Virus record (IMG/VR): IMGVR_UViG_3300020037_007643
Source of the DNA: a virus
Direction: 5' to 3' (one strand)
DNA length: 64,000 nt
The notes under the pieces were generated by a model. That model saw nothing but the letters and a program-made list of their open reading frames with translations. It did no database searches and had not been told where the DNA came from. Made by a program: the position numbers and the translations under genes. This document shows, piece by piece, positions 1 to 64,000 of this stretch. Numbering within the stretch: position 1 is the first letter of the stretch; each line of letters opens with the position of its first letter.

Positions 1-1
1 T

Positions 2-409
2 AGAGCTGCCAAATGGGTAGTAACAGGAAATGCTAGTATTGTAGGAACTGGTGAAAATTTTATAACAATACCACTTGTTAAAAACTCACGATACCCTGAC
101 TCTATTAGTGTTTATAATATAACCAACGGTTTAATTGGTAGTTATAATTATCTTTTTGAGTTTCAAGCAAATAATTCAGGTGAACTCAATATTGGATATT
201 CAAACTCTAGTGTTTATTCAAGTGGGGAATTATGGCTATCTGGTGTGTCTGATACAAATAAAGACTTGGCTTTTGTTTTAACTGAAAACTCAGGTAGTGG
301 AACTGTGTCAAGTAGTGGCCTAACAAGAAATTCCATAGGTATAGCAAGGTCATCAACGGAAATGATAGTTGGTTCAGCATTCTCTATCTCAGAAGACCCA
401 AATGAGTAA
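2..409 (+). CDS. Partial CDS: C-terminal end of an upstream Gly/Ser/Asn-rich structural (tail-fiber-like) protein
   Basis: Frame 2 is open from the window edge to TAA at 407-409. The translation ends ...SSTEMIVGSAFSISEDPNE. Confidence 0.4.
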   Translation, partial: RAAKWVVTGNASIVGTGENFITIPLVKNSRYPDSISVYNITNGLIGSYNYLFEFQANNSGELNIGYSNSSVYSSGELWLSGVSDTNKDLAFVLTENSGSGTVSSSGLTRNSIGIARSSTEMIVGSAFSISEDPNE

Positions 410-476
410 TATTTATTGTTATTATAAGATGTACTAATGTTATAATAACAATATTAATACAATTTCTAAAAAATAT

Positions 477-650
477 ATGGAAAATAACAAAATAAGACAA
501 ATTATAATTGAAACAGATGGTGATACTGTTAGGGTTGCAAAAGCTGAGGTAACTGGCTTAATAGAACTAAGTGGGATACTTGATCTTGTTATAAAAAACA
601 TGAAAATGTTAAGCAAAAAAGAAGAAACCGAAGAAGTAAAACAAAACTAA
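477..650 (+). CDS. Small hypothetical protein (57 aa)
   Basis: Runs from ATG to TAA and fills the gap before the 652 ORF. Start and stop are read by hand. Confidence 0.3.
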   Translation: MENNKIRQIIIETDGDTVRVAKAEVTGLIELSGILDLVIKNMKMLSKKEETEEVKQN

Positions 651-651
651 T

Positions 652-1227
652 ATGCCAAACGAACTCCCAAAACAACCATCTAAAGGTACCCCTATATTTA
701 TAGGAAAATCAGCCCTTATTAGACTAGTTAATGAATCAGACCAAGACTCTACGTCTCTTTGGCTTGTAGATTCTACAAATAAAACCCTTAGACCATTTAT
801 GGATGAGTCTCAGTTTGATAATCTTTTTGATAATCCAGCAGAAGCACAAAGGGCCGTTGTGAAATTATCAAGCAATGAACTTGGTGAAGGTGGAATACTA
901 GAAGATTATGAAGTTCTTAATAATGAGTACGGTATTGGTCCAGATGGATCAATGAAGGAAATTGAATTTAGCCCTTACCAGCTAGGTCAAAGATATGGAC
1001 AACCAGTAGATGATGGAGCTGAAAACAAGGCGGTTTCTGCTCTTGATAAATTATTCTCATCTATGGGTGCTCCAATGGACGAAGCACCAGAAACACCAGC
1101 TGAGGTTGGAATGCCAAGTGAACAAACAATGGGACAACCACCTATGCCTCCAGAACAGGCTATGGGTGTCGGAGGGTCTAATCAGTCGGGACCTGAAGAG
1201 GGAATGATTTACTATAACGGAAAATAA
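652..1227 (+). CDS. Hypothetical virion-module protein with a Pro/Met/Gln-rich C-terminus
   Basis: 191-aa ORF packed tightly against the downstream gene; no recognisable motif. Confidence 0.6.
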   Translation: MPNELPKQPSKGTPIFIGKSALIRLVNESDQDSTSLWLVDSTNKTLRPFMDESQFDNLFDNPAEAQRAVVKLSSNELGEGGILEDYEVLNNEYGIGPDGSMKEIEFSPYQLGQRYGQPVDDGAENKAVSALDKLFSSMGAPMDEAPETPAEVGMPSEQTMGQPPMPPEQAMGVGGSNQSGPEEGMIYYNGK

Positions 1228-1230
1228 TAT

Positions 1231-4200
1231 ATGTCAGCTGCATCCCGCGCTTATTACGAAAAATTATACAGTGCACCGTATCATCAATACGGTGATTTTC
1301 AGGTTACAAGAGATTGGAAATGGTCTCCTATTCCAGGTAATCCATACGAGAATATTGTTTATAATCCAAAAGATTTAACACAAAAATTTCTAGCAAGTCC
1401 ATCCTTGACAGGGGGGGAACTTGGTTTATATATAAGTCAAGGTGATGCAAAAAAAGACTTCGGGAGTGATAACGCTATAAAAACAAATTTAATGTCACTC
1501 AATGATCTTGCTGTACAAAAAGCAGCTCAATCTGGTTATAAAGGTGACCTAAATCAGATTAAGGCCGTTATGGCACCTGACATGGGCCCAAATCCTTCAA
1601 CATACGATACAACATCACCAAAGGTTCAAAAGGAACAAAAATATGTTCTTAATGGAAAGATGTACACAACAACAGGATCTATTCCTGTTGGTGGAACTCT
1701 TGTTGATGATAATGGAGACCCACACAGTAAATACAAAACACCCGGTGTTATATATCAAACAAATTACATAGATCCAAATATAAGTGGAAGTAATATTGCT
1801 GTTGAGTATTGGACCTATAACAATAATGGAGAGAAAAAATCAATCACGGGAAGTTTGGGTACTTCAATAAAAGAAATAACAACAGCATTAGGTATTCCAT
1901 GGAATGGATATAACCCAAATTCATCCAAAAACACAATACCGAATCCACTAGAAAATATAACAAGAGTTGATACTAAGGATTTATACGGTGATGCTTATGA
2001 TCCACGAACTGGACAGGTAAATAAAACAATTATAGATATGTCATCTGATGTAAAAGGTGATTATTCTAATGTTGCATCTGAAAAAGCGTTTCAACAAAGC
2101 TCAAATACAAGTAATATTAATAAAAATACAACACCAAGTGCTTTAAATAACAATATTCAACAATTATCTTTCTCGGGGAATCTTAAATTAAATACAGGGT
2201 CAAGTGAGGACATTAAGAAACTTCAGAATTTTTTAAATACTACACAGAATGCTGGATTAACCGCTGATGGTAAATTTGGACCCCTCACAGAAGCAGCTGT
2301 CAAGAAATTCCAAAACTCAAACGGCTTAACACCTGATGGTATTGTTGGTCCAAATACATTAAGTGTTATAAACAAAAAAACAACACAGTCGGTCGTTAAT
2401 CAACAAGCACCACAACAAAATACACCTCAATCATCAAATCAAAGTGTTAACACATCACCAAGTAACATCCAATATACACCAGAAATCCCAACTATTCTAA
2501 AATACACATACCCAGATGCAGTTACTGAATTAGATTATTCAATAAAACATAGGGATGATCTAAAAAACCCAGAAACACTACAAAAATATTCATCACTACT
2601 TGCAACAGTACAGTTGTTTGACGAAGCGGCAAAGCAAGGGTTAAAAGATATGTCTTATGATGATGCTTTAGCTAAGGGGTATGTTCCAGAATTAGGAAAA
2701 AGCAAAAGATCACACTGGCTGGATTATGTAAAAGTGGACGAGGTTGCTAAAAAGTTTCTAACAGAAAAAGGTACTTATAATAATGTTTTAAATAACATTG
2801 GTTTATTAAACACAGCAAAAAAAAGTGGGTATACAGGCAGTGATTTAAAAGGGGCATTAGATCACCAAGTTTTTTTTGATGAAGCAAAAGGTCAAGCAAA
2901 AAATGCAGGTATTGATATATCTAACATTAATACAGTTCAAGAATTAACACAACTTGTACAAAAAAATAATAATTTTAATAACGCAAAAGCAGGGGATGTT
3001 GGTTTTAGTGGAATTAATACTTCTACAAAAGAAAGCAATAATATGGGTGTTGATACAACTGCACAAACAAATAACATGCAACAGTTATCCTTTTCTGGAA
3101 ACTTGAAATTAAATACAGGATCTTCTACTGATATCAAGAAACTTCAAGAGTTTTTAAATACAAAAGGTGCAAATCTTACAGCAGATGGAAAGTTTGGACC
3201 ATTAACTGAAGCCGCTGTTAAAAAATTCCAAAAAGAAAATGGACTTGTTGATGACGGTATTGTAGGACCACGCACTGTAGAAGCAATAAATAACTCAAAA
3301 CCAAAAACAAATACCAATAACACCGGTAGTGGTAATCAACAAACAGAAGTGCAACCTGGGGTTCAACCTGGAGTTGAAAATACCCCACAAACAGGATCAC
3401 AAACAGGATCACAAACAGGATCACAAACAAACTCACAATCGGGTTCAACAACACAAGGATCTAATTCGCTAAATCTATATGGAAACCAGAGAGCAGAATC
3501 AGCAGAAAGGTCTGCTTCTAAGTTTATTAAAGACGAAGCAGATATCGGTAAAGTGTTTGGTGAATTAACACAAGACTTTGTCACTAAAATAAAAAACGAC
3601 CCAAAACAAATGGCGTTCTATATAAGTGCCTTAGCTTATGGTGGATACACAATGGGAGATATTTACGCTGATATGTATTCACAGCAACAAAAGAAACTTG
3701 GGAAAACAGTTCCTGAGGCTAAATTTATAGACCCAACAGCAAAGAAAGCAGATTACGTGTTAACAGATAGTGGAAAAGCAGCTTCTAAGGCAATGGAAAC
3801 ACTATTACCGTCTAATTCAAAGATGAGAACACTTGATCCTAAGATATTAAAGTACGGATTAAGTGACCTACCTGATGACTTCTTTGCTGCATACTCAGAG
3901 AGACTCCCTAAACCTGGTACACCAGAATGGAAAGCCTTAGCATCTGAAATAAAAACTCAATATTATGATGCATTAACAGATGTTGCTTCTGCTGAAACAG
4001 AACAACAAAAAGCTCTTGCTGATGAAAAAATGAGACAGTTCAGGGAAGATGTAGAGAGAGACCTTGGAATAACACTTAGTGATAATTCAAATAATGCATG
4101 GAAGCAGATTCAAAATCTTGAAGAAACATACAACCAAAGAGGTATACAACAAAGTGGACTTAAAAATGAAGCCGTTGATGAAGTTCTGAAATCTGCAAGA

Positions 4201-5019
4201 TTAGCTGACTCAAGAAATAGAAACATAAAACTAACAGAAGAAGAAAGAACCGAGATGAATAACCTTAGAACATATGGAACACCAGCTCAAATAGCTGCTC
4301 TTTCTGCGGAACAAAGACAAAGACTCGGATTAACCCCATCTTCTGATATTCTAGAAAAGTTTAGTCTTGAAAACATAAAGAAAGCTGATCCAACATTAAC
4401 AGATGCAGAAGCACAGGCTTATAGAGATTCTGTTCTTGATGAGAATGGAAACTATAGAAGTAGTCTTTATACTAATTTCTATAAAGATAAACTTACAAAT
4501 TCAGAAAAAGCAAGAGAATTTCAAAACAACAAATTATTAACGACAAATAGCGAGCTTGAGTTAAAACTTGCAAAAGAAAAAGAAATGAGTAATAAGGAAA
4601 ACTTATTTGACTCACCTTCAAATAAGGATACTTTTAGTACAACAGGATCAGAAAATAAACAGTACGATCCATCTACTTATAACGTGCAAAACCAAGGACT
4701 CGAAAATTCAAGTAAAGCAGCTGGTAACATGGGTACAGGTACCACAGATGGCGCTTCAACTGCTGTAACTGGATCAAAATACAATTATGATTCATGGTTA
4801 ACGAATGGTAACTTAAAACAAGGATCTGCAAAAAGTAATTATGTTAGTGAACTACAAAGCTTCTTGAATGAAAACAATTATGGTGCAGGAACAGTAGATG
4901 GAATATTTGGTCAAAAAACAGCAAGTGCACTCCAGGCATATCAAATTAAGGCGGGGGTTACACCTGACGGTATTCTTGGTAAAGACACGCTTGCTGCCAT
5001 AAAAGCAAGTAAAAAATAG
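1231..5019 (+). CDS. Large virion-associated cell-wall-binding protein with three PG_binding_1 repeats
   Basis: LTADGKFGPLTEAAVKKFQ..NGL..DGIVGP motifs occur at about aa 340, 640 and 1225. There are SQTG repeats and a coiled-coil middle. Confidence 0.8.
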   Translation: MSAASRAYYEKLYSAPYHQYGDFQVTRDWKWSPIPGNPYENIVYNPKDLTQKFLASPSLTGGELGLYISQGDAKKDFGSDNAIKTNLMSLNDLAVQKAAQSGYKGDLNQIKAVMAPDMGPNPSTYDTTSPKVQKEQKYVLNGKMYTTTGSIPVGGTLVDDNGDPHSKYKTPGVIYQTNYIDPNISGSNIAVEYWTYNNNGEKKSITGSLGTSIKEITTALGIPWNGYNPNSSKNTIPNPLENITRVDTKDLYGDAYDPRTGQVNKTIIDMSSDVKGDYSNVASEKAFQQSSNTSNINKNTTPSALNNNIQQLSFSGNLKLNTGSSEDIKKLQNFLNTTQNAGLTADGKFGPLTEAAVKKFQNSNGLTPDGIVGPNTLSVINKKTTQSVVNQQAPQQNTPQSSNQSVNTSPSNIQYTPEIPTILKYTYPDAVTELDYSIKHRDDLKNPETLQKYSSLLATVQLFDEAAKQGLKDMSYDDALAKGYVPELGKSKRSHWLDYVKVDEVAKKFLTEKGTYNNVLNNIGLLNTAKKSGYTGSDLKGALDHQVFFDEAKGQAKNAGIDISNINTVQELTQLVQKNNNFNNAKAGDVGFSGINTSTKESNNMGVDTTAQTNNMQQLSFSGNLKLNTGSSTDIKKLQEFLNTKGANLTADGKFGPLTEAAVKKFQKENGLVDDGIVGPRTVEAINNSKPKTNTNNTGSGNQQTEVQPGVQPGVENTPQTGSQTGSQTGSQTNSQSGSTTQGSNSLNLYGNQRAESAERSASKFIKDEADIGKVFGELTQDFVTKIKNDPKQMAFYISALAYGGYTMGDIYADMYSQQQKKLGKTVPEAKFIDPTAKKADYVLTDSGKAASKAMETLLPSNSKMRTLDPKILKYGLSDLPDDFFAAYSERLPKPGTPEWKALASEIKTQYYDALTDVASAETEQQKALADEKMRQFREDVERDLGITLSDNSNNAWKQIQNLEETYNQRGIQQSGLKNEAVDEVLKSARLADSRNRNIKLTEEERTEMNNLRTYGTPAQIAALSAEQRQRLGLTPSSDILEKFSLENIKKADPTLTDAEAQAYRDSVLDENGNYRSSLYTNFYKDKLTNSEKAREFQNNKLLTTNSELELKLAKEKEMSNKENLFDSPSNKDTFSTTGSENKQYDPSTYNVQNQGLENSSKAAGNMGTGTTDGASTAVTGSKYNYDSWLTNGNLKQGSAKSNYVSELQSFLNENNYGAGTVDGIFGQKTASALQAYQIKAGVTPDGILGKDTLAAIKASKK

Positions 5020-5043
5020 AAACTTATGATATAATGGCTTGAT

Positions 5044-5472
5044 ATGGAGAATGTCCCAAAAAAGAAATATCCAAACTTGTCATCGTTAGGGAATATTACC
5101 ACCCAATACGGAGGTAAGACTAAGTACGAAAAGTTTCACCCTGGCGTAGATATCGCTAATAAAAAGGGAACACCTATTCCAAACATGGAGGAAGGTCAGG
5201 TTGTGGGTGTAAAGCCGGGGCAAAAAAACGGAGATCATGGTTTTGGGAATTCTATTTTAGTAAAAGATAAAAAGAATAACGTACATAGATATAGCCACCT
5301 TCGTGATATTATGGTAAAACCAGGGGAAATGGTTCCTAAGAATAAAATCATTGGATCAATGGGTGACAGTGGATCTAGTTATTCAAATTCTGGTGGCCCA
5401 TCTGACCACTTAGATTATAGAATTGTAGATTCTTTCGGCAAATTTAAAAATCCAAAGAAATATCTAAAATAA
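5044..5472 (+). CDS. M23-family metallopeptidase (peptidoglycan endopeptidase)
   Basis: HPGVDIA ... GDHGFGNSILV ... HLDY motifs typical of LytM/M23. Confidence 0.75.
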   Translation: MENVPKKKYPNLSSLGNITTQYGGKTKYEKFHPGVDIANKKGTPIPNMEEGQVVGVKPGQKNGDHGFGNSILVKDKKNNVHRYSHLRDIMVKPGEMVPKNKIIGSMGDSGSSYSNSGGPSDHLDYRIVDSFGKFKNPKKYLK

Positions 5473-5473
5473 T

Positions 5474-7630
5474 ATGAGTAAAGAAAAAGATGCTATTATA
5501 AATTCAATTATGAACCACCCGAAGCTATCTTCGGTTATTTATGATGCAGTTAATGCGCCTATTGGAAGCACAAAACGTGCAAAAGCAAAATCAATACTTT
5601 CTATTGTAAAAAAATCAATGAGTAAGTATGATGGACAAGGTGGACCATTGAATATAGGAGCACAAGGTAACTCACTGAACACATCTTCATCACAAGGTCT
5701 TTCAATACCGTCTAATTTTACACCAATATCAGGTCTCTCACTTGGAGGATCTTCATCTGGCTCAAGTGGCTTAACGACCCCTCCAGTAAGTACAACAAAA
5801 GGGACAAAAGTTGTGGTGTTTCCAAGTGCTCCCACTCTTAAAACAAACACGAATAAATTAGATACAAACATAGACAGCATAATGAAGAGCATGTTTGGTA
5901 ATTCTTATACTCCAAGTACAACAAAAACAACCACACCCACAAAAACAGAACCATTAACTCTTTCCCCTCTTAAAAAAGTAGAAGATACATCGTTTTTAGC
6001 GGGTGGATCAAAAACAAAACTTACAGCTTTTGATGAATTCCAGAAAAGTGTTCAAGATAATATAAAACTTAATCAATTAAAATCAAACAATACACCAGTT
6101 GCTACTACTCAGACAACGGTAAAGAAATCTGACGGAACCGTTTCAACAACAACAAAAACTACACCAACTCAAACTGGATCACAAACAACCCAGAAAGTCG
6201 GAAATGTTACAGTACCTAAAACAACGGGAGGTAGTACAACAACATCTACTGGGACACCAAGTTCTACTACACCAAGATACGCAACATTAGAAGACGCTAT
6301 GGGTGTTGCGCCTTCTTTTATCGGAAAAAATACAGGATCTGAATATTTCGCACAACAAATGCTTGGATTAATGGAAGAAGGTCAAATCGGAAAATTAGGA
6401 GAAGAGCTGGATAAAAAATATGGTGTTACTGAACTTCTTAATAAAGCAAAAGAACTGCAGGATATGTCTCCAAATGCAGTAGATACAAGTATTGACTACG
6501 TTAAAGCAAGAGATCAATATGTTTCTGATATCAATAAAATGATTGATGATGTTAATGAAACTGTTGCAAATACAGACACAAGTAATCCTGTTACTGACGC
6601 TATGTATAAAAATTACAAGAATTATTTGTATACCCTCAAGGGGAGACAAAACCAGAGATATGCAGATTATGTTGATAATAATATAAAAAATTTCCAATCA
6701 GATCTTGATAATGTAAAGACTCAATACACTGAAGCACAAGGATTATACACTAGTGCAATGGATAATATAGAAGATAGATATGATGAAACAAAGAAGGTTC
6801 TTATTGATATGTATAAAACACTAGAGGATGCACCTGGGAAGATGCTCACAAGACTTACACAAGAACAAAATCTTAGTAAGTTACTAAGAGAGAATGCAGA
6901 TATAGCATCAGGAAGAACTGACTTTTATAAAGATTACGGTGTTTTCAAGGATAGTATTCTTGACGAAAATGGTAGAATCAAAAAAACAGCAAACCTCCCT
7001 GGTATAATACAAAACTTCTCTGTTTATGGAGATGCAGACGCTATGGCTGGAATTGATATATGGACAAGAGCTGGGATTGAAGAAGTTTACGATCTAACAC
7101 AATCACCAGATACATCACCTGAAGGATTAAAAAAGGCCCAAGAGTATTCATCTGCAATTGTAGATAGTTTTAACCTTTATGTAAATAGTGGTGTTATTAA
7201 TGAAAATACCGCAAAAAGTCTAGCACCTAGAGTATTGGGTATGGCACAATCACTACTTGGCGGTGCAATCGGAGACATAAAAGATGGACAAGGAACAGGA
7301 ATAACTGGATATATTCTCTCTAATTACAATGATATAAATAAAGCCGTTAAGCAATTAAGTGGTGATAATAATACGTTCTGGGGTACATTTCTAGCGAAGC
7401 CAAAGGCACCGAAAACAGAAGATCAGTTCATTAAAGACAATAAAAACATAGATCCAATGATATTGTCTGCAATTTACAAACAAAACGAAACTGCAAAAAA
7501 GGGAAATCCAGAATTTAACCTAAGAGAATACATAGATCTAATAAGTCAACCAAATCCATCATCAGTGGATTATAGTGGTGTACCTAAAGAACAAGCAACA
7601 GCAAAAGCGTTAATAGATTTCATATATTAA
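5474..7630 (+). CDS. Large Ser/Thr-rich hypothetical protein, probably virion or ejection protein
   Basis: 718-aa ORF between the M23 peptidase and the giant protein. It has a low-complexity T/S-rich N-terminal half. Confidence 0.7.
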   Translation: MSKEKDAIINSIMNHPKLSSVIYDAVNAPIGSTKRAKAKSILSIVKKSMSKYDGQGGPLNIGAQGNSLNTSSSQGLSIPSNFTPISGLSLGGSSSGSSGLTTPPVSTTKGTKVVVFPSAPTLKTNTNKLDTNIDSIMKSMFGNSYTPSTTKTTTPTKTEPLTLSPLKKVEDTSFLAGGSKTKLTAFDEFQKSVQDNIKLNQLKSNNTPVATTQTTVKKSDGTVSTTTKTTPTQTGSQTTQKVGNVTVPKTTGGSTTTSTGTPSSTTPRYATLEDAMGVAPSFIGKNTGSEYFAQQMLGLMEEGQIGKLGEELDKKYGVTELLNKAKELQDMSPNAVDTSIDYVKARDQYVSDINKMIDDVNETVANTDTSNPVTDAMYKNYKNYLYTLKGRQNQRYADYVDNNIKNFQSDLDNVKTQYTEAQGLYTSAMDNIEDRYDETKKVLIDMYKTLEDAPGKMLTRLTQEQNLSKLLRENADIASGRTDFYKDYGVFKDSILDENGRIKKTANLPGIIQNFSVYGDADAMAGIDIWTRAGIEEVYDLTQSPDTSPEGLKKAQEYSSAIVDSFNLYVNSGVINENTAKSLAPRVLGMAQSLLGGAIGDIKDGQGTGITGYILSNYNDINKAVKQLSGDNNTFWGTFLAKPKAPKTEDQFIKDNKNIDPMILSAIYKQNETAKKGNPEFNLREYIDLISQPNPSSVDYSGVPKEQATAKALIDFIY

Positions 7631-7631
7631 T

Positions 7632-10600
7632 ATGGCAAATATAAAAGAAAATTCAGAATATTTAGACAAAATAAGTCCATCTAATTTTAAGAACTTACAA
7701 AAAAGTGTACAGAGTGGTATTTCTAGTTCTTATGTATCACCATATATAAGAACACCTCAAAAAATAGAGACGGGGATAGAAAGTGAATCACTTATGCCAG
7801 AGAAGGTCCAAGTATCACTTCCTTCTTCATCTAAAATGCAAGAACTTCCAGAGAGTTATCTTTCATCAAATTTTTTACCTGGACAAAAAACACCAGAGGG
7901 TGAGGTTATGTGGGGTAATCCATCTGATAAAACAGTAGCAAGAAACATATCAGAAAAAATGGGTGGCGGGCAATATGCACTAGATCCAACCCAACCTGGT
8001 ATAATAATAAAATCGAGTAGAGGATACGAACCAGAAGAGAATAAAATACTAAGAGGTGGAAGATCAAAAATTGAAGTTCAAATAGATCACATCATACCCT
8101 TATGGCTAGGTGGATTAGACACACTCGAAAACAAGCAGGTTTTAAATACAAAGGACCATATTAGAAAAACAAAAGCACAGGCCATTCCTCTTACACTATT
8201 GACTCAAGGTAAAATAACAAGGGATGAAGCATTTACGATGGCACTCAACTGGGAGTCATACAATGTAGATGATCTTCCAATGCCTGATAAATTTGGAATG
8301 ATAACAAATCTTCCAAGAGAAAAAGCTGATGAATTATCAAAGATTGCGTACGGACTAGATAGAGAAGAAAAAAATAAAGCTAAAGAGGAATATTATAAAC
8401 TCCTGGGTCTTGATGATGCAGCAATTAAGGCGAAACAAAAATTTGAATTTGACGTACAGCACCCTAAGGGGACTTTCGGTCATTCTTTTACTGACTCAGT
8501 AAAAGCTGTATGGAAGGAAATCCCTTCAGTATTCGCAAAATTTGGAGAAAATGACAAGGGTGAAAATACAATAGCTGGTGAATTCGGAAAGGGTCTTGTC
8601 ATGGGATCTCCTGCTGGTTTGGCTATTCTTGAAGAACCAGAAGAGCGTACTACTGCAGAAAAAATAGCATACGGTACTGGATATGGTATATCAACAATAG
8701 GAACACTCGGTGGTTTTATCAAAGGATTAACAAAAACAAGAATAGTATTATCAAAAATACCAGGTTTGGGTAAGGTTTTTGCAAAAAGTCCTGTATCAAA
8801 TGTTGTTAAACCATTACCGTGGAATGCCGGGCTTTTTGATATGAATCCAATTAAAACAATAGCACCAGAGTTATCTAGTAAAATTAAAATACCAGGGTTT
8901 GAAAAAGTAAAGAGCGCTCTTTCTAAAATTAATAATTTTGGCAAAGAAACTGGGAAAATATCAAAAACACAAGTTGTGAATGCAACAAAGGCACTTAAGG
9001 ATGCAAATAGGTTAGCAAAAGCAGAAGGTAATCTTGACTTGCAACAAATCCCAATGGAAATAGACAAAAGAGTTGCAGCTCGTATAAAATATAGCCCTAT
9101 ACTTCGAAATGCTTTTAATTTCGGGTCTTTTGGTGTTGCTAAGCAAGCAATACATGATGGATTAGATACACAAAGTGAGTCTGATTTTATGGATTATGCG
9201 GGTACATTTGCAACAGAAGCAATAATGGGTTCACTGTTCACAACAGCAGGGCAAAATCTAAAAGGATATGCAAAAATGGTAGCACCTGCACTTGTTCTAA
9301 GTACAATAAACGGAGAATCACCAGAAGATGCATTTGCCAGCGCGGTTACAATGGTAGGTTTGCACGGCATGGGTAGTAAGATGATGCAAAAATCACCATT
9401 ATCTAGAGATGTAATGAATTGGAAGGGAGATAAACACTCAACAATAGTTAATAAGGGTGAGAAATATGAGGATGTTATTGTTAGAGAAATGAACAAGGTT
9501 GCTGATGAGGCTTCTAATGATGTTCTTAATAAATGGGCACCCGTTAATACAACTAAGAGTGGAAATGGATCAAGAAAATACACACAAAAAGAATTAGAGT
9601 CAATAAAAGAAGAAGCTTTAACAAACATAGAACAAGCTGCTTATGATGAAGGTTGGACACCTCGTGAGTCTGACTCTGAGTTACTGAAAGCCCTTGCTTC
9701 TGTTAGACAATTAGATAAAGGAGGTATGGGTGCTATAATCAGAGATCGTGCAGATATTGCTGATGTAAAATCTATAGCAAAACAATTACAAGAATCAAAA
9801 ACAATTACGGGTGTACTTGGTGATAAAATTCCTAATCATCTTTATGAAACATACGGCAATTCAACACAAAAGGATCTTTCACCTGTTAATTTCACAGAAA
9901 AACCTAGTGGTAAATTCTCAGCTACAGGTATTTATCCATTAACTGGAGGTGGAAGTACTATTAATGAAGGAAAGACTAGATTAAACATAGAAGCATTTGA
10001 CAAAGCAGTAAAATCAGGAGAAGCTCCGTTTGGTGATAATGTATTCTTGATGGATAGAGGTAGTGATTATAAAAACAAAATGGAGTTTTTAAATAAAACA
10101 ACACCTAAAGAAAAAATAGACAAAGGTGAGTTTACTCCATTTAAAAATCCACAAAATACAGTTGAAGCATTTGGTGTTATAAAACATCCAGAAACAGGTG
10201 AAAATACTTTTATTTCACTTGGTTTTGTTGCGAGAGAAAGTAGAATACCAAAAATGAACGAAAAGGTTAACACAGAAGGACCAGATAGCCTTATTGAATA
10301 CAATAAATTTAATAATAAAGATACATTAAGTCAATCACTGAGAGATAATGGAATTAAGGGTGTTTGGGGAAGAATTCTTCCGTTAAAAACAGGATTAATG
10401 ACCACTAAGGGGGGTAAGAGTAGTGGAAAACAAGAATACCACCTAAGAGTACAACTTACAGACGGAAGATTTGAAGATTCAATAAACACAGAAAGATTAG
10501 CAAAAGAATCTAACAATCCAGCAACACCAGTAGTTGAATCAGTAGAACAGGTACCAAATAAAAAACCGGTAGTTGATACGACAATACAAAAACAGAACGA

Positions 10601-13600
10601 TGGTACCAATATAGATACTATCGGAAAAACAGAGATAATCCCTGAACAAAAAACAATAGTTAAAACACCTGAAATACCAACAACACAAGATAGTGGTTAT
10701 GTTACATCAAAAAATATTGAGAATACTATTGTAAATGAATCTGACAGAGCTGATATGACACCCGTTGAAAAAACAGTTAAAAAAGTAAAATCTCCAAATT
10801 TTAGAAACTTTATAATGACAGGAAGAGGAGAGGAAGGTGTTAATGCTGGAGTTGCTTCAATAATATCAGATCCTAAAACAAGGAGAGATTTTACGGAAAA
10901 AAACATAACAAAACTAGCAAAAGAGGTATCTAATAATGGCGAAAATATAAACGAAGGATGGCCTAAGTTTATTGAAATATTTACAAATAAGATTAAAAAA
11001 GCAACAGGAGATGATTCTTTTGAAATTACAAACACAAAAGATTTAAGAGATCTAAGTTGGCTATATAGAAGAAAAGCAAATTCTGGGACAAGAAAGGAGA
11101 TTATTCTTAATAAAGGTGGGTATGGATTGGTATTTAAAGAAGGATCTAAAGAAAACATTGGACAACTAGATAAGGATATAAAAAAATTCAATAAAGAAAA
11201 CGGACTCCCTGAAGACTCAATGGAGATTATTCATGTTGGGAAAAATAATAATTATCGCGATGAAATAAAAAATCCAACTGATAGTAGGAATATACTTTAT
11301 TATTTAACAGACGAAATACAACATCTTGACAAAAAAGGTTATACCCCACTCGGGATTGTTAAAAAAGGATCAGATGGTATAGTATTCATAAAAAAAGAAC
11401 CTAAACTTGTTAAGGATTTTGATACTAATCCTTTAAAATATTTAAATAAGGGTGAAAAAACCTCAGAATTTTCTTCGGATGATAAATTTATAAGAACTTT
11501 CTCTGTTGATGTTTTAGGTTGGCCTAAAGATGCAACAGCTGGTGACTTTGTTAAAAGATCAAACTTGAATACTCATCGCTATGATGTTTCAAAAGAAACA
11601 GGTAAGGTAAAGATGCATATTTTAAAGGCAAAAACAATAGGAGATCGAAAAGAATTAGACATAGATTCATCTAAGTTTGAAGATCCACAAAGTGAAAAAG
11701 CAAGAAAAGCAGTAGAATCATTTAAGAAGGGATCAGAAGTCGATGGTAAGACAATAGCAGGTGAAGATTTTTTTGATAAATCTATAGGGGGAGTTGATTA
11801 TGACCCAACAAAATACACAACAGGTTCAAAACCTCTTATTTCTGGATATGTAGAAAAAGCTGATGGGTCAAAAGTTAAAATAATAATGAAAAGCCACATG
11901 ACAAGAGCTGATGCTGCATATAGAAAAATGCTCAAAGAAGAATATGGTTTAGATCTTGGAAGAAATGAAATAGTAACTTTTGATACAAACATGAAACTTG
12001 GACCAAAGGAGGGATCACTCGATGTAAATATATCTGATATATATTTTAAACCTATTAGCGCAAGTGAGGATGGACGTGTTAAATCATCCCTAGAAAGAAA
12101 ATTCTCAAGTAATGATCCAAAAGTAACAGAAGATATGCTTGCGGAAACAGCCAAAAGAAGAAAAGATTTTGAGGCCTTTAACAAGGAGGCAATGGAAGCA
12201 AATACAAAAGAAAAACTAGAAAAAGTCATAGATAAATACGCAGAAAAATATAACTTAGATAAAGATGAACTATTCTACGGACCAATGGGTGAATCATTTA
12301 AGCTTGGAGCCGCAAGAGTAAACCTTGCCCACAACCTCGAGAAGATATCAAAGAACATGTTTATGGAAACAGTATTGTCTGACAACCTACCTAATAGTGG
12401 TAGATTATTCTACTCACCATCCATTAAATTACCAATAGATGGACCTAATAAACCATGGCGGTATGTTAAAGATGATGAAGTTGTACTAGGTGCTGAATTT
12501 ATGAAGAAGAGGGATATAAAAGAAGGTGATAAGGTTATGATTATGCGCGATCCTTCTTATGATATTAACAACATCACAGTTGCTAAGGCTATTAACGGCA
12601 CAAAATTAGGGCACGAGAGTCTTGGAAGAGAACATGCTGTTGTGAGTCATTTTAACGAGAGAGTTATACACCAAGCTGACCAAGATGGGGACAAGATGCT
12701 TATTATAAAAGTTGGTGAGGGTGGTGTTCCTGAGAGTTATGCTAATGCTGTACTCAAGAGAGGAAATCTGGCGACACCATTCACTGAAGTTAATGTTACA
12801 AAATCTGGATATGTTACATCAAAGAACATAATTAATGTTATCAAAAATCAGCTTGTTGGAGATGATCAGACAAGTCACATATCTGTAGTAAATCGTGTTA
12901 TGGATACAATAATAGAAAATGATTTAAAAATTAAAATTTACAAAGTAAAACCAGGGGAGGGTAGGTCAAAATATGATATTTTTTCAAATGGAAATCTTGT
13001 TGAGTCTGGTTTTACTAATTCAAGTCCAGATGATTTTATCGCAATTCCATCTTGGGGTAAAACAGAAAGACAACTAAGAAGTCAGGCCCTACAGGAAGCC
13101 CTTGACTCCAAAAAATCACTAGATATAGTAAATAGAAGTGAAGACAATAATCCATCTTGGATGATAAAACAAGTTTTTAAAAAACTGAGTGATAAAAACA
13201 TACCTAAAAATATAAAAAAATCAACAAAAGAAAAAGAAACATATAGTGATACAATACTAAACATTCAAAAAAAATTTAATATTAAAAAAACAGAAGAAAA
13301 AATAGGAGATACGATATCAAATAGTGAAGCAAGATCAATTAAAGGTGCAATGTCAAATATCCAAAAAATATTTAATATTGAAAAAATATCAGAAAAAAGT
13401 AAAAATCTTGATGAGGTTTTTACTAGATTAAAACCATCAATTGAATTAATTAAAAATATAAAAGAAAGTGGTGGAAGAATAACTCCATATCAAGAGAAGT
13501 GGTTAAGCCTACCAGAAACAATAACTTTTAGAATACCAGACAAGGTAAGATTAGATGCTGATAAACTTGGTGTTAAAAATGTCAGAGAATCATTGACTGA

Positions 13601-14021
13601 TATACCACTCGAAAATAAATCATTAAATCAGTTTATAAAATTATTTAAAAACATAAAAAAAGAATACAATAAAAAAGGAATATCAAAAGCAAATAAAAAG
13701 GAATTAATAAAAGAAATTGAAGATTTTTTCCTTGATAATGTTGATAATGGAACATATACACAAGAAGACATTGATTCAATCGCTCGATGGGCTGCAGTAA
13801 CAAAAGATGGTAATATTTCATTTGACACAGGTAAGTACGATACCCCCCGGTATGTATATAGACTTAATACTATAATTAATGCATCACCTAAGGTTGCTAA
13901 GGCTTATCTTGAGGCATCTGAAGGTGTTGATTTCTCATTAAACCCTGAGACACCGAACATTGACACACCAACTCAAAAATACTCAAATTTAACTAACACA
14001 ATAAAAAACAACCCTAACTAA
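7632..14021 (+). CDS. Giant 2129-aa protein with an N-terminal His-Me (HNH-like) motif and a beta-prime-like catalytic-loop motif; candidate virion RNA polymerase or ejected protein
   Basis: IDHIIPLWLGGLDTLENKQVLNTKDH lies at about aa 150-190. VIHQADQDGDKMLI lies at about aa 1680 and resembles NADFDGDQM. The reading frame is uninterrupted. Confidence 0.8.
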   Translation: MANIKENSEYLDKISPSNFKNLQKSVQSGISSSYVSPYIRTPQKIETGIESESLMPEKVQVSLPSSSKMQELPESYLSSNFLPGQKTPEGEVMWGNPSDKTVARNISEKMGGGQYALDPTQPGIIIKSSRGYEPEENKILRGGRSKIEVQIDHIIPLWLGGLDTLENKQVLNTKDHIRKTKAQAIPLTLLTQGKITRDEAFTMALNWESYNVDDLPMPDKFGMITNLPREKADELSKIAYGLDREEKNKAKEEYYKLLGLDDAAIKAKQKFEFDVQHPKGTFGHSFTDSVKAVWKEIPSVFAKFGENDKGENTIAGEFGKGLVMGSPAGLAILEEPEERTTAEKIAYGTGYGISTIGTLGGFIKGLTKTRIVLSKIPGLGKVFAKSPVSNVVKPLPWNAGLFDMNPIKTIAPELSSKIKIPGFEKVKSALSKINNFGKETGKISKTQVVNATKALKDANRLAKAEGNLDLQQIPMEIDKRVAARIKYSPILRNAFNFGSFGVAKQAIHDGLDTQSESDFMDYAGTFATEAIMGSLFTTAGQNLKGYAKMVAPALVLSTINGESPEDAFASAVTMVGLHGMGSKMMQKSPLSRDVMNWKGDKHSTIVNKGEKYEDVIVREMNKVADEASNDVLNKWAPVNTTKSGNGSRKYTQKELESIKEEALTNIEQAAYDEGWTPRESDSELLKALASVRQLDKGGMGAIIRDRADIADVKSIAKQLQESKTITGVLGDKIPNHLYETYGNSTQKDLSPVNFTEKPSGKFSATGIYPLTGGGSTINEGKTRLNIEAFDKAVKSGEAPFGDNVFLMDRGSDYKNKMEFLNKTTPKEKIDKGEFTPFKNPQNTVEAFGVIKHPETGENTFISLGFVARESRIPKMNEKVNTEGPDSLIEYNKFNNKDTLSQSLRDNGIKGVWGRILPLKTGLMTTKGGKSSGKQEYHLRVQLTDGRFEDSINTERLAKESNNPATPVVESVEQVPNKKPVVDTTIQKQNDGTNIDTIGKTEIIPEQKTIVKTPEIPTTQDSGYVTSKNIENTIVNESDRADMTPVEKTVKKVKSPNFRNFIMTGRGEEGVNAGVASIISDPKTRRDFTEKNITKLAKEVSNNGENINEGWPKFIEIFTNKIKKATGDDSFEITNTKDLRDLSWLYRRKANSGTRKEIILNKGGYGLVFKEGSKENIGQLDKDIKKFNKENGLPEDSMEIIHVGKNNNYRDEIKNPTDSRNILYYLTDEIQHLDKKGYTPLGIVKKGSDGIVFIKKEPKLVKDFDTNPLKYLNKGEKTSEFSSDDKFIRTFSVDVLGWPKDATAGDFVKRSNLNTHRYDVSKETGKVKMHILKAKTIGDRKELDIDSSKFEDPQSEKARKAVESFKKGSEVDGKTIAGEDFFDKSIGGVDYDPTKYTTGSKPLISGYVEKADGSKVKIIMKSHMTRADAAYRKMLKEEYGLDLGRNEIVTFDTNMKLGPKEGSLDVNISDIYFKPISASEDGRVKSSLERKFSSNDPKVTEDMLAETAKRRKDFEAFNKEAMEANTKEKLEKVIDKYAEKYNLDKDELFYGPMGESFKLGAARVNLAHNLEKISKNMFMETVLSDNLPNSGRLFYSPSIKLPIDGPNKPWRYVKDDEVVLGAEFMKKRDIKEGDKVMIMRDPSYDINNITVAKAINGTKLGHESLGREHAVVSHFNERVIHQADQDGDKMLIIKVGEGGVPESYANAVLKRGNLATPFTEVNVTKSGYVTSKNIINVIKNQLVGDDQTSHISVVNRVMDTIIENDLKIKIYKVKPGEGRSKYDIFSNGNLVESGFTNSSPDDFIAIPSWGKTERQLRSQALQEALDSKKSLDIVNRSEDNNPSWMIKQVFKKLSDKNIPKNIKKSTKEKETYSDTILNIQKKFNIKKTEEKIGDTISNSEARSIKGAMSNIQKIFNIEKISEKSKNLDEVFTRLKPSIELIKNIKESGGRITPYQEKWLSLPETITFRIPDKVRLDADKLGVKNVRESLTDIPLENKSLNQFIKLFKNIKKEYNKKGISKANKKELIKEIEDFFLDNVDNGTYTQEDIDSIARWAAVTKDGNISFDTGKYDTPRYVYRLNTIINASPKVAKAYLEASEGVDFSLNPETPNIDTPTQKYSNLTNTIKNNPN

Positions 14022-14036
14022 TAGGGTTGTTTTTTA
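14010..14036. terminator. Bidirectional rho-independent terminator
   Basis: Hairpin AACCCTA-actaa-TAGGGTT with T-runs on both strands, between convergent genes. Confidence 0.6.
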
Positions 14037-14330
14037 TTAAAATACTATAAATGTTTCTATTGAGAATATTACATATATATTAATGTCTGGATCATTACAG
14101 TGTGGACACTTGAATTCAGCCCACCTAAGAGTATTTTGAACTGGGTCAAAATTAAGATTTGTTGATTTTAAGCACTTAGAACATTTATATGCTGGGAACT
14201 TCCCCTCAAACTCAGCTTTCTTTTTCTTAAAGTAATCTTGTTTAAAACAACGTCTACTACAGAATAATTGCTTATGTTTTTTAGCAAAAAACTTACTCCC
14301 ACAATTTTTACAAGAGCGTTCTATTTGCAT
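14037..14330 (-). CDS. Zinc-ribbon protein
   Basis: CKNCGS..CSRRC..CSKC..CPHC cysteine pairs. Confidence 0.5.
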   Translation of the reverse strand: MQIERSCKNCGSKFFAKKHKQLFCSRRCFKQDYFKKKKAEFEGKFPAYKCSKCLKSTNLNFDPVQNTLRWAEFKCPHCNDPDINIYVIFSIETFIVF

Positions 14331-14333
14331 AAT

Positions 14334-14717
14334 CTAAGAATTACCTAAATGTGAATACTCCTGTAAAACACCTTTCTGTAGACTCTTAAGCGAATTTATC
14401 ATCTGCTCAATATTCTGCAAATGAGCTCTTGATATTCTGAAATCATTAGCTTCATCTGTTGCATCTGTGTATATCTTTGCCTTACTTGATGATATTGGTT
14501 TGCCAGATTCGTCAGCTCTTCCTTCAATATCTCTTGCAACTAAAGAAAGTCTTCTATCATCAGCAACCATACGCATATTAAACATAGCAAAGTAATTTGC
14601 AAGTCGCGCGATAACCTCACCAACCTCCTCACCACTAACTTCACTCCTTTTGTATTCCTCAATGAATTTTTTATATTCAACAAGATATGCCTCTTGATTA
14701 TTTACGGTATTTTCCAT
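14334..14717 (-). CDS. Hypothetical protein
   Basis: 127-aa ORF packed tightly in the operon. Confidence 0.55.
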   Translation of the reverse strand: MENTVNNQEAYLVEYKKFIEEYKRSEVSGEEVGEVIARLANYFAMFNMRMVADDRRLSLVARDIEGRADESGKPISSSKAKIYTDATDEANDFRISRAHLQNIEQMINSLKSLQKGVLQEYSHLGNS

Positions 14718-14721
14718 GATA

Positions 14722-15129
14722 TTATTTCAATATACCATCTATTAATACTAGTTGTTCCTCAGTAAGCTCAGGAAGATCTGTACAAACATAAGTTTCAATA
14801 TCAAATAATTTCTGATCCCATTCTTCCATTATTTTACCTTCTGCTTCAATAACCTTTCTCAATCCGTCTTTTGAATAAGCGAACCCACGGTTTGAGTCCT
14901 TATCAAGGATAATAGCTTTTGTTTTTTCATCAACAAGAGCATGTTCAATATAAATATCTTCAACTGCAGTTCTGTATTTTTTAAGAACGGGGATATAATT
15001 CTTTTCATTAAACCTCTTAACTGAATAGCCGAACTTTGTATTCTTAAGTTCTGGGTTTTCTTCAAATAGTTTTCCAACCATTTGGTCAAAATCCCTAAGT
15101 TGTTTAAATGTTTTTTGTATTGTGCTCAT
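14722..15129 (-). CDS. Hypothetical protein
   Basis: 135-aa ORF. Confidence 0.55.
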   Translation of the reverse strand: MSTIQKTFKQLRDFDQMVGKLFEENPELKNTKFGYSVKRFNEKNYIPVLKKYRTAVEDIYIEHALVDEKTKAIILDKDSNRGFAYSKDGLRKVIEAEGKIMEEWDQKLFDIETYVCTDLPELTEEQLVLIDGILK

Positions 15130-15146
15130 TTTTGTTTTATATATAA

Positions 15147-16778
15147 TTAATAATTATTCTTGTCTTCTTCTTTATCTTTTATTTCATCTGAGACCGATGC
15201 TCCTATTGTGAGTGCAGTTGCCGCTGCTTCTGCTGCATTCTGTAATGCGATTATAATAACCTTAATAGAATCTATTATACCAGCTTCTATCATATCATCA
15301 ACAATCTTACCAGATATTGCATCATAACCAGAATCTTTATGTTCTTTCAGTCTCAAAGAGAGTTCTTTTTCCATTGCTTCAATATCGTTCTCACCAGCAT
15401 TTATCATGATTTTCTTGAGTGGCATCTTAATTGATTCCATGACAATATTGAAACCAATTTTTTCTTCTGCTGTCATTTCCTTACTTTCAAGTGACATACT
15501 GTCTGCAATACTAAACAACTCAGAGCCTCCACCTTTTACGAATCCTTCCTGAAGTGAATTTCTTGCCTCATCAATAGAGTCATCAATCTTCATTTTAAGA
15601 TATTTCATTCCGGCTTCTGTTAATGCTCCTATCTTTATTATACCAGCTCCTCCAGAGAGTTTTCCTATTCTTGACTCCATATTCTTAATATCAATGTTTG
15701 ATTTAAGTTCTGAAAGTTGAGTTTTAAGTTCTTCTATTCTATTATTAACAAGTTCTTTTGTATTTGGATTACCAATGATTACTGTTTCATTTCTAGATAC
15801 AACAATCTTCTTTGCAAAACCAACACTATCAAGTTCCGCTGTCTTCATTGGGTTCCCTGTTTCATCTGAGATTATCTTTGCACCAGTCAATATTTCAATA
15901 TCCTTAAGTATCTCTTTCTTTTCAACACCAAACCCTGGAGATTTAATTGCAACAACACGAAATCCTCCTCTCATATTATTACCCACGAGTGTCTCAAGCG
16001 CCTCACCATCAACATCTTCTGCTATAATAAGAAGTTCTCCAATACCAGATGTTGCCATTTTTTCTTGAATAGGAAGAAAGTCTTTGATTTGGATCATCTT
16101 TTTATCAACAATCATAACTGCAACATTATCGTATTCTGCCTCCATCTTATTTGGATTGTTGACCATCCACGGGTTAATCCAACCTCTCTCTATTTTCATT
16201 CCATCAACAATTTCAAGAGTAATACCACTACTCAAAGTAGACTCCTCTGCTTTGACGATTCCATCTTTACCCACCTTATCAAATGCTTCAGCTACAATAG
16301 CACCACATTCTTCTGATTCAGATGATATAGTAGCAACTGCTTTCAATTGATCATTTGTTTCAATCTTAGTAGCTCTTTTCTTTAGTTCTTCAATTACATA
16401 AGCAGCACCCTTTTCAATACCCTTTTTAATTGCAATAACATTAACACCCTTTTTTATCTGGCTAAAACCTTCATTAAAAATTGATTGTGTTAACACAATA
16501 GAAGCTGTTCTTGCTCCTCTTGCTTTATCGTTAGTTTTAATTGCAACATCTCTAACAATGTCTGCTCCCATATTCTGAAGACGATCCTTTAGTATAACTG
16601 TTCGTATGCCATCAAGGCCATCATTACTGATACTTGGTGGCATAATACCTCTATCAACAATGATATTTCTACCACGAGGGCCGAGTGTTACACCAGCTAG
16701 TTCAGCTACTGTATTTATACCTTTTTGTATTCGAGTTAATGCACCTTCCCCAAATGTAATTTCTTTATTTATAGCCAT
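15147..16778 (-). CDS. groEL: GroEL-like (Cpn60) chaperonin
   Basis: N-terminus ...VTLGPRGRNIIVDRG... aligns to GroEL VTLGPKGRNVVLDKSFG. 543 aa. Confidence 0.85.
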   Translation of the reverse strand: MAINKEITFGEGALTRIQKGINTVAELAGVTLGPRGRNIIVDRGIMPPSISNDGLDGIRTVILKDRLQNMGADIVRDVAIKTNDKARGARTASIVLTQSIFNEGFSQIKKGVNVIAIKKGIEKGAAYVIEELKKRATKIETNDQLKAVATISSESEECGAIVAEAFDKVGKDGIVKAEESTLSSGITLEIVDGMKIERGWINPWMVNNPNKMEAEYDNVAVMIVDKKMIQIKDFLPIQEKMATSGIGELLIIAEDVDGEALETLVGNNMRGGFRVVAIKSPGFGVEKKEILKDIEILTGAKIISDETGNPMKTAELDSVGFAKKIVVSRNETVIIGNPNTKELVNNRIEELKTQLSELKSNIDIKNMESRIGKLSGGAGIIKIGALTEAGMKYLKMKIDDSIDEARNSLQEGFVKGGGSELFSIADSMSLESKEMTAEEKIGFNIVMESIKMPLKKIMINAGENDIEAMEKELSLRLKEHKDSGYDAISGKIVDDMIEAGIIDSIKVIIIALQNAAEAAATALTIGASVSDEIKDKEEDKNNY

Positions 16779-16790
16779 ATTTAATATTTT

Positions 16791-17741
16791 TTAATCTTCT
16801 AATTCTTTTGGACCAAATCCTATATCACCTTTTTTATCTGCAAAATCAGAACTTTTTGGTTTATCACTTTCAATTTCCCTTAAGACTGCAATTGTTTCAT
16901 CAAGGTTATTTCCTAGACAGATGACAGAAATAAGACATTCAGTTAGAGAAGCAAACGATAATCCTTTTGTTTTACTTATCCATTCTTTTACTTTCTGTGA
17001 TTTCGGTAGTTTATTTTTTAAGAACTGAATTCTAACTTCATCAGATGGAGCAACAATTTTGTATATTCTATCAAAACGTCTAGGTCGAGAAACAATTCTA
17101 CGGTCAAGATGTTCTGGGTAATTTGTTGTTGCAATATTAATAACTCTATTTATCTGACTATCACCATCAAGTAATTGAAGTATATCAGACTCTCCGTATC
17201 TTGCTATTATAGCATCAATGTCTTCGAACACGCAAACAATGGGTCTATTGGGTTCAACTTTTCTAAATGTATGTAATCCTTGAACGAAGAATTTTGGGTG
17301 ATCACAAACAAAAACAATTCCACCCCTTTTGATAACATCTTGTGCTATTTGCCATACCATACTACTCTTACCAGACCCTCCGGGGCCATAAAATAAATAC
17401 CCCCTACGATGAAGAAAACCATTATCTTTAAAAATCTTTTCCTTACCCCAGAAGTCATTGACTTCATTCATAACTGAACCAATAATATCACCCTTGAATG
17501 TTTGTATTGAATCAATCTTAATATCTCTTCCCATAAATATTGATTGACCATCTCTATTATCTACAGTTACAGAATAACATCCTGACGGTATTCTTTCGTG
17601 AGTTACACTGAGGGCTTTAAATACCTTAGATCCAACAGATCCCCATTGGTTTGGTTTATTAACCTTCTCCTCTAATTCGCTTATATCCCACACACCCTCA
17701 TCATTAGGGCTAGGTTGTTCGTTTCTCATTTTTATTTCCAC
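16791..17741 (-). CDS. AAA+ ATPase
   Basis: Walker A GYLFYGPGGSGKSSM and Walker B IVCVFEDIDA. Confidence 0.8.
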   Translation of the reverse strand: MEIKMRNEQPSPNDEGVWDISELEEKVNKPNQWGSVGSKVFKALSVTHERIPSGCYSVTVDNRDGQSIFMGRDIKIDSIQTFKGDIIGSVMNEVNDFWGKEKIFKDNGFLHRRGYLFYGPGGSGKSSMVWQIAQDVIKRGGIVFVCDHPKFFVQGLHTFRKVEPNRPIVCVFEDIDAIIARYGESDILQLLDGDSQINRVINIATTNYPEHLDRRIVSRPRRFDRIYKIVAPSDEVRIQFLKNKLPKSQKVKEWISKTKGLSFASLTECLISVICLGNNLDETIAVLREIESDKPKSSDFADKKGDIGFGPKELED

Positions 17742-18324
17742 CTAAATTAATATTGGTAATATACAATCTTCTTCCCACTAATGTCTCCTTTAAATCCTTA
17801 ATTATCTCATCTCTTAGTTTGTCATTTTTCTGTATATAACATATTGTAACATGTGGTTTATATTCTGAATATGTGTCAATGTGTGGGAGTAACTGCATCC
17901 TGTTATGACCCTCAATTATATTATCAGTAAGTTTAAGTTTCGCAACAATACAATAATACTCTTCATCTTCATAAGGGGAATCAAATGAATCAATGTCTTC
18001 TATTTGAACAGATTTACAATTCCAGTCTTTTAGAAGTTCTCTTATTTGATCTTTGTATTCTTCTGCTTCCTTCATTAAACCATAAAGAAGTGTCATGTGG
18101 GGTGTCTCTTCTGCTACCCATCCATTTATCCAAAATTTATCTTTATTTTTTGCGTAATACAAATATTTAGGCTCAACATAATAAAACCTTGAATATTCCT
18201 CATCATCAACATCTGTATTATTATAAATTGGGTCAACGTCAAGCATCACACAACCCAATTTAGACAAATCTATATTAAGGTCTTTGTATACACTTGGAAA
18301 ATCATGTGCTTTAATTTCTTTCAT
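17710..18324 (-). CDS. 2H phosphoesterase (LigT/2'-5' RNA ligase-like cyclic phosphodiesterase)
   Basis: Two H-x-T/S-x motifs, HMTLLYG and HVTICY. Confidence 0.6.
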   Translation of the reverse strand: MKEIKAHDFPSVYKDLNIDLSKLGCVMLDVDPIYNNTDVDDEEYSRFYYVEPKYLYYAKNKDKFWINGWVAEETPHMTLLYGLMKEAEEYKDQIRELLKDWNCKSVQIEDIDSFDSPYEDEEYYCIVAKLKLTDNIIEGHNRMQLLPHIDTYSEYKPHVTICYIQKNDKLRDEIIKDLKETLVGRRLYITNINLGGNKNEKRTT

Positions 18325-18327
18325 ATT

Positions 18328-18870
18328 TTAATCAACTATTTTAATTTCTTCTTTTTCTTGTAATTCTGTTTTATTGAAATCAACAGTAAGAGTTGGGATG
18401 AAAAATAGTTGACCAATTTTATCACCCTCTGCTATCATTTTTGCTTTATCTGAAGAATTAATCAATGTTACATCAATATCACCATTGTGTGTCTCATCCA
18501 GTAAGCCACCTAATACATGGAAACCCTCTTTGAGCATCTCAGGTGTTTCTTTTATAAGACACATAACACCTTCTGGTAATTTTACTGAAATCCACGAGTT
18601 AACATTAAACTTACGTGATGGTTCAACTAGGATTGTTTCATTTGCATATAAAGATAAAAGTGACATACTTCCATTGAAATCATTTATGTCATTATACATA
18701 CTATCCATTCTATTTAATGTAACACTCATATGTATTGGTTTTGTTTCTTTGTTTGTATCGTCCCAAATAGGATCTAATACACTATTATCATCAACAATAT
18801 TACCACTTGCATCCCCTTTGATTACATGATTCTCTACTTTATTACTCATTTTAAATATTCTTCTAAACAT
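18328..18870 (-). CDS. dUTPase/dCTP-deaminase-like beta-barrel protein
   Basis: GGLLDETHNGDIDVTLIN...GDKIGQLFF resembles dUTPase/dCD motifs. Confidence 0.45.
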   Translation of the reverse strand: MFRRIFKMSNKVENHVIKGDASGNIVDDNSVLDPIWDDTNKETKPIHMSVTLNRMDSMYNDINDFNGSMSLLSLYANETILVEPSRKFNVNSWISVKLPEGVMCLIKETPEMLKEGFHVLGGLLDETHNGDIDVTLINSSDKAKMIAEGDKIGQLFFIPTLTVDFNKTELQEKEEIKIVD

Positions 18871-18888
18871 ATTTTTGTATTATTAATA

Positions 18889-19458
18889 TTAATTATTATC
18901 GTATATATAAACTGCATCCAAATGCCCAATTTCGTGTTGCCAAACTTTTGCTTCCTTCCCACTTACCCCCTTGTATGACACCCTTGATAGTTTCCCGTCT
19001 TCTTCTATTGTTTGATATTCAACCTCAATCTTATTTGATCTTTGGACGGTCTTAAGTGGTGGTAAGCTTGGGTATGTATAGCAACCCTCAACTGAATCTA
19101 TTGTAGTTTTTGTTCGTCTCACAATAACTGGATTTATTATTAATTCAGCACTTGCAGTTACAAAAAATCTAAGTGGATCCTTATCGTCTATTTGTGGATG
19201 GGCCATCGCAAGTGCACCATTATACGGACCATTCTGAGAATAACAGATATTAAAAAGTACTTTTGCTTCTTCTATCACTCTTTCAATATCACCCTCTGTA
19301 ACTTCCCTACTCACCTTTCTGTGTTCAGGGACAATTCTAAGAAGAAAATCTATCGGCTCATCCTTCTTATCTTCTGCGTTTTTCTGATCAATAGTATTTT
19401 CTTTTACTTCACTTTCCGGTTCAACACTAACAATTTCTTCTTTTTTTGATTCATCCAT
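18889..19458 (-). CDS. def: Peptide deformylase
   Basis: EGCYTYP (the EGCLS motif) and QHEIGHLDAV (the QHExDHLxG motif). Confidence 0.8.
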   Translation of the reverse strand: MDESKKEEIVSVEPESEVKENTIDQKNAEDKKDEPIDFLLRIVPEHRKVSREVTEGDIERVIEEAKVLFNICYSQNGPYNGALAMAHPQIDDKDPLRFFVTASAELIINPVIVRRTKTTIDSVEGCYTYPSLPPLKTVQRSNKIEVEYQTIEEDGKLSRVSYKGVSGKEAKVWQHEIGHLDAVYIYDNN

Positions 19459-19474
19459 ATTTATAAATTTAATA

Positions 19475-21586
19475 TTATATAATTCTACTTACACCACGGT
19501 TTTTAATAATTTGTATCTTATCCTCAAAAATATCTTTAATCTCAGGTATGTGTGATATTGACACCATCTGAGGGAAATTATCTTGAAGTTTCAACAGAAC
19601 AGTTATAAAATCTTGTGTACTTTCATTATCAAGTGAGTTTATTGCTTCATCTAATAATCTAAATCCTATCTTATTAGAGAGTGAAGCAAGTGCTTCGGAT
19701 ATCGCCATACTTATCTTAATTTTCTCACCCCCACTATATGAAGCGAAATCAAGTTTTTCACCGTTCTCATTGTATATGTTTATAAACAAACCTTCAATAA
19801 TACTTTCACCATCTGAACCTGTTTTTTGTGTATCTAGTGTAATTCTAAAATCAGAGAGAGATGATAGTACTTCATTAATCTTTTCTTCAAGTCTCGGTAT
19901 GAGGTAATCTATAACAACTGTCTTAAGACCCTTTGAGCCGAATGCTTCCTTAATAGAAGAAAGATCATCTATTGTTTTATTTACATTTTCAACATCACTA
20001 ATGATTTTACTGTTTTCTTCTGTTAACTTGTCGATACTTTTACTTGCATCATCAGATACAGACATTTTGTGTTTTAATATACTTGCCTTTACAGATAGAT
20101 CATTAATTCTAGAGCGTATATCTCTTTCTCTTATAGTAAATGCAGTTGTGTCAATACCCCTTTGAGCTTCTTCCTTTTGTAGTAATTCTATTTTTAATAC
20201 ACTAATTTCATCATTTAACTTAAATAACCTTGTTTCGAGTTCAGATAATTCAGATCGTAGAACTGGCAGTGTGTCTATTTGTGCTTGAGCAATAGCCAAT
20301 TTTGATATCGCTTCTTCACATGAAGACACTTGTGTTTTAACTGACTGTAATTCAACTTTATTTTCATCAGAGAAAGCAGACAAACCTATTTCTGATACTC
20401 TTTTTGTATATTCATTTTTTTCTTGATCTAGCTTCCCTTTAAGTTCTGTTTTTTCTTTTATCTGCTCCTCAAGGTAACTAATCTGGCTCTTTATTGGTAG
20501 AACAAATGGACAGTTATCACCCGCCGGGCAACTACCAGTTTCCTTAATGAGTGGTATTAATCTCTGGTTGAGTTGAGATATCTCTGAATCATAATCTCTT
20601 TCTGTCGGTTTATTTGACATAAGAGCAAGAAGTCTATTTGTTCTTTCAACTTCCTGGGAATATGCTAATTCTAATTCGTTCTTTCTATTCTTAAGAATTT
20701 CATAATCCTTTGTCTTTTCTTTTAATGATTCAATATCTATCGCCTCACAGATTTCAATATTTCTTCTCTTTGATTCAATATTTGTTTTTAATAAAGATAC
20801 ATCTTTTTCTTTTTCATGTATATTTATTTTTATACCGTTAATCTGTGGCATAAAATCACCTATTTTTGACTTCTCAGAAATAAGCAACTCCAAGTTTGAA
20901 CCCTCTTTTGTTAGTTCAAAATTAATACTATCCAACTCTGTCTTTAGTTCACTTATATCTACGACCAAGAGTTTTTTTTCATCTATAGATCTTGTATTGA
21001 TTGATAGTAGTGATTCTAATCTTATTTTTTCTTCATTCTTTAACTGTAGTAGATCGCGAGCTCTTGCGTAATATAAATCAAAATCACTAATATTAGCTAT
21101 TTCAAGAAGTAAATCTTTTCTTCGTGGAGCATTCTGATAAACAAAGTTGTCAACGTTATTTTGTGGGTACGCGATAGAGTTAACAAAAAGAGTATAAGAA
21201 CAACGTAGTAATTCTTTTTCAATCCAATCCTGCTTATCTTTTAAACCATTTCTACTTATTGGAACAATGCCGTCATCTGTTGTCTCACTTATTTCAAGTG
21301 TATTCTTGGCCTTATCTGTTGTTGATCTTGTTATTAAATAAGATATATTAAGATTGCTTTCTACCAACTCTAAAGAAACAGTAGTTTTACTTTCTCCGTG
21401 TTTTATAATGCTCTTGTTATCAGTCCTAGAAACGCCATAAAGACACCATATTATGGCATCAATTATAGAGCTCTTCCCAGTACCTGATTTGCCGTCAATA
21501 AGTAGTTTTGTGTTTTTATTAAACACAATATCTGTATCTTCGTGCGAAAGAAAATTATTAAGTTTTAGATTTTTTAGTAATATCAT
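19475..21586 (-). CDS. sbcC: SbcC/Rad50-like SMC ATPase
   Basis: N-terminal Walker A GKSGTGKSSIIDAI, a long coiled coil, and a C-terminal signature/D-loop (LSGGEKIKISMA..LLDE). Confidence 0.8.
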   Translation of the reverse strand: MILLKNLKLNNFLSHEDTDIVFNKNTKLLIDGKSGTGKSSIIDAIIWCLYGVSRTDNKSIIKHGESKTTVSLELVESNLNISYLITRSTTDKAKNTLEISETTDDGIVPISRNGLKDKQDWIEKELLRCSYTLFVNSIAYPQNNVDNFVYQNAPRRKDLLLEIANISDFDLYYARARDLLQLKNEEKIRLESLLSINTRSIDEKKLLVVDISELKTELDSINFELTKEGSNLELLISEKSKIGDFMPQINGIKINIHEKEKDVSLLKTNIESKRRNIEICEAIDIESLKEKTKDYEILKNRKNELELAYSQEVERTNRLLALMSNKPTERDYDSEISQLNQRLIPLIKETGSCPAGDNCPFVLPIKSQISYLEEQIKEKTELKGKLDQEKNEYTKRVSEIGLSAFSDENKVELQSVKTQVSSCEEAISKLAIAQAQIDTLPVLRSELSELETRLFKLNDEISVLKIELLQKEEAQRGIDTTAFTIRERDIRSRINDLSVKASILKHKMSVSDDASKSIDKLTEENSKIISDVENVNKTIDDLSSIKEAFGSKGLKTVVIDYLIPRLEEKINEVLSSLSDFRITLDTQKTGSDGESIIEGLFINIYNENGEKLDFASYSGGEKIKISMAISEALASLSNKIGFRLLDEAINSLDNESTQDFITVLLKLQDNFPQMVSISHIPEIKDIFEDKIQIIKNRGVSRII

Positions 21587-22212
21587 TTATTTCTTTGTAA
21601 TGGGGTAAGTGATCTTTTGACTGACCATCCTTTTCTGACTCTGTTCCTAATCAATTCTGGACTCATTCCTAGTTCTTCTCCCCACTGGGTAGCATTTTGT
21701 GTCTTATTTTTAAAAGTTAAAATTACATTATGATTAGTATTGTTCATTTGTTGTTTCCTAGTCGCCCATCTACAGTTTGATGGCTTGTAATCATCGTCAT
21801 TATTTATTCGGTCAATCTGTGCTCCATGGAACCAGGTTTTACTCATATCTTCTATGAAATTTTCTAATTTATGCCATCTCTTACAAATTTTAATTTTTCC
21901 CTCTAGGTAATGATGATATTTCTTCTGACTTTTTGCTTTTTTTAATCTAGAAAAAATACCCTTCCATGATTGATATATGGGATCTTTATATAGTCCATGT
22001 TTTTTAAAATGTTTTCCACTAACAGTAGCCCATGCTTTTCTGTAACATCCACAGGATTTTGTATGGTTATTCTTTAAATTACTGGGATGGACATATGTTT
22101 CTTTACCGCAATCACACTTACAAAACCACAGGAAGTGACCCTTTTTAATATGGGTCTTACTCAAAACAGTCAGTTTATTAAATCTTTGTCCTACTAAATC
22201 TATATGTCTCAT
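21583..22212 (-). CDS. HNH homing endonuclease
   Basis: Cys/His-rich N-terminus and C-terminal NCRWATRKQQMNNTNHN, as in phage HNH_3 homing endonucleases. Confidence 0.6.
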   Translation of the reverse strand: MRHIDLVGQRFNKLTVLSKTHIKKGHFLWFCKCDCGKETYVHPSNLKNNHTKSCGCYRKAWATVSGKHFKKHGLYKDPIYQSWKGIFSRLKKAKSQKKYHHYLEGKIKICKRWHKLENFIEDMSKTWFHGAQIDRINNDDDYKPSNCRWATRKQQMNNTNHNVILTFKNKTQNATQWGEELGMSPELIRNRVRKGWSVKRSLTPLQRNK

Positions 22213-22217
22213 TTTTA

Positions 22218-22487
22218 TTACTTTAATAAACTATTGATTATTTCTGATACCTCAGATGGACCAAACACTGTATTCTCATCATTTATCCACTTTATAACTT
22301 GATTCTTTTTATCCTCATCAATAGATAAAAATCCAACTCTTGATATTGCATCATCTTTTGCTGTTCTTGCGTCCTCAAGTGTAAAAACAGATGATATCTC
22401 TGGAGAATTATTTGTAAACTCAACCAATATATCCCCTTTACAACATGGACACACAGTAGGCACGATTGTTTTTATTATATTTGTCAT
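22218..22487 (-). CDS. Hypothetical protein
   Basis: 89-aa ORF overlapping its neighbours by a few nt. Confidence 0.5.
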   Translation of the reverse strand: MTNIIKTIVPTVCPCCKGDILVEFTNNSPEISSVFTLEDARTAKDDAISRVGFLSIDEDKKNQVIKWINDENTVFGPSEVSEIINSLLK

Positions 22488-22762
22488 TATTTTGTATTTT
22501 TAGTATCTCTTTTAATCTCTAACCTTATTTGTTCCTTAACTCCTTTCTCTGCGAGAATTCTTTGTGTTTCTCTTATTAATGAATTAAATGTTTTTTCAGA
22601 TGATTCAATATAACTTTCATGTTCCTTATATTCAAACCCTAATTTTATAAGACCTGTTTCTATGATTTTTTTATGAGCTTCACAGAGTGCAACTATTTGT
22701 TCTGGTGTTAAGATATATTTTATCAAGAGATGATCATTATTTTTTACCTTTTCATGACTCAT
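22487..22762 (-). CDS. Hypothetical protein
   Basis: 91-aa ORF. Confidence 0.5.
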   Translation of the reverse strand: MSHEKVKNNDHLLIKYILTPEQIVALCEAHKKIIETGLIKLGFEYKEHESYIESSEKTFNSLIRETQRILAEKGVKEQIRLEIKRDTKNTK

Positions 22763-23295
22763 AATTGTTTTTTAATTAGATTTATAACCTCTTTTTCTGT
22801 GGTATTTAACTTGTGATTAAACAATAAACATTCACCTATTTTTGACAAAGAGAATGCATCAGCTATGTTATCATCTACAAAAGCAACATTGTATTTTTTG
22901 TAAACCTCCATCAACATAACATCCTTCTTTGAAGCACCACTACCAGTAATAAATTTCTTCAAACTAGTTGGTGCAACTAGAACAAAAGGTATTTTTTCTG
23001 CATAAAGCATTGATCGAGTGAAGTAATTTAGACCGGCTAATTGTGTAAGCGATGTAGCATTCCTAACCCCAAAAGCGAGGTTCTCTATCACAGCAATATC
23101 AACAGAGAAACCATTCATACATGTATATATTTCTTTAACAATATTTTCTATCCTTATCAACTCGTCAATGGGCTTATCTCCTGATGGTTTTGACTTAATT
23201 AACTTCTCTAAAATAACCTTACCGTTCTTTAATAAGACAACTCCGGTGCCTGTCAAAGAAAGATCTATCCCCATTGAAACAATTGATTTACTCAT
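22759..23295 (-). CDS. RuvC-like Holliday-junction resolvase
   Basis: N-terminus MGIDLSLTGTGVVLL matches the RuvC/YqgF fold signature. Confidence 0.55.
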   Translation of the reverse strand: MSKSIVSMGIDLSLTGTGVVLLKNGKVILEKLIKSKPSGDKPIDELIRIENIVKEIYTCMNGFSVDIAVIENLAFGVRNATSLTQLAGLNYFTRSMLYAEKIPFVLVAPTSLKKFITGSGASKKDVMLMEVYKKYNVAFVDDNIADAFSLSKIGECLLFNHKLNTTEKEVINLIKKQL

Positions 23296-23665
23296 TATTA
23301 AGTCTTTTTTTATAATTATTATATAGTGTTAAAGCTTCACTTCTGAAATCCTTACCCTTAACTGGTTTATGTATTGATATAAAACCATTCTTCTCTAGAT
23401 TGCTCATTATTGAGTATATCACTCTATGTGCTTTAAATCGTTTATATTCACGAGCTAAATCTTCTTTCTTAAACCGATTAGATAGATTTAATAAGGCTGT
23501 ACCTTCTTCACCATCTGCTTCTTCTGAAAAATAACCACTGTTGATTAAATTATTTAACTTATCTGATTCCATCATAAGATGATCAAAGAATTCAGATTGA
23601 TTATTAGCGATATCCATATATGCAATATCTTCCTCTGTTAATTCTGTGTTCATATTATTTATCAA
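23288..23665 (-). CDS. Hypothetical protein
   Basis: 125-aa ORF. Confidence 0.5.
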   Translation of the reverse strand: MINNMNTELTEEDIAYMDIANNQSEFFDHLMMESDKLNNLINSGYFSEEADGEEGTALLNLSNRFKKEDLAREYKRFKAHRVIYSIMSNLEKNGFISIHKPVKGKDFRSEALTLYNNYKKRLNNE

Positions 23666-24689
23666 GAATTAATTCCATACCTCTTGTTAATTTATCTAGT
23701 GGAATACCCTTTTCAGCACTATACATATTAAGTAGACTGTTGATAGAAAAATCTATTGCACCCTCATCAAAATGTAACTTCTTTCTTTCGTTGGGGTATT
23801 TTTCTAAAAATATAAATGTATCAAATCTTTTAATGTACTCTTTTATTTCTTCTGCTTTTATATCTTTGGATGTGATAATTACCTTAACGATAGAATTTAA
23901 CGGTATTTCACTTAATTTCTCGATTGTAGGATTCTCTAACTTATAGATTCCTCTTCCTGGAAGTTTTATTTTTTCAACAGTATTATTTGACGTGTCTATT
24001 TTCCATATAAACTTCTCTGTTTCACCGGCCTCATTTGTGAAAACACTCCCAGATATAATAGTTTTACCATCTTGCTGTGGTTTGTGTATATGCCCAGCCA
24101 TAACAATATCAAACTTATCTTCGAGCTCTTTCTTTGGAAGGATCACCTCATGGAATGTATTAGTTGACACATTGCCATTTGAGAATGTATCAGATATGGC
24201 GTGGTGTGCAAATAAGTATTTACCACCAATCATTTTATCTAGTATTGCTTTACACCCATCTGTATCATTTAATACTCCTAATTCTGGACGTGACATATAT
24301 GGTAGAAAATATACATCATCTTTACCGATTGTGCCAACTTGGGGTGTTGTTATTATTGTCCAATTAGGTTTATTGATCTCTCTCATGAAATCTATTGCTG
24401 ATTTACCATCTCCTTTTTTTTCATGATTCCCTGCTAGAATATATATATTCTTATCATTAAACCTTTCTACAAATTGCACAAAGTCTTTTATAACTTCTGA
24501 TGAATTATTTTTTCGATCAAAGTTATCACCCATGAAAATCACAGTATCACAGTCATAAAAAGAAGATACGATAAAATCTAGTATTTCTTTTCTCTCTGGA
24601 ATTCTTTGGTCTTTAACATACTCATGATAACTTAGTAAGTCCTTAAAATGCATATCTCCCAAAATTCCAATTTTATTCTTAGTTATCAT
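23655..24689 (-). CDS. sbcD: SbcD/Mre11 nuclease
   Basis: Calcineurin-like motifs GDMHF, GDNFDR, GNHE and GHIH. Confidence 0.85.
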   Translation of the reverse strand: MITKNKIGILGDMHFKDLLSYHEYVKDQRIPERKEILDFIVSSFYDCDTVIFMGDNFDRKNNSSEVIKDFVQFVERFNDKNIYILAGNHEKKGDGKSAIDFMREINKPNWTIITTPQVGTIGKDDVYFLPYMSRPELGVLNDTDGCKAILDKMIGGKYLFAHHAISDTFSNGNVSTNTFHEVILPKKELEDKFDIVMAGHIHKPQQDGKTIISGSVFTNEAGETEKFIWKIDTSNNTVEKIKLPGRGIYKLENPTIEKLSEIPLNSIVKVIITSKDIKAEEIKEYIKRFDTFIFLEKYPNERKKLHFDEGAIDFSINSLLNMYSAEKGIPLDKLTRGMELILDK

Positions 24690-24743
24690 ATTATTTTATT
24701 ACCCTTTTTCCCATAGATTTTATTATGTCTTTTAATTATACTA

Positions 24744-25367
24744 CTAAAATGGATCTTCTAGCAATTCAATTATTCTTGAATAGTTCGCTGGTATAAATGC
24801 AAGTCCTGTTGTTTCCATTACTTTATCCTTAACAACGAGTGGATCAGAAACTCCAAGTTTTGTTTTTGCAAGATCTGCTATTTTCTTAAGTTGAAAATCT
24901 GGTGACGTAATATCAACTCCATTTGAGAGTTCAGCTGCGAAACCATCGAGATCTATCATTTTTTCAGTTTCGATCATACCTACACCACTATCATTTTTAC
25001 TTCCACCTTCATGTGTATTAAGCCAGTCCTGATCAACAATCTTTGGGTCTGCGAAAACCTTAATGTTCTTAAACTCTGTTTCTCTTCCATTCTTCATAAA
25101 CTTGTCTCTACTAAGAAACTTGAATCCAACGATCTGACCGAATCTGACGTAATTCATATCATCGTTTATTTTCTTTGAAACAGTGAATGATACATTTTTG
25201 ATTGTACCAGATTCTGTTTTAAGTTCATATACAATTACTTCATTTCCAAAATTATCCTTCTCTCCTGTTCTCTTACCTACATATGTTCCTTGTATTGAAT
25301 CACCTACTTCTTTAAAATAAAATGGTTCTACAATAACTGCTTTTCCTTGTTCAAATATATTTGTCAT
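24744..25367 (-). CDS. Hypothetical protein
   Basis: 207-aa ORF in the recombination module. Confidence 0.55.
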   Translation of the reverse strand: MTNIFEQGKAVIVEPFYFKEVGDSIQGTYVGKRTGEKDNFGNEVIVYELKTESGTIKNVSFTVSKKINDDMNYVRFGQIVGFKFLSRDKFMKNGRETEFKNIKVFADPKIVDQDWLNTHEGGSKNDSGVGMIETEKMIDLDGFAAELSNGVDITSPDFQLKKIADLAKTKLGVSDPLVVKDKVMETTGLAFIPANYSRIIELLEDPF

Positions 25368-25390
25368 ATTGTTTTTATGTTTTTATGTTA

Positions 25391-25852
25391 TTAATTAAAT
25401 ATTTTTGGGTGTGTCTTTGATAATAATACCCTTACTATTTGTGCTATTGTTTCAGTTAACTCCTCTACTGAATCTCTTATCTCCCTCTTGGTTGAATGCC
25501 TGTTTAGGGCTAACTCACCTAATTTATTTGTTAAAATGTGACTTATTTCATGAACAAATCCATTTAACACTGTTGCAAATTCCCCCCTCTTAAATAATTC
25601 TTGTGCTAATGTATGAATAGTTACTGATGCTGTTTTATATGTATCACTATACACAATTGAAAACATCACAGTATCATCATCGCAATCACTCTTCGTCACC
25701 ATATAAAAACTTATTTTATTGATTCCGTGAGCATCAAGAATTATGGGTAAATTTGACACTAGAAACTTTTCTATATCATTCCTCGGATCGGCATGATATA
25801 CATCTTTCTTCTTATCCTTGTTCTTTATCATATTTACATTATACTCCCCCAT
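25391..25852 (-). CDS. Hypothetical protein with an HExxH-like motif (VHEISH)
   Basis: The true start is probably MIKNKDKK at about 25831, 6 nt after the conserved promoter. The track start at 25852 lies upstream of that promoter. Confidence 0.5.
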   Translation of the reverse strand: MGEYNVNMIKNKDKKKDVYHADPRNDIEKFLVSNLPIILDAHGINKISFYMVTKSDCDDDTVMFSIVYSDTYKTASVTIHTLAQELFKRGEFATVLNGFVHEISHILTNKLGELALNRHSTKREIRDSVEELTETIAQIVRVLLSKTHPKIFN

Positions 25853-25866
25853 ACTAAAGAAGTCAA
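25838..25866 (-). promoter_or_regulatory. Conserved promoter copy (TTGACT-N17-TATAAT), leaderless configuration
   Basis: Reverse complement reads TTGACTtctttagtatgggggagTATAATgtaaatATG. Confidence 0.65.
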
Positions 25867-25869
25867 GTA

Positions 25870-26361
25870 CTACCTAACATTCTTATACTCAAACCATATT
25901 ATGTCAAGGAGGGTATCTTTAAAATCACTCTTCTTTTTCCCATCCTTCCAGTCTTTTGGTGAGTGTGAGATCTTTTTTTTAAAATCTATTTTTTCACCCC
26001 GTAGTATCTCTAGTATTTGAAAGTATTTATTATTATAACAATCTCTTGCTGAAAATATTAAACATTCACTTGATTCTCCTGTTTTATTGTTTGTTACATT
26101 ACCTTGTGTTGTGTACATAAACATCTTAACATTTGCTTTGTTTTGTTTTAATACTTTCCCAGTTTCTTTTAATATTCTATCAACCTCCCCGGCTACATAA
26201 TTGTAAAGCGGTATGTCCATTATTGAAACAGTTTTATTTTTATCTAAGATCACTGCATAACAGATAGGTAATAGTTTGTTTCCATTTTGCACGGATTCTT
26301 TATTTTTACTTGTTATGTAATCGTAGATTTCCTTTACTTTACTTGAGATTCTTTTTGACAT
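25870..26361 (-). CDS. Hypothetical protein
   Basis: 163-aa ORF. Confidence 0.5.
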   Translation of the reverse strand: MSKRISSKVKEIYDYITSKNKESVQNGNKLLPICYAVILDKNKTVSIMDIPLYNYVAGEVDRILKETGKVLKQNKANVKMFMYTTQGNVTNNKTGESSECLIFSARDCYNNKYFQILEILRGEKIDFKKKISHSPKDWKDGKKKSDFKDTLLDIIWFEYKNVR

Positions 26362-27368
26362 TTTATTTCTTCTTTAATTGCGTTAAGTACGGCCTCGTAA
26401 GTATCTCCATTCTTAATAAGGAAGTTTTTTGCATTATTGCGTCCAACTCCAAGTTTCGTATCATTAAATGAATAGGTTGTACCTGTCTTATTAATGACCC
26501 CGATTTTCTCCCCATAATCCAAAGCATCGCCATGTAAATCCAATCCTTTACCATAATATAATTCAACTGATGTTTTCATAAAAGGGAATCCGACTTTATT
26601 TTTTACCCCTGTAATATTCAAGAAATTTCCTATCTGCTTATCGTCTGAATCAACTATTTTTTCACCCTTAGATACCTCAAGTCTTACTGATGCAAAAAAT
26701 TTCAACGCCTTTCCTCCAGGAGTGGTTTCTTTTTTTCCATATATAACACCAATCTTCTCTCTAAGTTGGTTTATGAATATTACAATTGTTTTAGATCGAG
26801 ATATTGAACCAGTTAGTACTCTAAGAGCAGCACCGAGCTTTCTTGCTTGAAGACCCATTGTATCCTTAAGAAAATCTCCTTCAATTTCTGTCATTGGAGC
26901 CATAGCCGCAACACTATCTACAACAATGATATCAAATGCATTTGTATCAACAAGCTCCCTGAGTGTTTCCATTGCAGCTTCTAAGTGTAATGGTTGTGTA
27001 ACAAGTAGTTTTGATGTATCAACACCAATAGAAGATGTGTAGCGTGGATCATAAGAGAATTCAGCATCAATAAGGGCAGCTCTTCCACCTTGTCTTTGAA
27101 CTTCCGCGATTAAATAATGAGACAGTGTTGATTTTCCACTAGACTCCTGACCAAACAATTCTATCATTCTTCCCCGTGGAATACCTCCACAGCCAAAAAC
27201 TGAATCTAGTCCAAAACTCCCAGTTGGTATTGCTTTTACTTCTGAAACATCAAGATCCTCATCGACAATAACCATGTCGTTTCCATATTTTTTTTGCATC
27301 CGAGCCATTACATCTTCAACAAGCTCGTTTGGGTTATTTACATCTTCTAATTCTTTTTTCTTTGCCAT
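26334..27368 (-). CDS. recA: RecA recombinase
   Basis: GLDSVFGCGGIPRGRMIELFGQESSGKSTL ... IVVDSVAAM aligns along its length with bacterial RecA. Confidence 0.9.
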   Translation of the reverse strand: MAKKKELEDVNNPNELVEDVMARMQKKYGNDMVIVDEDLDVSEVKAIPTGSFGLDSVFGCGGIPRGRMIELFGQESSGKSTLSHYLIAEVQRQGGRAALIDAEFSYDPRYTSSIGVDTSKLLVTQPLHLEAAMETLRELVDTNAFDIIVVDSVAAMAPMTEIEGDFLKDTMGLQARKLGAALRVLTGSISRSKTIVIFINQLREKIGVIYGKKETTPGGKALKFFASVRLEVSKGEKIVDSDDKQIGNFLNITGVKNKVGFPFMKTSVELYYGKGLDLHGDALDYGEKIGVINKTGTTYSFNDTKLGVGRNNAKNFLIKNGDTYEAVLNAIKEEIKCQKESQVK

Positions 27369-27374
27369 ATTTTT

Positions 27375-27563
27375 TTATTTTAAACTAATAATATCACTCT
27401 CTGGTACACTAGGGCAATACCATTGTCCAGGTGATTCAATCCTGTAGTGCCATGTTTTGTTATGTTTATACCCACTAATCACCTTAACCATATACATTAA
27501 TCCATCTCTATCTATATTTTCATACAAAACAATATCTCCTATTCTATATTTGGGTTTCTTCAT
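27375..27563 (-). CDS. Small hypothetical protein
   Basis: 62-aa ORF. Confidence 0.4.
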   Translation of the reverse strand: MKKPKYRIGDIVLYENIDRDGLMYMVKVISGYKHNKTWHYRIESPGQWYCPSVPESDIISLK

Positions 27564-27673
27564 ATCTCTCTTGAATTATCATAATAATCATCTTCTTCGT
27601 CATCTTCAATATATTCACCAAAGTCAGCATCAAAACTATCTTCCTCTTCAAAATCTAAATAATCATCATTCAT
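27560..27673 (-). CDS. Small highly acidic protein (about 37 aa)
   Basis: Hand-read ORF MNDDYLDFEEEDSFDADFGEYIEDDEEDDYY...; coordinates approximate. Confidence 0.3.
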   Translation of the reverse strand: MNDDYLDFEEEDSFDADFGEYIEDDEEDDYYDNSREI

Positions 27674-27854
27674 GCTATTTTATACAATTAATTATTAGTA
27701 AATTTTATTTTATCTTTATATCCATACCACAAGAGATGCATGTAACTATTTCTCCCTCTTCAAGATAATAAGACTCATTCTCTGCTTCACATTTTTTGTA
27801 TGGACAATAAAATCTTTCTACTGTCTGTACGTCATTCATTGATATTGTTTTCAT

Positions 27855-28652
27855 TTACTTACCGCCATATATTATCTCATCAATGTATAAAATTTCATCG
27901 TCCCAGGCTCCGAGTATAAACATAAAATTTCCAAGTGGAGAGTTTGCTAACAAGATAGGATCTCTGTCTTTCTTTGTTTGTTCTTTAACTTCTGTGTCTT
28001 TTACAACAAGTGTAAAGATTGGTGTGTCACCAGTTATTGCTTTGTATGCTTTTGTGTAACGATCCATTTCTTGGATACCCTCGTTCGGAACAAGAGTGTA
28101 ATATTGCTTCAAGGGTACAACTTTTAATTTATATCTTTTACATAAATCAACAACTGCCTCATTTGTTGTCATGGCCCAATCTAATGGATTTTTAGTTTTT
28201 GTCTTAAGGTATTTTAATCTATTCTTTAGATAAAAAACAGAACGATGTTCATCTTTCAAATGCTCATCACTAAGGTGGTCTTTAAGTATATTTATTCTTT
28301 CTGTGACAACTTTTATTTTCTCTTCTAAGTTTTCAAAAGATATTTCCGGTGACTCTCTTTTGATTTCCTCAAAAACCGCCTTTGGCTCGACAGCTATTCT
28401 ACTATCCTCTTGCTTTTGCTGACCAGTAAATACAGCAACAGAATTACTACCAGTATTCACACCAACATTTCCAACATCCGAGGAATCAACCATAAAACTA
28501 GAAATAGGTGTCCACCCACCGAACTCTGGCTGGTTTATAAGATCACCATTACCTGTTCTTACTCGTATGTTATTTGTAGTAAAAACAAACCCTTTCTTTT
28601 TATCTCCTAATATTATTTTTTTAAAAAAATTTATCATTTTATATTTTACCAA
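27855..28652 (-). CDS. Hypothetical protein
   Basis: 265-aa ORF. Confidence 0.55.
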   Translation of the reverse strand: MVKYKMINFFKKIILGDKKKGFVFTTNNIRVRTGNGDLINQPEFGGWTPISSFMVDSSDVGNVGVNTGSNSVAVFTGQQKQEDSRIAVEPKAVFEEIKRESPEISFENLEEKIKVVTERINILKDHLSDEHLKDEHRSVFYLKNRLKYLKTKTKNPLDWAMTTNEAVVDLCKRYKLKVVPLKQYYTLVPNEGIQEMDRYTKAYKAITGDTPIFTLVVKDTEVKEQTKKDRDPILLANSPLGNFMFILGAWDDEILYIDEIIYGGK

Positions 28653-29352
28653 CTTCTAGTCGGTCATTCTTAATTATTAAATACTCTTTATACCTTAATG
28701 AATCTACTAATATTATTCCTTCATCAAACTTTGGTGGTTGAAGCCACGTTTCTATACCCCTTGTTCCTGTATGTCCAACTACATGAATAAATCCTGGAAC
28801 TCTCACCTTGTCTAGACTCTTCGGTCTTATCCATATAGGTGACTGTGTTATGTCATCACCTGATGAATCTGATCCATTAAAATTAAAAGATTCAGGTCTA
28901 CTTATAAATAATTTAGTTAACGCAACATCTGGTGTGTATTCTAGATCCAACATACTCTCAACGTGTGACTCAAGCCATTTTTGAGAAACACCAGCATGAG
29001 TGAACAAGAATTTATTATTAAGATACGATATTTGCATCAAGTTGGTATCTATCGCATTTTGTATACTTGTACCGATCTTTAGAGCGTAATTTCTTTGATA
29101 TCCTGAATATTTTTCTGTTTCTGATATGTAATGAAAACAATGGTTCCCGATCAACAACACAACCTTTTCTGGATTTTCTTTTTTGAATTTAATTATCTCT
29201 ATCCAGTTATCAAACTGTTCATAGAATGGTATATCAAAACTATCAAAATAATCTCCCATAAATATTATCTTATCGGCATCTTTCTCTTTCTCTGTAATTT
29301 TTTTCCAGATATCCCTCCCGTGAATATCTCCTATGACTACAACTTTATTCAT
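28639..29352 (-). CDS. Calcineurin-like metallophosphoesterase (Ser/Thr phosphatase or ApaH-like)
   Basis: GDIHGR, GDYFD, GNHC and GHTG motifs. The likely start MNKVVVIGDIHG lies 6 nt after a promoter copy. The track start at 29394 is a non-ATG read-through. Confidence 0.75.
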   Translation of the reverse strand: MNKVVVIGDIHGRDIWKKITEKEKDADKIIFMGDYFDSFDIPFYEQFDNWIEIIKFKKENPEKVVLLIGNHCFHYISETEKYSGYQRNYALKIGTSIQNAIDTNLMQISYLNNKFLFTHAGVSQKWLESHVESMLDLEYTPDVALTKLFISRPESFNFNGSDSSGDDITQSPIWIRPKSLDKVRVPGFIHVVGHTGTRGIETWLQPPKFDEGIILVDSLRYKEYLIIKNDRLEVGKI

Positions 29353-29358
29353 AATTCC

Positions 29359-29387
29359 ATTATACTCCCCTATATTAAAGAAGTCAA
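29359..29387 (-). promoter_or_regulatory. Conserved promoter copy, leaderless configuration
   Basis: Reverse complement reads TTGACTtctttaatataggggagTATAATggaattATG. Confidence 0.7.
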
Positions 29388-29393
29388 GTATCA

Positions 29394-29627
29394 CTAAACT
29401 ATCTTGCCGAAAAAGTAACCGGCTATCAATGCCTTCTTTCTCCAGTCTGGTTCATTATCAATTAAATGTTGCAAATGTGATCTTGTTATAAATTCTTCTT
29501 TCTCTGATATTGTTCTTTGTACTTTACCCTGTTCTGCCTCTTTTAACATAACAAGAACAATCTCATCTATTTTTTCAAGTGGAACATCAAAACTTTCTAG
29601 TATTTGTGTTATTTTCTTTTCATCCAT
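29394..29627 (-). CDS. Hypothetical protein
   Basis: 77-aa ORF. Confidence 0.4.
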   Translation of the reverse strand: MDEKKITQILESFDVPLEKIDEIVLVMLKEAEQGKVQRTISEKEEFITRSHLQHLIDNEPDWRKKALIAGYFFGKIV

Positions 29628-29629
29628 AA

Positions 29630-29818
29630 TTAATATCTTTGACCTTCTAATGATAAGTCACCTGCATCAATAGCCATATCCCTACTTACATACCTAATCT
29701 CTTCTTCATTTTCACATCCACAATGAATCAACTCCGGCATATTTTGTTCTTCTTGTGAAAATAAACTTGGATCTTGTTGCCATTCTCCACACGCTCCACA
29801 TCTCTGTAAATTATTCAT
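29630..29818 (-). CDS. Small Cys-containing hypothetical protein
   Basis: 62-aa ORF. Confidence 0.35.
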   Translation of the reverse strand: MNNLQRCGACGEWQQDPSLFSQEEQNMPELIHCGCENEEEIRYVSRDMAIDAGDLSLEGQRY

Positions 29819-31565
29819 CGTCTATTTCATCCAACATACTTTTTGTAACAACAACCACTTCTTTCTCTTCTTTTTCTTCTGGAACTTGATACGATGATGG
29901 AGTTGTTGTACTTGTCATTTCATTCCATCCTTCGACTGCTTTCTTTTCATCCTCGTTTCGATCTGAGTAAGCGAATCTTTCATTTATCATCGTAAACCAT
30001 GCTGATAGTGTTTGTCCTGTCTTACGATTTTTTGCTAATGTTATTTTTGTATATTCAGTAAAATAACCCTTTGAATCTTTACCTGTATCTCTTTCTCTTT
30101 CTATTAAAAACACAAGGTCACTTTCTTGAGCTACCCCCGCGGTGTCCTTTATACTTTCAATATCCAATGCTCCGTTTGTTTTTCTTACGTGTACAGGTAG
30201 AACAATTATAACTTCTTCACTTAATGCTATTGTTTTTAAGTCTCTCACTATTTGTGTTACAAAAGTAGCATGGTTTTGTGACATATTCTTTCCTAGTATT
30301 CCATTTGTTTTTGGAAGAAGAAATCCGAGGTGGTCTATCACAACAACCTTTATATTAAATTTTTCTTTTGCTTCTTTAACTTTTGCCTCAACCCATGCAA
30401 CATTTCCTGATGTGTGTTTGGCTGGTATAACAGTAATATCATCTTCTGTCATTCCCATTGTTTTAAACTTCTTCCAAAGGTGACTTGGTAAAAGTTCATA
30501 AGAGAACCAAAGTACAGGTGCCTTTTTGGGTCCTCTGATAAAACTAAGTGTCCAATCTTGAGCAATAGACGATTTACCCTCACCTGTTCTTCCCGCAACC
30601 GAAACAAGGTCACCTGGTGAGGCACCGCCCATTATCAAGTCATCGAAACATTTCATTTCGAGTGGGTAAACATCATCTTGGTCAACAACTTGTTCAGAAG
30701 CTACAATTGAGATGTGTTTTACTTCGTCACTACCGTCAGAAAGGTGCTCGAGGAGGGCGTTATTCGGCTCATTTTTGACCGTAGAGGCCGTTAATGGAGT
30801 TTTTCGGGTCTCAATACCTTTTATGCTCCTAAACGATGCGTAGAGCTCTCCTGTGGACAATGGAGGGGTGTTTTTCTGGTTAGCTTTCACGATAATCTCC
30901 CATCCGTATGTCTCCCAGTGTGCAGGGTGTATTCTAGATAGAACCTTTCCAATAAACCTAGTTATTTCTTCATTGCGAACACCCTTGCCGTAACCTGGGT
31001 ATGATTCAAGAAGGAAGAATGCATCTGATTGTATTTCTTCAGAAGCTGGTTCTGATTTTTCTGTTTTAATCTCTACCTCTTTTTTTGTCCCACCCAATAG
31101 AAGAGCCCTAGTTTCTGGTGACATTTTTACAATAGGACAATCATTTAAAATTGAATATTCTCCTTTTGTTGTTTTTGAACCAACCGTTACACAGTACCCA
31201 CCTTCTGAACGTATATCCACTAATGGGAATATTCTAACTGCATTCTTGAATCCTTCTTCGTGCTGAAAATAAGCATGAACTCCACCAGACCCAGTACGGA
31301 CCTTAAATGTTTTATCTTTAATCAAATCAAAATCTGCACCATTCTCGAAATCAACTACAAGTAAATTACTTAACTTGCCAGTAGCTACACCAAGTTGCAT
31401 TGATGGATATATTTCAAGCCATTTTTTTATCTGTTCAAGATCAGCCTTTTCTGTCTGGTATTTCTTCCAAGGAATAAGAGGAACTTTATCTTCCCCTACG
31501 GGGATTAAAGACCACCCGATAGAAATTGCTCTCTCTGCTATTTTTAATAATTTTTCATTTATCAT
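29811..31565 (-). CDS. Primase-polymerase (prim-pol) N-terminal domain fused to a DnaB-like helicase
   Basis: N-terminal bifunctional primase/polymerase-like region. C-terminal Walker A VSVAGRTGEGKSS and Walker B VVVIDHLG. Confidence 0.75.
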   Translation of the reverse strand: MINEKLLKIAERAISIGWSLIPVGEDKVPLIPWKKYQTEKADLEQIKKWLEIYPSMQLGVATGKLSNLLVVDFENGADFDLIKDKTFKVRTGSGGVHAYFQHEEGFKNAVRIFPLVDIRSEGGYCVTVGSKTTKGEYSILNDCPIVKMSPETRALLLGGTKKEVEIKTEKSEPASEEIQSDAFFLLESYPGYGKGVRNEEITRFIGKVLSRIHPAHWETYGWEIIVKANQKNTPPLSTGELYASFRSIKGIETRKTPLTASTVKNEPNNALLEHLSDGSDEVKHISIVASEQVVDQDDVYPLEMKCFDDLIMGGASPGDLVSVAGRTGEGKSSIAQDWTLSFIRGPKKAPVLWFSYELLPSHLWKKFKTMGMTEDDITVIPAKHTSGNVAWVEAKVKEAKEKFNIKVVVIDHLGFLLPKTNGILGKNMSQNHATFVTQIVRDLKTIALSEEVIIVLPVHVRKTNGALDIESIKDTAGVAQESDLVFLIERERDTGKDSKGYFTEYTKITLAKNRKTGQTLSAWFTMINERFAYSDRNEDEKKAVEGWNEMTSTTTPSSYQVPEEKEEKEVVVVTKSMLDEIDDE

Positions 31566-31582
31566 GTATCTCGTTTGTTAAT

Positions 31583-31780
31583 TTATAAACTCGTAGATTT
31601 ACTATCTTTTTTCTCTTTACTTTTTATTTTTCTATCTTGTGATAATCCGTCATTCTTACAATGAATATCACAAAAATCACCAGCTGAAACTTGGTCTCCC
31701 CAAATAACGTTATAACAAAAACGACATCTCTTTACTGAATATGGACCCTTTTTGTCCACCAGAATATAATCACTTATCAT
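31583..31780 (-). CDS. Small zinc-binding protein
   Basis: CRFC...CDIHC. Confidence 0.35.
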   Translation of the reverse strand: MISDYILVDKKGPYSVKRCRFCYNVIWGDQVSAGDFCDIHCKNDGLSQDRKIKSKEKKDSKSTSL

Positions 31781-31956
31781 ATTTCATTTAATTTAATTAT
31801 TAAAAATTCTTATCAAACAAATAATCTTCAATCAACTCACGTCCAACATCATTCCACCATTGGACGTATAACTCAGCATCTGAGTCGTTATTAAAAGACA
31901 TTAAGATTTCATTTTCCTTAACTGTTGTCACTATTTCTTTTTTTAATTCTATTTTA

Positions 31957-32514
31957 TTATTCATTTCTTTTATTATTACCTTCTAATTTTATAATTTCAC
32001 AATCCTCAACAATTCTACCAACTATTCTATCTCCAACTTTTTCTTTTAATTCGTTAAGGTCCAGATTACTCGTATAAGTTGTTGGGTACATCCATTCGTA
32101 CCGGTCATTTATAATCTGAAACATTTTTACAATCACCGCCTCACTTGATTTTTCAACACCAACATCGTCTATAATTAAAAGTCCCTTATACTCACTTAAA
32201 TCTTTTAGAAACTGCATCATTTCAACCGTTGATTCATATTGGGGACTTTCGTAATGGGGGAGACCTGTAAATGTTCCCTTTATTGCTTCAACAATATCTA
32301 GGCCCCTCACTACGACACACGGAAGGCCGTGTTCCGTAACTAGGTTATAAATTGCATATGCAATGTATGTTTTCCCAACTCCTGTGTCACCAAAGATATA
32401 TAAACAAGGTGGTTCTCTTTTTTTTATAGATTCTTCGAGCATTTTATATATACCAGAATTTATATTTTTAACGGAAGAATCTTTGTACCGAGGTTTTATT
32501 TGTGTCTTAAGCAT
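31957..32514 (-). CDS. DnaC/IstB-like helicase-loader ATPase
   Basis: Walker A GDTGVGKTY and Walker B LLIIDDVG. Confidence 0.75.
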   Translation of the reverse strand: MLKTQIKPRYKDSSVKNINSGIYKMLEESIKKREPPCLYIFGDTGVGKTYIAYAIYNLVTEHGLPCVVVRGLDIVEAIKGTFTGLPHYESPQYESTVEMMQFLKDLSEYKGLLIIDDVGVEKSSEAVIVKMFQIINDRYEWMYPTTYTSNLDLNELKEKVGDRIVGRIVEDCEIIKLEGNNKRNE

Positions 32515-32515
32515 A

Positions 32516-33289
32516 TTAGTTTTTTAATTTTATAACATTTTTCATATAATCATTTTCATTGCGGTCTTTATGGACCCCTGCTGGGGATGACGAGCGGTCG
32601 TAATACTCAGTCAGGTCGTCATACCAAGATTGCTTGTTTAAAAAAGTGACTGGGTCTTTTATAAAACCTTTTTTCCAACGATCTGTTTTTTTTGCCTCTT
32701 TTATAAAACCAAGGATTTTATCTATATCTTTTTCAAAACCTTTTTTAAACCATTTTTCTCTTGCTTTTATTTTGTTCTCTTTCTTTGGGTATTCCAACCA
32801 AAATTGGTTAAAAGAATCTTCTTTTTTACCATCATTGCACATATCCTTATCATTAGTATAATGATTAGTATCTAGTATAATGATATGTTCACATTCGTGA
32901 ACGGCTCCCTGTTCGTTTTCGTGAACGGCTCCATTCATTTTTATGAACGGTCCGTTCGTTTCAATGAACAGGCTGTCTATCTTTTCTGTGAGTGAAACGA
33001 ACATCTTTTGGGCACTACCAGTACCAACCATTTTTGTTTTTATGTATCCTTCGTTCTCTATCCTTTTAAACCTTGGTGTTAATGCACTCTTGCTTTTGAT
33101 GCGAAGTAGGGGCATATCAGAAATAATGGTATTGTAATCAATCCATGTCATTCCTTCGATTCTTTTTTCTTCAATTGAGTCGTTTTTTGAAGAGCATATT
33201 GTTATTACCCAGTCCAAAATAGCACAATCTATTAAATTTAGTGTGCTTTTTTCTAAAACTTTTTGATTTATATTTATATTATATTTCAT
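32516..33289 (-). CDS. Hypothetical replication-associated protein (possible DnaD-like initiator partner)
   Basis: Immediately upstream of the DnaC-like gene in the same operon. Function inferred from position only. Confidence 0.45.
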   Translation of the reverse strand: MKYNININQKVLEKSTLNLIDCAILDWVITICSSKNDSIEEKRIEGMTWIDYNTIISDMPLLRIKSKSALTPRFKRIENEGYIKTKMVGTGSAQKMFVSLTEKIDSLFIETNGPFIKMNGAVHENEQGAVHECEHIIILDTNHYTNDKDMCNDGKKEDSFNQFWLEYPKKENKIKAREKWFKKGFEKDIDKILGFIKEAKKTDRWKKGFIKDPVTFLNKQSWYDDLTEYYDRSSSPAGVHKDRNENDYMKNVIKLKN

Positions 33290-33318
33290 AATCTTTTAAG
33301 ATTTAAACTTGTAATTAC

Positions 33319-33347
33319 ATTATACTCCCCTATATTAAAGAAGTCAA
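33319..33347 (-). promoter_or_regulatory. Conserved promoter copy
   Basis: Reverse complement reads TTGACTtctttaatataggggagTATAATgtaattacaag. Confidence 0.7.
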
Positions 33348-33360
33348 CATCATACCCAGG

Positions 33361-33420
33361 CAGCAACAAAAACCCTCAAGAGAGGGATATTGAAATATCG
33401 TTATCTTGAGGGGTTGTTTT
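33361..33420. terminator. Long imperfect hairpin with T-runs on both strands
   Basis: AACCCTCAAG...CTTGAGGGGTT followed by GTTTTGTG on the + strand and TTTTGTTG on the - strand. Confidence 0.45.
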
Positions 33421-33682
33421 GTGCATTCACGATCTCTGCTTTGAGAGAATGCATGTTTGTCACAAATGCTTTCGGTTCAACTTGGAGCATTCCCTGGATA
33501 TACTGTTGCTTTGCATCTTGTATTTCTGGGGTATCTTCAAATTTGAAATAACCGATAGACTGGTTTTTGTTGCCTTCGTACTGAACATCAATACCTGTCA
33601 TGTAAAACTTGAGAGTTACAAGGGTTGTTGCTAGATAAAGGTCTCTTGTTGAAAAAATTCTATTGCTATTTTTATTTTCCAT
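33401..33682 (-). CDS. Hypothetical protein
   Basis: 93-aa ORF. Confidence 0.5.
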   Translation of the reverse strand: MENKNSNRIFSTRDLYLATTLVTLKFYMTGIDVQYEGNKNQSIGYFKFEDTPEIQDAKQQYIQGMLQVEPKAFVTNMHSLKAEIVNAQNNPSR

Positions 33683-33764
33683 TTGATTTATTTTAATTTG
33701 TTAATTTGATAATTATAGCATAAGTAACTAGATATTTATGCTTTTGTTTATTGTTGTTTAATAC

Positions 33765-33793
33765 TTGACTTTTTTAATATAAGAGAGTATACT
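33765..33793 (+). promoter_or_regulatory. Promoter variant (TTGACT-N17-TATACT), near-leaderless
   Basis: TTGACTtttttaatataagagagTATACT with the ATG of the SNF2 gene about 12 nt downstream. Confidence 0.55.
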
Positions 33794-33805
33794 TATTTAT
33801 GTAGT

Positions 33806-35461
33806 ATGTATATAAATTATGAAAAAACAGAATATTATGAGTTTACATTTGAGTTCAGATTTCATGAGGATATTATAGAATACTGTAGATTTATAAGATC
33901 AGCGTATGGTTGGAAAGAGTTTACTTTTAATAATGGTAAATGGAGATTTAATGATTCTGCTATAATGTTTTTGATAAAGAATAAATACCCAGATGTGGTG
34001 ATTAGCCAAGAGGCACTTTCTGCTGTTCAAAAAACTGATGATGAAAAAAGAAGTGAATCAGAGATAGAGGAGAATGCAAAGAGGATAAAAAATTCAATTG
34101 ATTCTGATATTGTTATTGATGGGATTAAGGGGGAATTATATAATTACCAAAAAATTGGTGTTGAGTTTTTTATGAATAATAATGGGAGGGCAATACTGGC
34201 GGATTCCCCAGGGAGTGGAAAAACACTACAGACTCTTGCTTTTATCGTAAAACAGAAATTTAAAAAATCTTTAATTATTTGCCCAGCGTCTGTGAAATTT
34301 TCTTGGCAGTTAGAAGTTGAAAGGTGGACACATTTAAAATCTTTTGTTGTTGATGGAAAAACAAAAACACAAGAAATTCCAAATGATGTTGATGTTATAA
34401 TAATTAATTATGATATTCTTAAGAAATTTTATAAGTGGTTAGTTAATGTTAAATTTGACACAATGGTTTGTGATGAAAGTCATTTAATAAAAACACCAAC
34501 ATCTGTAAGAAGTAAAGTTGTTAAACTTTTATCGAGAGATATACCTTCAATAATAATGCTTAGTGGAACTCCGATCTTGTCAAGGCCTATCGAGATGTAT
34601 AACATGCTTAATATTCTAGATCCGAAAACATGGAATAGTTATTATGGTTTTGCTGAGAAATATTGTGACGGCCAGAAGGGATATTATGGGTATCAAGCAA
34701 AAGGGGCAACAAACCTTGCAGAGCTTAGTGAAAAGATTGGTAAGTATTTTTTAAGAAGAACAAAAGATCAAATATTAAAAGAGTTACCACCAATGATCCA
34801 AATTTTTAGACCGATTGAATTATCTGGAGAATTTAAATCAAATTATAAAAAAATATCTGATGAGTTTGTAAAATACCTTCGTGAAAATAAAGGTAAAAAA
34901 GATAAGCAAATTGAAAAATCTCTTTCTGCTGAAAAGCTTGTGAAAATTAATTACTTAAGAGAGTTAACTTCTCTTGGAAAATTAGATTCAACAAGAGAAC
35001 TTATTGATTCAATGATAGATTCAGGAGAGAAGGTGATTGTGTTCTCTTGTTTCAATGAACCATTAAAAATTCTTCGTGATGAATATCCGGATTCTGTTTT
35101 AATTATTGCTGAAACAAGTGTTAGTGAAAGAGGAGAGTTGGTCAAAAAATTTCAAGAAGACCCAAACTGTAAGGTATTTTTCGGAGGTATTAAATCTGCA
35201 AGTGCTGGTATAACTCTTACCGCTGCAACAAATGTAATTTTTATAGATTACAGCTGGACTCCATCTGATCACGAACAGGGTGCTAATCGTTTACATCGAC
35301 CAGGGCAGAAAGCTGATTCTGTTAATATTTATAGCTTGCACGCCATTAATACAATTGATGATTTTATGGCAAGGTTGCTTAAAAAGAAGTCAAGTATATT
35401 TAATCAAGTTATTGAGACGCAAAAATCAGAATTAGATTATTTAATTGAAGGAACCTCTTGA
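33806..35461 (+). CDS. SNF2-family helicase
   Basis: Walker A ADSPGSGKT, DEAH-box CDESH and a C-terminal helicase domain. Confidence 0.85.
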   Translation: MYINYEKTEYYEFTFEFRFHEDIIEYCRFIRSAYGWKEFTFNNGKWRFNDSAIMFLIKNKYPDVVISQEALSAVQKTDDEKRSESEIEENAKRIKNSIDSDIVIDGIKGELYNYQKIGVEFFMNNNGRAILADSPGSGKTLQTLAFIVKQKFKKSLIICPASVKFSWQLEVERWTHLKSFVVDGKTKTQEIPNDVDVIIINYDILKKFYKWLVNVKFDTMVCDESHLIKTPTSVRSKVVKLLSRDIPSIIMLSGTPILSRPIEMYNMLNILDPKTWNSYYGFAEKYCDGQKGYYGYQAKGATNLAELSEKIGKYFLRRTKDQILKELPPMIQIFRPIELSGEFKSNYKKISDEFVKYLRENKGKKDKQIEKSLSAEKLVKINYLRELTSLGKLDSTRELIDSMIDSGEKVIVFSCFNEPLKILRDEYPDSVLIIAETSVSERGELVKKFQEDPNCKVFFGGIKSASAGITLTAATNVIFIDYSWTPSDHEQGANRLHRPGQKADSVNIYSLHAINTIDDFMARLLKKKSSIFNQVIETQKSELDYLIEGTS

Positions 35462-35486
35462 CTTCTTTAATATAGGGGAGTATAAT
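35458..35486 (+). promoter_or_regulatory. Conserved promoter copy
   Basis: TTGACTtctttaatataggggagTATAATggaattgtaa. Confidence 0.7.
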
Positions 35487-35532
35487 GGAATTGTAATAGT
35501 CGAAGTATTACAATATTAATAATAAAAATTAA

Positions 35533-36387
35533 ATGAAAATGTATACAAAAGAAAATGGTGAGTTGAATGTAGGTAAGGTTATTAAGCATATAGTTATTGG
35601 TTTGGTTCTAACTGTTCTCGTATTTAGCAGTTTCGGGATTATAAAAGCAGGATCTGTTGGAGTTAAAACACGGCTCGGAAAAGTAGTTGGGATAATTAAT
35701 CAAGGACCTTATTTGAAGTTTCCAGTTATTGAAAAAGTCTACAAGATGGATGTTAAGACTAGAACAATAAATTACGATAAGAATGGTAAAGAGGGAGATT
35801 CAAAGGATACATCAGAATTATTTGGTGCATCAAAAGATCTTCAAGATGTAAAGATTGGTGTTGTTGTAACATATCACGTTGACCCAACTAAGGCGATACA
35901 AATATATTCACAGTATAGTTCTGTTGATAATTATGAAGTAAATGTTATTGAACCAATGGTTCGTCAAATTGTTAAGTCAACCTCAGCAGAATTTACAGCA
36001 GAGGAACTTGTTACAAAGAGATCTGAATATAGTGACAAGGTTAACATGATACTTGATACGCAACTCACAGAAAAAAGCTCTATTCTTGAGGATTTCTCAG
36101 TTACCAATTTTGAATTCTCAAAAGCATTTAGTGAGGCTGTGGAATTAAAAGTTACAGCTGAGCAAAGTGCCCTAGGTGCTAAAAATAAACTAGAACAAGC
36201 TAAGTACGAAAAGGAACAGAAGATTGTTCAAGCTCAAGGTGAGGCAGAATCAATTAAAATTCAGTCTCAGGCTATTAACTCACAGGGTGGAGCTGATTAT
36301 GTTCAATTGCAAGCTATTAAACAATGGAAAGGTGATGTACCTCAGTACATGATGGGTAATTCTGTTCCATTTATAAATATTAAATAG
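35533..36387 (+). CDS. SPFH/band-7 (prohibitin or HflK/C-like) membrane protein
   Basis: N-terminal transmembrane segment, a band-7 core and a C-terminal coiled coil AEQSALGAKNKLEQAKYEKEQKIVQAQGEAE. Confidence 0.75.
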   Translation: MKMYTKENGELNVGKVIKHIVIGLVLTVLVFSSFGIIKAGSVGVKTRLGKVVGIINQGPYLKFPVIEKVYKMDVKTRTINYDKNGKEGDSKDTSELFGASKDLQDVKIGVVVTYHVDPTKAIQIYSQYSSVDNYEVNVIEPMVRQIVKSTSAEFTAEELVTKRSEYSDKVNMILDTQLTEKSSILEDFSVTNFEFSKAFSEAVELKVTAEQSALGAKNKLEQAKYEKEQKIVQAQGEAESIKIQSQAINSQGGADYVQLQAIKQWKGDVPQYMMGNSVPFINIK

Positions 36388-36388
36388 T

Positions 36389-36697
36389 ATGAAAAATAAA
36401 GGTTTTACATTAATAGAGGTATTAACAATAATTGCTATCATGGGGATACTTATTTCTGTAATCTTGGCTTCGGTATCTGAAAATAAAGAATCAAAAGATG
36501 TAATTAATAGTACTTATCTTGATGACAGAAATTCAAAGTTTGAAAAATCTGCAATACAAAAAACAACAGAAAGTGTCGATGTGAATACTTCTAATGACCC
36601 ATGTTACGGTATTGATAATAGTGAAATTAGAAGTCAGTGTGTTGAAGAAAATTATAAGTCAAAAAAAATACAAGAGTGCGTTGAGTTGTATTCTTAG
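36389..36697 (+). CDS. Type IV pilin/pseudopilin-like protein
   Basis: Class III signal KGFTLIEVLTIIAIMGILISV (G/FTLIE prepilin cleavage-methylation motif). Confidence 0.6.
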   Translation: MKNKGFTLIEVLTIIAIMGILISVILASVSENKESKDVINSTYLDDRNSKFEKSAIQKTTESVDVNTSNDPCYGIDNSEIRSQCVEENYKSKKIQECVELYS

Positions 36698-36705
36698 GCT
36701 ATTAT

Positions 36706-37296
36706 ATGGAAAATGAATATAACCCAATGATCGGTATGACACTTGATCATATTAATGACGCTGTGAGGAATACTCTTGGTGGGGGGGGTATTACCAGTCA
36801 CCAGATTGGTGAAATACAAGAAATACCATACACAGATCCCGCTATGGTTCAATTTCAAGATTATGAAGAAGCTTTGCGTCCACGTATAAATGACCCCATT
36901 GTGACTGTTGACCCATCTAATAATTATTATTTCACATCTGTCCCTATTCGTTTTTTGGGTCATTCCAATATTGTTATAGGTGATGTGCCTCGTGGTATTA
37001 CATTAGTTGGAAATAATAAATTATTTTATTATGTAGATGGGGTACAATACACACATCAATTATCACTTGCTCAAATTAGTTCACTTCGCCGTATTTTGGA
37101 AAACCCATCTTTGTCACAACCATCATATAGCCCACCTGTGCCTCCTGGTCCAGAGGGTGTACGAACACGAGAAAGATTTATGTATAACGAGGCATTAAAC
37201 TCTTTAGGTATATTACCAGAAAATGAAACAAATAATCAATCAAACAATGAAACAAACGAACAAGAAGAAGATGAAGAAGAAAGTGAATATTTCTAA
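36706..37296 (+). CDS. Hypothetical protein with an acidic C-terminus
   Basis: 196-aa ORF. Confidence 0.5.
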   Translation: MENEYNPMIGMTLDHINDAVRNTLGGGGITSHQIGEIQEIPYTDPAMVQFQDYEEALRPRINDPIVTVDPSNNYYFTSVPIRFLGHSNIVIGDVPRGITLVGNNKLFYYVDGVQYTHQLSLAQISSLRRILENPSLSQPSYSPPVPPGPEGVRTRERFMYNEALNSLGILPENETNNQSNNETNEQEEDEEESEYF

Positions 37297-37666
37297 AAAT
37301 AAAATAAGAGTATTTACTAGTGGTGCTAGTAGGAATTCAGATGCAGGCAAATTTGATTACGAAGGATTTAATAATCCAGTTGTTGATCACTCTTTTGCTA
37401 AATACATGCACGGCCATAGGATGATGGAAGATGGATCATTGAGAGATAGTGATAATTGGCAGAAAGGTATACCTAAAGACGAATTGGCAAAGTCTTTAGT
37501 AAGACACATTAATGATTTTAGATTAATACATCGTGGCTATAAGGTATTAGATGAAAAGGGCGATGAGGTAACTATTGAAGATTGTCTCAATGCTATTAAA
37601 TTTAATTCTAATGGATACTTACTTGATATACTTAAGGGAAGTAAAATAATAAAAAGAGGTGAATAA
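37223..37666 (+). CDS. Hypothetical protein (true start likely the internal ATG near 37271)
   Basis: 147-aa ORF whose 5' end overlaps the previous gene. Confidence 0.45.
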   Translation: MKQIINQTMKQTNKKKMKKKVNISKNKIRVFTSGASRNSDAGKFDYEGFNNPVVDHSFAKYMHGHRMMEDGSLRDSDNWQKGIPKDELAKSLVRHINDFRLIHRGYKVLDEKGDEVTIEDCLNAIKFNSNGYLLDILKGSKIIKRGE

Positions 37667-38132
37667 AATAAATGAAAAAATAAAGGTGTTGTTTCTTGAT
37701 ATGGACGGTGTAGTGAACAGTGAGGCTTGCTACAAACGTGGTTTATTTAAAACAGATTTCCCTGTTGATGCATATATGGCTTTTCTTGTAGGTAAAATAC
37801 AACTAGATACAAATTGCAAAGTTGTTTTATCATCATCGTGGCGACACCACCCTGAAAGTGTTGAGCAAATAAATAAACAACTTGTACCATTGTTGGACAT
37901 AACAGGAAGTGAACCGCTTGACCCAAGCAGACCAAGAGGAATAGAAAACTGTCAACGTGGAAGAGAAATTAAAGCATGGTTGGATAAACATCCAGAGGTT
38001 GAGAAGTATGCGATACTAGATGATGAAAATGATATGCTACCAGAGCAACAAGAAAACTTCTTTCAGACGTCTTGGAAAACTGGAATTACAAAAGAAATAG
38101 CTGATGATGTAATTAAACATCTCAGTGATTAA
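37659..38132 (+). CDS. HAD-superfamily phosphatase (polynucleotide 3'-phosphatase-like)
   Basis: Motif I LFLDMDGVVNS (DxDGV). Confidence 0.55.
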   Translation: MNKINEKIKVLFLDMDGVVNSEACYKRGLFKTDFPVDAYMAFLVGKIQLDTNCKVVLSSSWRHHPESVEQINKQLVPLLDITGSEPLDPSRPRGIENCQRGREIKAWLDKHPEVEKYAILDDENDMLPEQQENFFQTSWKTGITKEIADDVIKHLSD

Positions 38133-38135
38133 AAT

Positions 38136-38384
38136 ATGGTAAATTTAAAGAAAAATACAAAAAATCATTACGCCCCTAAAAGATGGAGTCTTGATAAGGT
38201 GAGTAATAAAATAAAGGGTTTATTAAATAAGATATGGAATTCTGAAAAAGGAAGTAAAGAGTGGTATTTATATCAATTCAAAAGAGAATTAGAACAGATT
38301 AAAAAGCACGTTATTTTCCTTAATCAGATAATAGAGTTTTACGAGAAGTCTGATCAGACAAATAATAAAAGAAAGGGAAAGTAA
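38136..38384 (+). CDS. Hypothetical basic protein
   Basis: 82-aa ORF. Confidence 0.45.
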   Translation: MVNLKKNTKNHYAPKRWSLDKVSNKIKGLLNKIWNSEKGSKEWYLYQFKRELEQIKKHVIFLNQIIEFYEKSDQTNNKRKGK

Positions 38385-38406
38385 AACTTATGGTAGAATA
38401 ATAGTC

Positions 38407-38435
38407 TTGACTTCTTTAGTATAGGGGAGTATAAT
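38407..38435 (+). promoter_or_regulatory. Conserved promoter copy that drives the ORF-free structured region and the tRNA array
   Basis: TTGACTtctttagtataggggagTATAATggatttgtaag. Confidence 0.7.
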
Positions 38436-38441
38436 GGATTT

Positions 38442-39470
38442 GTAAGTGATGAGAATTAGTGGGATTCTGGTGAATGAAATAAACCAGGTTAAATCATATT
38501 ATGATTTATTTTGTTAAAGTCCCATTAGTTATGCGAGATTGGTATATACGGTATTACGTCAGTTTTCCAAACTGAAAAAAAGAGTCCAAGTCTCTTATCT
38601 CGCACATGTGTTACATTACTGTAACACTCTCATTATTGCAGTGGACAGAACAGCTAAGGCTTCTCTTATCCATTGTCGCAATAATGAGGATATGTGGTGT
38701 TGTCGTTATGATTGACTGAAGTTTTGTTTATATAGCACTCAGCAATATATCGTACTCACATATCTTGAGTCGATGATGTAATAGCAGCATTTCGGTCTCC
38801 AAAACCGTTCGTCCTAGTGCAAGTCTAGGTCGGCTCGCAGTTCATTAAAATTAAATGTTTCGCAGGCGGACAAGGCTTCTATAGAGCCCAGATAAAAATG
38901 GGGGCTGTAGTGAGGCACGGTATAGTTGTAACTTTGGAGTGAAACCAAGGGGTATACTTGAAACCGTGATGGGTAGCGCGTGGCCTGCACTTGGGCGTGA
39001 CGAATTTCGATTTAGTTGTTTATTTTAATTTTGCATAGCAGAGTATGATCATATCTCTTAAAAGTGATCTCTTGATAAACTCAAACCAGTCTATCGTTTC
39101 TCCGTTTTTCTCTTTCGCAGACTTCGGTCTCGTAACAGCCTAGCGGTGTGTACTCCACATAACTCTTGCAGTGTGGATGTACGCATAATATTTGCAAGAT
39201 AGCTTTCGGAGTTTTTTTATTATACGGAAGTGATAAAAAAATAAAATATGCTGGTGAACCAAGCGGAAACCGCTGATGTATATTCAGACAGGCAATGTAG
39301 ATTAAGTTAAGATACCGATTAAAGATTAGGGTGTAACTCCCTACACGTCCACCTGAAGGAAGATTGGGGCGCGGGTTGACTGACCCAATAATGTACACAA
39401 AGCTAGTACCAGAGAAAAGATTGCCGGTAGAAATACTTAAAGGCATATACCACAGGCTTAGCAAGCATGG
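38442..39470 (+). ncRNA. Candidate large structured noncoding RNA (about 1 kb, ORF-free, G+C visibly higher than the flanks)
   Basis: Only spurious ORFs, and G+C visibly above the flanks (no composition computed). Several tetraloop hairpins are present (AGAC-TTCG-GTCT, AGCGG-AAA-CCGCT, GTGTA-ACTCCC-TACAC, GGGT-TGACTG-ACCC). It lies directly downstream of a consensus promoter and upstream of tRNA-Pro. Confidence 0.35.
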
Positions 39471-39476
39471 TTCACC

Positions 39477-39550
39477 ACAGAGATTGTTGAAATGGTATCA
39501 TATGCCCCTTGGACGGGTAAGTCGGGAGTTCGATTCTCTCATCTCTGACC
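39477..39550 (+). tRNA. tRNA-Pro (anticodon UGG)
   Basis: Acceptor CAGAGAT/ATCTCTG, anticodon stem TGCCC/GGGTA, loop CTTGGAC, T-arm GGGAG-TTCGATT-CTCTC, encoded CCA. The D-stem is weak. Confidence 0.5.
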
Positions 39551-39575
39551 ATTATTAATTAATTTTTAAAACAAT

Positions 39576-39746
39576 ATGGAAAATAACGAAAATGTTGTAG
39601 TTGAAGAAACTGTAGAAGTTGTAGACGCACAGCCTGCAATGGAAGAAGTTACTGAAACTGTTGATTCTGTTCAAGAAGCTGTAGAGTCTATTGATTCTAT
39701 GCCTGAAGATCCACAGGATGCAGTGAAGTGTGATTCTTGTGAATAG
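39576..39746 (+). CDS. Small acidic peptide (56 aa), questionable
   Basis: Runs ATG to TAG and reads MENNENVVVEETVEVVDAQPAMEEV... It lies between tRNA-Pro and tRNA-Met. Confidence 0.3.
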   Translation: MENNENVVVEETVEVVDAQPAMEEVTETVDSVQEAVESIDSMPEDPQDAVKCDSCE

Positions 39747-39754
39747 TTAGTTTT

Positions 39755-39774
39755 TAGGTAGAGAAATCTACCTA
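39755..39774 (+). other. Perfect 8-bp hairpin with a GAAA tetraloop
   Basis: TAGGTAGA-GAAA-TCTACCTA, immediately 5' of tRNA-Met. Likely an RNA processing or structural element. Confidence 0.45.
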
Positions 39775-39777
39775 AAT

Positions 39778-39849
39778 AGCGGGCGGGGGGTCAGGGATCC
39801 CACAAGGCTCATAACTTTGAAAAATCCAGATCGTTACTGGGGCCCGCTA
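39778..39849 (+). tRNA. tRNA-Met or Ile2 (anticodon CAU)
   Basis: Acceptor AGCGGGC/GCCCGCT, anticodon stem CAAGG/CTTTG, loop CTCATAA, T-arm TCCAG-ATCGTTA-CTGGG. The T-loop is non-canonical (A54), which lowers confidence. Confidence 0.45.
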
Positions 39850-39869
39850 CTAGGTGAGTAATAAAAATT

Positions 39870-40292
39870 ATGAAAAAGAAATGTTATAAATGTAATTTAA
39901 ATTTATCAATTGATAAATTTAGTAAAAATAAATCTAAAAAAGACGGGTTAGGTTCTATGTGTAAAAAATGTTGGAATGATTATTATAAACATATTTACTA
40001 TTTGAACGGTAATGAAAAATCTAGACTTAAAATAAATAATAAAAAACGTTCAGAGTATATTCATAGAATAGTAAAAGAAGCTAAAAATAAACCATGTTTT
40101 GATTGTGGAATTATATATCCTTATTATGTTATGGATTTTGATCATATACGTGATAAAAAATTTCTAGTGTCTAATGCGGTTAATATAAAATGTTCCATAA
40201 AAATTATTTTAGAAGAGATTAAAAAATGTGAAGTTGTTTGTTCTAATTGTCACAGGATAAGAACTTTTAAAAGATCAAAAAATAGTGGGTAG
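39870..40292 (+). CDS. HNH endonuclease
   Basis: Cys-rich N-terminus, DFDHI...N and CSNCHRIR (His-Me finger with CxxC zinc ligands). Confidence 0.65.
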   Translation: MKKKCYKCNLNLSIDKFSKNKSKKDGLGSMCKKCWNDYYKHIYYLNGNEKSRLKINNKKRSEYIHRIVKEAKNKPCFDCGIIYPYYVMDFDHIRDKKFLVSNAVNIKCSIKIILEEIKKCEVVCSNCHRIRTFKRSKNSG

Positions 40293-40354
40293 TGTAATGG
40301 TAACACGATTGTCTTTGAAACAATAGATTCTAGGTCCGACCCCTAGCCCGCTAG
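40283..40354 (+). tRNA. tRNA-Gln (anticodon UUG)
   Basis: Acceptor TAGTGGG/CCCGCTA (one G-U), D-stem GTGT/ACAC with loop AATGGTA, anticodon stem ATTGT/ACAAT, loop CTTTGAA, T-arm CTAGG-TCCGACC-CCTAG, G73 and encoded CCA. The 5' end overlaps the stop codon of the HNH gene. Confidence 0.55.
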
Positions 40355-40358
40355 CCAT

Positions 40359-40437
40359 GCGTATGATGTTCAATGGTTGGACAGTAGACTGTAAATCTAT
40401 GCCTTCGGGAGAGTTTGTTCGATTCAAACCATACGCA
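40359..40437 (+). tRNA. tRNA-Tyr (anticodon GUA), class II (bacterial type)
   Basis: Acceptor GCGTATG/CATACGC, anticodon stem GTAGA/TCTAT, loop CTGTAAA, a 12-nt variable arm GCCTTCGGGAGA, and T-arm GTTTG-TTCGATT-CAAAC. Confidence 0.65.
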
Positions 40438-40464
40438 CTGTTTTATAAATATAATATGTAAAAT

Positions 40465-40752
40465 ATGCCCTGGAAAAATATAGAAACAAAAAGAAAATAT
40501 CAAAGAGAATGGTGTGCAAGAAGACGTTTTGAGTTTTTTAAAGATAAGAAATGTATTAAATGTAATTCTAAAGAAAATCTCGAACTTGATCATGTTGATC
40601 CATCAAAAAAGGTTACACATAGAATTTGGAGTTTTTCGTTAGAAAGAAGAGAATCTGAGGTTTCTAAGTGTCAGATATTATGTGTATTATGTCACAGGGA
40701 AAAATCAAAAATAGATGTTAAGAAAATAAGAGAAAGTAAATTACAAAGTTAA
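40465..40752 (+). CDS. HNH endonuclease
   Basis: CIKCNS...LELDHVDP...CVLCHREKS. Confidence 0.6.
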   Translation: MPWKNIETKRKYQREWCARRRFEFFKDKKCIKCNSKENLELDHVDPSKKVTHRIWSFSLERRESEVSKCQILCVLCHREKSKIDVKKIRESKLQS

Positions 40753-40765
40753 CCAATAAAAAATT

Positions 40766-41002
40766 ATGTCAAAAGTTACAGTATACAGTACACCAACATG
40801 TAAGTATTGTGTTGTTGCAAAAGATTTCTTAAAAGAAAACGGAGTTGAATTTGAGGAAGTTAATGTTTCAGAAGATGCAGATAAGAAAAAAGAAATGATT
40901 GAAAAAAGTGGGCAACTAGGAGTTCCTGTTATCACGATTGACGATAAAGTTATTGTTGGGTTCTCTAAAGATGAATTAACCAAAGCATTAGACTTGAAAT
41001 AG
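40766..41002 (+). CDS. nrdH: Glutaredoxin/NrdH-like redoxin
   Basis: 78 aa with VYSTPTCKYCVVAK (CxxC in a thioredoxin fold) and GVPVITIDDKVIVGF. Confidence 0.8.
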   Translation: MSKVTVYSTPTCKYCVVAKDFLKENGVEFEEVNVSEDADKKKEMIEKSGQLGVPVITIDDKVIVGFSKDELTKALDLK

Positions 41003-41165
41003 TTTTTATATCGTGGAATACTTGGGGTAAGAGGCCGTAAGGTACACACCTGGAGAAATCCGTAAACCTAACACGATACAGTGAGAAAACAAAAACAACA
41101 AAAACTCACTAGAAGTTTATCGAGCCATGAAATAGTCTTCTTTAAAAAATATTGGAATGGCAAAT

Positions 41166-41240
41166 GCCCCTGTAGACCAACTGGAAGGAGTCGCACGTCT
41201 TAGAAACGTGATAGTATGTGTTCGAATCACATCGGGGGTA
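41166..41240 (+). tRNA. tRNA with anticodon UAG (formally Leu, CUA/CUG), class I architecture
   Basis: Acceptor GCCCCTG/CGGGGGT (two G-U pairs), perfect anticodon stem CACGT/ACGTG, loop CTTAGAA, 5-nt variable loop, T-arm ATGTG-TTCGAAT-CACAT, A73. Confidence 0.5.
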
Positions 41241-41261
41241 CTAGTTTTTAAATTTAAATAT

Positions 41262-41335
41262 CCGCCCATATCCCAATCGGCAGAGGAAGTGGACTTAAAC
41301 CCCACACAGTGCTAGTTCGAATCTAGCTGGGCGGA
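41262..41335 (+). tRNA. tRNA with anticodon UAA (formally Leu, UUA/UUG), class I architecture
   Basis: Acceptor CCGCCCA/TGGGCGG, anticodon stem GTGGA/CCCAC (A-C at the loop-closing pair), loop CTTAAAC, 5-nt variable loop, T-arm GCTAG-TTCGAAT-CTAGC, A73. Confidence 0.5.
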
Positions 41336-41336
41336 C

Positions 41337-41410
41337 AATGTAGAGAAACCAAATTTGATACTCATGCGGTCAGAGCTATGAGCTGACAAGAATGGTATTG
41401 CTCTACATTA
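41337..41410 (+). other. Long hairpin with a perfect 9-bp stem between two tRNAs
   Basis: AATGTAGAG, a 55-nt interior, then CTCTACATT. The interior has an AGCT-ATG-AGCT sub-hairpin. No T-loop, so it is not a canonical tRNA. Confidence 0.4.
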
Positions 41411-41411
41411 C

Positions 41412-41486
41412 CGGTCTGTAGTCCAATTTGGTAGAGACACTCCCCTCAAAAGGGATCGAGTACTGGTTCAAATCCAGTCAGACCGA
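41412..41486 (+). tRNA. tRNA with anticodon CAA (formally Leu, UUG), class I architecture
   Basis: Acceptor CGGTCTG/CAGACCG, anticodon stem (C)TCCC/GGGA(T), loop CTCAAAA, 5-nt variable loop, T-arm ACTGG-TTCAAAT-CCAGT, A73. Confidence 0.5.
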
Positions 41487-41488
41487 CT

Positions 41489-41701
41489 ATGTACAAAAGA
41501 TTAAAACCACAAGATTTCTTTTATGTTTTTGGTTTACCAAAACAAAAGATACAAATAGTTAAAAGGAAGAAAGAAGTAAAAGTTTTTGTTGAATTAAAGT
41601 GTGATTTTTGTAAATCAACTTTTAGAGTTTCTGAATATATTGCCAGTATAGGCAGGAAGTTTTGTTCTAAGAAGTGTGCATCCCACAGAACAGAGATTTA
41701 G
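41489..41701 (+). CDS. Small zinc-ribbon protein
   Basis: CDFC...CSKKC. Confidence 0.4.
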   Translation: MYKRLKPQDFFYVFGLPKQKIQIVKRKKEVKVFVELKCDFCKSTFRVSEYIASIGRKFCSKKCASHRTEI

Positions 41702-41724
41702 GGTCTTTATGTTATAATGTTTAA

Positions 41725-42339
41725 ATGCAAATACCATTTAAACAAACCCCTAATTACTCAATAGGGAAAGAAAAAAAGATTGGGTGGGTGATTCACGGTA
41801 CGCTAGGTGCTTATAAGGGTGCTATAGAATGGTTATCTAACGGTAATCGTGAAAATCGTTCGTCAGCTCATTTTGTTATAGGAAGAAATGAAGGTGAAAT
41901 TTTTCAGCTTGTAAAAATACAGGACGTTGCATGGCACGCTGGTAATGTATCAAATCCCAACGAACGCGCTAGAAAGGTTCTACCTAAGAAATTAGATGGA
42001 AACTTTGATAATCCTAACAAATTCTTTGTTGGAGTAGAAATGGCTTGGGGGTATGATGTTAATGGCGATGGGAAAATAACCGCCATAGATAAAACACTCA
42101 CAGAATGGCAATTAAAAGCCCTCTGTGAGCTCCTACAAGCCTCACAGAGCGAAGTTCCATTAAAAGCTGATACAATACTCACTCACACAGATATAGCCTC
42201 TTATAAGGGCGATAATCTATCTGATGTTGTTCAGGATGTTATAAAAAGGATAATTCCACAAGTTAAGGAAGAAATGATCCAAGTTATGGTTCCTAAGTCT
42301 AAATTGGAAAAAGTATTAAAGTACATGAATTCAATATAG
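41725..42339 (+). CDS. N-acetylmuramoyl-L-alanine amidase (Amidase_2/PGRP-type endolysin)
   Basis: AHFVIGR..GEIFQLV...AWHAGN...VGVEM motifs resembling the T7-lysozyme/PGRP fold. Confidence 0.75.
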   Translation: MQIPFKQTPNYSIGKEKKIGWVIHGTLGAYKGAIEWLSNGNRENRSSAHFVIGRNEGEIFQLVKIQDVAWHAGNVSNPNERARKVLPKKLDGNFDNPNKFFVGVEMAWGYDVNGDGKITAIDKTLTEWQLKALCELLQASQSEVPLKADTILTHTDIASYKGDNLSDVVQDVIKRIIPQVKEEMIQVMVPKSKLEKVLKYMNSI

Positions 42340-42344
42340 TCAAG

Positions 42345-42373
42345 TTTACTTTTTCAATATACTAGAGTATAAT
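42345..42373 (+). promoter_or_regulatory. Promoter variant (TTTACT-N17-TATAAT)
   Basis: TTTACTttttcaatatactagagTATAAT. Followed by a 6-bp hairpin GGATAA...TTATCC in the leader. Confidence 0.5.
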
Positions 42374-42433
42374 GTAATCATAGGATAAGAAATTAACGTT
42401 TTATCCTCGTGGGCTAATCCACTTAAAATTGTT

Positions 42434-42619
42434 ATGAAAGACGTAAAACCGTGGTATCAAAGTAGAACTGTAGGGATTGCGATCCTGCAGGGAATTGCTG
42501 GAGTTATGGCTGCTATTTTTGCAGTAGACCCAACTATTCAAACTATCGGATTCATTGCTGTTGGAAAATCTGTTATAGATTTTATGCTAAGAGCAAGTAC
42601 TTCGAAAGAGATCGTATAG
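42434..42619 (+). CDS. Holin-like small membrane protein
   Basis: 61 aa with one or two hydrophobic segments and a charged C-terminus. It sits adjacent to the endolysin. Confidence 0.4.
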   Translation: MKDVKPWYQSRTVGIAILQGIAGVMAAIFAVDPTIQTIGFIAVGKSVIDFMLRASTSKEIV

Positions 42620-42642
42620 CCTGTCGGGGCTTCCCCGATACT

Positions 42643-43170
42643 ATGTTAAGAACATTTATATTATTTGTACTAATATCTGTAATAGGATATGGTGCAATAT
42701 CATACGCACAAACTCTCGATGTCCCCATAAAGGATGAAAACATTAAAGAGTCAATTGTGTTAGAGTTAACACCCGAACAGGTCTTGAAGGAAAAAAGAGA
42801 CAAAATGACCATTCCTCAAATTATTGAAGAAGTGGCTCCAATGTTTAATCAAGACCCTAAACTTATATCAAAAATAGCGTACTGCGAAAGCAAATTTAAA
42901 AACGTTGTTCATGATGGCGGTCATGGTAAGGGTGTAACAGGTATCCATAAAAAGACGTTTGATTTTTGGTTGGTTAAATATAAGAAGGAAAATAATGAAA
43001 GTTTAGATTACAATTCTTCTTATGATCAAATAAAAATGATGTCTTGGGCTTTTTCTAAGGGTAACTCTTATAAAAACCAATGGTCAACATATGTTTCATA
43101 TAAAAATGGTGGAACATATTCTTTCTACTCTAAGCTTCTAAAGAAAAACTTTACAGTTACATGTAAATAG
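42643..43170 (+). CDS. Secreted protein, possibly a transglycosylase-like (Rpf-like CES motif) cell-wall enzyme
   Basis: N-terminal signal peptide, then IAYCESKFKN..DGGHGKGVTGI. Confidence 0.4.
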   Translation: MLRTFILFVLISVIGYGAISYAQTLDVPIKDENIKESIVLELTPEQVLKEKRDKMTIPQIIEEVAPMFNQDPKLISKIAYCESKFKNVVHDGGHGKGVTGIHKKTFDFWLVKYKKENNESLDYNSSYDQIKMMSWAFSKGNSYKNQWSTYVSYKNGGTYSFYSKLLKKNFTVTCK

Positions 43171-43243
43171 TTTTACAAAAAGATCTCGCAACAAATAACA
43201 CATTTTATTTTATAAAGTATTTAGTGGCTACAGATCATTTTTT

Positions 43244-43272
43244 AATAACCCTTTCTTGAGGGTTATTTTTTA
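43244..43272 (+). terminator. Rho-independent terminator
   Basis: AATAACCC-tttcttga-GGGTTATT followed by TTTTTTAT. Confidence 0.6.
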
Positions 43273-43288
43273 TGGTATAATATAATAA

Positions 43289-43525
43289 ATGAAAAAGATT
43301 GTACTTTTAGCCGTAATGCTCTCTGGGAGGGTGTTGGCACAGAATTATCACTGGAGTTTCCGTGGTCACCATTATGTTGACCAACACCTTTATCGCAACT
43401 CATCAAATGTTGCGTTTAAATTTTTATTGAATTGTGAGAATAGGAGGTTTTGTTACAAGGTTGGTTATGTGTATCACCATAGACATCACGGTGAAAAGTT
43501 TGTCTCATTTGTTTATAAGTTTTAA
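43289..43525 (+). CDS. Small secreted His-rich protein
   Basis: Signal peptide MKKIVLLAVMLSGRVLA, then HHRHHGE. Confidence 0.4.
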   Translation: MKKIVLLAVMLSGRVLAQNYHWSFRGHHYVDQHLYRNSSNVAFKFLLNCENRRFCYKVGYVYHHRHHGEKFVSFVYKF

Positions 43526-43529
43526 TATA

Positions 43530-43558
43530 TTTACTTTTTTAATATACCGGAGTATAAT
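43530..43558 (+). promoter_or_regulatory. Promoter variant (TTTACT-N17-TATAAT)
   Basis: TTTACTtttttaatataccggagTATAATgtaatt. Confidence 0.5.
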
Positions 43559-43580
43559 GTAATTAATAAATAAACAGATT

Positions 43581-43814
43581 ATGAGTTTAGAAATTGAAAA
43601 TGATCCAGACAAAGAAATGGATCCAGAAACAACAAGAGTTCCGCCAATCGTGAACTCAATTCGCTCTTTAAATATTTCGTTGAGTATCTTAATTTACGAA
43701 GATCGTTTAACCAAAGAAGACCTTGAATGGTTTTCTAAAGACGAACTGTATGAAATTAAGTGTCACTCTATGAGGCCAGAAATCGCACTAGAAGCAGCCA
43801 AGCTTTGTGCCTAA
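43581..43814 (+). CDS. Hypothetical protein
   Basis: 77-aa ORF. Confidence 0.4.
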   Translation: MSLEIENDPDKEMDPETTRVPPIVNSIRSLNISLSILIYEDRLTKEDLEWFSKDELYEIKCHSMRPEIALEAAKLCA

Positions 43815-43870
43815 AGCAATCCCCTGAAAACTATTTGTTTTTGGGGGATTCACTATTTATGTAAAAGTAC

Positions 43871-43899
43871 TTGACTTTTTTAATATAGGGGAGTATAAT
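43871..43899 (+). promoter_or_regulatory. Conserved promoter copy
   Basis: TTGACTtttttaatataggggagTATAATggaagtataa. Confidence 0.7.
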
Positions 43900-43935
43900 G
43901 GAAGTATAACAATAATATTCTGTTTTCGTATATAT

Positions 43936-45105
43936 ATGAAGAAAAAAATGACATCTGATGAAATTAATAGTTTTATTAAGAAAAATAAAAACATAGGTAT
44001 TACTGCCTTGAGTAAAAAACTAGGCATGACCAGAGACGCTGTTGATCATCGTTTCCGAAGAATGGGTTTAAAAATACCACCGATATATTTAACTATCCCA
44101 ACAAAAGATCAAATAGTTGAGGATAAAAATATAATGAAAGAAAAAGAGGATAAGAAGAATTTTGATAAAAAATATAAAATCCTCTTAGAAGAGAATGAGT
44201 ATATAAAAAAAGAACTTGAGGCTTCTCTTCAATTAAAGAAATCTATTAAACCATATTCAATAAAGCACATTAAAAGCAAGTATGATTCTGAGGCTACTGC
44301 TGTTGTACTTGCATCAGATTGGCACGTTGAAGAAACCGTTGATCCACAAAAGGTTAATTTCAAGAATAAATACAATCTTGATATTGCAAAACAAAGAGCT
44401 GATGAATTTTTTCAATCCACTTTAAAGCTTATATTAAAAGAACAACAGAACGTAAAGATAAATACTCTTGTATTGGCATTGCTCGGTGACTTCATAAGTG
44501 GTAATATACACGATGAACTTCTTGAAAACTGTTCATTGAGACCAATAGATGCTTCTATCTTTGCTGAAAATCTCCTAGTGTCAGGTATTGAATTTTTACT
44601 CCAAAACTCTGATTTGAATATTGTTATCCCATGCCATGTTGGTAACCATGCAAGAATAACTCACAAAATACATTTTTCCACAGAACAAGGAAATAGTCTT
44701 GAAACAATAATTTATTATCATCTCTCTAATTATTTTAAGAACAATAAAAGAGTAACATTTTTAATCTCTGATAGTTACTACCAAATTGTTAATATTTATG
44801 ATTATAAGATACGTTTCCACCATGGACACGCAATAAAATCAGGTGGAGGAATTGGTGGTATTTACCCTCCTACATATAAAGCAATTTCTCAGTGGCAAAA
44901 AATTGAACATGCTGATCTTGATTGTTTTGGGCATCTTCACCAAACAAGAGATGGTGGAAACTTCCTCTGTAATGGTTCAATGATTGGTTGGAATGCTTTC
45001 TCTGTTATGATTAAGGGTGATTTTGAAAGGCCAAAACAAACATTCTTTTTGATTGATAAAAATAGAGGTCGAACAGTTGTTGCTCCTATTGTCTTTAAGT
45101 CTTAA
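43936..45105 (+). CDS. HTH domain plus calcineurin-like metallophosphoesterase
   Basis: N-terminal LSKKLGMTRDAVDHRFRRMGL. C-terminal DWHV, LLGDFISGNIHDE, GNHARI and HHGHA motifs. Confidence 0.55.
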   Translation: MKKKMTSDEINSFIKKNKNIGITALSKKLGMTRDAVDHRFRRMGLKIPPIYLTIPTKDQIVEDKNIMKEKEDKKNFDKKYKILLEENEYIKKELEASLQLKKSIKPYSIKHIKSKYDSEATAVVLASDWHVEETVDPQKVNFKNKYNLDIAKQRADEFFQSTLKLILKEQQNVKINTLVLALLGDFISGNIHDELLENCSLRPIDASIFAENLLVSGIEFLLQNSDLNIVIPCHVGNHARITHKIHFSTEQGNSLETIIYYHLSNYFKNNKRVTFLISDSYYQIVNIYDYKIRFHHGHAIKSGGGIGGIYPPTYKAISQWQKIEHADLDCFGHLHQTRDGGNFLCNGSMIGWNAFSVMIKGDFERPKQTFFLIDKNRGRTVVAPIVFKS

Positions 45106-45118
45106 TTGTTAAATAAAC

Positions 45119-45289
45119 ATGAAACCAAGTGATAAGATATTGAAAATATTAAAAGAAAATCCTTTTAAAGATAACTTTAATGAAACAACTCTAGTTGAAA
45201 CTGTGTATACTTCTAGACAAAATGAGAGATTACTTAATGCCTTGATTCAGTATTTAGATGAGGAGTATGAATCAATTAATACAAAATAG
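45119..45289 (+). CDS. Small hypothetical protein (56 aa)
   Basis: Hand-read ORF MKPSDKILKILKENPF... Confidence 0.3.
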   Translation: MKPSDKILKILKENPFKDNFNETTLVETVYTSRQNERLLNALIQYLDEEYESINTK

Positions 45290-45315
45290 TAAATTTATTA
45301 TTAAATACCAACAAA

Positions 45316-45471
45316 ATGAACAAAGAAAAACTTTTAAAAAGATTAGCTGAACTCCAACTCGTAGATGATACAGAGTATGTGCACATCTCAGCTGATAAAG
45401 CATTACTTGAATTTATAGGTGACAAAGAAATTACTAGTGCGTTTGAAGATCTACCTAAATGGTATGCATAA
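45316..45471 (+). CDS. Small hypothetical protein (51 aa)
   Basis: Hand-read ORF MNKEKLLKRLAELQL... Confidence 0.3.
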   Translation: MNKEKLLKRLAELQLVDDTEYVHISADKALLEFIGDKEITSAFEDLPKWYA

Positions 45472-45474
45472 GAT

Positions 45475-45654
45475 ATGAACACAAAAACTAAGGTAAAAAT
45501 TATTTCTCTTTCGAGAAACAGTTACGGTGTTTCAGTCGGAGATACTGGGTATGTGGATGGATATGTTTCAGGGTATGACGAACGTCCATATGCAGTCGTA
45601 GTTATTGATCGTAGTTTTCACTATATACCAATTGAAAATTTATTAGAACTATAA
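45475..45654 (+). CDS. Small hypothetical protein (59 aa)
   Basis: Hand-read ORF MNTKTKVKIISLSRNS...; abuts the next gene. Confidence 0.3.
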   Translation: MNTKTKVKIISLSRNSYGVSVGDTGYVDGYVSGYDERPYAVVVIDRSFHYIPIENLLEL

Positions 45655-45655
45655 T

Positions 45656-46066
45656 ATGAAGATAATATATAAAACAAAAGATAATAAAGAATTTGATAAT
45701 GAATTGGATGCAACAAGACATGAAAGGTTTTTACGACAAAAAGTAGAAATAAACACAACCCAAATGATTGTTTTTGATTTAATTAAAAGAGCCTCAATGA
45801 ATGGTTTAGATGGAGAACATATAGTTGATTATCTTATAAAAAACAAAGATAAATGGGTGGGTGTTATGCCTATTGTTGAGCATTATGCATTAAGAGATAT
45901 AGATGATGACATATTCCATATAGATGAAATAGAGATTAGGTGTCGTAATGAAGAGTCTGCAAAAAAATTTATACCCCTACTAAAAAGAAATTTACATCCA
46001 GATGAAATATCTATCGAAGATAAATCTAGGGAATTCAATAACACAATAAGACTCTGGTGGGATTAA
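45656..46066 (+). CDS. Hypothetical protein
   Basis: 136-aa ORF. Confidence 0.5.
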   Translation: MKIIYKTKDNKEFDNELDATRHERFLRQKVEINTTQMIVFDLIKRASMNGLDGEHIVDYLIKNKDKWVGVMPIVEHYALRDIDDDIFHIDEIEIRCRNEESAKKFIPLLKRNLHPDEISIEDKSREFNNTIRLWWD

Positions 46067-46085
46067 TGTTTATAGATAAATAATT

Positions 46086-46367
46086 ATGTCAAATGAAACA
46101 AAAAAAGATAAGGTGCGAGTTACAAATGATTACGGTCATTGTAATCTTTGTAATGGGGGTCGCCGTTTCCTGTGGCGATGGCACAGTTGTTGGAAGTGTG
46201 GTGTGAAAAAGTGGTTAGAGTATTCAAGATATGACTATTTTGAAGGTGTATTATGTGATGAGTGTGGTATCCCTATGTCTACTGACTATATTACAGTAAT
46301 AATAGATTTTGTGACGTTTTGGTTAGGTTTGTTCTTAGTGGGTGTTTTTTTATTTAGTAATATGTAA
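46086..46367 (+). CDS. Cys-rich protein with a C-terminal transmembrane segment; tandem paralog
   Basis: N-terminus MSNETKKDK is shared with the next gene. Contains HCNLCNGG...CWKC...CDEC. Confidence 0.45.
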   Translation: MSNETKKDKVRVTNDYGHCNLCNGGRRFLWRWHSCWKCGVKKWLEYSRYDYFEGVLCDECGIPMSTDYITVIIDFVTFWLGLFLVGVFLFSNM

Positions 46368-46372
46368 TTTAT

Positions 46373-46867
46373 ATGTCAAACGAAACAAAAAAAGAAGAAT
46401 GTTATAGTTGTGGAGGTAAAGGTACTTACTCTCAAATACATGGAATAAATGCTAGAGGAGATTTTATCGGCGATAAAGATTATTCAGAAAAACCTTCAAT
46501 ACATAATTATCCTTGCAAAGCTTGTGATGGGACAGGATTAAAGAAAATTCATAACTCTTCCCCCCACATTCCGACAGGAGAAGATTGGGAGAAAGAGTTT
46601 GATAAAAAATGTTGTGAATCTTTTGCAAAAGGCGGATTTTTAACGACTGATTTGGTTGGAGATTGGGCTTTGGATAAACAACCTATCAAACAATTCATAC
46701 AGTCCCTCCTCCTATCCCAAGAAAAACAATGGAAAGATGAAATGGCGGGGAAGATTCCAAAATATAGGTCATTTGAAGAATCTAATAGTGTTGAATATTA
46801 CCACGGGAGAAATGATTTTAGAAACGAAATGCTCTCCCTCTTATCAAATAATCAAGAAGACAAATGA
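46373..46867 (+). CDS. Cys-rich hypothetical protein (tandem paralog N-terminus)
   Basis: N-terminus MSNETKKEECYSCGGKG...CKACDGTG. Confidence 0.5.
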   Translation: MSNETKKEECYSCGGKGTYSQIHGINARGDFIGDKDYSEKPSIHNYPCKACDGTGLKKIHNSSPHIPTGEDWEKEFDKKCCESFAKGGFLTTDLVGDWALDKQPIKQFIQSLLLSQEKQWKDEMAGKIPKYRSFEESNSVEYYHGRNDFRNEMLSLLSNNQEDK

Positions 46868-46971
46868 AACAACAAGAAATCGAGATTTTAATTTACTGGT
46901 CAATTGGTATTTTAACAGGGATTTTAGCTACCCTAATGTATCAAAAGTATTTTTAATAAAACTAACCCCAC

Positions 46972-47253
46972 ATGATAGGTATGAAAATAAAACTTACAAA
47001 AGAACAGAAAAAACACATTGAATCAATCAGATGGTTATATTCAGCTCCTCGCTGTAGTGGAAGAACCACTTTATTAGCTTATGTTTTGATTGAGTGCGTA
47101 ATGGAGACTGGAGAAAAAATGAGAATTATTGATCATTATTCATCAAGACAAGCAGATATGTATCTCGCTTCAATTATTCATAATTTAATACAAGAAAATG
47201 AACTTCCATTAAAAATTGATAATAATGGACTTTATTTATCAATTGTCAACTAA
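46972..47253 (+). CDS. Hypothetical protein
   Basis: 93-aa ORF. The overlapping 46656..47021 ORF is probably spurious. Confidence 0.4.
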   Translation: MIGMKIKLTKEQKKHIESIRWLYSAPRCSGRTTLLAYVLIECVMETGEKMRIIDHYSSRQADMYLASIIHNLIQENELPLKIDNNGLYLSIVN

Positions 47254-47268
47254 CCCCACATACTCATT

Positions 47269-47724
47269 ATGTACTACAGCGAAAAATTCAAACAAAAAAT
47301 AGGCGAACCAGTATCAGGTGGTACAGTACGCCTTGGTACAATCAACAAAATCGGTGAATGGCTCACTGACACACAAATCACACAAAAGTTTAACATCGAA
47401 CCAATGTCAATCCCCGACTTCTGGGCAACGATTGGAGGTGTGGTGGGTGTGTTCGATAAAATAGTATGGGGGTGTGTGTTTTGTGTAAAAGCAGAAGATG
47501 GGTGTGCTCTTACGGTGTTCGCGTACTGGAGCGATAGGCAGTGGTTGTTCTACTGCTTTGAGTTTGACGGGCGTGGCGAGTGGCTTGCGGAGCGATGTGT
47601 CTTCTCTCCTGCAATCGCTTTGGAACCTAGTACTCCTAGTCTCTCTGAACCTTTGCCCCTTACCGAAGAACAAATGATTTCAGCCCTCAAGTCGAAAGGG
47701 TATACGATTAGTAAAACTTTTTAA
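47269..47724 (+). CDS. Hypothetical protein
   Basis: 151-aa ORF, locally richer in G+C. Confidence 0.45.
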   Translation: MYYSEKFKQKIGEPVSGGTVRLGTINKIGEWLTDTQITQKFNIEPMSIPDFWATIGGVVGVFDKIVWGCVFCVKAEDGCALTVFAYWSDRQWLFYCFEFDGRGEWLAERCVFSPAIALEPSTPSLSEPLPLTEEQMISALKSKGYTISKTF

Positions 47725-47727
47725 AAT

Positions 47728-48138
47728 ATGAAACTCGAACAACAAGTATGCTCATTAGAGCTTGCAAAAAAACTGAAAGAATTAGGAGTGATACAGGAGA
47801 GTATCTTCCTGTGGGAAACTGGTGCTATAAAACCTAGAATTAAATTGTCGTTTGAAGATAAAGAAAATTTAGGGTTAATGAATATTACTCGTGTTGATAC
47901 TTCTGATTTTAGGGAGTATTGCTCCGCCTTCACAGTCGCAGAGCTTGGGGAGATGTTGCCGAACACAATCTATCTTAATGATGAAGGATGTGGATTGGAA
48001 ATAACTCACCATCTTGAAGTTGTGTATCGTTCATACTCTCTTGGTAAAAGAAGAATAACAAGAGAAGCAAGTACCGAAGCCGATGCACGAGCAAAAATGC
48101 TCATCTATTTACTAGAAAATAAACTTATAACCCCATGA
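47728..48138 (+). CDS. Hypothetical protein
   Basis: 136-aa ORF. Confidence 0.45.
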   Translation: MKLEQQVCSLELAKKLKELGVIQESIFLWETGAIKPRIKLSFEDKENLGLMNITRVDTSDFREYCSAFTVAELGEMLPNTIYLNDEGCGLEITHHLEVVYRSYSLGKRRITREASTEADARAKMLIYLLENKLITP

Positions 48139-48338
48139 CCACACAAAATTACGAACACCACTCACATACTCACTGTTGGAATAACGAGCAAAGAAATCTC
48201 GGTAATGTACCACCCTGCGGTATAAAAATAGAGAATCACACGCAATGTTGCTTGTGTGATATTACCCCCGAATCCCCCTGTTGCTCCGCAGGTATAGTCG
48301 ATGGGAGATGTGGGGATTGTAAGGAATTAGTAGATTAA
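48135..48338 (+). CDS. Small Cys-rich protein
   Basis: HCWN..CGI..CCLCD..CCSAG..CGDC. Confidence 0.4.
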   Translation: MTTQNYEHHSHTHCWNNEQRNLGNVPPCGIKIENHTQCCLCDITPESPCCSAGIVDGRCGDCKELVD

Positions 48339-48352
48339 GAAGAATAATATAT

Positions 48353-48646
48353 ATGGAAGACAAAATAAAACAAATAAATAGTTTGAATGAGAATATCAAA
48401 GAATTAGAAAGTTTACTGTGGCTTTTAGAAAATTCAGATATTGATTCCACTCACGGAAAGAATAAGCGAAATGAGTTTTCAATGTTTTGTGTAAAATCTT
48501 ACTTATGGACTGGTAGTGATAATCCGAGCTATGAGAAAAAAATAACAGACCGAGAGACAATGAATGAATTATCTAAGGTTATGAAATTAGTCATCGTTTC
48601 ACAGATAAACCAAAAGAAACTAAAATTAGAGAATTTAATAAAATGA
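48353..48646 (+). CDS. Hypothetical protein
   Basis: 97-aa ORF. Confidence 0.45.
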   Translation: MEDKIKQINSLNENIKELESLLWLLENSDIDSTHGKNKRNEFSMFCVKSYLWTGSDNPSYEKKITDRETMNELSKVMKLVIVSQINQKKLKLENLIK

Positions 48647-49098
48647 AAACAAAACACTCACTCATAGAAAACATACGAAAAGAAGTTATCAAGGCGAATC
48701 CGAGTATATTGGATTTGGTATTTGGTTGTAAGGTTTTTGTTCAGAATTATGTAACAAGTGTTACTATCATTGAAGATAAAAGAGGGCATGTTCGTGTAGA
48801 AGAAACGCAGTATGTTCTCGATTTTGTGGGATTTGCAAGTCGTTCTGAAAGTCTTGTTCAGTTTGACGAAAAGCATATCACTAAAATCCTCGGTCGCACG
48901 ATAGGCATTGCTGATGTGCTTTTGGCGATAGGAGATGAGCCAGTGAATTTCTTTTACTATTCCACAGGCGAGGTGCGAATGGATTATTTAGACAAAGACG
49001 ATAAGGAAATATCTATTTACTGGAATCTCAAAAATGACAACCTTGAACTCCAACCAGAAGAAACACTTTTATTTATAAATAACCTTTTAACCCAATGA
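48643..49098 (+). CDS. Hypothetical protein
   Basis: 151-aa ORF. Confidence 0.45.
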   Translation: MKTKHSLIENIRKEVIKANPSILDLVFGCKVFVQNYVTSVTIIEDKRGHVRVEETQYVLDFVGFASRSESLVQFDEKHITKILGRTIGIADVLLAIGDEPVNFFYYSTGEVRMDYLDKDDKEISIYWNLKNDNLELQPEETLLFINNLLTQ

Positions 49099-49523
49099 CT
49101 AAATCACAACTTATAGAAGAAAGTATTAAAAAATGGAACAAATATGCCAATGAACACTGGCAATCATCTGATTTTTCGGGTATTCATTTATTAGTACAAG
49201 AAGATTTTGGCAAAGAATTTCTATCTGACGAACTCTCCCTCATATATGACAAGGCGGTGGAGGAGGGATTAAAAAATTCAGCGGTTCTGTGCGGTAAATT
49301 GATGGAATTGCCTGATAAAACATTTATTGGGGGATGTGGAGAACCTGTAAATATACTAAGTGCTTATGCTTGTGTTGATTGCTCCGCACCTTTTCATAGG
49401 AAATGTTTACTAAAACACATGAAAGAGGATATGCCAGTTCAATCACTATCAAAAATGACCCTTGAAAAAGCATTTCAAAAACTAGATGAATTATCCACCC
49501 TAACCCCCAAGGGAGAGAAATAG
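49095..49523 (+). CDS. Hypothetical Cys-containing protein
   Basis: 142-aa ORF. Confidence 0.45.
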   Translation: MTKSQLIEESIKKWNKYANEHWQSSDFSGIHLLVQEDFGKEFLSDELSLIYDKAVEEGLKNSAVLCGKLMELPDKTFIGGCGEPVNILSAYACVDCSAPFHRKCLLKHMKEDMPVQSLSKMTLEKAFQKLDELSTLTPKGEK

Positions 49524-49526
49524 TAT

Positions 49527-49712
49527 ATGGCATACAAATACAAAACAATTAAAGATTTATTCATTGTAATAGTACAAACAATGTTTTTGTTAACCTGTTT
49601 TATTCTCGTTCTTGTGTTATCATTTTGGGCAATACATTGGGCTAGTCCAAAATATGAAATAATTTGCAGTGGAACATTAGAAGAAAATATTTATCTGTGC
49701 GTAAAACACTAA
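49527..49712 (+). CDS. Small membrane protein
   Basis: 61 aa with a hydrophobic core. Confidence 0.35.
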   Translation: MAYKYKTIKDLFIVIVQTMFLLTCFILVLVLSFWAIHWASPKYEIICSGTLEENIYLCVKH

Positions 49713-49921
49713 TTATGCCAACTAACAATATAAAAAAATACAAGAAAAAACATAAACATTATTGGTCAGTAGAACACCTTGTATATGAAGGTCGTACACC
49801 AAGTGAGATGGCGATACATAGATATTGTCAATGTGGTGTTCATCAAGTTGGCTATGTATCTCGTTTTTATAAACCGTCAAAAAGATGGGATATGAAAATG
49901 CTTAAAGATTGTGCTAAATAA
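49664..49921 (+). CDS. Small basic Cys/His protein (start probably the internal ATG near 49715)
   Basis: 85-aa ORF. Confidence 0.35.
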   Translation: MQWNIRRKYLSVRKTLIMPTNNIKKYKKKHKHYWSVEHLVYEGRTPSEMAIHRYCQCGVHQVGYVSRFYKPSKRWDMKMLKDCAK

Positions 49922-50196
49922 TTTTTAATCTATTATAAATCAATCTTATGAAATATTATTATCAAAAAAGATGGTTTAATAATAAATGGCAACTTTTAAA
50001 ATGTCTTTTTGGTTTTGATCATTTGTATAGATGGGAATGTGGACAAAAAACTTGTTTATTTTGTCGTCATATAACCAATAAGGTATATAAAAAATAACTA
50101 TTTTTTATTAAATATAACACAATAAGTCTGTGGAAAATCAAAAATCACAGCTCCTCCAAGCCTGAACTTTCCCCCTAATTCCCCGTAAATAAAAAA

Positions 50197-50230
50197 GGTA
50201 GTAGAAATTAATCTACTACCTTTTTCTTTT
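50197..50230. terminator. Bidirectional rho-independent terminator between convergent transcription units
   Basis: GGTAGTAGA-aattaa-TCTACTACC flanked by A-run and T-run (TTTTTCTTTT). Confidence 0.65.
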
Positions 50231-50232
50231 AT

Positions 50233-50679
50233 TTAGTTGTTTGTAACTGATTCAACTGCTTTTACTGCTGTTGATTTTGTGATCTCATTAATGAGTTCAT
50301 TTGTTTTCTCATTAAGTTCATCAATTGATACTTTGATTTCACCGTTTTGGATACTTTCAATTTTCTTTACCTTTTCATCCTTAAGTTCATTGAGTTTCTG
50401 AATTTTTTCATTTTCAGATACAATTAACTTTTCAATCATCTCTACTCCTTTCTTTATATATTCTTTCTTTTCTGCAAAATCTGGATCTGCTTCAACGAGT
50501 TGTGTTTCTGCAAAGTTTTCTCGTGCGATGTCTTTCTTGAGATTCATTACGTTTTCTGTGTGTTCGTTTATGTTCTTTTCGATATCAGAAATTTGTGTTT
50601 GAACTCTTGAAACCATGTTCATTCTAAGTCCATCTCTTGCAATAATCTTAAGTTTTTCTACGATTGTGTTGTAATTCAT
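50233..50679 (-). CDS. Coiled-coil hypothetical protein
   Basis: 148-aa ORF rich in E/K heptad-like sequence. Confidence 0.5.
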   Translation of the reverse strand: MNYNTIVEKLKIIARDGLRMNMVSRVQTQISDIEKNINEHTENVMNLKKDIARENFAETQLVEADPDFAEKKEYIKKGVEMIEKLIVSENEKIQKLNELKDEKVKKIESIQNGEIKVSIDELNEKTNELINEITKSTAVKAVESVTNN

Positions 50680-51005
50680 ATATATGTTGTTTTAATTTTT
50701 TTAATTATTTTTGTAATCTTTCTTTTAATGTCTTCTTGTTTTTTACCAAATCCATATCCAGGGTTTTTAATTAATTTATTAATAACCCGTGTGCATTGTA
50801 TTTGTGTTAATCCCCAAACACCTTCTCCTCTTTCGTTTGTGTTTGGATTTAGTAATTGGAATCCATAGTCTTCTTGATTTTCTGGGTTTTTTCTGAATAT
50901 AGCCCATAAATCTTGGTTAAACTGTACTATTATCCCAGTATTCCTTTCTTCTACGTCTAAGCATATTTTTATATTTTCTGGGATTCTAATTTGTTGTGTC
51001 TTCAT
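50676..51005 (-). CDS. Hypothetical protein
   Basis: 109-aa ORF. Confidence 0.45.
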   Translation of the reverse strand: MKTQQIRIPENIKICLDVEERNTGIIVQFNQDLWAIFRKNPENQEDYGFQLLNPNTNERGEGVWGLTQIQCTRVINKLIKNPGYGFGKKQEDIKRKITKIIKKIKTTYI

Positions 51006-51411
51006 GTTTTAATAGATGTCCGTCAAATTTCATTTTTGTGAACATTTTAGGAAATGCTATTTTATACATCCATACTGAGTAACTACATGCTTTTAACTCT
51101 GATTCACCCAATATGTGATGTGCGAATTCATGTAATGCACTAATGATACTTGGTTTACTTTTGCTTATATTTATTGTCCTTGTTTCTTGTAGGTAATAAT
51201 TTCTTTCTTCTTCTGTTGTTATACAGCAAGGATTATCATATAATTTACATAAACTTGTTATTAGTTCATAGAGTGCATTATGTTTGTATTCAGTTGTTTT
51301 TTCTTTCCACTTATTATAATGTTTTTCTTTCCATTCTCCTAAGATTAAAATGTCTTCATTTATCCCTTCTGGAGGATTTTCCAGTATTTCTTCTTTTGTT
51401 GGATATATCAT
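50986..51411 (-). CDS. Putative zinc metallopeptidase (HExxH)
   Basis: ALHEFAHHILGESE. Confidence 0.45.
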   Translation of the reverse strand: MIYPTKEEILENPPEGINEDILILGEWKEKHYNKWKEKTTEYKHNALYELITSLCKLYDNPCCITTEEERNYYLQETRTINISKSKPSIISALHEFAHHILGESELKACSYSVWMYKIAFPKMFTKMKFDGHLLKHEDTTN

Positions 51412-51414
51412 TTT

Positions 51415-52620
51415 TTAGTCTCCTAGTAATAATGTTTTTTGTCTTTCTTCACCTAAATTATTATCATTTTCGACCTCTCTTTCATGGTAATGTTTAGGTG
51501 TATATCCTTCGATATCAGCTATGATACTTTCTGCATTCTCTTCTGTGTTTCTGTAATAGCTGATTGCGTTTCCTTTTGCTTCCTTAAGTATTTGTTTGAA
51601 TTGCATTAAATACTCTTCGATGTTTGCTGTGTATGCAAGTTTTTCTTCTGCAAGTTCCTGTATGAAGTCTTCCATTAATGATTGTACTTCTCCTACTGAA
51701 AAGTCCATTACATTATCCCAATTTTTTTCTGTAATCTGATATGCTGCATTATAATCATCAACTTCTTCTTGATCTTCTTTTGTCCATATTGTTTTCTTGT
51801 TTGTTTGTATTGTTGTATTTTGGGTTTGTTTTTGATTTTGGAATCCAAAAGGACTTGGAATTGGAGTAGGTTCTTTTATCGGGAAATTCAAGTTTTGTTC
51901 TGTTGCTTCTAGTGAGTTTGAAGAAAGATTAATTGTAAAGATTTTATCTTCTTCAATTAACTCACCTGGACCTTCAGATGCAAGTGTTAGTATATTGTCT
52001 TTAATTTCTAGATTTAATGGATTTATATGTCTTCCGTAGATAAATTCTATTGCTTTATTTGTTTTTTTATCTATTTTTATTATTAGAAATGCTGCACTTC
52101 CATCGAAGAATACTTTACTTTGTTTTTTCTCTAAATAAAGAACCATTTCTATTGCTAATGACTCTGAGTCGTTATATTTTGCAGTATGAGATCTTGCCCC
52201 GTTGTATATTACCACACCTTCTTCTTTTGGAATTTCTGTTGTATATATAAATCCCATTTTTTCATGTTCATCTTTTAATTCATCACAATTTCTTATCATC
52301 CCATTATGCATTACATAATAAGTGTAATCTAGTATATTGTTTTCTACTAGTATTGGGTGTGTTTGTGATAATTTGTTTTTTGTAGATGTTGGTGTTCTGT
52401 GGTGAGCAAGTACCATTGCTTCTAAGTTGTTATGTAGATCGTACATAAACTTGGCTGGTTCTGTTGCTCTTTTGATATTTAGTTTTTTGTTTTTGTCTAT
52501 TGTTATTATTCCGAATCCTTCTGTTCCCCGTCTGTATTGTTCTTCATACATGTCAACGATTTTGTCATTAACGGGTGCTTTTTCTTTATTGCTATTTATT
52601 GCTGCTATTAGTCCACACAT
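51415..52620 (-). CDS. Class II (Ntn-type) glutamine amidotransferase domain protein
   Basis: N-terminal MCGLIAAIN, with a Cys2 nucleophile as in PurF, GlmS and AsnB. Confidence 0.6.
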   Translation of the reverse strand: MCGLIAAINSNKEKAPVNDKIVDMYEEQYRRGTEGFGIITIDKNKKLNIKRATEPAKFMYDLHNNLEAMVLAHHRTPTSTKNKLSQTHPILVENNILDYTYYVMHNGMIRNCDELKDEHEKMGFIYTTEIPKEEGVVIYNGARSHTAKYNDSESLAIEMVLYLEKKQSKVFFDGSAAFLIIKIDKKTNKAIEFIYGRHINPLNLEIKDNILTLASEGPGELIEEDKIFTINLSSNSLEATEQNLNFPIKEPTPIPSPFGFQNQKQTQNTTIQTNKKTIWTKEDQEEVDDYNAAYQITEKNWDNVMDFSVGEVQSLMEDFIQELAEEKLAYTANIEEYLMQFKQILKEAKGNAISYYRNTEENAESIIADIEGYTPKHYHEREVENDNNLGEERQKTLLLGD

Positions 52621-52635
52621 TGTGTTTTTATTTTT

Positions 52636-54339
52636 TTAGTTAGGTGAAGTTCGACTTTCTTCCGATGTTTCCTCCCCAGGTAGTATTGTTTCTGCGTTTA
52701 ATACTTGTTCTGTTTCGTTTTCGATGACTTCTTCTTCTCTTGTAATTTGCTCTATTCTATTTTCTGCATCTGATGTGTCAGATGAATCATCTATTACTAT
52801 TGCATCTAGGGCTGTTTCTTCTGTTTCTATTTTGTTTAATTTCTTATAAATATGACCCTTTTCTGTCTCAGGTAATTCGGTGTCGTTTGTAATGTTTTTA
52901 TTATTACGTGTAGGTTTTTTGATTTTACCTTTTTCTATGTCATATATAAGTTCTATTAATTTTGTTGTTTTCATGCTCATTCTGTCCTCGTATGGTATAC
53001 CAATGAGTATGATTTCTTTTTTGATTTCTTCGTTTTTTCCTGTCTTGAAGTTAAGTCTTTTTGTTGTTTCTTCTTCACCCATTATTTCTTTAGCCTTTAC
53101 TCTCATTCTATCAACAAGTTTTTTAATTGCTTGCTCATCGCTTGTTGTTTGAATTTGGTCTGTACCTATTATTTTTTCAGTTTTCTTATTTGCTACAATA
53201 TAACTATTGATTCCCTTTCTTACTCCGTATAAGAAATATTCTTTCTTTAGGTTTAAGTCGAATGCTGCAACAGTTTGTGTTATTCTTTGTGCAAAGATAT
53301 CAACATTTGCATCTTCATTGTATGCAATATTAACTAAACTGCTTATTGTATCTAGGTCTTTTTCTTTTATTCTTTTTTTGAATGCTTTTTCTGAAAGTAT
53401 TGTTTTTTTGAGTGGTTCTTTTTTGTTTTTCAATAGATTCCAACCTTGTCTGATATCGAAATTAGCGTTTTGTTTGTCAGCTATTACCTGTTCAGGTTTA
53501 AGGATGTATTCTATTTCTTCCTTGAATGTATCGTATAACTCAAATGTTTTTATGTATTTTTTGATTTTGTTTAGGAGAGTATGTGTAAGTGTTTTATATT
53601 CTCCTATTACAAGTTCTTGGATTGCATCTCCTTGCTTGTCTGTTCTGATGATTATATCTCTACATGTTTCTTCAAACTTTTTAGGATGCTTCATAATTTC
53701 ATGGTAAACTACTCCAATATATGCAAGTGTTGATTTTGCAATTTTAGGTGTAACTGTCCATTCTGCTGAAGGGCATCGTAATTCATATGTGAATCCGGGT
53801 GTTCCATCTGGTCTTGTGAATTTATTATCTACACGGTATGCACTGTTTGAACAAAGATTTCCATAACCTCCTTTCATTCTGATTGCTATGTTTGTTTTGT
53901 TTTCTCCCATTATTATAGGGAGGTAGAATGATATCATTCTTTTGTGTATACCCTTCATTCTTTCTACCTTAGGTTGACCTCCTGGTAATTCTAGGTGGAT
54001 ATGACCTCCAAGTGTTGATGCTCTACTTAATGTAGATATTTCAAATAATGGTGCTGCCTTATTGAATTCTTTGAATATTTCACCTAGGTTTTCAATGACA
54101 CCTTCTGGTGAATTATTTGCTTCTGGTCGTATTTCTCCTGTTGATGAATGACCGTCCCATCCTAGTGTTCCAGCGTTTTTGTTTTTTAATTTGAATCCGT
54201 CTCTTTCATTACTTTCAAAGTTTTCATTTTTTGAGAGTAATCTTGTTATTGTTTCTTTTGCGTTTAGTCTTTTGTTATAGAGCTCCATGTTGAATTCTGG
54301 GTCTGCTCCGATTTTAAATTTGAATTCTTTTGTTGGCAT
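52636..54339 (-). CDS. Large hypothetical enzyme, possibly a glutamine-synthetase-like amidoligase partner of the GATase
   Basis: 567 aa. Contains IGADPEF and GWDGHSSTGEIRPE (compare the GS FDGSS region). The call rests on gene order. Confidence 0.35.
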   Translation of the reverse strand: MPTKEFKFKIGADPEFNMELYNKRLNAKETITRLLSKNENFESNERDGFKLKNKNAGTLGWDGHSSTGEIRPEANNSPEGVIENLGEIFKEFNKAAPLFEISTLSRASTLGGHIHLELPGGQPKVERMKGIHKRMISFYLPIIMGENKTNIAIRMKGGYGNLCSNSAYRVDNKFTRPDGTPGFTYELRCPSAEWTVTPKIAKSTLAYIGVVYHEIMKHPKKFEETCRDIIIRTDKQGDAIQELVIGEYKTLTHTLLNKIKKYIKTFELYDTFKEEIEYILKPEQVIADKQNANFDIRQGWNLLKNKKEPLKKTILSEKAFKKRIKEKDLDTISSLVNIAYNEDANVDIFAQRITQTVAAFDLNLKKEYFLYGVRKGINSYIVANKKTEKIIGTDQIQTTSDEQAIKKLVDRMRVKAKEIMGEEETTKRLNFKTGKNEEIKKEIILIGIPYEDRMSMKTTKLIELIYDIEKGKIKKPTRNNKNITNDTELPETEKGHIYKKLNKIETEETALDAIVIDDSSDTSDAENRIEQITREEEVIENETEQVLNAETILPGEETSEESRTSPN

Positions 54340-54342
54340 ATT

Positions 54343-54855
54343 TTATATTTTATATTCTAAGTAACAATTGGGGCACGTTTGATTTTTTTGTTCCTCTGTG
54401 TTAAATGGTCTTATGTCTATTTCTTTAAGGAAGATATATTTGCATTTAGGACAGATCCCTGTGGCTTGTGTAATTAAGTCTTCTCTGAATTTATGTGTAA
54501 ACAATGCTTTGTCTTCTGTGCTTTTTGTTTGTGCTCTTGGGTTTTCTTCTCCGTAATCTTCTGTTTTATTTTCTTTTTCTTCTCTATCTGCTAATTCCTC
54601 TGGATCTATTTCTATTAGATCGTTTGGGTTAAGTTCATTTGAACACTCTGGGCATTTGTATTCATATGATCCATCGAGGTTATAACTTGAATCATAGTAC
54701 TCAAAATCTTCTGTTATTATTTGACCTGATTGATCTTTTCTTAGCGAGCATGATCCCCATTTGTTTCCAGATATTGGTATATCATAATCTAAATAATTTA
54801 TTGTTTCATTGCAACCTGGACATTTAAACATATTATGTATAATATTCTGGAACAT
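54343..54855 (-). CDS. Multi-zinc-ribbon protein
   Basis: CPGC, CPEC, CPKC and CPNC pairs. Confidence 0.5.
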   Translation of the reverse strand: MFQNIIHNMFKCPGCNETINYLDYDIPISGNKWGSCSLRKDQSGQIITEDFEYYDSSYNLDGSYEYKCPECSNELNPNDLIEIDPEELADREEKENKTEDYGEENPRAQTKSTEDKALFTHKFREDLITQATGICPKCKYIFLKEIDIRPFNTEEQKNQTCPNCYLEYKI

Positions 54856-55030
54856 ATGATATTTGTGGTTTTTCTATATTGTCAAACCCAAATTCGTGTA
54901 TTGTGTCAGATAAATCCTCGTCTTCTTTATCTATTTTTTCTATGTTCCAGTCTACTTTATTATTTTTATCTTTTCTTTCTTTCCTATTTTCAAATCTATA
55001 AAAATTATTTTCTATTTCTTCATTTTTCAT
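54833..55030 (-). CDS. Small acidic/basic hypothetical protein
   Basis: 65-aa ORF. Confidence 0.3.
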   Translation of the reverse strand: MKNEEIENNFYRFENRKERKDKNNKVDWNIEKIDKEDEDLSDTIHEFGFDNIEKPQISYVPEYYT

Positions 55031-55051
55031 TTTATATTCTTGTTTTTGTTT

Positions 55052-55321
55052 TTATTCGACCTCTTCAAACCATCTGATGTTTTTTAATGCACCAGTTTTT
55101 ATTATTTGAGGGTTTTTTTTGATTGCTTCTTTTATGTATTCTTTGTATGATTTTTTCCCTCTATTTATTTTTTCTCCATGTGCTGTTTGTGGGTCAAATG
55201 GATATTTTTCTTTTTTTTTATGTTCGTATGCTTTTTTAACCTTAGGTCTTTTTTTGCCCGTTTTTGCCTCTTTAATTTTCTGGTTATGTCCCGGTGTTCT
55301 TGGGTATATTCCTGTTGGCAT
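55052..55321 (-). CDS. Small highly basic protein (possible nucleic-acid-binding)
   Basis: 89 aa, Lys-rich. Confidence 0.45.
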   Translation of the reverse strand: MPTGIYPRTPGHNQKIKEAKTGKKRPKVKKAYEHKKKEKYPFDPQTAHGEKINRGKKSYKEYIKEAIKKNPQIIKTGALKNIRWFEEVE

Positions 55322-55505
55322 TTTATTCTTTTTTGGTTTTAATCATTTGAGGTTCTAATGCTGTGAATATTTCTTCTATTCCCATTTTGCTTGTTTTATA
55401 GAGTATATGGGCATGGATATGAACTTGTGACACAAGAACTCCAGTTACTTCGTTTTTTGAATCTCTTATTACTACACAAACTTCTTCATTTTTATTCATA
55501 ATAAT

Positions 55506-55832
55506 TTAAATAATTCTTTTTTCTTGTAATATTTTTCTTAATTTTAAGTTTGCCCAATTTTCTTTTTTGATTACTTTTTTAAGATGTCTTGGGTGATAAC
55601 CCAATTGGAGGATATTTCCAGATGCATCTGTGTGTCTAACAATTACGTACATTCCGTGCATTGTTATTACTTTTGCTTTTTCTTTTCTGTATACTTCTCC
55701 AAGTTCCGCACTTCCGTTTGTGTTTATTAAATTAGTAGGTATTGAGTCGTATTCAAAATATCCTGGTAAATAATTAAGATTTGTTCTTCCATTTTCACCT
55801 AAAAATTCTACTATATCTCCTGGTTTAAACAT
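55506..55832 (-). CDS. Paralog family member 1 (conserved C-terminus NWxN.KLRKILxEKxII)
   Basis: C-terminus shared with the 59524 and 60407 ORFs. Confidence 0.55.
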   Translation of the reverse strand: MFKPGDIVEFLGENGRTNLNYLPGYFEYDSIPTNLINTNGSAELGEVYRKEKAKVITMHGMYVIVRHTDASGNILQLGYHPRHLKKVIKKENWANLKLRKILQEKRII

Positions 55833-56115
55833 TTTGTAAATATTTTAATTAATTAATCTTTTTATAATCTATATAAAGTTAATATATATTCACGTATATA
55901 TCTTTTATATATTGTTACCTTTAATTAAAAATAGTTTTTATTATACTTATTCATGTCGGCTACAAGGTAGCATTGAACTAGTGGTTTTAGTTTCCCTACT
56001 CGCTAGGGTTTTGTATGTAAGTTTTCTTTAATAACTCTTTTTAGTTAAATTTTCTTGAATTAAGGGTATAAAATAGAAAGATTAATTAATTAAAATATTT
56101 ACATTATTTAAATAT

Positions 56116-56352
56116 TTAACCTTCTATTTCATCAAACCCAGCTTCTTTGAATTTTTCTGCTTCTTCTGTTGATAGATACATGAAGATTCCCCCTTCTTGA
56201 TCTTCTTTTCCTTTGTATGACATGTCTATTCTTTGTGTTAAAACATAATCAGAATCATAAAATTCTGTAGTTGTATTAGTTCTTTTTCTTAGCCAATATT
56301 CTTTTGGATTTAATGTTATTGTTATATCTGATGGTTCTTTTTGTATTTTCAT
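56116..56352 (-). CDS. Hypothetical protein
   Basis: 78-aa ORF. Confidence 0.4.
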   Translation of the reverse strand: MKIQKEPSDITITLNPKEYWLRKRTNTTTEFYDSDYVLTQRIDMSYKGKEDQEGGIFMYLSTEEAEKFKEAGFDEIEG

Positions 56353-56538
56353 TTACATTTCATCTATCATTAATAATAATCTTTTGTATTCATTTTCTGT
56401 TATTTTTCCTTCTATGTAAGCCAATCTTGCTATTCTTTTTCCTTTTTCTTTGCCGTGATGATTGGTTATACCTAAAATATCAGTTGGTATTGTAATTATG
56501 TCGTCTACAATTCCTAGTATCCCATTTATTATTCCCAT
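56353..56538 (-). CDS. Small hypothetical protein
   Basis: 61-aa ORF. Confidence 0.35.
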   Translation of the reverse strand: MGIINGILGIVDDIITIPTDILGITNHHGKEKGKRIARLAYIEGKITENEYKRLLLMIDEM

Positions 56539-56623
56539 ATATCTCTACACTCACATTCATATTGTAATTCTTCACATTCTTCACATGTTTCATCTATTGG
56601 GAACTCTTCTTCTGTTGTCATTT

Positions 56624-57058
56624 TTATATTTGTTTATATAAAGTAATAATATTTTGAATTATAGGCATTTTTTCTTTATCTTCTTTATCTTGACAGTCAT
56701 ATAATGCCTCTAATTCATTCATTCTTATTGTTAATTTTTCTCCTTTTGTTTTACTGAATAAAGAATACAAATCCCAGTCTGCTTTTGATCTTTTTTGAAG
56801 TAAGTCTATTTCATTCATTAATTTTTTACTGAGACACTCTGGGCATACAGAGTCATTGTTTGAATTTTTTATGCAGGTGTTACATCTATAATTTTTTGTT
56901 TCAACCGGTTCCCAGAATAATTCTTCACATTCTAAGCATTCCACGTATTCCATATCAGGATTACTCATTATTTTTTTAAGGCAGGCTTTACATGTGTCTT
57001 CTTTGTATAATACCCCTATGAATAATTCTTTGCATTCTACGCATTCTATTTTTTCCAT
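56624..57058 (-). CDS. Multi-zinc-ribbon protein
   Basis: Six CxxC pairs. Confidence 0.5.
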   Translation of the reverse strand: MEKIECVECKELFIGVLYKEDTCKACLKKIMSNPDMEYVECLECEELFWEPVETKNYRCNTCIKNSNNDSVCPECLSKKLMNEIDLLQKRSKADWDLYSLFSKTKGEKLTIRMNELEALYDCQDKEDKEKMPIIQNIITLYKQI

Positions 57059-57061
57059 GGG

Positions 57062-57433
57062 TTATTGATTAAATGATTTTAATTGCTCAATAACTCGTAT
57101 TTCGGGGATGTAGATGTCTTTGACGAGACTCATTGCTGAATCTACAGAAAATCCAATTCCAAATATTGTCATGAAAATACCAAACATAATCAATGGTATT
57201 TCTACCCCTCCATTCCAATTTTTTTTATTACCATATTTAATCCCCTTATAAATGAATATTACCCCAGTAATAGATAATAAAATCATCAATCCAAGAAGAA
57301 TACTATCCGTAATAATCAAATACTTTACATATCTCCCAAATAAATCAAGGAAATAATCTTTTGTAATAACTAATCCCTCTTGGATTTTAGGGAGTAATTT
57401 TGTTGTGAAATCGTTGTATAATGTTTCTATCAT
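57062..57433 (-). CDS. Membrane protein
   Basis: Two or three hydrophobic helices. Confidence 0.45.
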   Translation of the reverse strand: MIETLYNDFTTKLLPKIQEGLVITKDYFLDLFGRYVKYLIITDSILLGLMILLSITGVIFIYKGIKYGNKKNWNGGVEIPLIMFGIFMTIFGIGFSVDSAMSLVKDIYIPEIRVIEQLKSFNQ

Positions 57434-57439
57434 ATATGT

Positions 57440-58180
57440 TTTATTTACTTAATAATGGTTGAAGAACAGGTGGGGAAAAATTCTATCCAGTCCTCCGAGC
57501 CGTGTGCTTTGTATATCGGAGCTATTGGCAATACTGGTCAGGCAAATTGTTTGTTGGGTGCAACCCATTTCAAGAGCAATTGTGGTTTAATCTTTGCGAC
57601 GACCGCCTTGTTTCCCCCCATCTATTCTCCAACTACTTACTGAAATACCTTATTCTGGTGGCAAGGTTAGACTTGCAGAATCCATGGGTTGAATTAGAAA
57701 CGTGGTACGCACCTACATCACCAACTATGTTCTAATGCCTGTAATTCTTTGTAGGTCATACGGCTCACTGTCCGCCACACCAGAGTAAGATATTCCAGTT
57801 TGAGAGTGAGAGAAAGTGTGCGTGGTAAGGTTTGACTTACAAGGTATTCGTGCATTCCCATAGTTTGTCCTACCCACTTAGTAGTTTTCTATGCGGTTCA
57901 CTGCCCGCCACACGCACTTTCTATCACCCTCTATTTGATTTTAATAGATTATTTATTTTGAATTATAAATATTACAACTATTATAAAAGTTATAATACCC
58001 GCTCCAACACAAAATCCTATAAAAAATTTATCCATAGTAATAATTGTTTTAATGTTTTTTTAATCTTCGACTTTTATAATATGCTTATGGGGAAGTAGAA
58101 ATTTTAATACTTGCGTTCGAATACAAGATCTGCACCCCGGCTATTAAAACTTAGGTTCTACACCTATTCCCCCATAAGCA
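57440..58180 (+). ncRNA. ORF-free, G+C visibly higher than the flanks (no composition computed), structured segment: candidate ncRNA or self-folding element
   Basis: Direct repeat CGGCTCACTGTCCGCCACAC / CGGTTCACTGCCCGCCACAC. Inverted match GAAAGTGTGCGTGG / CCACACGCACTTTC. Ends in a 14-bp-stem hairpin ATGCTTATGGGG...CCCCATAAGCAT that encloses TTCGAAT. Strand unknown. The overlapping ORFs are probably spurious. Confidence 0.3.
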
Positions 58181-58182
58181 TA

Positions 58183-58521
58183 TTATAGTTTATATATGCC
58201 TTGATATGGTATGAATACATATTCTTTTCCCTTATTTGATTCTAGAAAGTATTTGTTTGTTTCTTTCTTTGTTATTTTAAGGTTTTTAAGGAATCCTATA
58301 TTCACCGTTTCCCCGATCTCCCAGTTATTATCTAATTGGTTTTTATTTTTTATATAGTTTTTTTTCTCTCTTTCTTCTTTTTCTTTCATTGTTTCTAATT
58401 CCTGTATGTTTTTACCAAGTTTTTCGTAGGCACAATTACTACAAATACAATAACCATTTGACATCATAGGTGATATATTATTGTTTTCTTTTTCACAGTA
58501 ATCACATTTTTGTTTTATCAT
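58183..58521 (-). CDS. Zinc-ribbon protein
   Basis: CDYC..CSNC. Confidence 0.45.
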   Translation of the reverse strand: MIKQKCDYCEKENNNISPMMSNGYCICSNCAYEKLGKNIQELETMKEKEEREKKNYIKNKNQLDNNWEIGETVNIGFLKNLKITKKETNKYFLESNKGKEYVFIPYQGIYKL

Positions 58522-58541
58522 ATTGTATTGTTTTTAAATTA

Positions 58542-58766
58542 TTATCTAGTGTATGGTCTTTTGTATTGTTTTCCATATAATTGGTTGTTTTTATATTCTC
58601 CCTGATCTTCTTTCTTAATGATTCTTTGACATACTTGAATCATGTTAATTAACATTTCTCCTTCTCTTTTCTCTATTTCGATACATTCACCTTTGTACTC
58701 AATCATGTATCCTGTATTCATTTCTCTTACGATTTTGACACTAAATATACTTATTTGAGTTTTCAT
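58542..58766 (-). CDS. Small hypothetical protein
   Basis: 74-aa ORF. Confidence 0.35.
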   Translation of the reverse strand: MKTQISIFSVKIVREMNTGYMIEYKGECIEIEKREGEMLINMIQVCQRIIKKEDQGEYKNNQLYGKQYKRPYTR

Positions 58767-59002
58767 GTTGTTAATTTACTTCTTACTTGTTGCCCTTTTT
58801 CTACATTTTGGTGAACAATATTCTGATAGTTTTGTTTGAGTCGGTGTTTTTCCACACCATGAGCAACAGAGGTATCTAGGTTTTTTTCTCATGTTAATGA
58901 GTTATGATTTGTAATGTTTTTTGAATTGCATCATATTTGTTGGTACTTATCACCAGGATGTTACCATATTTTGCAATCCAGTTGTTATTTGATTTTTTTA
59001 CT

Positions 59003-59320
59003 TCAATGTTTTGCATGTTTTTTGGTTGTATATTTCTGTATTAGGTATTCCATGGGATGGATATAACCCAAATTCATCCAAAAACACAATACCGAATCCA
59101 CTATAGTTTTTTCATATGGGTAATTCTTTTTTGCACATCTATATAATGTAAATAGATATATTCCAAAGATTTTAATAGGTCTTCCACTAATCCAGTTTTT
59201 AGGGCATTTGTATCCTATTTTGTAATACCATGTTTTATTGTATTCTTTTATACATTTAATACATAGATATTTGTATTTCTCTATTTCTGTGAAACATTTT
59301 GCGCAGTTATATTTTTTCAT
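59003..59320 (-). CDS. Zinc-ribbon protein whose C-terminal extension is probably spurious
   Basis: N-terminus CAKC..CIKC. The 3' part is the reverse translation of the 59-bp repeat. Confidence 0.35.
   Translation of the reverse strand: MKKYNCAKCFTEIEKYKYLCIKCIKEYNKTWYYKIGYKCPKNWISGRPIKIFGIYLFTLYRCAKKNYPYEKTIVDSVLCFWMNLGYIHPMEYLIQKYTTKKHAKH
59044..59102. repeat. 59-bp dispersed repeat (58/59 identical to 1891-1949 inside the 1262-aa structural gene)
   Basis: ggtattccatggGatggatataacccaaattcatccaaaaacacaataccgaatccacta versus the same sequence with A at position 13. Confidence 0.8.
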
Positions 59321-59519
59321 GATTTATTCTTTTTATTGTTATTATTTTTAATGAATCTGGTGTTTTTGTTACTTTAATACTAATATTTCTTGCTTTTCCA
59401 CATTTTTCACATAAGCTGAAGTCTATTGCTGTTTTTTGATATATACTTTCCCAGTTTTGTATTCCCTTGAAATCTCTGTAATAATGTTCACAGAATAATT
59501 GTTTAATTAATTGTTTCAT
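59307..59519 (-). CDS. Small Cys-containing protein
   Basis: 70-aa ORF. Confidence 0.35.
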   Translation of the reverse strand: MKQLIKQLFCEHYYRDFKGIQNWESIYQKTAIDFSLCEKCGKARNISIKVTKTPDSLKIITIKRINHEKI

Positions 59520-59523
59520 AGTT

Positions 59524-59895
59524 TTATATTATGTTTTTTTCCATGAGGATTTTCCTTAATTTTGGATTTCCCCAGTTCTTTATTATTTGTGTATTTTTTT
59601 TTGTTATAGTTATATCTATGTAATCTCTATCGCAATTATTGGTAATACACCAAGAGTATTTGTATCCTAAATTTTCTTTTTCACCTCTTTTGTATAAAGT
59701 ATCAATGATAGAAGCTCTATTTAGTAAGTTTTCGTTTGAGCATATCCAAACAATACTTAAGCTTACTGCCCCTTTTGGTATGAAGATTTTTCCTGTTATC
59801 TTTTTATCGTATGCTATTATTTCTATTACATCACCATGTTTAAGATATTTTGCTATTGTTGTAGCATCTGGTGATTCTAAACTAATTGGTCTCAT
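59524..59895 (-). CDS. Paralog family member 2
   Basis: C-terminus IIKNWGNPKLRKILMEKNII. Confidence 0.55.
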   Translation of the reverse strand: MRPISLESPDATTIAKYLKHGDVIEIIAYDKKITGKIFIPKGAVSLSIVWICSNENLLNRASIIDTLYKRGEKENLGYKYSWCITNNCDRDYIDITITKKNTQIIKNWGNPKLRKILMEKNII

Positions 59896-60027
59896 GATGT
59901 TGATTTTAATGATTATTAATGATATATCCCTGGTCTCTTTAACTTATGGGTATATTTCTTATTTAAATGCCTCTATTTACTCTTATACGCCTCACTGTGA
60001 GGTTTAAATGTGTAAGATGGTATCTAG

Positions 60028-60099
60028 TCTCCTTACCATGAATCGAACATGGATTTAATCCTTAGAAGGGATTCGTTCTATCCATTAAACTATAAGGAG
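60028..60099 (-). tRNA. tRNA-Arg (anticodon UCU)
   Basis: Reverse complement has acceptor CTCCTTA/TAAGGAG, D-arm GTTT-AATGGATA-GAAC, anticodon stem AATCC/GGATT, loop CTTCTAA, T-arm CCATG-TTCGATT-CATGG. Confidence 0.7.
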
Positions 60100-60244
60100 A
60101 ACACCACTAAGTTATCATATGATAACTATCATAGTGGTAAAAATTAAAAAGGTCTGAGTATCATTACTAATCCATGCGTGAACATCTAATAGTAAAACTG
60201 GAATGATTTTATGTAACGTTCCACTTTCGTTACCCTTTTCAATG

Positions 60245-60317
60245 TCGGTCATCTTGGATTTGAACCAAGGACTTCCTCGGTATAAGCAAGGCACTCTACC
60301 AACTGAGTTAATGACCG
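60245..60317 (-). tRNA. tRNA-Ile (anticodon UAU)
   Basis: Reverse complement has acceptor CGGTCAT/ATGACCG, D-arm ACTC-AGTTGGTA-GAGT, anticodon stem CCTTG/CGAGG, loop CTTATAC, T-arm CTTGG-TTCAAAT-CCAAG. Confidence 0.65.
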
Positions 60318-60406
60318 ATATCCCTGATGAACCAAGGATATATTGGAACAACGCAGAGTAAGTTGCTACTCCCTGTTTATTCTTGTATTTCACAGTTTCC
60401 AATATG

Positions 60407-60769
60407 CTATATTATGTTTTTCTCCATGAGGATTTTCCTTAATTTACGATTTCCCCAGTTCTTTATTATTTGTGTCTCATCTTTGGTTATTACAAGGTCA
60501 CAATCTGGAATTTCTCTAATACACCAAGAGTACATATACTCAAGATTCTTTCTTTCGTTTCCTCTGTATAAGATTTTAGGTATGGTTGCTCCATCTAAAT
60601 TAGGTTTGTTTGAGCATACCCATACAGTTTCTGATTCTATAGCAAGTGGTATGAAAATTCTCCCTTTTATTTTTTCACTACCTGTTGGTCCTAAAAATAT
60701 TGTTATATTATCCCCATGCTTTAGTTCTCTCCTTATGTCTCTGCAATTTGGATTTACTAAATACTTCAT
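60407..60769 (-). CDS. Paralog family member 3
   Basis: C-terminus IIKNWGNRKLRKILMEKNII. Confidence 0.55.
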   Translation of the reverse strand: MKYLVNPNCRDIRRELKHGDNITIFLGPTGSEKIKGRIFIPLAIESETVWVCSNKPNLDGATIPKILYRGNERKNLEYMYSWCIREIPDCDLVITKDETQIIKNWGNRKLRKILMEKNII

Positions 60770-61696
60770 ATTGCTATATATACTATAATGCTAATAATAA
60801 TGGCTATAGTAAAACCCATATAATAGCCAGTTTTTCTCGCTTGCTTACGCATAACTTCCATATCTTCTTTTGTGTACATGTATTCTTTCATATGTTTTAA
60901 TTTTACTAATAATTATGGTCCCTTCTGGAATTGCACCAGATTCTCTCCCTCCACATGGGATTGTTCTACTGATGAACTAAGGAACCGAAATAAGTATTAA
61001 GGAAGGAGTTTTCGATTGTCTCCTGATTATGGCCGCCTATAATCCCTTTTTCTCAATGGTTAATACTTAAACCCTGTGTTACTCTCAATTTCTCTTAAGT
61101 ACAGGATACAAAAGGTAATATATGATAAAGCCCCTGATGTTTAGGATAAAATCCTTTTAATATATATTACTTTCTATTACTCTATTATTACCTTTTGTAT
61201 TCCACACTCAATAAAAGAAAAATGGAGTAATATGGATAATCAAGTATGTAAGGCGTATGATAGCATATTTATTCTTTGCGTTCATAACTCCTTTTTATTT
61301 CCTTACTTCCTAGGTATATCCCAGCCTGAGCCAGTTTACCCTAAGTTGATTATCCATATTACCCCACTTCTCTTTTAAATTATATATATGATAGAGAGCA
61401 TTAGCCTTAATGCTTTATATATAACCTTCGAATGTTTTTATTTCCTCTCGGACTCTCTGTCATTCTGATTTAAATTACTGGTGTAATCTTTAATTCTTTC
61501 TATTAAATTGTAAAAGTACTAAGCACCCAAAACAATCAATAATCCTCTGTATTGATTATCTTATTGCATAAAGTATATATAGCTAAATATACTTATAGTG
61601 CTCATTATCGGATATAAGCTAGTTGGTTAACCTTTGAGTCCAAGTGTTATTCTATGGACTATATAGTTACTAGTTTGGGTGCTTAATACTCTTACG

Positions 61697-61850
61697 GTAT
61701 ATTCTACTTAGGGGGATGAACTACGAAGTTTTATGTGATTCCGTTCACTAGGTTATAACACCTATTTTCCTATCCAGTATCCGTTTCACAAACGTTAGGA
61801 CTCAGAGTAGTTCTTTGAAAGATACTTCACCCCCATAAGTAGAATATACT
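61697..61850. repeat. Inverted repeat of about 20 bp that flanks roughly 110 bp and shares its core motif with the 58.1-kb hairpin
   Basis: GGTATATTCTACTTAGGGGG ... CCCCCATAAGTAGAATATAC. Core CTTA(T)GGGGG/CCCCCATAAG also occurs at 58094/58170. Confidence 0.5.
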
Positions 61851-62425
61851 TATATTTAATTATTTGAAGAAAATAACTGAAAGAGTCATAAGAATTACAA
61901 TAATACCTAATACTGTATCTATTCTGTCATTCTTAATTACTCCTGTATGATAAAACCCTACGCCTATTATGGCTAATGCTATTGTTTCCATATGATATAT
62001 ATGTTTAAATTACTTAATAATGTTATAAATACTAAAAGCTACCATTAAATCTAATATGAACCATTTATGAAATAACCCCATTATTTACAATATGAGTTGT
62101 TTACATAAAAGCAAGATTCAGTTGATTTATATAAAAATGGTTATAGAGTCTTTACTATCTCTATGTTACAAGATTATTCTTTTTAATGATAGCTTTTAGT
62201 ATTCATAGTTTTGTATTACTAAAACACTTTACTCTGGTGGCAGGGAATCTTTCACTGTTTTTCAAGTTATCCCACCCTGCTGGTTGAACATCCCTTTTAC
62301 GAGGGCGTTGTCGGTCTTTTTTTATGGCGTAAACCACAAGTAGGCACTTTTCTTTAGCTCTACGACCTAGCTTTTCCTTCTTCGGCCACACCAGGATAAA
62401 ATGTTTTAATTTCTTTCTTGTCCTT

Positions 62426-62664
62426 GTTTCTGAGCCCCGTTGTACGTTCCTTCGTAGCGCGGGGGCAGAGAATATAGATAATAGGATATTATAATAGATT
62501 TTACTCGATTTTCAATCGCGATTGGATGATTGTCCGATCCAACACCCATCTCCTATCAAAATAATATTATAATAACACAGCTACTCTATACGGGACCATT
62601 CCTCATAAACAAAAGAAAAAGGGCTATGTTTCCATAACCCTCAATCTTCAGCTTACGCGAGCTC
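62426..62664. repeat. Left arm of a long imperfect inverted repeat (about 240 bp)
   Basis: It is the reverse complement of 63728-63987. The ends are near-perfect. The middle has indels and about 90 percent identity. It contains the palindrome AATCGCGATT. Confidence 0.8.
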
Positions 62665-62874
62665 ACGCACAGTCTCCCCGCCTCAGGAAAAGATTATGAC
62701 CCTACGCCCGCCTTCACCCTAGGGCCCCACTCTTCTTTGGATTATTTATTATTAGCTACTAACTATGTGACCCCATACCTAGTAGTTAATAGCCAGGGCC
62801 CCACTCTTTTTTGGAAGGACAATGCAATACAAATGCAATCCTTATCCAATTATTACTAACATATTACATTCAAT

Positions 62875-63231
62875 ATGGAAAACAAAATCAGTGTGTGGGG
62901 AATTTATGAGAAAGCTGGCAAATACTGCCGAGTTTCAGTAAGCTCCCAATTATTCAAAGAACTCACAAGTCGCACGAATATCTTGCCATTTACCACAAGT
63001 AAAGATGCAAAAGAACGTCCTATCAAAGTGTACAACGTTGATGGTACAAAGATATTTACTCGCGATATTGCACAGTCTAACGATGATGGCACACCTATGA
63101 CTCAGACTGGTACAGATGGTAAAGAATATCCTGTTGTTAAAACTTCTGTCTACATGACAATAAAAGACGCAGAAAAATTCTTGACTAACAAGCCAGACTC
63201 TGTAGAAAAGTACGAGATTAGTATTGATTAG
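62875..63231 (+). CDS. Hypothetical 118-aa protein, the only ORF inside the IR-flanked element
   Basis: ORF MENKISVWGIYEKAGKYCRV...; no transposase-like motifs. Confidence 0.45.
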   Translation: MENKISVWGIYEKAGKYCRVSVSSQLFKELTSRTNILPFTTSKDAKERPIKVYNVDGTKIFTRDIAQSNDDGTPMTQTGTDGKEYPVVKTSVYMTIKDAEKFLTNKPDSVEKYEISID

Positions 63232-63433
63232 TACTAATTAGTGTCTCGGGTCCCTAAAGCCTCGTATAAGCGATTATACGCACGAATAGGGGCCTTGTAA
63301 CGAGCTAGTATGCTTAGTATCTGGTCGAGAACCCCAGAAAAACGCATGTTAGTTCATTACAGGGCTTCTTTAATGTGAGAGTTCCCAGTCTCCCAGACTC
63401 ACGGACTCCCAGATTCAAGTGGTCCCGGTGTTC

Positions 63434-63520
63434 AAACAAATGTTCTCTTTAATAGAGATTAAGCGTTTCGTAGTATCGTATATAAACTACACAATTTCTC
63501 TTTAATAGAGATTAAGCGTT
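63434..63520. repeat. Two direct copies of TTCTCTTTAATAGAGATTAAGCGTT, about 62 bp apart
   Basis: At 63434-63458 and 63496-63520, each followed by similar ...GTATATAA.CTA sequence. Confidence 0.7.
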
Positions 63521-63727
63521 CTATAGAACCGTATATAATCTATAAACAAGGCTAGTTTATACAGCCTCATTATTAGTAACCAACTCAAATATATGTATAT
63601 ACAAGGAGTATTAGGTATCTATGTAGGGCTGTATAAAGCAAACTTCATGAAAGGAATGCCAAAAAACAAATGGTATTTCACGGGTAACTCCATACACGAA
63701 GTAGTGCAAAAAATGACAGCTGTGATA

Positions 63728-63987
63728 GAGCTCGCGTAAGCTGAAGATTGAGGGTTATGGAAACATAGCCCTTTTTCTTTGGTTTATGAGTAGTGGTCCC
63801 GTATAGTTATGTGTTATTAGTTTAGGTCCTGTTATAATATATATTCTATTTTTTATAGGATAGAGGTGTTGGATCGGACAATCACCCAATCGCGATTGAA
63901 AATCGAGTAAAATCTATTATAATATCCTATTATCTATATTCTCTGCCCCCGCGCTACGAAAGAACGTACAACGGGGCTCAGAAACAA
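63728..63987. repeat. Right arm of the long inverted repeat
   Basis: It begins at the shared GAGCTC and extends to within 13 nt of the window end. Confidence 0.8.
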
Positions 63988-64000
63988 TATATTCAAGAAC

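Follow-up and report, generated by a model that had tools for sequence, protein, structure and literature searches.

The window considered here, that is the whole 64,000-nucleotide stretch of IMG/VR virus record IMGVR_UViG_3300020037_007643, encodes a single-chain protein of 2129 amino acids (Table 1). The locus raises the question of whether this giant protein could be an RNA polymerase (RNAP) that enters the host cell together with the phage DNA. A first, sequence-only reading had suggested so from the short stretch ADQDGDKM, and both the open reading frame and the motif, which lies within VIHQADQDGDKMLI (aa 1678-1691), were confirmed. The frame opens with an ATG 2 nt after an upstream stop at position 7630, and its start is well placed because the N-terminus is conserved, with M1, N7 and Y10 invariant among homologues.

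Table 1. Features of the 2129-aa protein and of its surroundings. Nucleotide positions are those of the window.
Feature	Residues	Nucleotides	Strand	Basis
PG-binding protein, 1262 aa		1231..5019	+	three PG_binding_1 domains (E 1.9e-50) and PG_binding_3 (Pfam)
M23 peptidase		5044..5472	+	Peptidase_M23, E 1.9e-17
718-aa protein		5474..7630	+	co-oriented, tightly packed upstream partner
2129-aa protein gene		7632..14021	+	ORF list and translation; 33 word-indexed homologues, 107 representative clusters
Best-conserved N-terminal domain	55-275	7794..8456	+	conservation profile; alignment of 32 sequences; AF2 pLDDT 80-93
Predicted beta-beta-alpha-metal (His-Me/HNH) core, D152-H153, N167, H176	149-191	8076..8204	+	Pfam, PHROG, PDB profile, DSSP, conservation
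Gly/Ala-rich, weakly hydrophobic, low-confidence region	314-585	8571..9386	+	Kyte-Doolittle, composition, pLDDT
Helical and alpha/beta domains, confidently modelled	611-960	9462..10511	+	AF2 model
First double-psi beta-barrel, beta-subunit-like	1370-1475	11739..12056	+	AF2 strand pattern; invariant columns; weak collinear hhalign match; residues aligned to gp66 and QDE-1
Helical connector joining both barrels	1487-1581	12090..12374	+	helices 296-381 of AF2 model
Second double-psi beta-barrel, beta-prime-like, bearing catalytic loop	1589-1694	12396..12713	+	invariant R1639, P1641, K1652, G1660
DQDGD, predicted Mg-binding catalytic aspartate triad	1683-1687	12678-12692	+	invariant D1683/D1685/D1687; DxD[GA]D in all full-length family members
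Candidate bridge helix, 33 residues	1730-1762	12819..12917	+	AF2 helix 530-562; invariant G1743, near-invariant R1755; assigned by position
Conserved C-terminal helical domain	1897-2096	13320..13919	+	AF2 model and pLDDT; conservation
Bidirectional intrinsic-terminator hairpin		13999..14039	.	terminator scan: 18-pair stem, T runs both sides

A recount upheld the agreement of ADQDGDKM with the beta-prime catalytic loop ADFDGDQM at six of the eight positions, and D.DGD occurs only once in the six-frame translation of the window. The bare motif is by itself not significant, with 0.043 occurrences expected and 4% of 20,000 shuffled versions of this protein containing it. It becomes significant because of its conservation across homologues: D1683, D1685 and D1687 are invariant in 14 of them, with identities down to 19%, and DxD[GA]D is found in every full-length member of a family of about 100 clusters (at 50% identity), all of them unannotated metagenomic proteins.

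The C-terminal ~930 residues are modelled as a single-chain two-barrel RNA polymerase fold. In the AF2 model, a beta-like barrel is followed by a helical connector, a beta-prime-like barrel with the Asp triad, a long bridge-like helix and a helical C-terminal domain. The first barrel, which had been expected further N-terminal of the motif, was located as a six-strand barrel-like block with invariant G1372, K1400, K1420, N1453, K1455 and K1473, where a weak collinear hhalign match pairs NVKxG of the family with VKVG of the crAss proteins. The model combines two marks of the two-barrel superfamily, a beta-prime-type double-psi barrel that carries the DxDGD loop and a beta-type barrel with conserved basic residues (K1400, K1420, K1455 and K1473). 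Downstream of the candidate bridge helix, a low-confidence and presumably mobile insert (aa 1858-1891), which is variable and disordered, would be a candidate trigger loop. It precedes the C-terminal helical domain, in which W2053, N2061, A2089 and Y2092 are invariant.

Structural alignment superimposed 655 residues of the model on gp66 of the Cellulophaga phage phi14:2 (PDB 6VR4) and 577 on QDE-1. [quoted passage not shown] The Pfam scan revealed no polymerase, and neither phmmer nor two profile searches found one among PDB sequences. The PHROG scan also gave no polymerase match, which is uninformative because gp66 itself lacks a PHROG match. When aligned by hhalign, the family profile reached a probability of 0.1% against gp66 alone, and against a self-built crAss core profile of 8 sequences it scored E 0.007 with a probability of about 5% (5.4%), which is not significant, with the motifs correctly aligned. 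As a positive control, gp66 retrieved 141 phage records by tblastn. Neither tblastn nor hhalign recognised sequence homology between the family and the crAss vRNAPs.

The comparison with known polymerases shows where the protein resembles them and where it departs from them. Like the 2129-aa protein in its model, gp66 is a single chain of barrel, connector (~100-140 aa) and barrel, an order that the gp66 paper describes for gp66 and QDE-1. The motif lies at residue 1683, compared with 1361 in gp66, and the bridge-like helix follows it after ~45 aa instead of ~165 aa. Moreover, the N-terminus of gp66 is not matched by the HNH-bearing N-terminal ~1200 residues. Eight crAss/FpV sequences read D[FY]D[IV]D, with a residue other than Gly at position 4, whereas the present family has DxDGD or DxDAD and the protein itself the canonical Gly (DQDGD). 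QDE-1 and RDR2-type enzymes, with ~9-10% identity, are eukaryotic RNA-dependent RNA polymerases of RNAi, with neither a virion context nor an HNH or ejection-type N-terminus. P74-26 gp62 is a non-virion RNAP, while gp96 is a virion RNAP fused to a tape-measure protein, and the structural match to P23-45/P74-26 gp96/gp62 is much weaker than that to gp66. In P23-45/P74-26 gp96, from siphoviruses, the polymerase is N-terminal to the tape measure, whereas the present polymerase, encoded in a podovirus-like ejection operon, follows an HNH-bearing region in the chain. According to PMC13434306, phage N4 (Schitoviridae) encodes its giant vRNAP gp50 beside the ejection proteins gp51/gp52 and expels it with the DNA to start transcription. 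The resemblance of gp50 to the present protein, a giant polymerase beside two or three ejection proteins, is a functional analogy only, since the vRNAP of N4 adopts the T7-like right-hand fold instead of two barrels and is therefore not homologous.

Besides other domains, the N-terminal ~1200 residues carry a conserved domain of the HNH/His-Me finger type and a weakly hydrophobic stretch rich in Gly. The HNH-bearing domain, which is common even to relatives without the polymerase, contains GGGQY..DPTQPG..KS.R followed by the HNH core. The HNH-like pattern DH...N...H (aa 152-176) within IDHIIPLWLGGLDTLENKQVLNTKDH (aa 151-176) had already been pointed out, and the assignment of a predicted core is now supported by topology, conservation and a profile match. 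In the AF2 model, DSSP assigns strands 149-153 and 168-172 and a helix 173-191 at pLDDT about 90, in keeping with a predicted beta-beta-alpha-metal topology with a His at the end of strand 1, an Asn, and a His/Asn in the helix. Conservation in the 32-sequence alignment is nearly complete (H153 in 31, N167 in all 32, H/N176 in 31). The Pfam HNH match (PF01844) is below the cut-off (E 0.011; 16.3 bits against a gathering threshold of 21.4), the PHROG HNH match is likewise sub-threshold (E 0.004), and a profile search against PDB found Cas8f-HNH (PDB 8YDB) at E 0.001 with the catalytic residues aligned. The domain may be a nuclease; it shares the core and predicted unit of the HNH/His-Me nucleases but lacks zinc-binding cysteines and lies inside a virion-type protein. 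The literature searched on virion RNAPs yielded no HNH-RNAP fusion. Further along, Kyte-Doolittle peaks of 0.92-1.01 (aa 314-332, 345-363 and 567-585), 11% Gly and a pLDDT below 50 across aa 352-542 suggest a segment that may interact with membranes or be translocated unfolded.

Pfam and PHROG matches of the neighbouring genes agree with the virion or ejection module in which the sequence-only reading had placed the protein, beside a PG-binding protein and an M23 peptidase. The order of this tail/ejection operon (SU10-type adaptor, PG-binding protein, M23 peptidase, a protein of 700-900 aa and, last, the polymerase gene) is conserved. The three partners upstream of the polymerase gene recur in this order next to relatives that share 40%, about 21% and about 25% identity, and also downstream of an SU10-type adaptor. 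The hairpin at its end terminates both this structural/ejection operon and the convergent replication operon. With regard to promoters, the repeated family in the window, TTGACT-17-TATAAT, is of the host sigma-70 type and is therefore an unlikely target of the 2129-aa polymerase, contrary to what had been proposed. A search at 44-64 kb for a second repeated motif family as a vRNAP promoter candidate gave nothing convincing.

Taken as a whole, the explanation favoured here, with a probability of roughly 0.7, is that the giant protein consists of two halves and would be packaged, injected and used to start early phage transcription. The protein would be made late, from the last gene of its operon, loaded into the capsid and, on infection, injected along with the DNA, while the co-expelled PG-binding protein, M23 peptidase and 718-aa protein would breach the wall. 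Inside the cell, the enzyme, if catalytically active on a DNA template, would transcribe the first phage genes without host RNAP, and the host sigma-70/sigma-A holoenzyme would then read the replication genes behind the TTGACT-17-TATAAT promoters.

The same fold could also belong to an active two-barrel polymerase with another task. It could be a non-virion middle or late RNAP or, in replication or in countering host defence, a primase or a QDE-1-like polymerase that uses RNA or ssDNA as its template. This seems unlikely. It is true that the structural neighbours of the model include the RNA-dependent QDE-1 and RDR2 and the non-virion P74 gp62, that gp66 transcribes only single-stranded or denatured DNA in vitro (gp66 paper), and that we infer the packaging. 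However, the gene is embedded at the end of the tail/ejection operon, not in the replication module, and its position is conserved; the polymerase is fused to a ~1200-aa region that other giant proteins at this genomic position also have; host-type promoters already serve the replication genes; and a prim-pol/helicase is separately encoded (29811..31565).

A structural ejection protein that retains a catalytically dead relic of the polymerase fold is quite improbable. Positional orthologues with the same N-terminal region and no polymerase module exist, implying that the core function of the slot needs no polymerase, but the Asp triad and about 20 further residues in both barrels are strictly conserved across ~100 clusters at no more than 50% identity, which is unexpected for a relic, and the Gly or Ala that forms the fourth residue of the motif would still allow Mg to bind. 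A chance DxDGD match in a protein unrelated to RNAPs would accord with the shuffling frequency and with the failure of all sequence methods to link the two, yet this reading, which presupposes that no barrel fold exists, is contradicted by the two barrels of the AF2 model and their matches to gp66 and QDE-1, and its probability is negligible.

A modular system of injected effectors can be put forward tentatively, although it is rather doubtful. In such a system, the HNH-bearing N-terminal chassis (~900 aa) would be the delivery vehicle for a swappable C-terminal cargo, and may be common to a wide group of uncultured podovirus-like phages. The cargo may be a crAss-type two-barrel RNAP, sometimes with a histidine phosphatase, in one branch, and unrelated modules of 600-1100 aa in the same genomic slot of sister lineages. 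In the RNAP branch, the HNH, as part of the same chain, could nick or open the DNA as it arrives and so provide single-stranded sites of entry, which enzymes of the gp66 type require in vitro. This could also explain the absence of a promoter motif for these enzymes.

Until now, single-chain two-barrel RNAPs of the gp66 type were linked to the crAss-like phages of Bacteroidota, which include Crassvirales and related phages of Flavobacterium. The 2129-aa protein belongs to an unannotated two-barrel RNAP family that is unrelated in sequence to the crAss vRNAPs. Neither this protein nor the adaptor, a 567-aa ligase-like protein or the prim-pol gave a Crassvirales match; the genes for MCP, portal and terminase are not within the window. 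A tblastn search of 50,697 phage records returned no match for the RNAP, the 567-aa protein or the adaptor, and the prim-pol/helicase matched only non-Crassvirales phages, with Enterococcus phages as the best. The phage encodes a phiEco32-type amidoligase alongside its SU10_adaptor. The host may be a member of the Bacillota, which is only hinted at. A pattern scan of IMG/VR found no relatives, a GTDB genome scan for a prophage copy or host gave only unrelated bacterial HNH genes, and an exact-match scan of metagenome contigs, aimed upstream towards the capsid genes, found nothing. A degenerate polymerase hidden in relatives that lack DxDxD was rejected, as hmmsearch --max and hhalign were both negative. 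The 860-aa P0042, which looks like a stand-alone polymerase, was left out of the evidence: its contig measures only 3.8 kb, its frame overlaps with an ORF upstream, and it probably results from a gene that was split in calling.

These results define a second family of single-chain two-barrel RNAPs, with ~100 clusters at 50% identity that were missed by Pfam, PHROGs and BLAST. It occurs in phages without a Crassvirales match that carry an SU10/phiEco32-type adaptor and amidoligase, and its polymerase shares a chain with an HNH domain. The canonical DxDGD loop is retained, and its Gly differs from the DFDID loop that is reportedly self-inhibited in the gp66 crystal. The RNAi polymerases of eukaryotes may, as has been discussed, descend from gp66-type RNAPs, and the second family adds an independent lineage with which the gp66/QDE-1 branch can be rooted. 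Furthermore, the HNH-RNAP fusion, together with the polymerase-less positional orthologues, provides a handle on the delivery and template finding of injected polymerases.

The 2129-aa protein is encoded by an uninterrupted ORF whose ATG lies 2 nt past the stop of the upstream gene, and this start is sound, since M1, N7 and Y10 are invariant among homologues. The DxDGD-type and HNH-like motifs proposed in the sequence-only reading could both be located, in VIHQADQDGDKMLI and IDHIIPLWLGGLDTLENKQVLNTKDH, respectively (see table), and DQDGD is the sole D.DGD in the six-frame translation of the window. The five-residue motif alone is within reach of chance, with 0.043 occurrences expected in this protein and 4% of shuffles containing one, and the case for a polymerase must therefore rest on other evidence.

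This evidence comes from the C-terminal half. An AlphaFold2 model of aa 1201-2129, built from a 12-sequence alignment, is confident (mean pLDDT 83, pTM 0.77) and retrieves with Foldseek the structure of gp66, the virion RNA polymerase (vRNAP) of the Cellulophaga crAss-like phage phi14:2 (6vr4, E 2.4e-10), followed by QDE-1 entries (E 2e-8 to 3e-6), RDR2 (E 5e-5), P23-45 gp96 (E 8e-4) and, ranked below these, the largest subunits of cellular RNAPs. The layout read from the model secondary structure and the invariant columns runs through aa 1370-1762 in the same order of parts as gp66 and QDE-1, namely barrel, connector, barrel with the Asp triad and bridge helix (bioRxiv 10.1101/2020.03.07.982082), the last represented in the model by a candidate 33-residue helix. 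As the model shows this barrel-connector-barrel order, both the double-psi beta-barrel fold and the second barrel for which the sequence-only reading had recommended a structural check are present, and we put the probability of a polymerase fold in this half at about 97%.

Conservation within the family points to the same site. From a set of 5.8 billion proteins, word-indexed searching returned 33 relatives of 1464-3340 aa, all metagenomic and none with a functional name, of which 14 can be aligned end to end; among these homologues, down to 19% identity, D1683, D1685, D1687 and some 40 further columns are invariant. When 1.84 billion cluster representatives were searched exhaustively with an HMM profile of aa 1201-2129, 107 clusters matched at E<=1e-3, of which 84 reached E<=1e-30; the proteins are almost all 2000-2700 aa long. 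Within this sizeable and closed family no feature is more constrained than DxD[GA]D, since it is found at the equivalent position in every full-length member, typically as (E/Q)GD(Y/F/H/Q)DGD. The weakest matches are other large proteins with GDFDGD, and at that site two of these are hit by the PHROG family 'RNA polymerase beta subunit'. With regard to architecture, a histidine phosphatase domain (PF00300, E 4e-28) lies C-terminal to the RNAP in some polymerase-bearing members (P0006, P0007 and P0008).

At the sequence level, no relation to the crAss vRNAPs is detectable. The 2129-aa protein had no tblastn match in 50,697 phage records, a search in which gp66 finds 141 records, from Crassvirales and Flavobacterium phages, and no polymerase came up when PDB sequences were searched by phmmer or with profiles. 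When the family profile was compared by hhalign with a crAss core profile (gp66 and seven crAss/FpV homologues), the best match (E 0.007, probability only 5%) paired R1639-x-P1641 with crAss YRIP and DQDGD with DFDID, and two other weak matches were collinear with it, one placing NVKxG (K1455) on crAss VKVG. This pattern is consistent with very distant homology but is no proof of it. The crAss-type enzymes carry D[FY]D[IV]D in eight of eight sequences, whereas in the new family the fourth position is occupied by the canonical Gly, or by Ala.

The best-conserved stretch of the entire protein is aa 100-210, common to all 32 aligned relatives, with the core QIDHIIPLWLGGADTLANKQ.L....H..KT, in which H153 (31/32), N167 (32/32) and H/N at 176 (31/32) stand out. 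Support for the HNH/His-Me finger proposed here is mixed. AlphaFold2 modelled aa 1-1200 with no more than partial confidence (pLDDT 64.7, pTM 0.42), with aa 55-275 at pLDDT 80-93, where strands 149-153 and 168-172 and helix 173-191 form a beta-beta-alpha-metal topology; relatives match PHROG HNH families (E 6e-7 to 2e-6), and the catalytic residues line up when the 32-sequence profile is matched to the HNH domain of Cas8f-HNH structures (E 0.001). The Pfam HNH score of the 2129-aa protein itself, however, is below the gathering cut-off (16.3 against 21.4 bits), and among 14 close members a single one attains E<=0.01. Further along, aa 314-585 are Gly/Ala-rich, weakly hydrophobic and of low model confidence; any part in membrane passage would be speculative.

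In 19 of the 33 relatives, what is shared is confined to roughly the N-terminal 600-900 aa, and DxDxD is absent throughout. One of them, P0021, holds the identical slot, after a PG-binding protein, an M23 peptidase and an 886-aa protein. The C-terminal halves of 17 of the 19, compared together with P0029, which lacks the motif at the polymerase position (18 in all), show almost no resemblance, whether among themselves or to the polymerase profile. This suggests an HNH-bearing N-terminal chassis common to the group, to which the polymerase would be joined as a lineage-specific module at the C-terminus.

Coordinates of the features discussed (nt of the window unless aa of the 2129-aa protein or another locus is named)
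Feature	Position	Strand	Remarks
2129-aa ORF	7632..14021	+	
IDHIIPLWLGGLDTLENKQVLNTKDH	aa 151-176		HNH-like
First barrel	aa 1370-1475		G1372, K1400, K1420, N1453, K1455, K1473 invariant
Helical connector	aa 1487-1581		
Second barrel	aa 1589-1694		R1639, P1641, K1652, G1660 and Asp triad invariant
VIHQADQDGDKMLI	aa 1678-1691		
DQDGD	aa 1683-1687; 12678-12692		
33-residue helix	aa 1730-1762		G1743 invariant; candidate bridge helix
Variable disordered insert	aa 1858-1891		preceded by beta hairpins
Helical C-terminal domain	aa 1897-2096		conserved
Terminator hairpin	13999-14039		bidirectional
GroEL-type chaperonin gene	15147-16778	-	also L008 44971-46443
Anti-defence genes	L002 18252-18482, 19650-19916		contig of P0005
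Strong promoter copies	~25808-25853, 29329-29374, 33289-33334	-	
Strong promoter copies	~35457-35490, 38406-38439, 43870-43903	+	
Weaker promoter copies	near 42366, 43549	+	
Giant proteins without DxDxD	L020 10001-16015		P0010, P0012, P0015-P0027, P0029-P0032; 1464-2087 aa; HNH-bearing N-terminal ~600-900 aa in common; polymerase profile not matched
SU10-type adaptor	L004 4357-5499		upstream of window
Glutamine-amidotransferase (weak match)	51415-52620	-	adjoins ligase
567-aa phiEco32-type COOH-NH2 ligase	52636-54339	-	PF14395, E 7e-9
tRNA cluster	38533-41487	+	Gly, Pro, Met, Gln, Tyr, three Leu
tRNA cluster	60027-60986	-	Arg-TCT, Ile-TAT, His
83-nt direct repeat	59525-59607, 60408-60490		90% identity
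Small ORFs overlapping the repeat	59524..59895, 60327..60788, 60407..60769	-, +, -	opposite strands
Tandem 53-nt copies (two)	63436-63541		83% identical

The proteins tested (RNAP, adaptor, 567-aa protein and prim-pol/helicase) matched no Crassvirales record; the first three matched no phage record at all, and the prim-pol/helicase matched Enterococcus siphophages at 29% identity. The ligase and its neighbour, together with the SU10-type adaptor, hint at distant kinship with phiEco32/SU10-like podoviruses. As the window does not reach the capsid, portal and terminase genes, the lineage would best be described as having no Crassvirales match, which is not proof of a non-Crassvirales origin. One relative was found in a MAG binned as Bacilli and a GTDB scan found no prophage copy; a Bacillota host is only a hint. 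The window also holds 11 tRNA genes in two clusters, an 83-nt repeat that flanks the Arg/Ile tRNA pair, with His just outside, and, near its end where there is no long ORF, tandem 53-nt copies that may mark an origin, terminus or regulatory region.

The repeated promoter family had been proposed to be recognised by the new polymerase. The element, CTTGACTTCTTTA[AG]TATAGGGGAGTATAATG (TTGACT, 17-nt spacer, TATAAT), is a textbook host sigma-70/sigma-A promoter, and all copies stand in front of, and co-oriented with, replication-module genes. In phi14:2, sigma-70-like promoters are read by the host RNAP, no common motif is found at gp66-dependent early transcripts, and gp66 in vitro uses only single-stranded or denatured DNA as template (bioRxiv 10.1101/2020.03.07.982082). 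Given the host-type promoter and the phi14:2 parallel, recognition by the new enzyme is unlikely. The almost invariant, G-rich spacer might bind an additional factor. Among the small ORFs at 44-64 kb, no other repeated motif was found.

The gene closes a compact + strand operon, after which comes a bidirectional terminator hairpin. A 79.9-kb contig of the same phage extends the view upstream and shows, in order, a holin, a Laminin_G_3 protein and the SU10-type adaptor, then proteins of 762, 650, 57 and 191 aa, the PG-binding protein, the M23 peptidase, the 718-aa protein and the 2129-aa gene. Domain matches bear out the PG-binding and M23 neighbours noted earlier, the former (1262 aa) carrying PG_binding_1 three times and PG_binding_3 once. 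Relatives at 40% and ~21% identity lie in the same gene order (PG-binding, M23, 700-900 aa, giant protein), likewise ahead of a convergent GroEL/SbcCD/RecA block, and the gp66 gene of phi14:2 also terminates a block of structural proteins verified by mass spectrometry. Because of this operon-end position, the recurring order, the gp66 parallel and the lack of any further ORF in the window long enough for, or matching, another RNA polymerase, the protein is probably made late, packaged and co-ejected. Just past the convergent terminator lies a GroEL-type chaperonin gene, and phi14:2 encodes GroEL as well; on the contig of a relative at 40% identity (P0005), Acb2/Tad1-hairpin and Tad2-like anti-defence genes lie beside GroEL.

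What the sequence-only reading observed is thus confirmed, and its main interpretation, that of a single-chain RNAP of the crAss type, is supported. The protein belongs to a family of single-chain two-barrel RNA polymerases of the gp66 kind that is new and carries no annotation. This family, for which catalysis is predicted, is set apart from the crAss enzymes by its sequence, its variant of the motif, its N-terminal architecture (the HNH fusion) and its apparent phage lineage.

Follow-up and report, generated by a model that had tools for sequence, protein, structure and literature searches.

Putative host-type promoters repeated across the replication and tRNA region of an uncultivated phage encoding a giant RNA polymerase-like protein

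Background

The virion polymerase of phage N4 uses promoters that form a short DNA hairpin, with a 5-7 bp stem, a 3-nt loop and conserved flanks. The cI mRNA of phage lambda, transcribed from PRM, is an example of a leaderless mRNA. In the crAss-like phage phi14:2, expression of the replicative module is early and depends on the virion polymerase gp66 rather than on the host enzyme, and no upstream motif is shared by the early transcripts. The middle promoters of phi14:2 are -35/-10-like, are often found before tRNA genes and are used in vitro by the E. coli sigma70 polymerase (bioRxiv 10.1101/2020.03.07.982082). The early promoters of phage T4 have a consensus that extends beyond the sigma70 elements, and they are considered to outcompete those of the host (PMC2988021).

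Here, we describe a repeated promoter motif in a 64 kb stretch of phage IMGVR_UViG_3300020037_007643, hereafter the window, which was analysed together with the next 10 kb (L028).

The promoter motif and its copies

The window harbors nine near-identical copies of a motif made up of a -35 hexamer TTGACT, a 17-bp spacer and a -10 hexamer TATAAT. Six of these can be classed as near-identical and three as weaker. The initial annotation had reported at least nine copies, always oriented with the downstream genes. All nine were found where it had placed them, each co-oriented with its own gene block and each located in a non-genic gap. Such gaps make up 12.3% of the region 25-45 kb. The copies flank genes for a PrimPol-helicase, SNF2, RecA, a metallophosphatase, an exonuclease and tRNA. 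The features are as follows.

7632..14021, + strand: giant protein of 2129 aa with an N-terminal HNH motif, given for context and outside the promoter set
25391..25831, - strand: 146-aa gene, corrected start at 25831, predicted to be leaderless
25838..25866, - strand: copy 1, TTGACT-17-TATAAT, near-identical, filling the 38 nt that separate the next gene from a 163-aa ORF with its stop at 25870
28639..29352, - strand: metallophosphatase gene, 237 aa, start MNKVVVIGDIHG, predicted to be leaderless
29359..29387, - strand: copy 2, near-identical, occupying a 41-nt gap
33319..33347, - strand: copy 3, near-identical, with a terminator-like hairpin upstream (33386-33373), upstream of a 257-aa gene, the first of an operon with the helicase loader and PrimPol-DnaB; leader to the 257-aa gene of ~22 nt
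33765..33793, + strand: copy 4, weaker, -10 TATACT, putative promoter of the SNF2 helicase gene
35458..35486, + strand: copy 5, near-identical, the only copy overlapping a gene (4 nt of its -35 at the SNF2 stop codon), followed by a hairpin after +1 and a Band-7/SPFH gene at 35533
38407..38435, + strand: copy 6, near-identical, heading an RNA-gene operon with tRNA-Gly (38533), an extra tRNA (38767-38837), a tmRNA-like RNA (38993-39354) and seven further tRNAs up to 41487
42345..42373, + strand: copy 7, weaker, -35 TTTACT, upstream of small ORFs at 42434 and 42643
43530..43558, + strand: copy 8, weaker, -35 TTTACT, upstream of a 77-aa ORF at 43581
43871..43899, + strand: copy 9, near-identical, preceded by a strong terminator-like hairpin (43818-43850) and upstream of an exonuclease gene at 43936

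Allowing at most one mismatch to TTGACT-N17-TATAAT gave 12 matches, against 1.5 expected from shuffles, and nine of the 12 have the conserved spacer in common. A 47-nt PSSM of the motif was scanned across the window; a PSSM scan of the whole genome had been proposed in the initial annotation. The copies scored 37-65 bits, whereas no score in the rest of the window exceeded 8 bits (shuffle maximum 7.5). We found no tenth copy in the 64-kb window or in the 10 kb past its right end, and the PSSM scan gave none in the virion block, positions 1-14021.

The -35 hexamer is TTGACT in seven of the nine copies and TTTACT in two, close to TTGACA, and the -10 hexamer is TATAAT in eight and TATACT in one. 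The spacer is 17 bp in every copy, and the motif matches TTGACA/TATAAT at 11 of 12 positions. The -35, the -10, a spacer within 17 +/- 1 bp and the intergenic, co-oriented placement are thus all those of sigma70/sigmaA promoters. The sequence at and after the -10 reads TATAATGG or TATAATGT, and the seventh nucleotide after the -10 is a purine in 8/9 copies. Like the T4 early promoters and the strong early T5 and T7 A1 promoters, the set consists of many near-consensus sigma70 promoters with conserved positions beyond the hexamers. The T4 early promoters, however, have UP and TGn elements, and the window motif has neither (positions -15/-14 are G-A, not T-G); its extra conservation lies in the spacer, with a T-tract and a purine block, and in a GG at -6/-5. 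No conserved stem-loop is common to the copies.

The middle and late promoters of phi14:2 and related crassviruses (Drobysheva et al., bioRxiv 10.1101/2020.03.07.982082) resemble the motif in several ways. Both are extended, highly conserved, multi-block motifs with -35- and -10-like blocks, both lie between genes in the sense direction, often ahead of tRNA genes, and both are read by the host polymerase, which for the window motif is our interpretation. Promoter P070 of phi14:2 also has ACTTGACTTT in common with the window motif. They differ in that the phi14:2 promoters end in a Bacteroidota-type -7 element, TAnnTTTG (TATATTTG, TACTTTTG, TAGTTTTG), whereas here TATAAT is followed by GG. They also differ in the genes concerned, which in phi14:2 are those of the gene-expression and virion modules, whereas the window motif is located in the replicative module.

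Leaderless genes and corrected gene starts

For copies 1 and 2 the distance from TATAAT to the ATG (25831-25829 and 29352, respectively) is exactly 6 nt. In these two genes the A of the ATG is thus itself the purine at the seventh position past the -10, and their mRNAs are therefore predicted to be leaderless. For copy 4, the SNF2 ATG at 33806 lies 12 nt after TATACT, which would leave a leader of ~5 nt. The leaderless arrangement suggested by the initial annotation is thus supported for the genes starting at 25831 and 29352, and is only approached by the SNF2 gene behind the copy at 33765.

The longest-ORF starts of the two genes, ATG 25852 (in the spacer of copy 1) and GTG 29394, sit within the promoter. 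We consider these six-frame starts wrong, as had been claimed, because the ortholog N-termini support the later starts, which are predicted to be leaderless. The metallophosphatase N-terminus MNKVVVIGDIHG aligns with the ortholog MKIIAIGDIHG, the Pfam PF00149 alignment begins at residue 3, and a related phage (L021) has the identical arrangement, with the ATG 6 nt after TATAAT. The 146-aa gene has an ortholog with a comparable N-terminus in another relative (L015), which starts 10 nt after the -10 of its own upstream TTGACA-16-TATAAT. The SNF2 N-terminus, MYINYEKTEYYEF, agrees with the family consensus. Leadered transcripts of the predicted leaderless genes could also arise by read-through from upstream promoters.

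A Shine-Dalgarno-like motif precedes only 9/93 ORFs of the phage, with which leaderless or short-leader genes would fit. As in the lambda cI mRNA, transcription is predicted to start at the start codon itself, and there is no Shine-Dalgarno sequence. In contrast to cI, the arrangement is here predicted from spacing alone, the promoter appears very strong where PRM is weak and regulated, and the phage genome is generally without Shine-Dalgarno motifs.

Conservation in related phages

In close relatives (86-99% identical) each of the nine copies is retained at its syntenic position, with 2 substitutions in 423 motif bases compared to 52 in ~2900 bases overall. Ten more distant metagenomic phages (46-74% SNF2 identity) show the same promoter architecture. 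Each has its own near-invariant TTGAC(T/A)-16/17-TATA(A/C)T promoters, with -35 TTGACT or TTGACA and a spacing of 16-17 bp in all. The gene junctions at which they lie are the same as in the window, namely those preceding SNF2, the metallophosphatase and the 257-aa gene. The SNF2 promoter is found at the same position in four of them (L013, L021, L022 and L014), and one (L027) has a classical extended -10, TGnTATAAT.

The hexamers and their spacing are common to the genomes, whereas the spacer sequence is particular to each, with an identity of 0.76 within and 0.44 between genomes. A purine block, RGG(A/T)R, is present at -17..-13, just upstream of the -10, in 9/11 genomes. The clade has no cultured member; its metagenomic SNF2 homologs number in the hundreds and lie on contigs ~90-105 kb long.

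Recognition of the motif

We consider it probable that the host RNA polymerase, with its primary (sigma70/sigmaA-type) sigma, recognizes the nine elements as strong promoters. The analysis shows the sequence of the elements, where they lie and how they are oriented, their conservation across genomes and the gene starts; the reading polymerase, the exact start site, the promoter strength and the timing are what we infer here. In brief, TTGACT would be read by sigma region 4 and TATAAT by sigma region 2 across an optimal 17-bp spacer, GG at -6/-5 would be contacted by sigma region 1.2, and the purine in the seventh position past the -10 would be the first transcribed base. With these promoters, the region of replication, recombination and tRNA genes would be transcribed as a series of short units running away to either side of a control region close to 33.7 kb. 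Counting against a host sigma is that canonical TTGACA/TATAAT promoters without Shine-Dalgarno use are an unusual combination for a host among the well-studied phyla.

The uniform spacer within the genome most likely reflects homogenisation of the whole ~45-bp polymerase-contact surface, which may be due to selection for one optimal sequence in the host, recombination among the copies, or both. The lineage-wide purine block may add a contact. Since known sigma70 contacts leave the purine block and the genome-specific spacers unexplained, an additional recognition determinant is possible but unproven.

Such a determinant could be a phage-encoded specificity factor, whether activator, sigma appropriator or shut-off repressor, that acts with the host polymerase, reads either the purine block or the spacer particular to each genome and marks or times the phage promoters. 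We regard this as unlikely, though it would be consistent with the higher spacer identity within genomes and with the recurrence of the purine block. In a sister subclade, moreover, a small MerR-like gene beside SNF2 is accompanied by a palindrome, ACTTGACAAGT, that covers the -35; the palindrome is present in 7/8 loci with the gene and 0/7 without it, but phylogeny alone could give this split. Small Sigma70_r4-like proteins are encoded by one relative (L022). The search of the window for a sigma, a MerR-like or any other HTH protein gave none among the best 25 matches listed, and a further search had no hit at E<=1. Divergence did not significantly track spacer divergence either (partial Mantel r 0.26, p 0.08). 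It is similarly doubtful that each phage of the clade has its own promoter dialect, in which spacer and purine block are recognized either by a phage factor that co-evolves with them or through an unusual host-polymerase contact; if so, a phage could label its own promoters.

Host recognition is also to be weighed against the giant protein, which the initial annotation had suggested to be an RNA polymerase. Structure prediction agrees with this. The C-terminus is modelled as a two-barrel RNA polymerase of the phi14:2 gp66/QDE-1 type, and the top Foldseek match of the model (pLDDT 79.9) is gp66 (6vr4_A, E 7e-10), with a further match to QDE-1 (E ~1e-9). The catalytic motif at aa 1686-1690 is DQDGD, which keeps DxDGD, compared to DFDID in gp66. 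We found no sequence-level homology to gp66; the likeness is structural only. Both phages thus appear to encode a giant gp66-type polymerase.

That this enzyme reads the motif, with the sigma70 likeness a coincidence or mimicry, we hold to be improbable, even though the predicted fold and catalytic motif, and by analogy the wholly early, gp66-made replicative module of phi14:2, might speak for it. The early transcripts of phi14:2 share no upstream motif, and gp66 activity was shown on single-stranded or denatured DNA. Because the motif is bipartite, the giant enzyme is disfavoured as its reader: two blocks of 6+6 positions held at a constant distance of 16-17 bp, with 11/12 matching the consensus, are the signature of sigma70-family readout. 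The ten related genomes keep the hexamers and the spacing but not the spacer sequence, despite giant proteins that are only 19-60% identical, and the TGn of L027 also points to sigma. N4 provides a precedent for a giant, presumably virion-borne, RNA polymerase with a small conserved promoter set; its hairpins have no counterpart here, the motif having no hairpin potential (MFE 0 to -2.9 kcal/mol, z-scores not significant). The earlier proposal of the phage polymerase as reader is therefore not upheld.

It is very improbable that the repeats are primarily recombination or protein-binding sites (iterons or mobile cassette ends) with incidental promoter-like hexamers: the phage does encode RecA, SbcCD and RuvC-like functions, and repeated early-promoter cassettes of T4-type phages reportedly mediate gene shuffling (PMC2839356), but the copies cease abruptly to be homologous at about -38 and +1, the indels relative to close relatives lie away from the copies, and strict co-orientation, intergenic sites, exact 17-bp spacing and cross-genome hexamers are what is expected of promoters rather than of recombination sites. 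A T4-type promoter-early stem-loop (PeSL) mobile cassette, in which an early promoter adjoins a conserved stem-loop at the boundary of an indel or gene shuffling, was considered and rejected, as there is no shared stem-loop and the indels (~31.8, 38.55 and 43.17 kb) are not at copies.

Implications for the clade

The motif belongs to a familiar class of phage element, here in a lineage that is new to study, and the results indicate no new mechanism. From the copies, transcription units can be mapped and gene starts corrected across a large phage clade. In this clade, a giant RNA polymerase of the gp66/QDE-1 type appears to occur together with sigma70-type promoters of canonical form in the replication module. 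If true, and unlike in crassviruses, the replicative module would be handed to the host polymerase despite a gp66-type virion polymerase, a division of labour that departs from the description of phi14:2.

Genome-specific spacers together with a shared purine block constitute a natural experiment on which positions beyond the hexamers are selected. Consensus-perfect promoters and leaderless starts could furthermore aid host prediction, the expected host having canonical -35/-10 promoters and little Shine-Dalgarno use. If the label 'Candidatus Paceibacterota', carried by two MAGs, is right, these elements would offer an initial look at promoter grammar, and at leaderless, Shine-Dalgarno-free initiation, in hosts of the candidate phyla radiation.

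In addition to the nine copies, stand-alone extended -10 sites are present in intergenic regions at window positions 5030, 41713, 43276 and 33717.

Genomic setting

The window, phage DNA of 32% G+C, is a portion of a 79.9-kb JGI metagenome contig. Its genes are organized in the following blocks.

1-14021, + strand, gene block
14037-33682, - strand, gene block
33806-49921, + strand, gene block
50233 onward, - strand, gene block

The region harboring the promoter motif, TTGACT-N17-TATAAT with a conserved spacer, has functions in replication and recombination. Its genes encode a PrimPol-DnaB helicase, an IstB/DnaC-like loader, a SNF2 helicase, RecA, SbcC, SbcD, a metallophosphatase, an exonuclease, RuvC, a dUTPase, GroEL and a Band-7 protein. 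RNA genes are clustered here too, with eight tRNAs predicted by ARAGORN. Two more RNA genes were found within an 872-nt stretch, free of ORFs, downstream of motif copy 38407 (copies are named by their start coordinate).

38767-38837, + strand, tRNA missed by ARAGORN
38993-39354, + strand, tmRNA-like RNA (Rfam RF00023, 46.3 bits against a gathering score of 47, E 6e-17)

Outside the motif region, at 51415-54339 (- strand), a phiEco32-like COOH-NH2 ligase (PF14395), present also in the related locus L023, adjoins a 401-aa protein with a weak, sub-threshold glutamine-amidotransferase match. Two long stretches, 57434-58182 and 60987-64000, are without convincing ORFs and have a higher G+C content (37% at 62-64 kb). 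Sequences rich in GC and resembling hairpins occur in them, no Rfam match was obtained at the gathering threshold, and the stretches may represent non-coding RNAs or a genome-end region.

Number and placement of the promoter copies

With up to one mismatch allowed, TTGACT-N17-TATAAT matches the window at 12 sites, compared to 1.5 from shuffles; in nine of the 12 the spacer core is TATAGGGGAG or a variant. A 47-nt weight matrix derived from the nine copies was then scanned against both strands. The copies score 37-65 bits, the shuffle maximum is 7.5 bits, and no other site in the window exceeds 8 bits. The positions assigned to the copies in the initial annotation were all correct. Since no copy is present in locus L028, covering 10 kb past the right end of the window, either, the promoter family is limited to 25.8-43.9 kb.

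All nine copies are located in non-genic gaps (12.3% of the 25-45 kb region), and all nine point in the direction of their gene block, which bears out their reading as promoters. Sixteen gaps measure 35 nt or more, and nine of them are occupied by a copy; gaps of 38 and 41 nt contain hardly anything else. Copies 33319 and 43871 are each preceded by a terminator-like hairpin. Inspection by eye of the gaps in the other gene blocks, for a late or other promoter class, revealed no repeated motif.

Conservation among related phages

A megablast search of the 25-45 kb region against GenBank phages and a tblastn search of public phage collections with the 2129-aa giant protein encoded at 7632-14021 gave no match, and the exact motif was not found in IMG/VR or GTDB genomes. 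The PrimPol protein has solely distant relatives in IMG/VR. There is no close cultured phage, the top tblastn identity being ~31%.

Metagenome contigs hold near-identical relatives (86-99% nucleotide identity), in which all nine copies are retained at syntenic sites. Substitutions affect 2 of 423 motif bases versus 52 of ~2900 aligned bases. Insertions distinguish two close relatives, L008 and L010 (~95% identical), from the window: three at ~31800, ~38550 and ~43170 (about 2.7, 0.4 and 0.5 kb) and a further one of ~1.1 kb near 30140. None of these coincides with a promoter copy.

By its SNF2 homologs a large uncultivated clade can be delimited, with many of them on 90-105-kb contigs. Ten of these loci, with SNF2 identities of 46-74%, were compared. 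Each of the ten has a set of sigma70-like promoters of its own, near-invariant in sequence, and several of these stand at gene junctions that are occupied in the window too. Mean spacer identity is 0.76 within and 0.44 between genomes. The cross-genome constants are both hexamers, their 16-17-bp spacing and an 'ac' ahead of the -35 element. In 9 of 11 genomes the positions -17..-13 form a block of purines, RGG(A/T)R. A GG immediately 3' of the -10 element is found in many, and a true TGn extended -10 in L027.

Promoter consensus in the window and in related metagenomic phage loci
Window: acTTGACTTcTTTAATATAGGGGAG TATAAT GGAATT
L021: acTTGACTTTTTTAACATAGGGGAG TATAAT GGAATT
L013: TTGACTTTTTTAACGTTGAGGTA TATAAT GGATTT
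L022: atacTTGACTTTATAAGTCGATAGGAG TATAAT GGC
L014: acTTGACTTTTGGAATAAGAAGGTA TATAAT GG
L023: acTTGACAAGTA....GA.AGGAG TATACT
L027: cacTTGACAAGT....AGT..TATGG TATAAT

Metagenome-assembled genomes containing relatives are labeled 'Candidatus Paceibacterota' in two cases (L017, P0236) and 'Bacilli bacterium' in one (P0017). Two labels thus point to a Candidatus Paceibacterota host and one to a Bacilli host, though such labels are no proof of host.

Polymerase recognizing the motif

The motif is bipartite, with two hexamers 17 bp apart that match TTGACA/TATAAT in 11 of 12 positions; judged by its sequence, this arrangement is the signature of a primary-sigma holoenzyme. The hexamers are kept while the sequence between them changes, among genomes whose proteins have diverged to ~50% identity. 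The GG at -6/-5 is compatible with the known discriminator contact of sigma region 1.2. The seventh base after the -10 element, a purine in 8 of the 9 copies, fits a primary-sigma reader, as do intergenic extended -10 sites (TGnTATAAT) that lack a -35 element, at 441, 5030, 41713 and 43276 (+ strand) and 33717 (- strand). These stand-alone sites form a second, weaker promoter class.

The initial annotation considered a phage RNA polymerase as reader of the motif. By sequence methods the giant protein (+ strand) showed just an N-terminal HNH nuclease motif, near residues 150-190, and matched no known polymerase. Residues 930-2129 were modeled with AlphaFold (pLDDT 79.9, pTM 0.76). The top Foldseek match of the model is the virion RNA polymerase gp66 of the crAss-like phage phi14:2 (6vr4, E 7e-10), followed by QDE-1 (E ~1e-9), RDR2 and P23-45 gp96. 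Given these matches, the protein is by fold a two-barrel, single-chain RNA polymerase of the gp66/QDE-1 type. The protein family conserves R.P...N...K...D.DGD, and the version in the window is DQDGD (residues 1686-1690), with a glycine where crassviruses carry Ile or Val. Approximately 30 homologs of 1460-3340 aa were found in metagenomes. A short way upstream of the polymerase gene, 1231-5019 (+ strand) encodes a protein of 1262 aa in which PG_binding_1 occurs three times; it is probably ejected or part of the virion and acts on the cell wall.

The polymerase fold thus speaks for a phage enzyme, and in phi14:2 it is gp66 that transcribes the replicative module early in infection; these early transcripts, however, have no common upstream motif (bioRxiv 10.1101/2020.03.07.982082), whereas in the window that module has promoters of the sigma70 type. 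With a bipartite motif of this kind, it is very improbable that the giant enzyme reads it, even though by fold it is a polymerase. Either the division of labor in this clade differs from that in phi14:2, or genes other than these are transcribed by the giant enzyme.

The closest published precedent for the motif is the middle promoters of phi14:2, which have an extended conserved motif resembling -35/-10 elements, often lie ahead of tRNA genes and support transcription by the sigma70 polymerase of E. coli in vitro (bioRxiv 10.1101/2020.03.07.982082). Direct inspection of their sequences showed that they are of the Bacteroidota type and end in TAnnTTTG; they are therefore a different dialect, although phi14:2 P070 has ACTTGACTTT in common with the motif. 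This comparison rules out a Bacteroidota-type promoter, and an N4-type hairpin promoter is excluded because DNA folding gave the motif no hairpin potential.

Phage promoters for the host polymerase that are repeated, extended and close to consensus are a known type; the early promoters of T4 are the classical many-copy, near-consensus sigma70 promoters with extra conserved positions (PMC2988021). The copies in the window, read as members of this type, come from an unstudied clade with a gp66-type polymerase.

Possible additional recognition determinants

The uniformity of the spacer within genomes and the shared purine block exceed the known sigma70 contacts, and an extra determinant, as suggested in the initial annotation, may exist. 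Searches of the window, one read to its 25 best matches and one to E<=1, did not find a sigma factor, a MerR-like protein or another HTH protein. An attractive candidate by position is the DUF5659 protein (33401-33682), suggestive as a spacer reader: its gene is monocistronic, with an extended -10 promoter and a terminator to itself, and in every relative it is located at the divergent control region. Amino-acid identity to the L021 ortholog is 99%, with only 56% at third codon positions. This candidate was set aside, as a fold search with its model (pLDDT 88.6) gave no informative match and its divergence did not co-vary significantly with that of the spacer (partial Mantel r 0.26, p 0.08).

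In a sister subclade (L023, L024, L025, L027, L017, L019 and L026) the -35 element is embedded in a palindrome, ACTTGACAAGT. Among 8 loci with a MerR-like gene, encoding 70-80 aa and usually directly upstream of SNF2, 7 have the palindrome, whereas none of the 7 loci lacking the gene does. This co-occurrence suggests a regulator-operator pair and makes such pairs plausible in the clade; the split may also simply reflect shared ancestry.

Predicted leaderless and short-leader genes

At copies 29359 and 25838 an ATG lies exactly 6 nt after TATAAT. Started there, the metallophosphatase behind copy 29359 has the N-terminus MNKVVVIGDIHG, with the Pfam Metallophos alignment beginning at residue 3; its orthologs begin MKIIAIGDIHG (L015) and MKAKEFKKIVCIGDIHG (L021), and the gene-caller start in L021 is likewise an ATG, 6 nt downstream of a promoter that is nearly identical. 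For the gene at copy 25838, the L015 ortholog begins 10 nt downstream of a promoter of its own. The starts given by the longest ORFs, 25852 and 29394, fall inside the promoter and are artefacts, so that the initial annotation was right to reject the six-frame start codons. Its leaderless reading of these two genes is supported by the same spacing and ortholog N-termini, the leaderless state itself being a prediction; read-through from upstream units could produce leadered copies too. SNF2 starts 12 nt after TATACT, with an N-terminus that agrees with the family consensus; the distance is 10-13 nt in L021, L022 and L014, and larger in L013.

Only 9 of the 93 ORFs in the window have a Shine-Dalgarno-like motif, which makes initiation without one the rule in this genome. 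The sequence ahead of start codons is A-rich. The spacer block GGGGAG was considered as a Shine-Dalgarno sequence for read-through transcripts and judged unlikely, because it lies 12 nt from the ATG, in a genome without such motifs, and is retained in copies with distant start codons.

Three of the stand-alone extended -10 sites lie 6-8 nt ahead of an ATG, making 5044, 41725 and 43289 candidate leaderless or short-leader genes.

Follow-up and report, generated by a model that had tools for sequence, protein, structure and literature searches.

Leucine tRNAs without a long variable arm

Leucine tRNAs that lack the long variable arm of class II (the type I, or short, format) are known from animal mitochondria, where they are charged by a leucyl-tRNA synthetase (LeuRS) that does not need the arm; mitochondrial tRNAs have weakened interactions between their D and T loops and a synthetase of their own. 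For bacteria, Fan 2019 described a natural type I tRNA-Leu(CAA) in Streptomyces coelicolor, with the 5-nt variable loop ACAGC (PMC6614811). The single LeuRS of this species charges the type I tRNA at about half the efficiency obtained with type II and does not charge human mt-tRNA-Leu(UUR) (PMC6614811). In vitro, the E. coli enzyme left the S. coelicolor type I tRNA-Leu(CAA) uncharged (PMC6614811), so charging of the short format depends on the LeuRS and cannot be assumed for every host. In M. tuberculosis, long variable loops are confined to tRNA-Leu-2, -3 and -5 (MenT3 paper, PMC11541572), which implies two short-loop tRNA-Leu in that species.

The DNA analysed here, referred to as the window, is a 64,000-nt stretch of viral sequence (IMG/VR record IMGVR_UViG_3300020037_007643; 32.9% GC) that carries three type I tRNAs with leucine anticodons. 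The original prediction for this locus held that bacterial tRNA-Leu is class II. That premise was too broad, as the type I format is charged by LeuRS in Streptomyces coelicolor (PMC6614811) and is widespread on Actinomycetota chromosomes. The rarity it implied also has to be given up, since the format is common in phages, Felix O1-like coliphages with the same trio of anticodons included. The window trio is an ordinary new example of the already known type I tRNA-Leu and does not represent a new kind of tRNA. With high confidence, we read it as three functional phage-encoded leucine tRNAs that would be processed by the host and charged by LeuRS.

Gene calls and fold of the three tRNAs

ARAGORN reports 11 tRNAs in the window. 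Three consecutive + strand calls are tRNA-Leu, with tag spanning 41166-41241, taa 41262-41336 and caa 41412-41487. Each of the three finishes with a C past the discriminator A73; the tRNA bodies accordingly stop at 41240, 41335 and 41486, and C74 alone of CCA is encoded. Within these limits, tRNA-Leu(UAG) occupies 41166..41240 on the + strand (75 nt to A73) and combines a G1.U72 pair, U8 and A9 with the D arm GACCAACTGGAAGGAGTCG, the variable loop ATAGT and the T loop TTCGAAT. tRNA-Leu(UAA), at 41262..41335 (+ strand, 74 nt), has C1-G72, U8 and A9, the D arm TCCCAATCGGCAGAGGAA, the variable loop ACAGT and the T loop TTCGAAT, and tRNA-Leu(CAA), at 41412..41486 (+ strand, 75 nt), has C1-G72, U8 and A9, the D arm GTCCAATTTGGTAGAGACA, the variable loop CGAGT and the T loop TTCAAAT. 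Each gene is recovered by ARAGORN, by Rfam and by R1, a covariance model of type I tRNA-Leu that is introduced below.

All seven acceptor-stem pairs form in each of the three tRNAs according to the cloverleaf parse. Scores against RF00005 (Rfam) are 50.3 bits for UAG, 48.9 for UAA and 56.0 for CAA, with a gathering threshold of 29 and E <= 2e-7 in 64 kb, and are thus far past chance; the single-sequence thermodynamic z-scores are modest (-0.5 to -2.6). The minimum free energy (MFE) folds of Leu(UAG) and Leu(UAA) return the same cloverleaf without a hidden long arm, and that of Leu(CAA) deviates in the anticodon arm only. Infernal alignments of the trio to RF00005 and to R1 place no insertion at the variable region. 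This region measures 5 nt in all three and contains no stem, which falls within the 4-7 nt of the short format and outside the long arm of at least 10 nt with a stem that characterizes class II. The anticodons are of the leucine type (NAG or YAA) and lie in 7-nt loops with U33 and a purine at position 37 (CTTAGAA, CTTAAAC and CTCAAAA).

The structural description in the original prediction is therefore upheld throughout. ARAGORN and Rfam bear out its three cloverleaves at 41166-41486, the cloverleaf parse reproduces the anticodon loops, the T loops and A73 that it had listed, and ARAGORN and the parse agree on its 5-nt variable loops. It had also named mis-folding as a possible error; ARAGORN, Infernal and the MFE folds yield neither a concealed long arm nor another anticodon register, and both are ruled out. 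Nonsense suppressor tRNAs, which would carry CUA, UUA or UCA, are likewise excluded, as UAG, UAA and CAA are sense leucine anticodons. With these anticodons and with long ORFs that are intact under table 11, its rejection of stop-codon recoding was sound.

Probable leucine identity

The core of all three tRNAs is of the leucine type, with U8-A14, A15-U48, G18G19 followed by N-A-G-A, a 3-bp D stem bearing a C13.A22 mismatch, and A73. The N-A-G-A that follows G18G19 has the same register as in E. coli tRNA-Leu, and the three T loops all have U54 U55 C56 ... A58. These core positions are near-invariant among 117 phage and 87 chromosomal members of the family, some of the columns being set by the search pattern.

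Class II tRNA-Leu, as found in E. coli and phage T4, shares with the trio A73, A14, A15-U48, G18G19 and leucine anticodons, as well as the 3-bp D stem with its 13.22 mismatch and the D-loop register GG-N-A-G-A. The two differ in the variable region, which forms no stem-loop in the trio but is 11-19 nt long in most sampled phage genes of class II. They also differ at positions 9 and 13, where the trio has A9 and C13 and class II typically has G9 and G13. Unlike animal mitochondrial tRNA-Leu, the trio keeps the full bacterial tertiary core, including G18G19 and TTCRAAT T loops. Membership in the mitochondrial class was rejected on these canonical features and on the phage-genome context.

The covariance model R1 was built from 87 chromosomal type I tRNA-Leu genes and contains no phage genes. 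It gives 83.8 bits to UAA, 72.5 to UAG and 66.3 to CAA against 45.2 for the next-best window tRNA, thereby parting the trio from all other window tRNAs by more than 20 bits; R1 and the family sets were collected by a pattern derived from the window tRNAs, in which GG-N-AGA, C32 U33, A35, U48 and the T loop are forced.

SerRS requires both the long arm and G73 (PMC7609411). The trio has A73 and no long arm, and its 3-70 pairs are C-G, G-C and G-C, so that G3:U70, the alanine determinant, is absent; identity as tRNA-Ala or tRNA-Ser on a leucine anticodon was rejected on these grounds. Most other synthetases read the anticodon, which in each of the three tRNAs is that of leucine. Given the absence of G3:U70, the dependence of SerRS on the arm and G73, and the reading of the anticodon by most other synthetases, LeuRS is the only plausible charging enzyme. 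[quoted passage not shown] The trio most likely consists of genuine leucine tRNAs, and by analogy with these systems and with S. coelicolor its members are predicted, as the most likely outcome, to be leucylated by LeuRS and used for leucine codons.

Codon meaning and decoding

Leucine codons in the window ORFs (n=1219) are divided among TTA (34%), CTT (28%), CTA (15%), TTG (11%), CTC (9%) and CTG (2%). Their meaning was assessed in the phage GroEL, RecA/UvsX and SNF2 helicase, each aligned with 94-113 homologues, all below 70% identity, and columns in which at least 80% of homologues had one residue were taken as informative. GroEL alone, for which the homologues are cellular, offers too few UUA, UUG and CUA sites, and the three proteins were therefore pooled. 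In this test, which mixes decoding by phage and host tRNAs and in which many RecA and helicase homologues are standard-code translations from related phages, leucine-conserved columns hold 13 of 14 TTA, 3 of 4 TTG and 5 of 6 CTA codons (21/24 pooled), compared with 20/24 for CTT. UUA, UUG and CUA fall on leucine columns at the same rate as CUU, CUC and CUG. There is no sign that leucine codons are reassigned.

Of the two readings that the original prediction had allowed, unusually formatted leucine isoacceptors are supported by the codon columns, the set of tertiary contacts suited to LeuRS, the absence of G3:U70 and the R1 scores; altered identity is not supported. Under altered identity, the trio would carry an amino acid other than leucine, and infection would bring a partial reassignment of UUA, UUG and CUN. 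Yeast mitochondria provide a precedent, as tRNAs there that have leucine anticodons but no leucine features carry Thr or Ala (PMC7609411). The loss of the arm also strips one class II hallmark from the trio. Against this stand the 21 of 24 informative codons on leucine-conserved columns, the leucine-type D arm and 15-48 pair, the separation by R1, the missing alanine and serine determinants, and leucine anticodons presented to synthetases that mostly read them. Taken together, these observations make altered identity highly improbable. The window genes can be annotated as tRNA-Leu(UAG), tRNA-Leu(UAA) and tRNA-Leu(CAA), and no change in the genetic code is implied.

As ordinary leucine acceptors, the three tRNAs would be transcribed together with the + strand tRNA cluster and processed by host enzymes, which would also complete the CCA end because the window genes encode C74 only. 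The host leucyl-tRNA synthetase would then charge them with leucine by reading the discriminator/acceptor end and the tertiary core, bacterial LeuRS ignoring the anticodon and, in the systems studied, the long arm. This core, made up of U8-A14, A15-U48, G18G19 together with the T loop and the geometry of the D loop, is retained in all three genes. The UAA and CAA species would decode UUA and UUG, and the UAG species would decode CUA and CUG and possibly all CUN codons through U34 wobble. On this scheme, the trio would cover at least 60%, and up to 100%, of the leucine codons of the phage. Elsewhere in the codon table, ATA makes up 50% of isoleucine codons, alongside a tRNA-Ile(UAU), and AGA makes up 64% of arginine codons, alongside a tRNA-Arg(UCU). 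The trio fits a bias toward A-ending codons that is also served by Ile-UAU, Arg-UCU, Gly-UCC, Pro-UGG and Gln-UUG.

The short format on bacterial chromosomes

A scan of 185,579 species genomes with the pattern GG-N-AGA, 9 nt, CT-N-A-R, 11 nt, T, 5 nt, TTCRANT returned at least 120 loci. About 95 of the matches listed belong to Actinomycetota, a taxon mix that, like that of the viral matches listed, may follow database order. Many of the Actinomycetota loci lie on megabase contigs or complete chromosomes, including those of Nocardia, Mycobacterium, Bifidobacterium, Arthrobacter and a 1.33-Mb Ca. Planktophila. Among the matches listed, 91 are single-tRNA loci, and the genes are 73-74-nt tRNA-Leu, for the most part with the anticodons UAA (73) and CAA (34). 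Chromosomal tRNA-Leu(UAA) genes of Corynebacterium and Nocardioides match the 5' half of the window Leu(UAA) at 91-94% identity. Judged from these gene sequences, type I tRNA-Leu is common on Actinomycetota chromosomes and is not a Streptomyces rarity.

In the type I tRNAs of S. coelicolor and other Actinomycetota, as in the window trio, a bacterial-type cloverleaf with a 5-nt variable loop is combined with a canonical G18G19 and T loop, U8-A14 and A73. Between the Actinomycetota genes and the window genes the D arm hardly differs, TCCCAATCGGCAGAGGAA being common to the window Leu(UAA) and Nocardioides, whereas position 48 is U in the trio and C in the S. coelicolor type I tRNA. The Actinomycetota genes are chromosomal, whereas those of the window are phage-borne at 33% GC. 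In addition, all three window isoacceptors are type I, the CUN reader (UAG) included, in contrast to the chromosomal single-gene cases, which among the matches listed are mostly UAA or CAA and coexist with type II CUN readers.

The short format in viruses and cultured phages

When the same pattern was applied to IMG/VR, ARAGORN found 159 short-arm and 22 long-arm tRNA-Leu at the matches listed (at least 120). Every tRNA-Ser in those loci has the long arm (58/58, among the matches listed). In a sample blind to leucine, for which viral loci were chosen by a tRNA-Arg(UCU) pattern, short-arm genes account for 9/53 tRNA-Leu (17%) and occur in 6/36 of the Leu-bearing loci. A set of 117 non-identical phage sequences of the U8-A9 flavour keeps the cloverleaf, with 97.6% of cells paired and compensatory changes at 18/20 pairs. 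Its signature comprises U8, A9, C13.A22, A14, A15, A46-G47-U48 and A73, some of these columns being fixed by the pattern or filter. The Leu(UAG) D-arm motif TAGACCAANTGGNAGGAGTC occurs on 63 viral contigs; their GC content spans 29-66%, and many are 100-340 kb long. On all of these contigs the motif lies within a short-arm tRNA-Leu, with the anticodons CAA, UAG, GAG, CAG and UAA.

Cultured phages carry the format as well. In phages of Streptomyces, Mycobacterium, Enterococcus, Lactobacillus, Prochlorococcus and Escherichia, short-arm genes are annotated as plain tRNA-Leu. The window Leu(UAG) matches 75-76-nt genes annotated as tRNA-Leu in Streptomyces and Gordonia phages, and for the window Leu(UAA) the matches are short tRNA-Leu genes in four phages, namely Enterococcus phage EFDG1, Lactobacillus phage Iacchus, cyanophage P-RSM6 and Erwinia phage Prophecy. 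Prophecy has three short tRNA-Leu (CAA, AAG and UAA), all unannotated. Its Leu(CAA), used as a query, retrieved 417 phage records, including 120 Escherichia, 75 Salmonella, 22 Shigella and 106 Mycobacterium phages, in alignments that are continuous across the variable region.

Escherichia phage vB_EcoM_AYO145A (Felixounavirus) and Shigella phage Sf13 each encode Leu(UAG), Leu(CAA) and Leu(UAA) of 75-76 nt, the same anticodon set as in the window. Their variable loops measure 5-7 nt, and the genes sit in a tRNA cluster with long-arm tRNA-Ser and tRNA-Tyr. The Sf13 genes were annotated as tRNA-Leu by tRNAscan-SE, and for the trio of the sibling phage Sf14 the tRNAscan-SE isotype scores place leucine first (67.4, 49.1 and 60.2), with leucine only narrowly above Ile2 and Lys for the UAG species (PMC12482277). 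In the trios of Felix O1-like and Moogle-like phages and of Prophecy, the CAA and UAA species share U8 A9 and the D arm NCCCAAYTGGCAGAGGN with the window. These phages are unrelated to the window phage, which has no protein or DNA relatives among cultured phages. Unlike the window genes, the coliphage leucine genes encode CCA, and their Leu(UAG) has a class II-like D arm with G9; the window Leu(UAG) instead carries the GACCAACTGG-AGGAGTC arm found in Streptomyces phages.

The recurrence of the format across these phages also bears on whether the trio could be decaying or non-functional tRNA-like relics that carry leucine anticodons by chance. RefSeq lists the AYO145A homologue of Leu(UAG) as tRNA-Pseudo-TAG, and the modest z-scores of the trio point in the same direction. 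The trio nonetheless has stems with perfect or almost perfect pairing and retains every universal tertiary position. Moreover, the format is maintained with compensatory changes across the 117 phage sequences, in phages of 29-66% GC, and full isoacceptor sets of the short format recur in several phage lineages. We thus consider it very unlikely that the genes are relics, and functional leucine tRNAs remain the preferred reading.

Within the limited full-text collection that was searched, no description of the phage distribution of type I tRNA-Leu was found. The wider value of the locus lies in the under-described breadth of the short format in phages and in the question of LeuRS compatibility. 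One tension is apparent among the cultured phages: E. coli LeuRS does not charge the Streptomyces tRNA in vitro, although complete type I sets are found in coliphages and in an Erwinia phage.

Why the arm is missing

The simplest account of the short format is tolerance, with the arm lost in tRNA-Leu and kept in tRNA-Ser. An alternative is that the arm-less format is an adaptation, allowing escape from host toxins or nucleases, or from phage shut-off, that pick class II tRNAs by the arm. Leucine decoding would then outlast inactivation of host tRNA-Leu, which is compatible with the trio being ordinary leucine acceptors. Several effectors have been brought into this argument. AbiEii appears to favour class II tRNAs (bioRxiv 10.64898/2026.01.19.700257), and the eukaryotic SLFN11 and SLFN14 are listed as acting on type II tRNAs or tRNA-Leu. 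MenT3 has also been counted among the arm-reading effectors that suggest adaptation; however, it discriminates against tRNA-Leu (PMC11541572), and no known effector picks tRNA-Leu by its arm.

The distribution of the format can be read in both ways. Among the matches listed, every tRNA-Ser in the same loci is long, so the arm is kept where the synthetase needs it, but a loss restricted to tRNA-Leu is equally explained by tolerance, since SerRS needs the arm and LeuRS does not. Phages stretch the short format to CUN-reading anticodons, while chromosomal single-gene type I tRNAs are mostly UAA or CAA among the matches listed, which would suit an adaptation; yet the same format serves as housekeeping genes on actinobacterial chromosomes. 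Relatives of the window phage encode an RNA ligase and PNKP, a T4-like tRNA repair pair that suggests pressure on tRNAs, but neither was seen in the corresponding region of the window. On balance, we regard the adaptive explanation as unlikely.

The broader proposition, that a mobile type I leucine scaffold carrying every leucine anticodon in phages of 29-66% GC is a widespread, so far undescribed phage strategy for escaping arm-reading effectors, is similarly unlikely. If true, it would require LeuRS of the E. coli type to accept natural type I tRNA-Leu for charging in vivo, which would contradict the view that the Streptomyces LeuRS alone among prokaryotic enzymes charges this format. Cultured phages of the Felix O1 group make both LeuRS acceptance and protection from toxins through arm loss directly testable.

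The surrounding tRNA cluster and phage genome

The upstream part of the same tRNA cluster extends over 38533..40438 on the + strand (ARAGORN and Rfam) and contains Gly(UCC), a Trp(CCA)-like tRNA at 38767-38837, a tmRNA-like RNA at 38993-39354, Pro(UGG), Met(CAU), Gln(UUG) and Tyr(GUA), the last with a short 12-nt arm. ARAGORN in tmRNA mode gave no match in the tmRNA-like region, lowered thresholds included. Just 5' of the first tRNA, at 38407..38435 (+ strand), lies the promoter-like sequence TTGACT-17-TATAAT, with 11/12 matches. On the basis of this consensus match, transcription of the tRNA unit may begin there, in a region where the count of promoter-like sites is not above shuffle expectation. 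Between Leu(UAA) and Leu(CAA), a 75-nt spacer at 41337..41411 (+ strand) folds into a long imperfect hairpin (MFE -22.3 kcal/mol, z = -3.76 vs shuffles) and has no Rfam match. The spacer may serve in RNA processing or represent a degenerate tRNA, and its membership in the unit is uncertain.

The phage-genome context is provided by GroEL, UvsX/RecA, SbcCD, primase-helicase and endolysin domains, and Pfam searches of ten ORFs returned peptidoglycan-binding, amidase, AAA ATPase and COOH-NH2 ligase domains only. No relatives of the window were found among cultured phages by blastn with the 4-kb cluster or by tblastn with the helicase and RecA; the tRNA genes alone match. A Patescibacteria host was considered, as the nearest cellular GroEL homologues are so named, and rejected because an identity of about 45% is too weak. 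Patescibacteria are also absent among the genome matches listed for the type I leucine pattern (at least 120), and no WhiB motif was found in six-frame translations of the window. A relative of the window phage, a 95-kb contig whose helicase is 56% identical (L248), carries short-arm Leu(CAA) and Leu(UAG) adjoining a long-arm tRNA-Ser.

Short-arm tRNA-Leu genes in other genomes

Among the species genomes, contigs of Planctomycetota and Acidobacteriota MAGs (L127, L133, L159 and L195) carry multi-gene clusters of short-arm tRNA-Leu with differing anticodons, and a few further genome loci among the matches listed hold 25–34 tRNAs each. Instead of housekeeping genes, these clusters and loci may represent prophages or arrays of tRNAs. 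The short format may lead to uneven annotation: in the cluster of Escherichia phage vB_EcoM_AYO145A, RefSeq labels the short-arm tRNA-Leu(UAG) (L435 2415–2489, equal to NC_028825 28653–28727) as tRNA-Pseudo-TAG, and the remaining two short-arm Leu genes as tRNA-Leu.

Other RNAs of the tRNA cluster

Between tRNA-Leu(UAA) and tRNA-Leu(CAA) lies a 75-nt spacer (41337–41411, plus strand) that forms a long, stable hairpin, at -22.3 kcal/mol and with z = -3.76 relative to shuffled sequences. An Rfam search gave no match for this spacer, which may be either a signal for processing or the remnant of a tRNA. Further upstream, a tmRNA-like RNA lies inside the cluster on the plus strand (38993–39354), covering the full Rfam model RF00023 with a score of 46.3 bits (threshold 47; E ~2e-17). 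Its 5' end, GGGCGUG, pairs with the 3' CACGUCC, including G3.U70, and is followed at the 3' side by ACC; its T arm is GGGUGUAACUCCC. ARAGORN made no call for this RNA, lowered thresholds included. The element is probably a phage-encoded tmRNA, a candidate slightly below the curated cut-off.

A twelfth, Trp(CCA)-like tRNA was identified at 38767–38837 (plus strand) with Rfam RF00005 at 45.3 bits, where ARAGORN gave no call. Its anticodon loop, CTCCAAA, indicates Trp (CCA); the D loop is without GG and the T loop reads TGCAAGT. The tRNA-Tyr(GUA) at 40359–40438 (plus strand; 79 nt to A73) has a shortened variable arm of 12 nt, GCCTTCGGGAGA, and its call is separated by 1 base from that of tRNA-Gln, which ends at 40357 with the encoded CCA included. 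Among the matches listed for viral loci, tRNA-Tyr arms span 9 to 19 nt, and of about 250 tRNA-Ser genes two have arms shorter than 14 nt.

RNA repair, GroEL and codon usage

In the phage's relatives L245 (1318–3668), L247 (4440–7518) and L249 (5120–7553), an RNA ligase (PF09414) and a polynucleotide kinase-phosphatase (HAD_PNKP/AAA_33) adjoin the primase-helicase and constitute a T4-like tRNA repair pair; neither was found in the equivalent region of the window, 29811–33289. The phage encodes a full-length GroEL (15147–16778, minus strand), and its relative L250 carries Cpn60 together with Cpn10. The closest named cellular homologues of this GroEL belong to Patescibacteria at ~45% identity, too weak for their assignment as host.

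The UAU anticodon on tRNA-Ile is uncommon among bacteria. The window phage carries a tRNA-Ile(UAU) at 60244–60317 (minus strand), and ATA makes up 50% of its Ile codons; a tRNA-Arg(UCU) lies nearby, and the corresponding codon, AGA, accounts for 64% of Arg codons.

Follow-up and report, generated by a model that had tools for sequence, protein, structure and literature searches.

A predicted carboxylate-amine ligase and class II glutamine amidotransferase within a six-gene unit of an uncultured phage

The minus strand of the analyzed DNA (hereafter the window, the whole stretch of 64,000 nucleotides) carries a transcription unit of six genes, which encode, in this order, a Zn-ribbon protein, a ligase, a glutamine amidotransferase (GATase), a zincin, a small variable protein and a coiled-coil protein, followed by a terminator (Table 1). 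The carrier is a large, uncultured, AT-rich phage. The reading frames of the 567-residue ligase (52636-54339) and the 401-residue GATase (51415-52620), both on the minus strand, lie where an earlier note on this DNA had placed them; they are separated by 15 nt, and 3 nt lie between the stop codon of the Zn-ribbon gene and the ATG of the ligase.

Table 1. Features of the six-gene unit, in the order of transcription.
Feature	Position	Strand	Remarks
Sigma-70-like promoter candidate, TTGACA-18-TATCAT	54856..54885	-	11/12; consensus match only
Zn-ribbon protein, first gene of the unit	54343..54855	-	170 aa as listed
Ligase, predicted catalytic domain (residues 1-302)	53434..54339	-	Pfam PF14395, GS/GCL fold
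Ligase, C-terminal conserved region (residues ~303-470)	52930..53433	-	Alpha/beta core ~338-470
Ligase, variable acidic tail (residues 471-567 and stop codon)	52636..52929	-	Low conservation, low-pLDDT segments
GATase, putative class II (Ntn, Cys-nucleophile) domain (residues 1-232)	51925..52620	-	Invariant residues, profile alignments
GATase, C-terminal extension (residues 233-401)	51415..51924	-	Poorly conserved, from alignment
Putative minimal zincin-like metallopeptidase, 141 aa, HEFAH	50986..51411	-	Motif PSIxSxLHExxHxxxGxSE
Small basic protein, 109 aa	50676..51005	-	Fast-evolving, optional
Coiled-coil protein, 148 aa	50233..50679	-	Homologs in related loci
Intrinsic terminator	50192..50225	-	14-bp stem, then T-run

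The unit is bounded by the intrinsic terminator, which lies 8 nt past the stop codon of the coiled-coil gene and is also convergent with plus-strand genes. The promoter candidate just upstream of the Zn-ribbon gene is the best sigma-70-like match of the region, in which the total number of promoter-like matches is not above the shuffled expectation. The Zn-ribbon gene probably starts at ATG 54831, giving a protein that begins MFKCPGC; its homologs, which in most of the related loci immediately precede the ligase gene, have the N-terminus MWKCP. The protein contains two CxxC...CPxC pairs with an acidic linker between them, and its zinc-ribbon matches in Pfam and NCBIfam are all weak. At the other end of the unit, the small basic protein is missing in one related locus (L012) and its place is taken by the zincin-coiled-coil fusion in another (L018), while the coiled-coil protein displays the conserved motifs AR..LR, HP(D/E) and GExKVS.

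The ligase, whose N-terminus reads MPTKEFKFKIGADPEF, matches Pfam family PF14395 (COOH-NH2_lig) with 35.8 bits against a gathering threshold of 25, residues 11-302 aligning to positions 2-254 of the 254-position profile. The same family was found in 119 of 120 ligase homologs among the matches listed; it replaces Amidoligase_2 (PF12224), which had been suggested beforehand. The structure model of the protein has a carboxylate-amine ligase fold of the GS/GCL type, with GCL, PafA, Dop and gamma-glutamylmethylamide synthetase as its top structural neighbours, and YbdK and GCL match it as well as PafA and Dop do. On this basis, the N-terminal domain is a predicted ATP-dependent carboxylate-amine ligase. 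Residues D13, E15, E69, R71, H113, H115, R154, E186, R188 and E193 are invariant in 35 sequences, and these acidic, histidine and arginine residues are presumably involved in metal or ATP binding, as in the GshA and GS structures. The sequence GWDGHSSTGE had been likened to the FDGSS region of glutamine synthetase. This equivalence was dropped; the invariant residues around GWDGHSS (W61, D62, T67, E69, R71 and P72) fall within the stretch matched by PF14395. Residues 500-567, within the acidic tail, have a pI of 4.05. A search of the PDB with the ligase profile gave nothing significant, tblastn against 50,697 phage records gave no match, and no PHROGs family matches the ligase.

The second enzyme is assigned from its sequence as a stand-alone class II GATase domain, lacking a synthase domain, with the canonical glutamine-binding residues intact. 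It starts with MCGLIAAIN, and the second residue had been proposed as the Ntn nucleophile. This cysteine is not a start-codon artefact: upstream of ATG 52620 an in-frame stop is reached before any other possible start, and MCG or MCE opens the sequence in 31 of the 32 homologs in the alignment. Invariant positions in the 32 homologs comprise M1, C2, R31, G32, H73, H74, R75, P77 and T78, together with H105, N106, G107, N150, D151 and E153, among which the glutamine-binding residues are included; we take R75, N106-G107 and D151 to be the equivalents of GlmS R73, N98-G99 and D123. The family profile aligns from residue 1 to PurF in the PDB (E 4e-8), and NCBIfam models of the GlmS, PurF and AsnB N-terminal domains are matched with E values of 2.8e-9 to 3e-4. 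The NCBIfam scores are far under the full-length cut-offs because the N-domain alone is present. Pfam GATase_6 scores 19.5 bits, under its cut-off of 27, PF13522 is carried by about a sixth of the GATase homologs among the matches listed, and the PHROGs matches are to families of unknown function only. The C-terminal extension consists of an acidic linker, a W-x-x-EDEE-like patch and a helical region, has a pI of 4.40, and gave coiled-coil noise only when compared with the PDB.

The 141-residue product is a putative minimal zincin-like metallopeptidase. The earlier note was right about the presence of a HExxH peptidase gene adjoining the GATase gene, but in the direction of transcription it lies immediately downstream and not upstream. 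The motif (H94, E95 and H98) is invariant in 36 homologs, and in the structure model it is carried by a helix (residues 89-101) that follows three strands; C109 and H132 are invariant too. The family comprises at least 742 diverged representatives and has no Pfam model; searches of the Pfam and PDB sequences with the zincin gave no match, and a myoglobin entry (E 0.17) in the ligase and zincin profile searches of the PDB is noise. In two relatives, P0460 and P0368, the zincin is fused to the coiled-coil protein, almost the whole of which is covered in the BLASTP alignments (E 6e-13 and 2e-7). The zincin and the coiled-coil protein therefore appear to act together.

In all 12 distinct related loci with enough sequence, the ligase gene is followed by the GATase gene and this by the zincin gene, at ligase identities of 36-52%. 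The ligase and GATase genes are always adjacent, one of each, 0-40 nt apart (12/12). Such an arrangement is not due to chance. The cassette is constant across the loci while the neighbouring genes vary. This constancy speaks against DNA base hypermodification, a proposal in which a modified nucleobase would be amidated or extended by the two enzymes. Such genes are reported beside thymidine-hypermodification genes in viral contigs: Lee et al. found that Pfam matches to amidoligases and glutaminotransferases occur in association with 5-HMUDK/aGPT-Pplase clusters (PMC8989533). However, the cassette, the 64-kb window and the genes called in the related loci gave no match to 5-HMUDK, aGPT-Pplase, dUMP hydroxymethylase or TET/JBP, and we regard a role in hypermodification as highly improbable.

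The phage has no cultured relative, since its SNF2 helicase finds no phage match above 31% identity. Megablast with 24 kb of the window returned no match, PADLOC identified no defence system apart from coiled-coil noise, the Rfam matches are tRNAs only, and the public sources hold no names for the cassette proteins. A peptide deformylase gene was located by the Pfam scan.

Taken together, the most likely mechanism is a glutamine-dependent amidation, or a gamma-glutamyl-type ligation, of a carboxylate. Amidation is our preferred reading, held tentatively and at somewhat less than even odds: the enzymatic core of the six-gene unit would be a two-protein glutamine-dependent amidoligase, with the zincin and the coiled-coil protein handling the substrate. 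The ligase would use ATP to convert the carboxylate of a substrate to an activated acyl-phosphate, and the GATase, with Cys1 exposed by removal of the initiator methionine, would hydrolyze the gamma-amide of glutamine and supply the nitrogen, possibly by ammonia transfer between physically coupled enzymes, with the net reaction R-COOH + Gln + ATP -> R-CONH2 + Glu + ADP + Pi. The extra C-terminal domain of the ligase probably binds the substrate or a partner, and the zincin and the coiled-coil protein linked to it probably act on a peptide or protein substrate, by processing or presenting it; the target may be a host or phage molecule, such as a cell-envelope peptide or protein. In the GATase, Cys1 is retained, as are the R, N-G and D residues responsible for binding either free glutamine or a gamma-glutamyl group. 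Because no other enzyme able to run a multi-step pathway is present in the cassette or window, amidation by the two enzymes is chemically complete. Amidation is further supported by the strict adjacency of the two genes and by the phiEco32 and LUZ24-type cassettes, in which a ligase and a class II GATase are paired in the same way. On the other side, we know of no characterized amidotransferase that pairs a GS-fold ligase with a separate class II GATase, and the class II amidotransferases known to us are fused to their acceptor domain. The known stand-alone class II GATases, and the known GATase partners of GS/GCL-like ligases (EgtC, PuuD-type), act as gamma-glutamyl hydrolases.

An alternative is that the ligase couples the gamma-carboxylate of glutamate to an amine, as GCL, GmaS, PuuA and PafA do, and that the GATase hydrolyzes or transfers the gamma-glutamyl group in the manner of EgtC on EgtA products. 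The glutamate could be free or protein-terminal, and candidates for the amine include polyamines, amino acids and lysine side chains. Pairs of a ligase and a GATase-like hydrolase are an established theme in the Egt, Puu and Ipu pathways, and formation or cleavage of gamma-glutamyl amides is common to all the top structural neighbours (GCL, PafA, Dop and gamma-glutamylmethylamide synthetase). In three distinct relatives (L001, L005 and L020), the region ~0.7-3.5 kb upstream of the ligase contains a Peptidase_C26 gene whose GICRG and HPE motifs are intact, and a gamma-glutamyl cyclotransferase (GGACT) is carried in sister cassettes; both point to gamma-glutamyl chemistry instead of amidation. 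Nevertheless, the window and most related loci lack Peptidase_C26, the Egt, Puu and Ipu pathways need intermediate enzymes of which none is found in the cassette or window, and the forward and reverse enzymes by themselves would be futile. Gamma-glutamyl ligation and removal is considered possible, but on the unlikely side.

The PafA and Dop resemblance also raises a pupylation-like tagging, in which the ligase links the terminal glutamate of a protein or peptide to lysine residues in proteins of the host or the phage, and the zincin matures the tag. In such a scheme, the GATase could deamidate a glutamine, creating the ligatable glutamate. The cassette differs from the PafA/Dop systems in that Pfam detects no Pup-like tag (C-terminal GGQ/GGE) and no Mpa or proteasome partners in the cassette or window, and its proteins have no conserved C-terminal Gln/Glu or GG-type end. 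Moreover, the GATase keeps the residues that bind the alpha-carboxylate and alpha-amino groups, which fits a free amino acid better than a protein terminus, and YbdK and GCL are equal structural matches. Tagging of this kind is decidedly improbable. A broader version, to which we give a small chance, is a self-contained protein-modification system separate from the classic amidoligase cassettes, in which the PafA/Dop-like ligase, with its novel C-terminal domain, and the Cys-Ntn amidohydrolase would mark a specific host or phage protein with an amide or gamma-glutamyl group, the zincin and coiled-coil pair would serve as maturase or adaptor, and the lineage may infect CPR/Patescibacteria.

Modules with a phage amidoligase and a GATase are widespread, occurring in Kuravirus, LUZ24-like, OM43 and HMO-2011-type phages, mycobacteriophages and prophages; the role under which they have appeared in the literature for 15 years, for example in cell-wall or receptor modification or in secondary metabolites, is a purely predicted one. 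A modifying role is likewise predicted in two published reports (PMC10580990; PMC11318856); our literature search for experimental characterization of phage amidoligase systems returned predictions only, in agreement with the earlier note. Of the versions seen here, that of the present lineage is the simplest, having a single ligase and a single glutaminase, and it brings newly recognized obligate partners, the zincin family and the coiled-coil protein, which are sometimes fused. With so simple a cassette and these partners, two to four recombinant proteins suffice for a direct test of the chemistry, and the peptidase and its partner give a handle on a possible peptide or protein nature of the target. 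If the target is a host protein or an envelope component, the cassette would define a new mechanistic class of takeover or exclusion by phages.

The closest known system is the amidoligase cassette of phiEco32/LUZ24-type phages, reportedly predicted by Iyer, Abhiman, Burroughs and Aravind in 2009, after which PF14395 (phage phiEco32-like ligase type 2) is named. As in the present cassette, a PF14395 ligase stands beside a class II GATase in the non-structural region of a lytic phage, and the function derives from prediction only. The neighbourhood is thus the amidoligase signature that the earlier note had recognized in the pairing of a class II GATase with a carboxylate-amine ligase; that note had overlooked the existing Pfam model named for this context, the six-gene operon and the divergence from the classic cassette. 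A core motif, GGHIH...YG...YExRxxSxxW, is common to the two groups of ligases (hhalign E 3e-4), and tblastn gave no link between them. By contrast, three ligases (PF14395 of 265-268 aa, Amidoligase_2 and an ATP-grasp protein) and GGACT belong to the classic cassette, whose GATase has 486-676 residues against 401 here. ATP-grasp, Amidoligase_2 and GGACT are all present in phiEco32 and UFV-P2, whereas none of them was found in the cassette, the rest of the window or the called genes of L001, L003, L004 and L018. The single ligase has instead an extra conserved C-terminal domain that is missing from the 265-268-residue PF14395 proteins, and the zincin, coiled-coil and Zn-ribbon proteins are added.

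More distant resemblances concern the individual enzymes. YbdK/GCS2 ligases and gamma-glutamylcysteine ligases (GshA, plant GCL) have 9-13% identity to the ligase, which lacks a sequence-level match to any PDB chain and differs from them in its extra C-terminal domain, phage context and class II GATase partner. The GATase shares with PurF, GlmS and AsnB, and with EgtC/YafJ, the N-terminal cysteine and the R-G, HxR-x-x-T, H-N-G and D-S-E motifs from residue 1, but differs from PurF, GlmS and AsnB in having a variable acidic extension of 170 residues and no fused synthase domain. In MurT/GatD, a separate ATP-dependent ligase and a separate glutaminase amidate a carboxylate of a cell-wall precursor; the analogy is functional, with different folds (Mur ligase and class I GATase) and no implied homology. 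Compared with the minigluzincins (projannalysin, abylysin and selecase), SprT/Spartan/Wss1 and CapP/IrrE-like proteins, the zincin has a motif of its own, HExxHxxxGxSE. The cassette is a stripped-down, previously undescribed variant of the phage module predicted in 2009.

Six closely packed genes occupy positions 50,192-54,885 of the window on the minus strand; the first three gaps between them measure 3, 15 and 3 nt, and the genes overlap at the last two junctions. The top sigma-70-like match of the region, a consensus match only, lies directly upstream of the first gene, and a hairpin with a 14-bp stem and a T-run is found on the minus strand 8 nt past the final stop codon. The earlier note had read the genes at 51415-54339 as a possible phage amidoligase module, in which a class II glutamine amidotransferase (GATase) accompanies a GS-like ligase and a HExxH peptidase (the zincin); the gene module is confirmed and its interpretation is supported. 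The ligase TAA is in frame with the GATase ATG, five codons downstream (52621-52638). This match is probably a coincidence, because read-through would join the two proteins but bury the catalytic cysteine. Many small proteins with CxxC pairs are encoded around the cassette (46086-49921, plus strand; 54833-59895, minus strand).

Features of the window and of related loci (positions refer to the window unless a locus is named)
Feature	Position	Strand	Remarks
Zn-ribbon protein	54343-54855	-	orthologs begin at equivalent of ATG 54831
Ligase	52636-54339	-	567 aa
GATase	51415-52620	-	401 aa; N-terminus MCGLIAAIN
Zincin	50986-51411	-	141 aa; HEFAH
Basic protein	50676-51005	-	109 aa
Coiled-coil protein	50233-50679	-	148 aa
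CxxC-pair proteins (examples)	46086-46367, 46373-46867, 48135-48338, 56624-57058, 58183-58521, 59003-59320
Endolysin-type protein	1231-5019	+	1262 aa; several such domains
Large ORF	7632-14021	+	2129 aa; no assigned function
GroEL	15147-16778	-	phrog_5725, E 2.8e-114
Peptide deformylase	18889-19458	-	PF01327, E 4.6e-15
tRNA genes, first cluster	38533-41487	+	n=11 in both clusters
tRNA genes, second cluster	60027-60986	-
Shorter inverted-repeat pairs	61090-62207		five pairs
Long inverted-repeat arms	62424-62672, 63720-63987		~1.05 kb apart
ORF between the arms	62875-63231	+	118 aa
Tandem pair	63436-63541		53 nt
Peptidase_C26 genes	L001 4513-5340, L005 3557-4375, L020 3444-4232		~0.7-3.5 kb upstream of ligase
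GroES/GroEL genes	L001 10824-11111, 11695-13332
Acb2_Tad1_hairpin gene	L018 5881-6126	-	1.4 kb from cassette

The ligase matches PF14395 ('Phage phiEco32-like COOH.NH2 ligase-type 2') at 35.8 bits, above the Pfam gathering cut-off of 25, and its residues 11-302 cover the model fully. The proposal had been staked beforehand on a GS-like fold of this large protein, and that fold is present. A search of 5.8 billion proteins revealed 246 relatives; among the 120 listed, 119 carry PF14395, all but one are 517-648 aa long, and many are borne by contigs of 86-103 kb. Alignment of 35 sequences, with identity down to 38%, displays invariant columns at D13, E15, E69, R71, H113, H115, R154, E186, R188 and E193, and a second invariant block comprising N341, D343, G372, G376, G447, P449, Y450 and R453. 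The part holding this second block is covered by no viral structure in BFVD, where the top match to the ligase is a 267-aa COOH.NH2 ligase type 2 of Salinivibrio phage CW02.

The GATase ATG at 52620 is the earliest possible start after an in-frame stop, and M1-C2 is invariant in 32 homologs (identity down to 31%), which bears out the claim of a cysteine at position 2. Residues R31-G32, H73-H74-R75-x-P77-T78, H105-N106-G107 and N150-D151-x-E153 are likewise invariant, and align with the GlmS motifs R26-G27, R73...T76, H-N98-G99 and D123. The family profile aligned from residue 1 to PurF Cys1 (E 4e-8) and also to GlmS, and NCBIfam gave N-terminal matches to GlmS, PurF and AsnB (E 2.8e-9 to 3e-4); the single sequence stays under the Pfam GATase_6 threshold (19.5 versus 27 bits). 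The domain ends near residue 232, and the 170 residues beyond it form an acidic (pI 4.4), poorly conserved stretch that contains no synthase domain. The peptide deformylase of the phage could help toward the N-terminal maturation needed by a Cys1 amidotransferase.

Twelve distinct loci offered enough sequence for a comparison of gene order: the window and the related L001, L003, L004, L005, L008, L009, L010, L011, L012, L015 and L018. Every one of them retains the order ligase, GATase, zincin, and the ligase and GATase genes are 0-40 nt apart. In most loci the ligase has the Zn-ribbon gene ahead of it, and the coiled-coil gene follows. Since the flanking genes vary between loci (RNR, GroES/GroEL, SET, epimerase), the conserved unit is the cassette itself. 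A Cpn10/GroES gene lies close to it in relatives, and L018 carries a gene of the anti-CBASS/Thoeris sponge family nearby. An exhaustive search for the zincin family, which has no Pfam model, gave 742 representatives at 50% identity, nearly all stand-alone proteins of ~140 aa. In two of them, P0460 and P0368, the zincin is fused to a homolog of the coiled-coil protein (BLASTP E 6e-13 and 2e-7), and one fusion locus has the order ligase, GATase, fusion. The small gene that separates zincin and coiled-coil genes belongs to a fast-evolving family and is sometimes missing.

A search of 185,579 species genomes located the ligase on only two contigs, L019 (JBAYUY010000002.1) and L020 (JBAYME010000021.1), both in Patescibacteria MAGs (bins Candidatus Shapirobacteria and Candidatus Paceibacterota). 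L019 is identical to a 38,636-nt contig classed as viral by IMG/VR; the cassette is thus essentially phage-specific. The binning is either an error or a hint at a lineage that infects CPR/Patescibacteria. The window is itself phage, with a GC content of 30-37%, and encodes GroEL, SbcCD, UvsX, a primase-helicase, an SNF2 helicase, peptide deformylase, dUTPase, RuvC, large proteins with endolysin domains and 11 tRNAs, with three tRNA-Leu and a TAT-anticodon tRNA-Ile among them. The 1262-aa and 2129-aa products are probably virion-associated. Neither a 24-kb megablast nor comparison of the SNF2 helicase found a close cultured relative. The ~3 kb at 61000-64000, where GC reaches 0.37, are nearly ORF-free and have no match in Rfam or Pfam. 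The single ORF longer than 62 aa is bracketed by a long inverted repeat with segments of 148 and 87 nt that are 93% complementary; this stretch may mark an origin, a terminal region or an insertion between inverted repeats.

The cassette holds an intact predicted ATP-dependent carboxylate-amine ligase in obligatory adjacency to an intact predicted Cys-Ntn gamma-glutamyl-amide hydrolase, the peptidase/coiled-coil pair attached to this core, and no enzymes beyond ligase, GATase and peptidase. On these grounds we tentatively favor, as the most economical reading, a heteromeric glutamine-dependent amidotransferase in which ligase and GATase would convert a carboxylate to a carboxamide; the substrate of the peptidase/coiled-coil pair would be a peptide or protein. 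Gamma-glutamyl ligation and removal, the main rival, is rather unlikely. In its favor, GS/GCL-like ligases paired with GATase-like hydrolases have precedent, the closest structural neighbors all have gamma-glutamyl amides as substrates or products, sister cassettes contain GGACT, and near the cassette three distinct relatives encode a Peptidase_C26, a class I GATase of the gamma-glutamyl hydrolase type that bears GICRG and HPE motifs; against it, the intermediate enzymes that such pathways require are absent from the window. A pupylation-like tagging system lacks a recognisable tag and is improbable.

A scan of phiEco32 revealed gp77 (GGACT), gp80 (ATP-grasp), gp83 (GAT-II, 676 aa), gp84 (Amidoligase_2) and gp86 (PF14395, 268 aa), and this gene set recurs in the LUZ24-like phage UFV-P2 (PMC3890496). 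By contrast, ATP-grasp, Amidoligase_2, GGACT and Peptidase_C26 are absent from the 64-kb window, and its ligase shares with gp86 only a common core, GGHIH...YG...YExRxxSxxW (hhalign E 3e-4). Two papers credit Iyer et al. 2009 with predicting cell-wall modification and superinfection exclusion (PMC10580990; PMC11318856). Our literature search found predictions only, with no experimental study of phage amidoligase modules, and none among the papers listed joined phage 'amidoligase' with anti-defence. Co-association with thymidine-hypermodification genes is reported for some viral contigs (PMC8989533); DNA hypermodification is highly improbable here, as all partner genes are missing from the 64-kb window and from the genes called in related loci. 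This kind of module is already known, with a role that is predicted only, and a specialist would spot it at once; new are its minimal version, the long-form ligase and the newly recognised partners, and so simple a cassette could help answer what phage amidoligase modules do.
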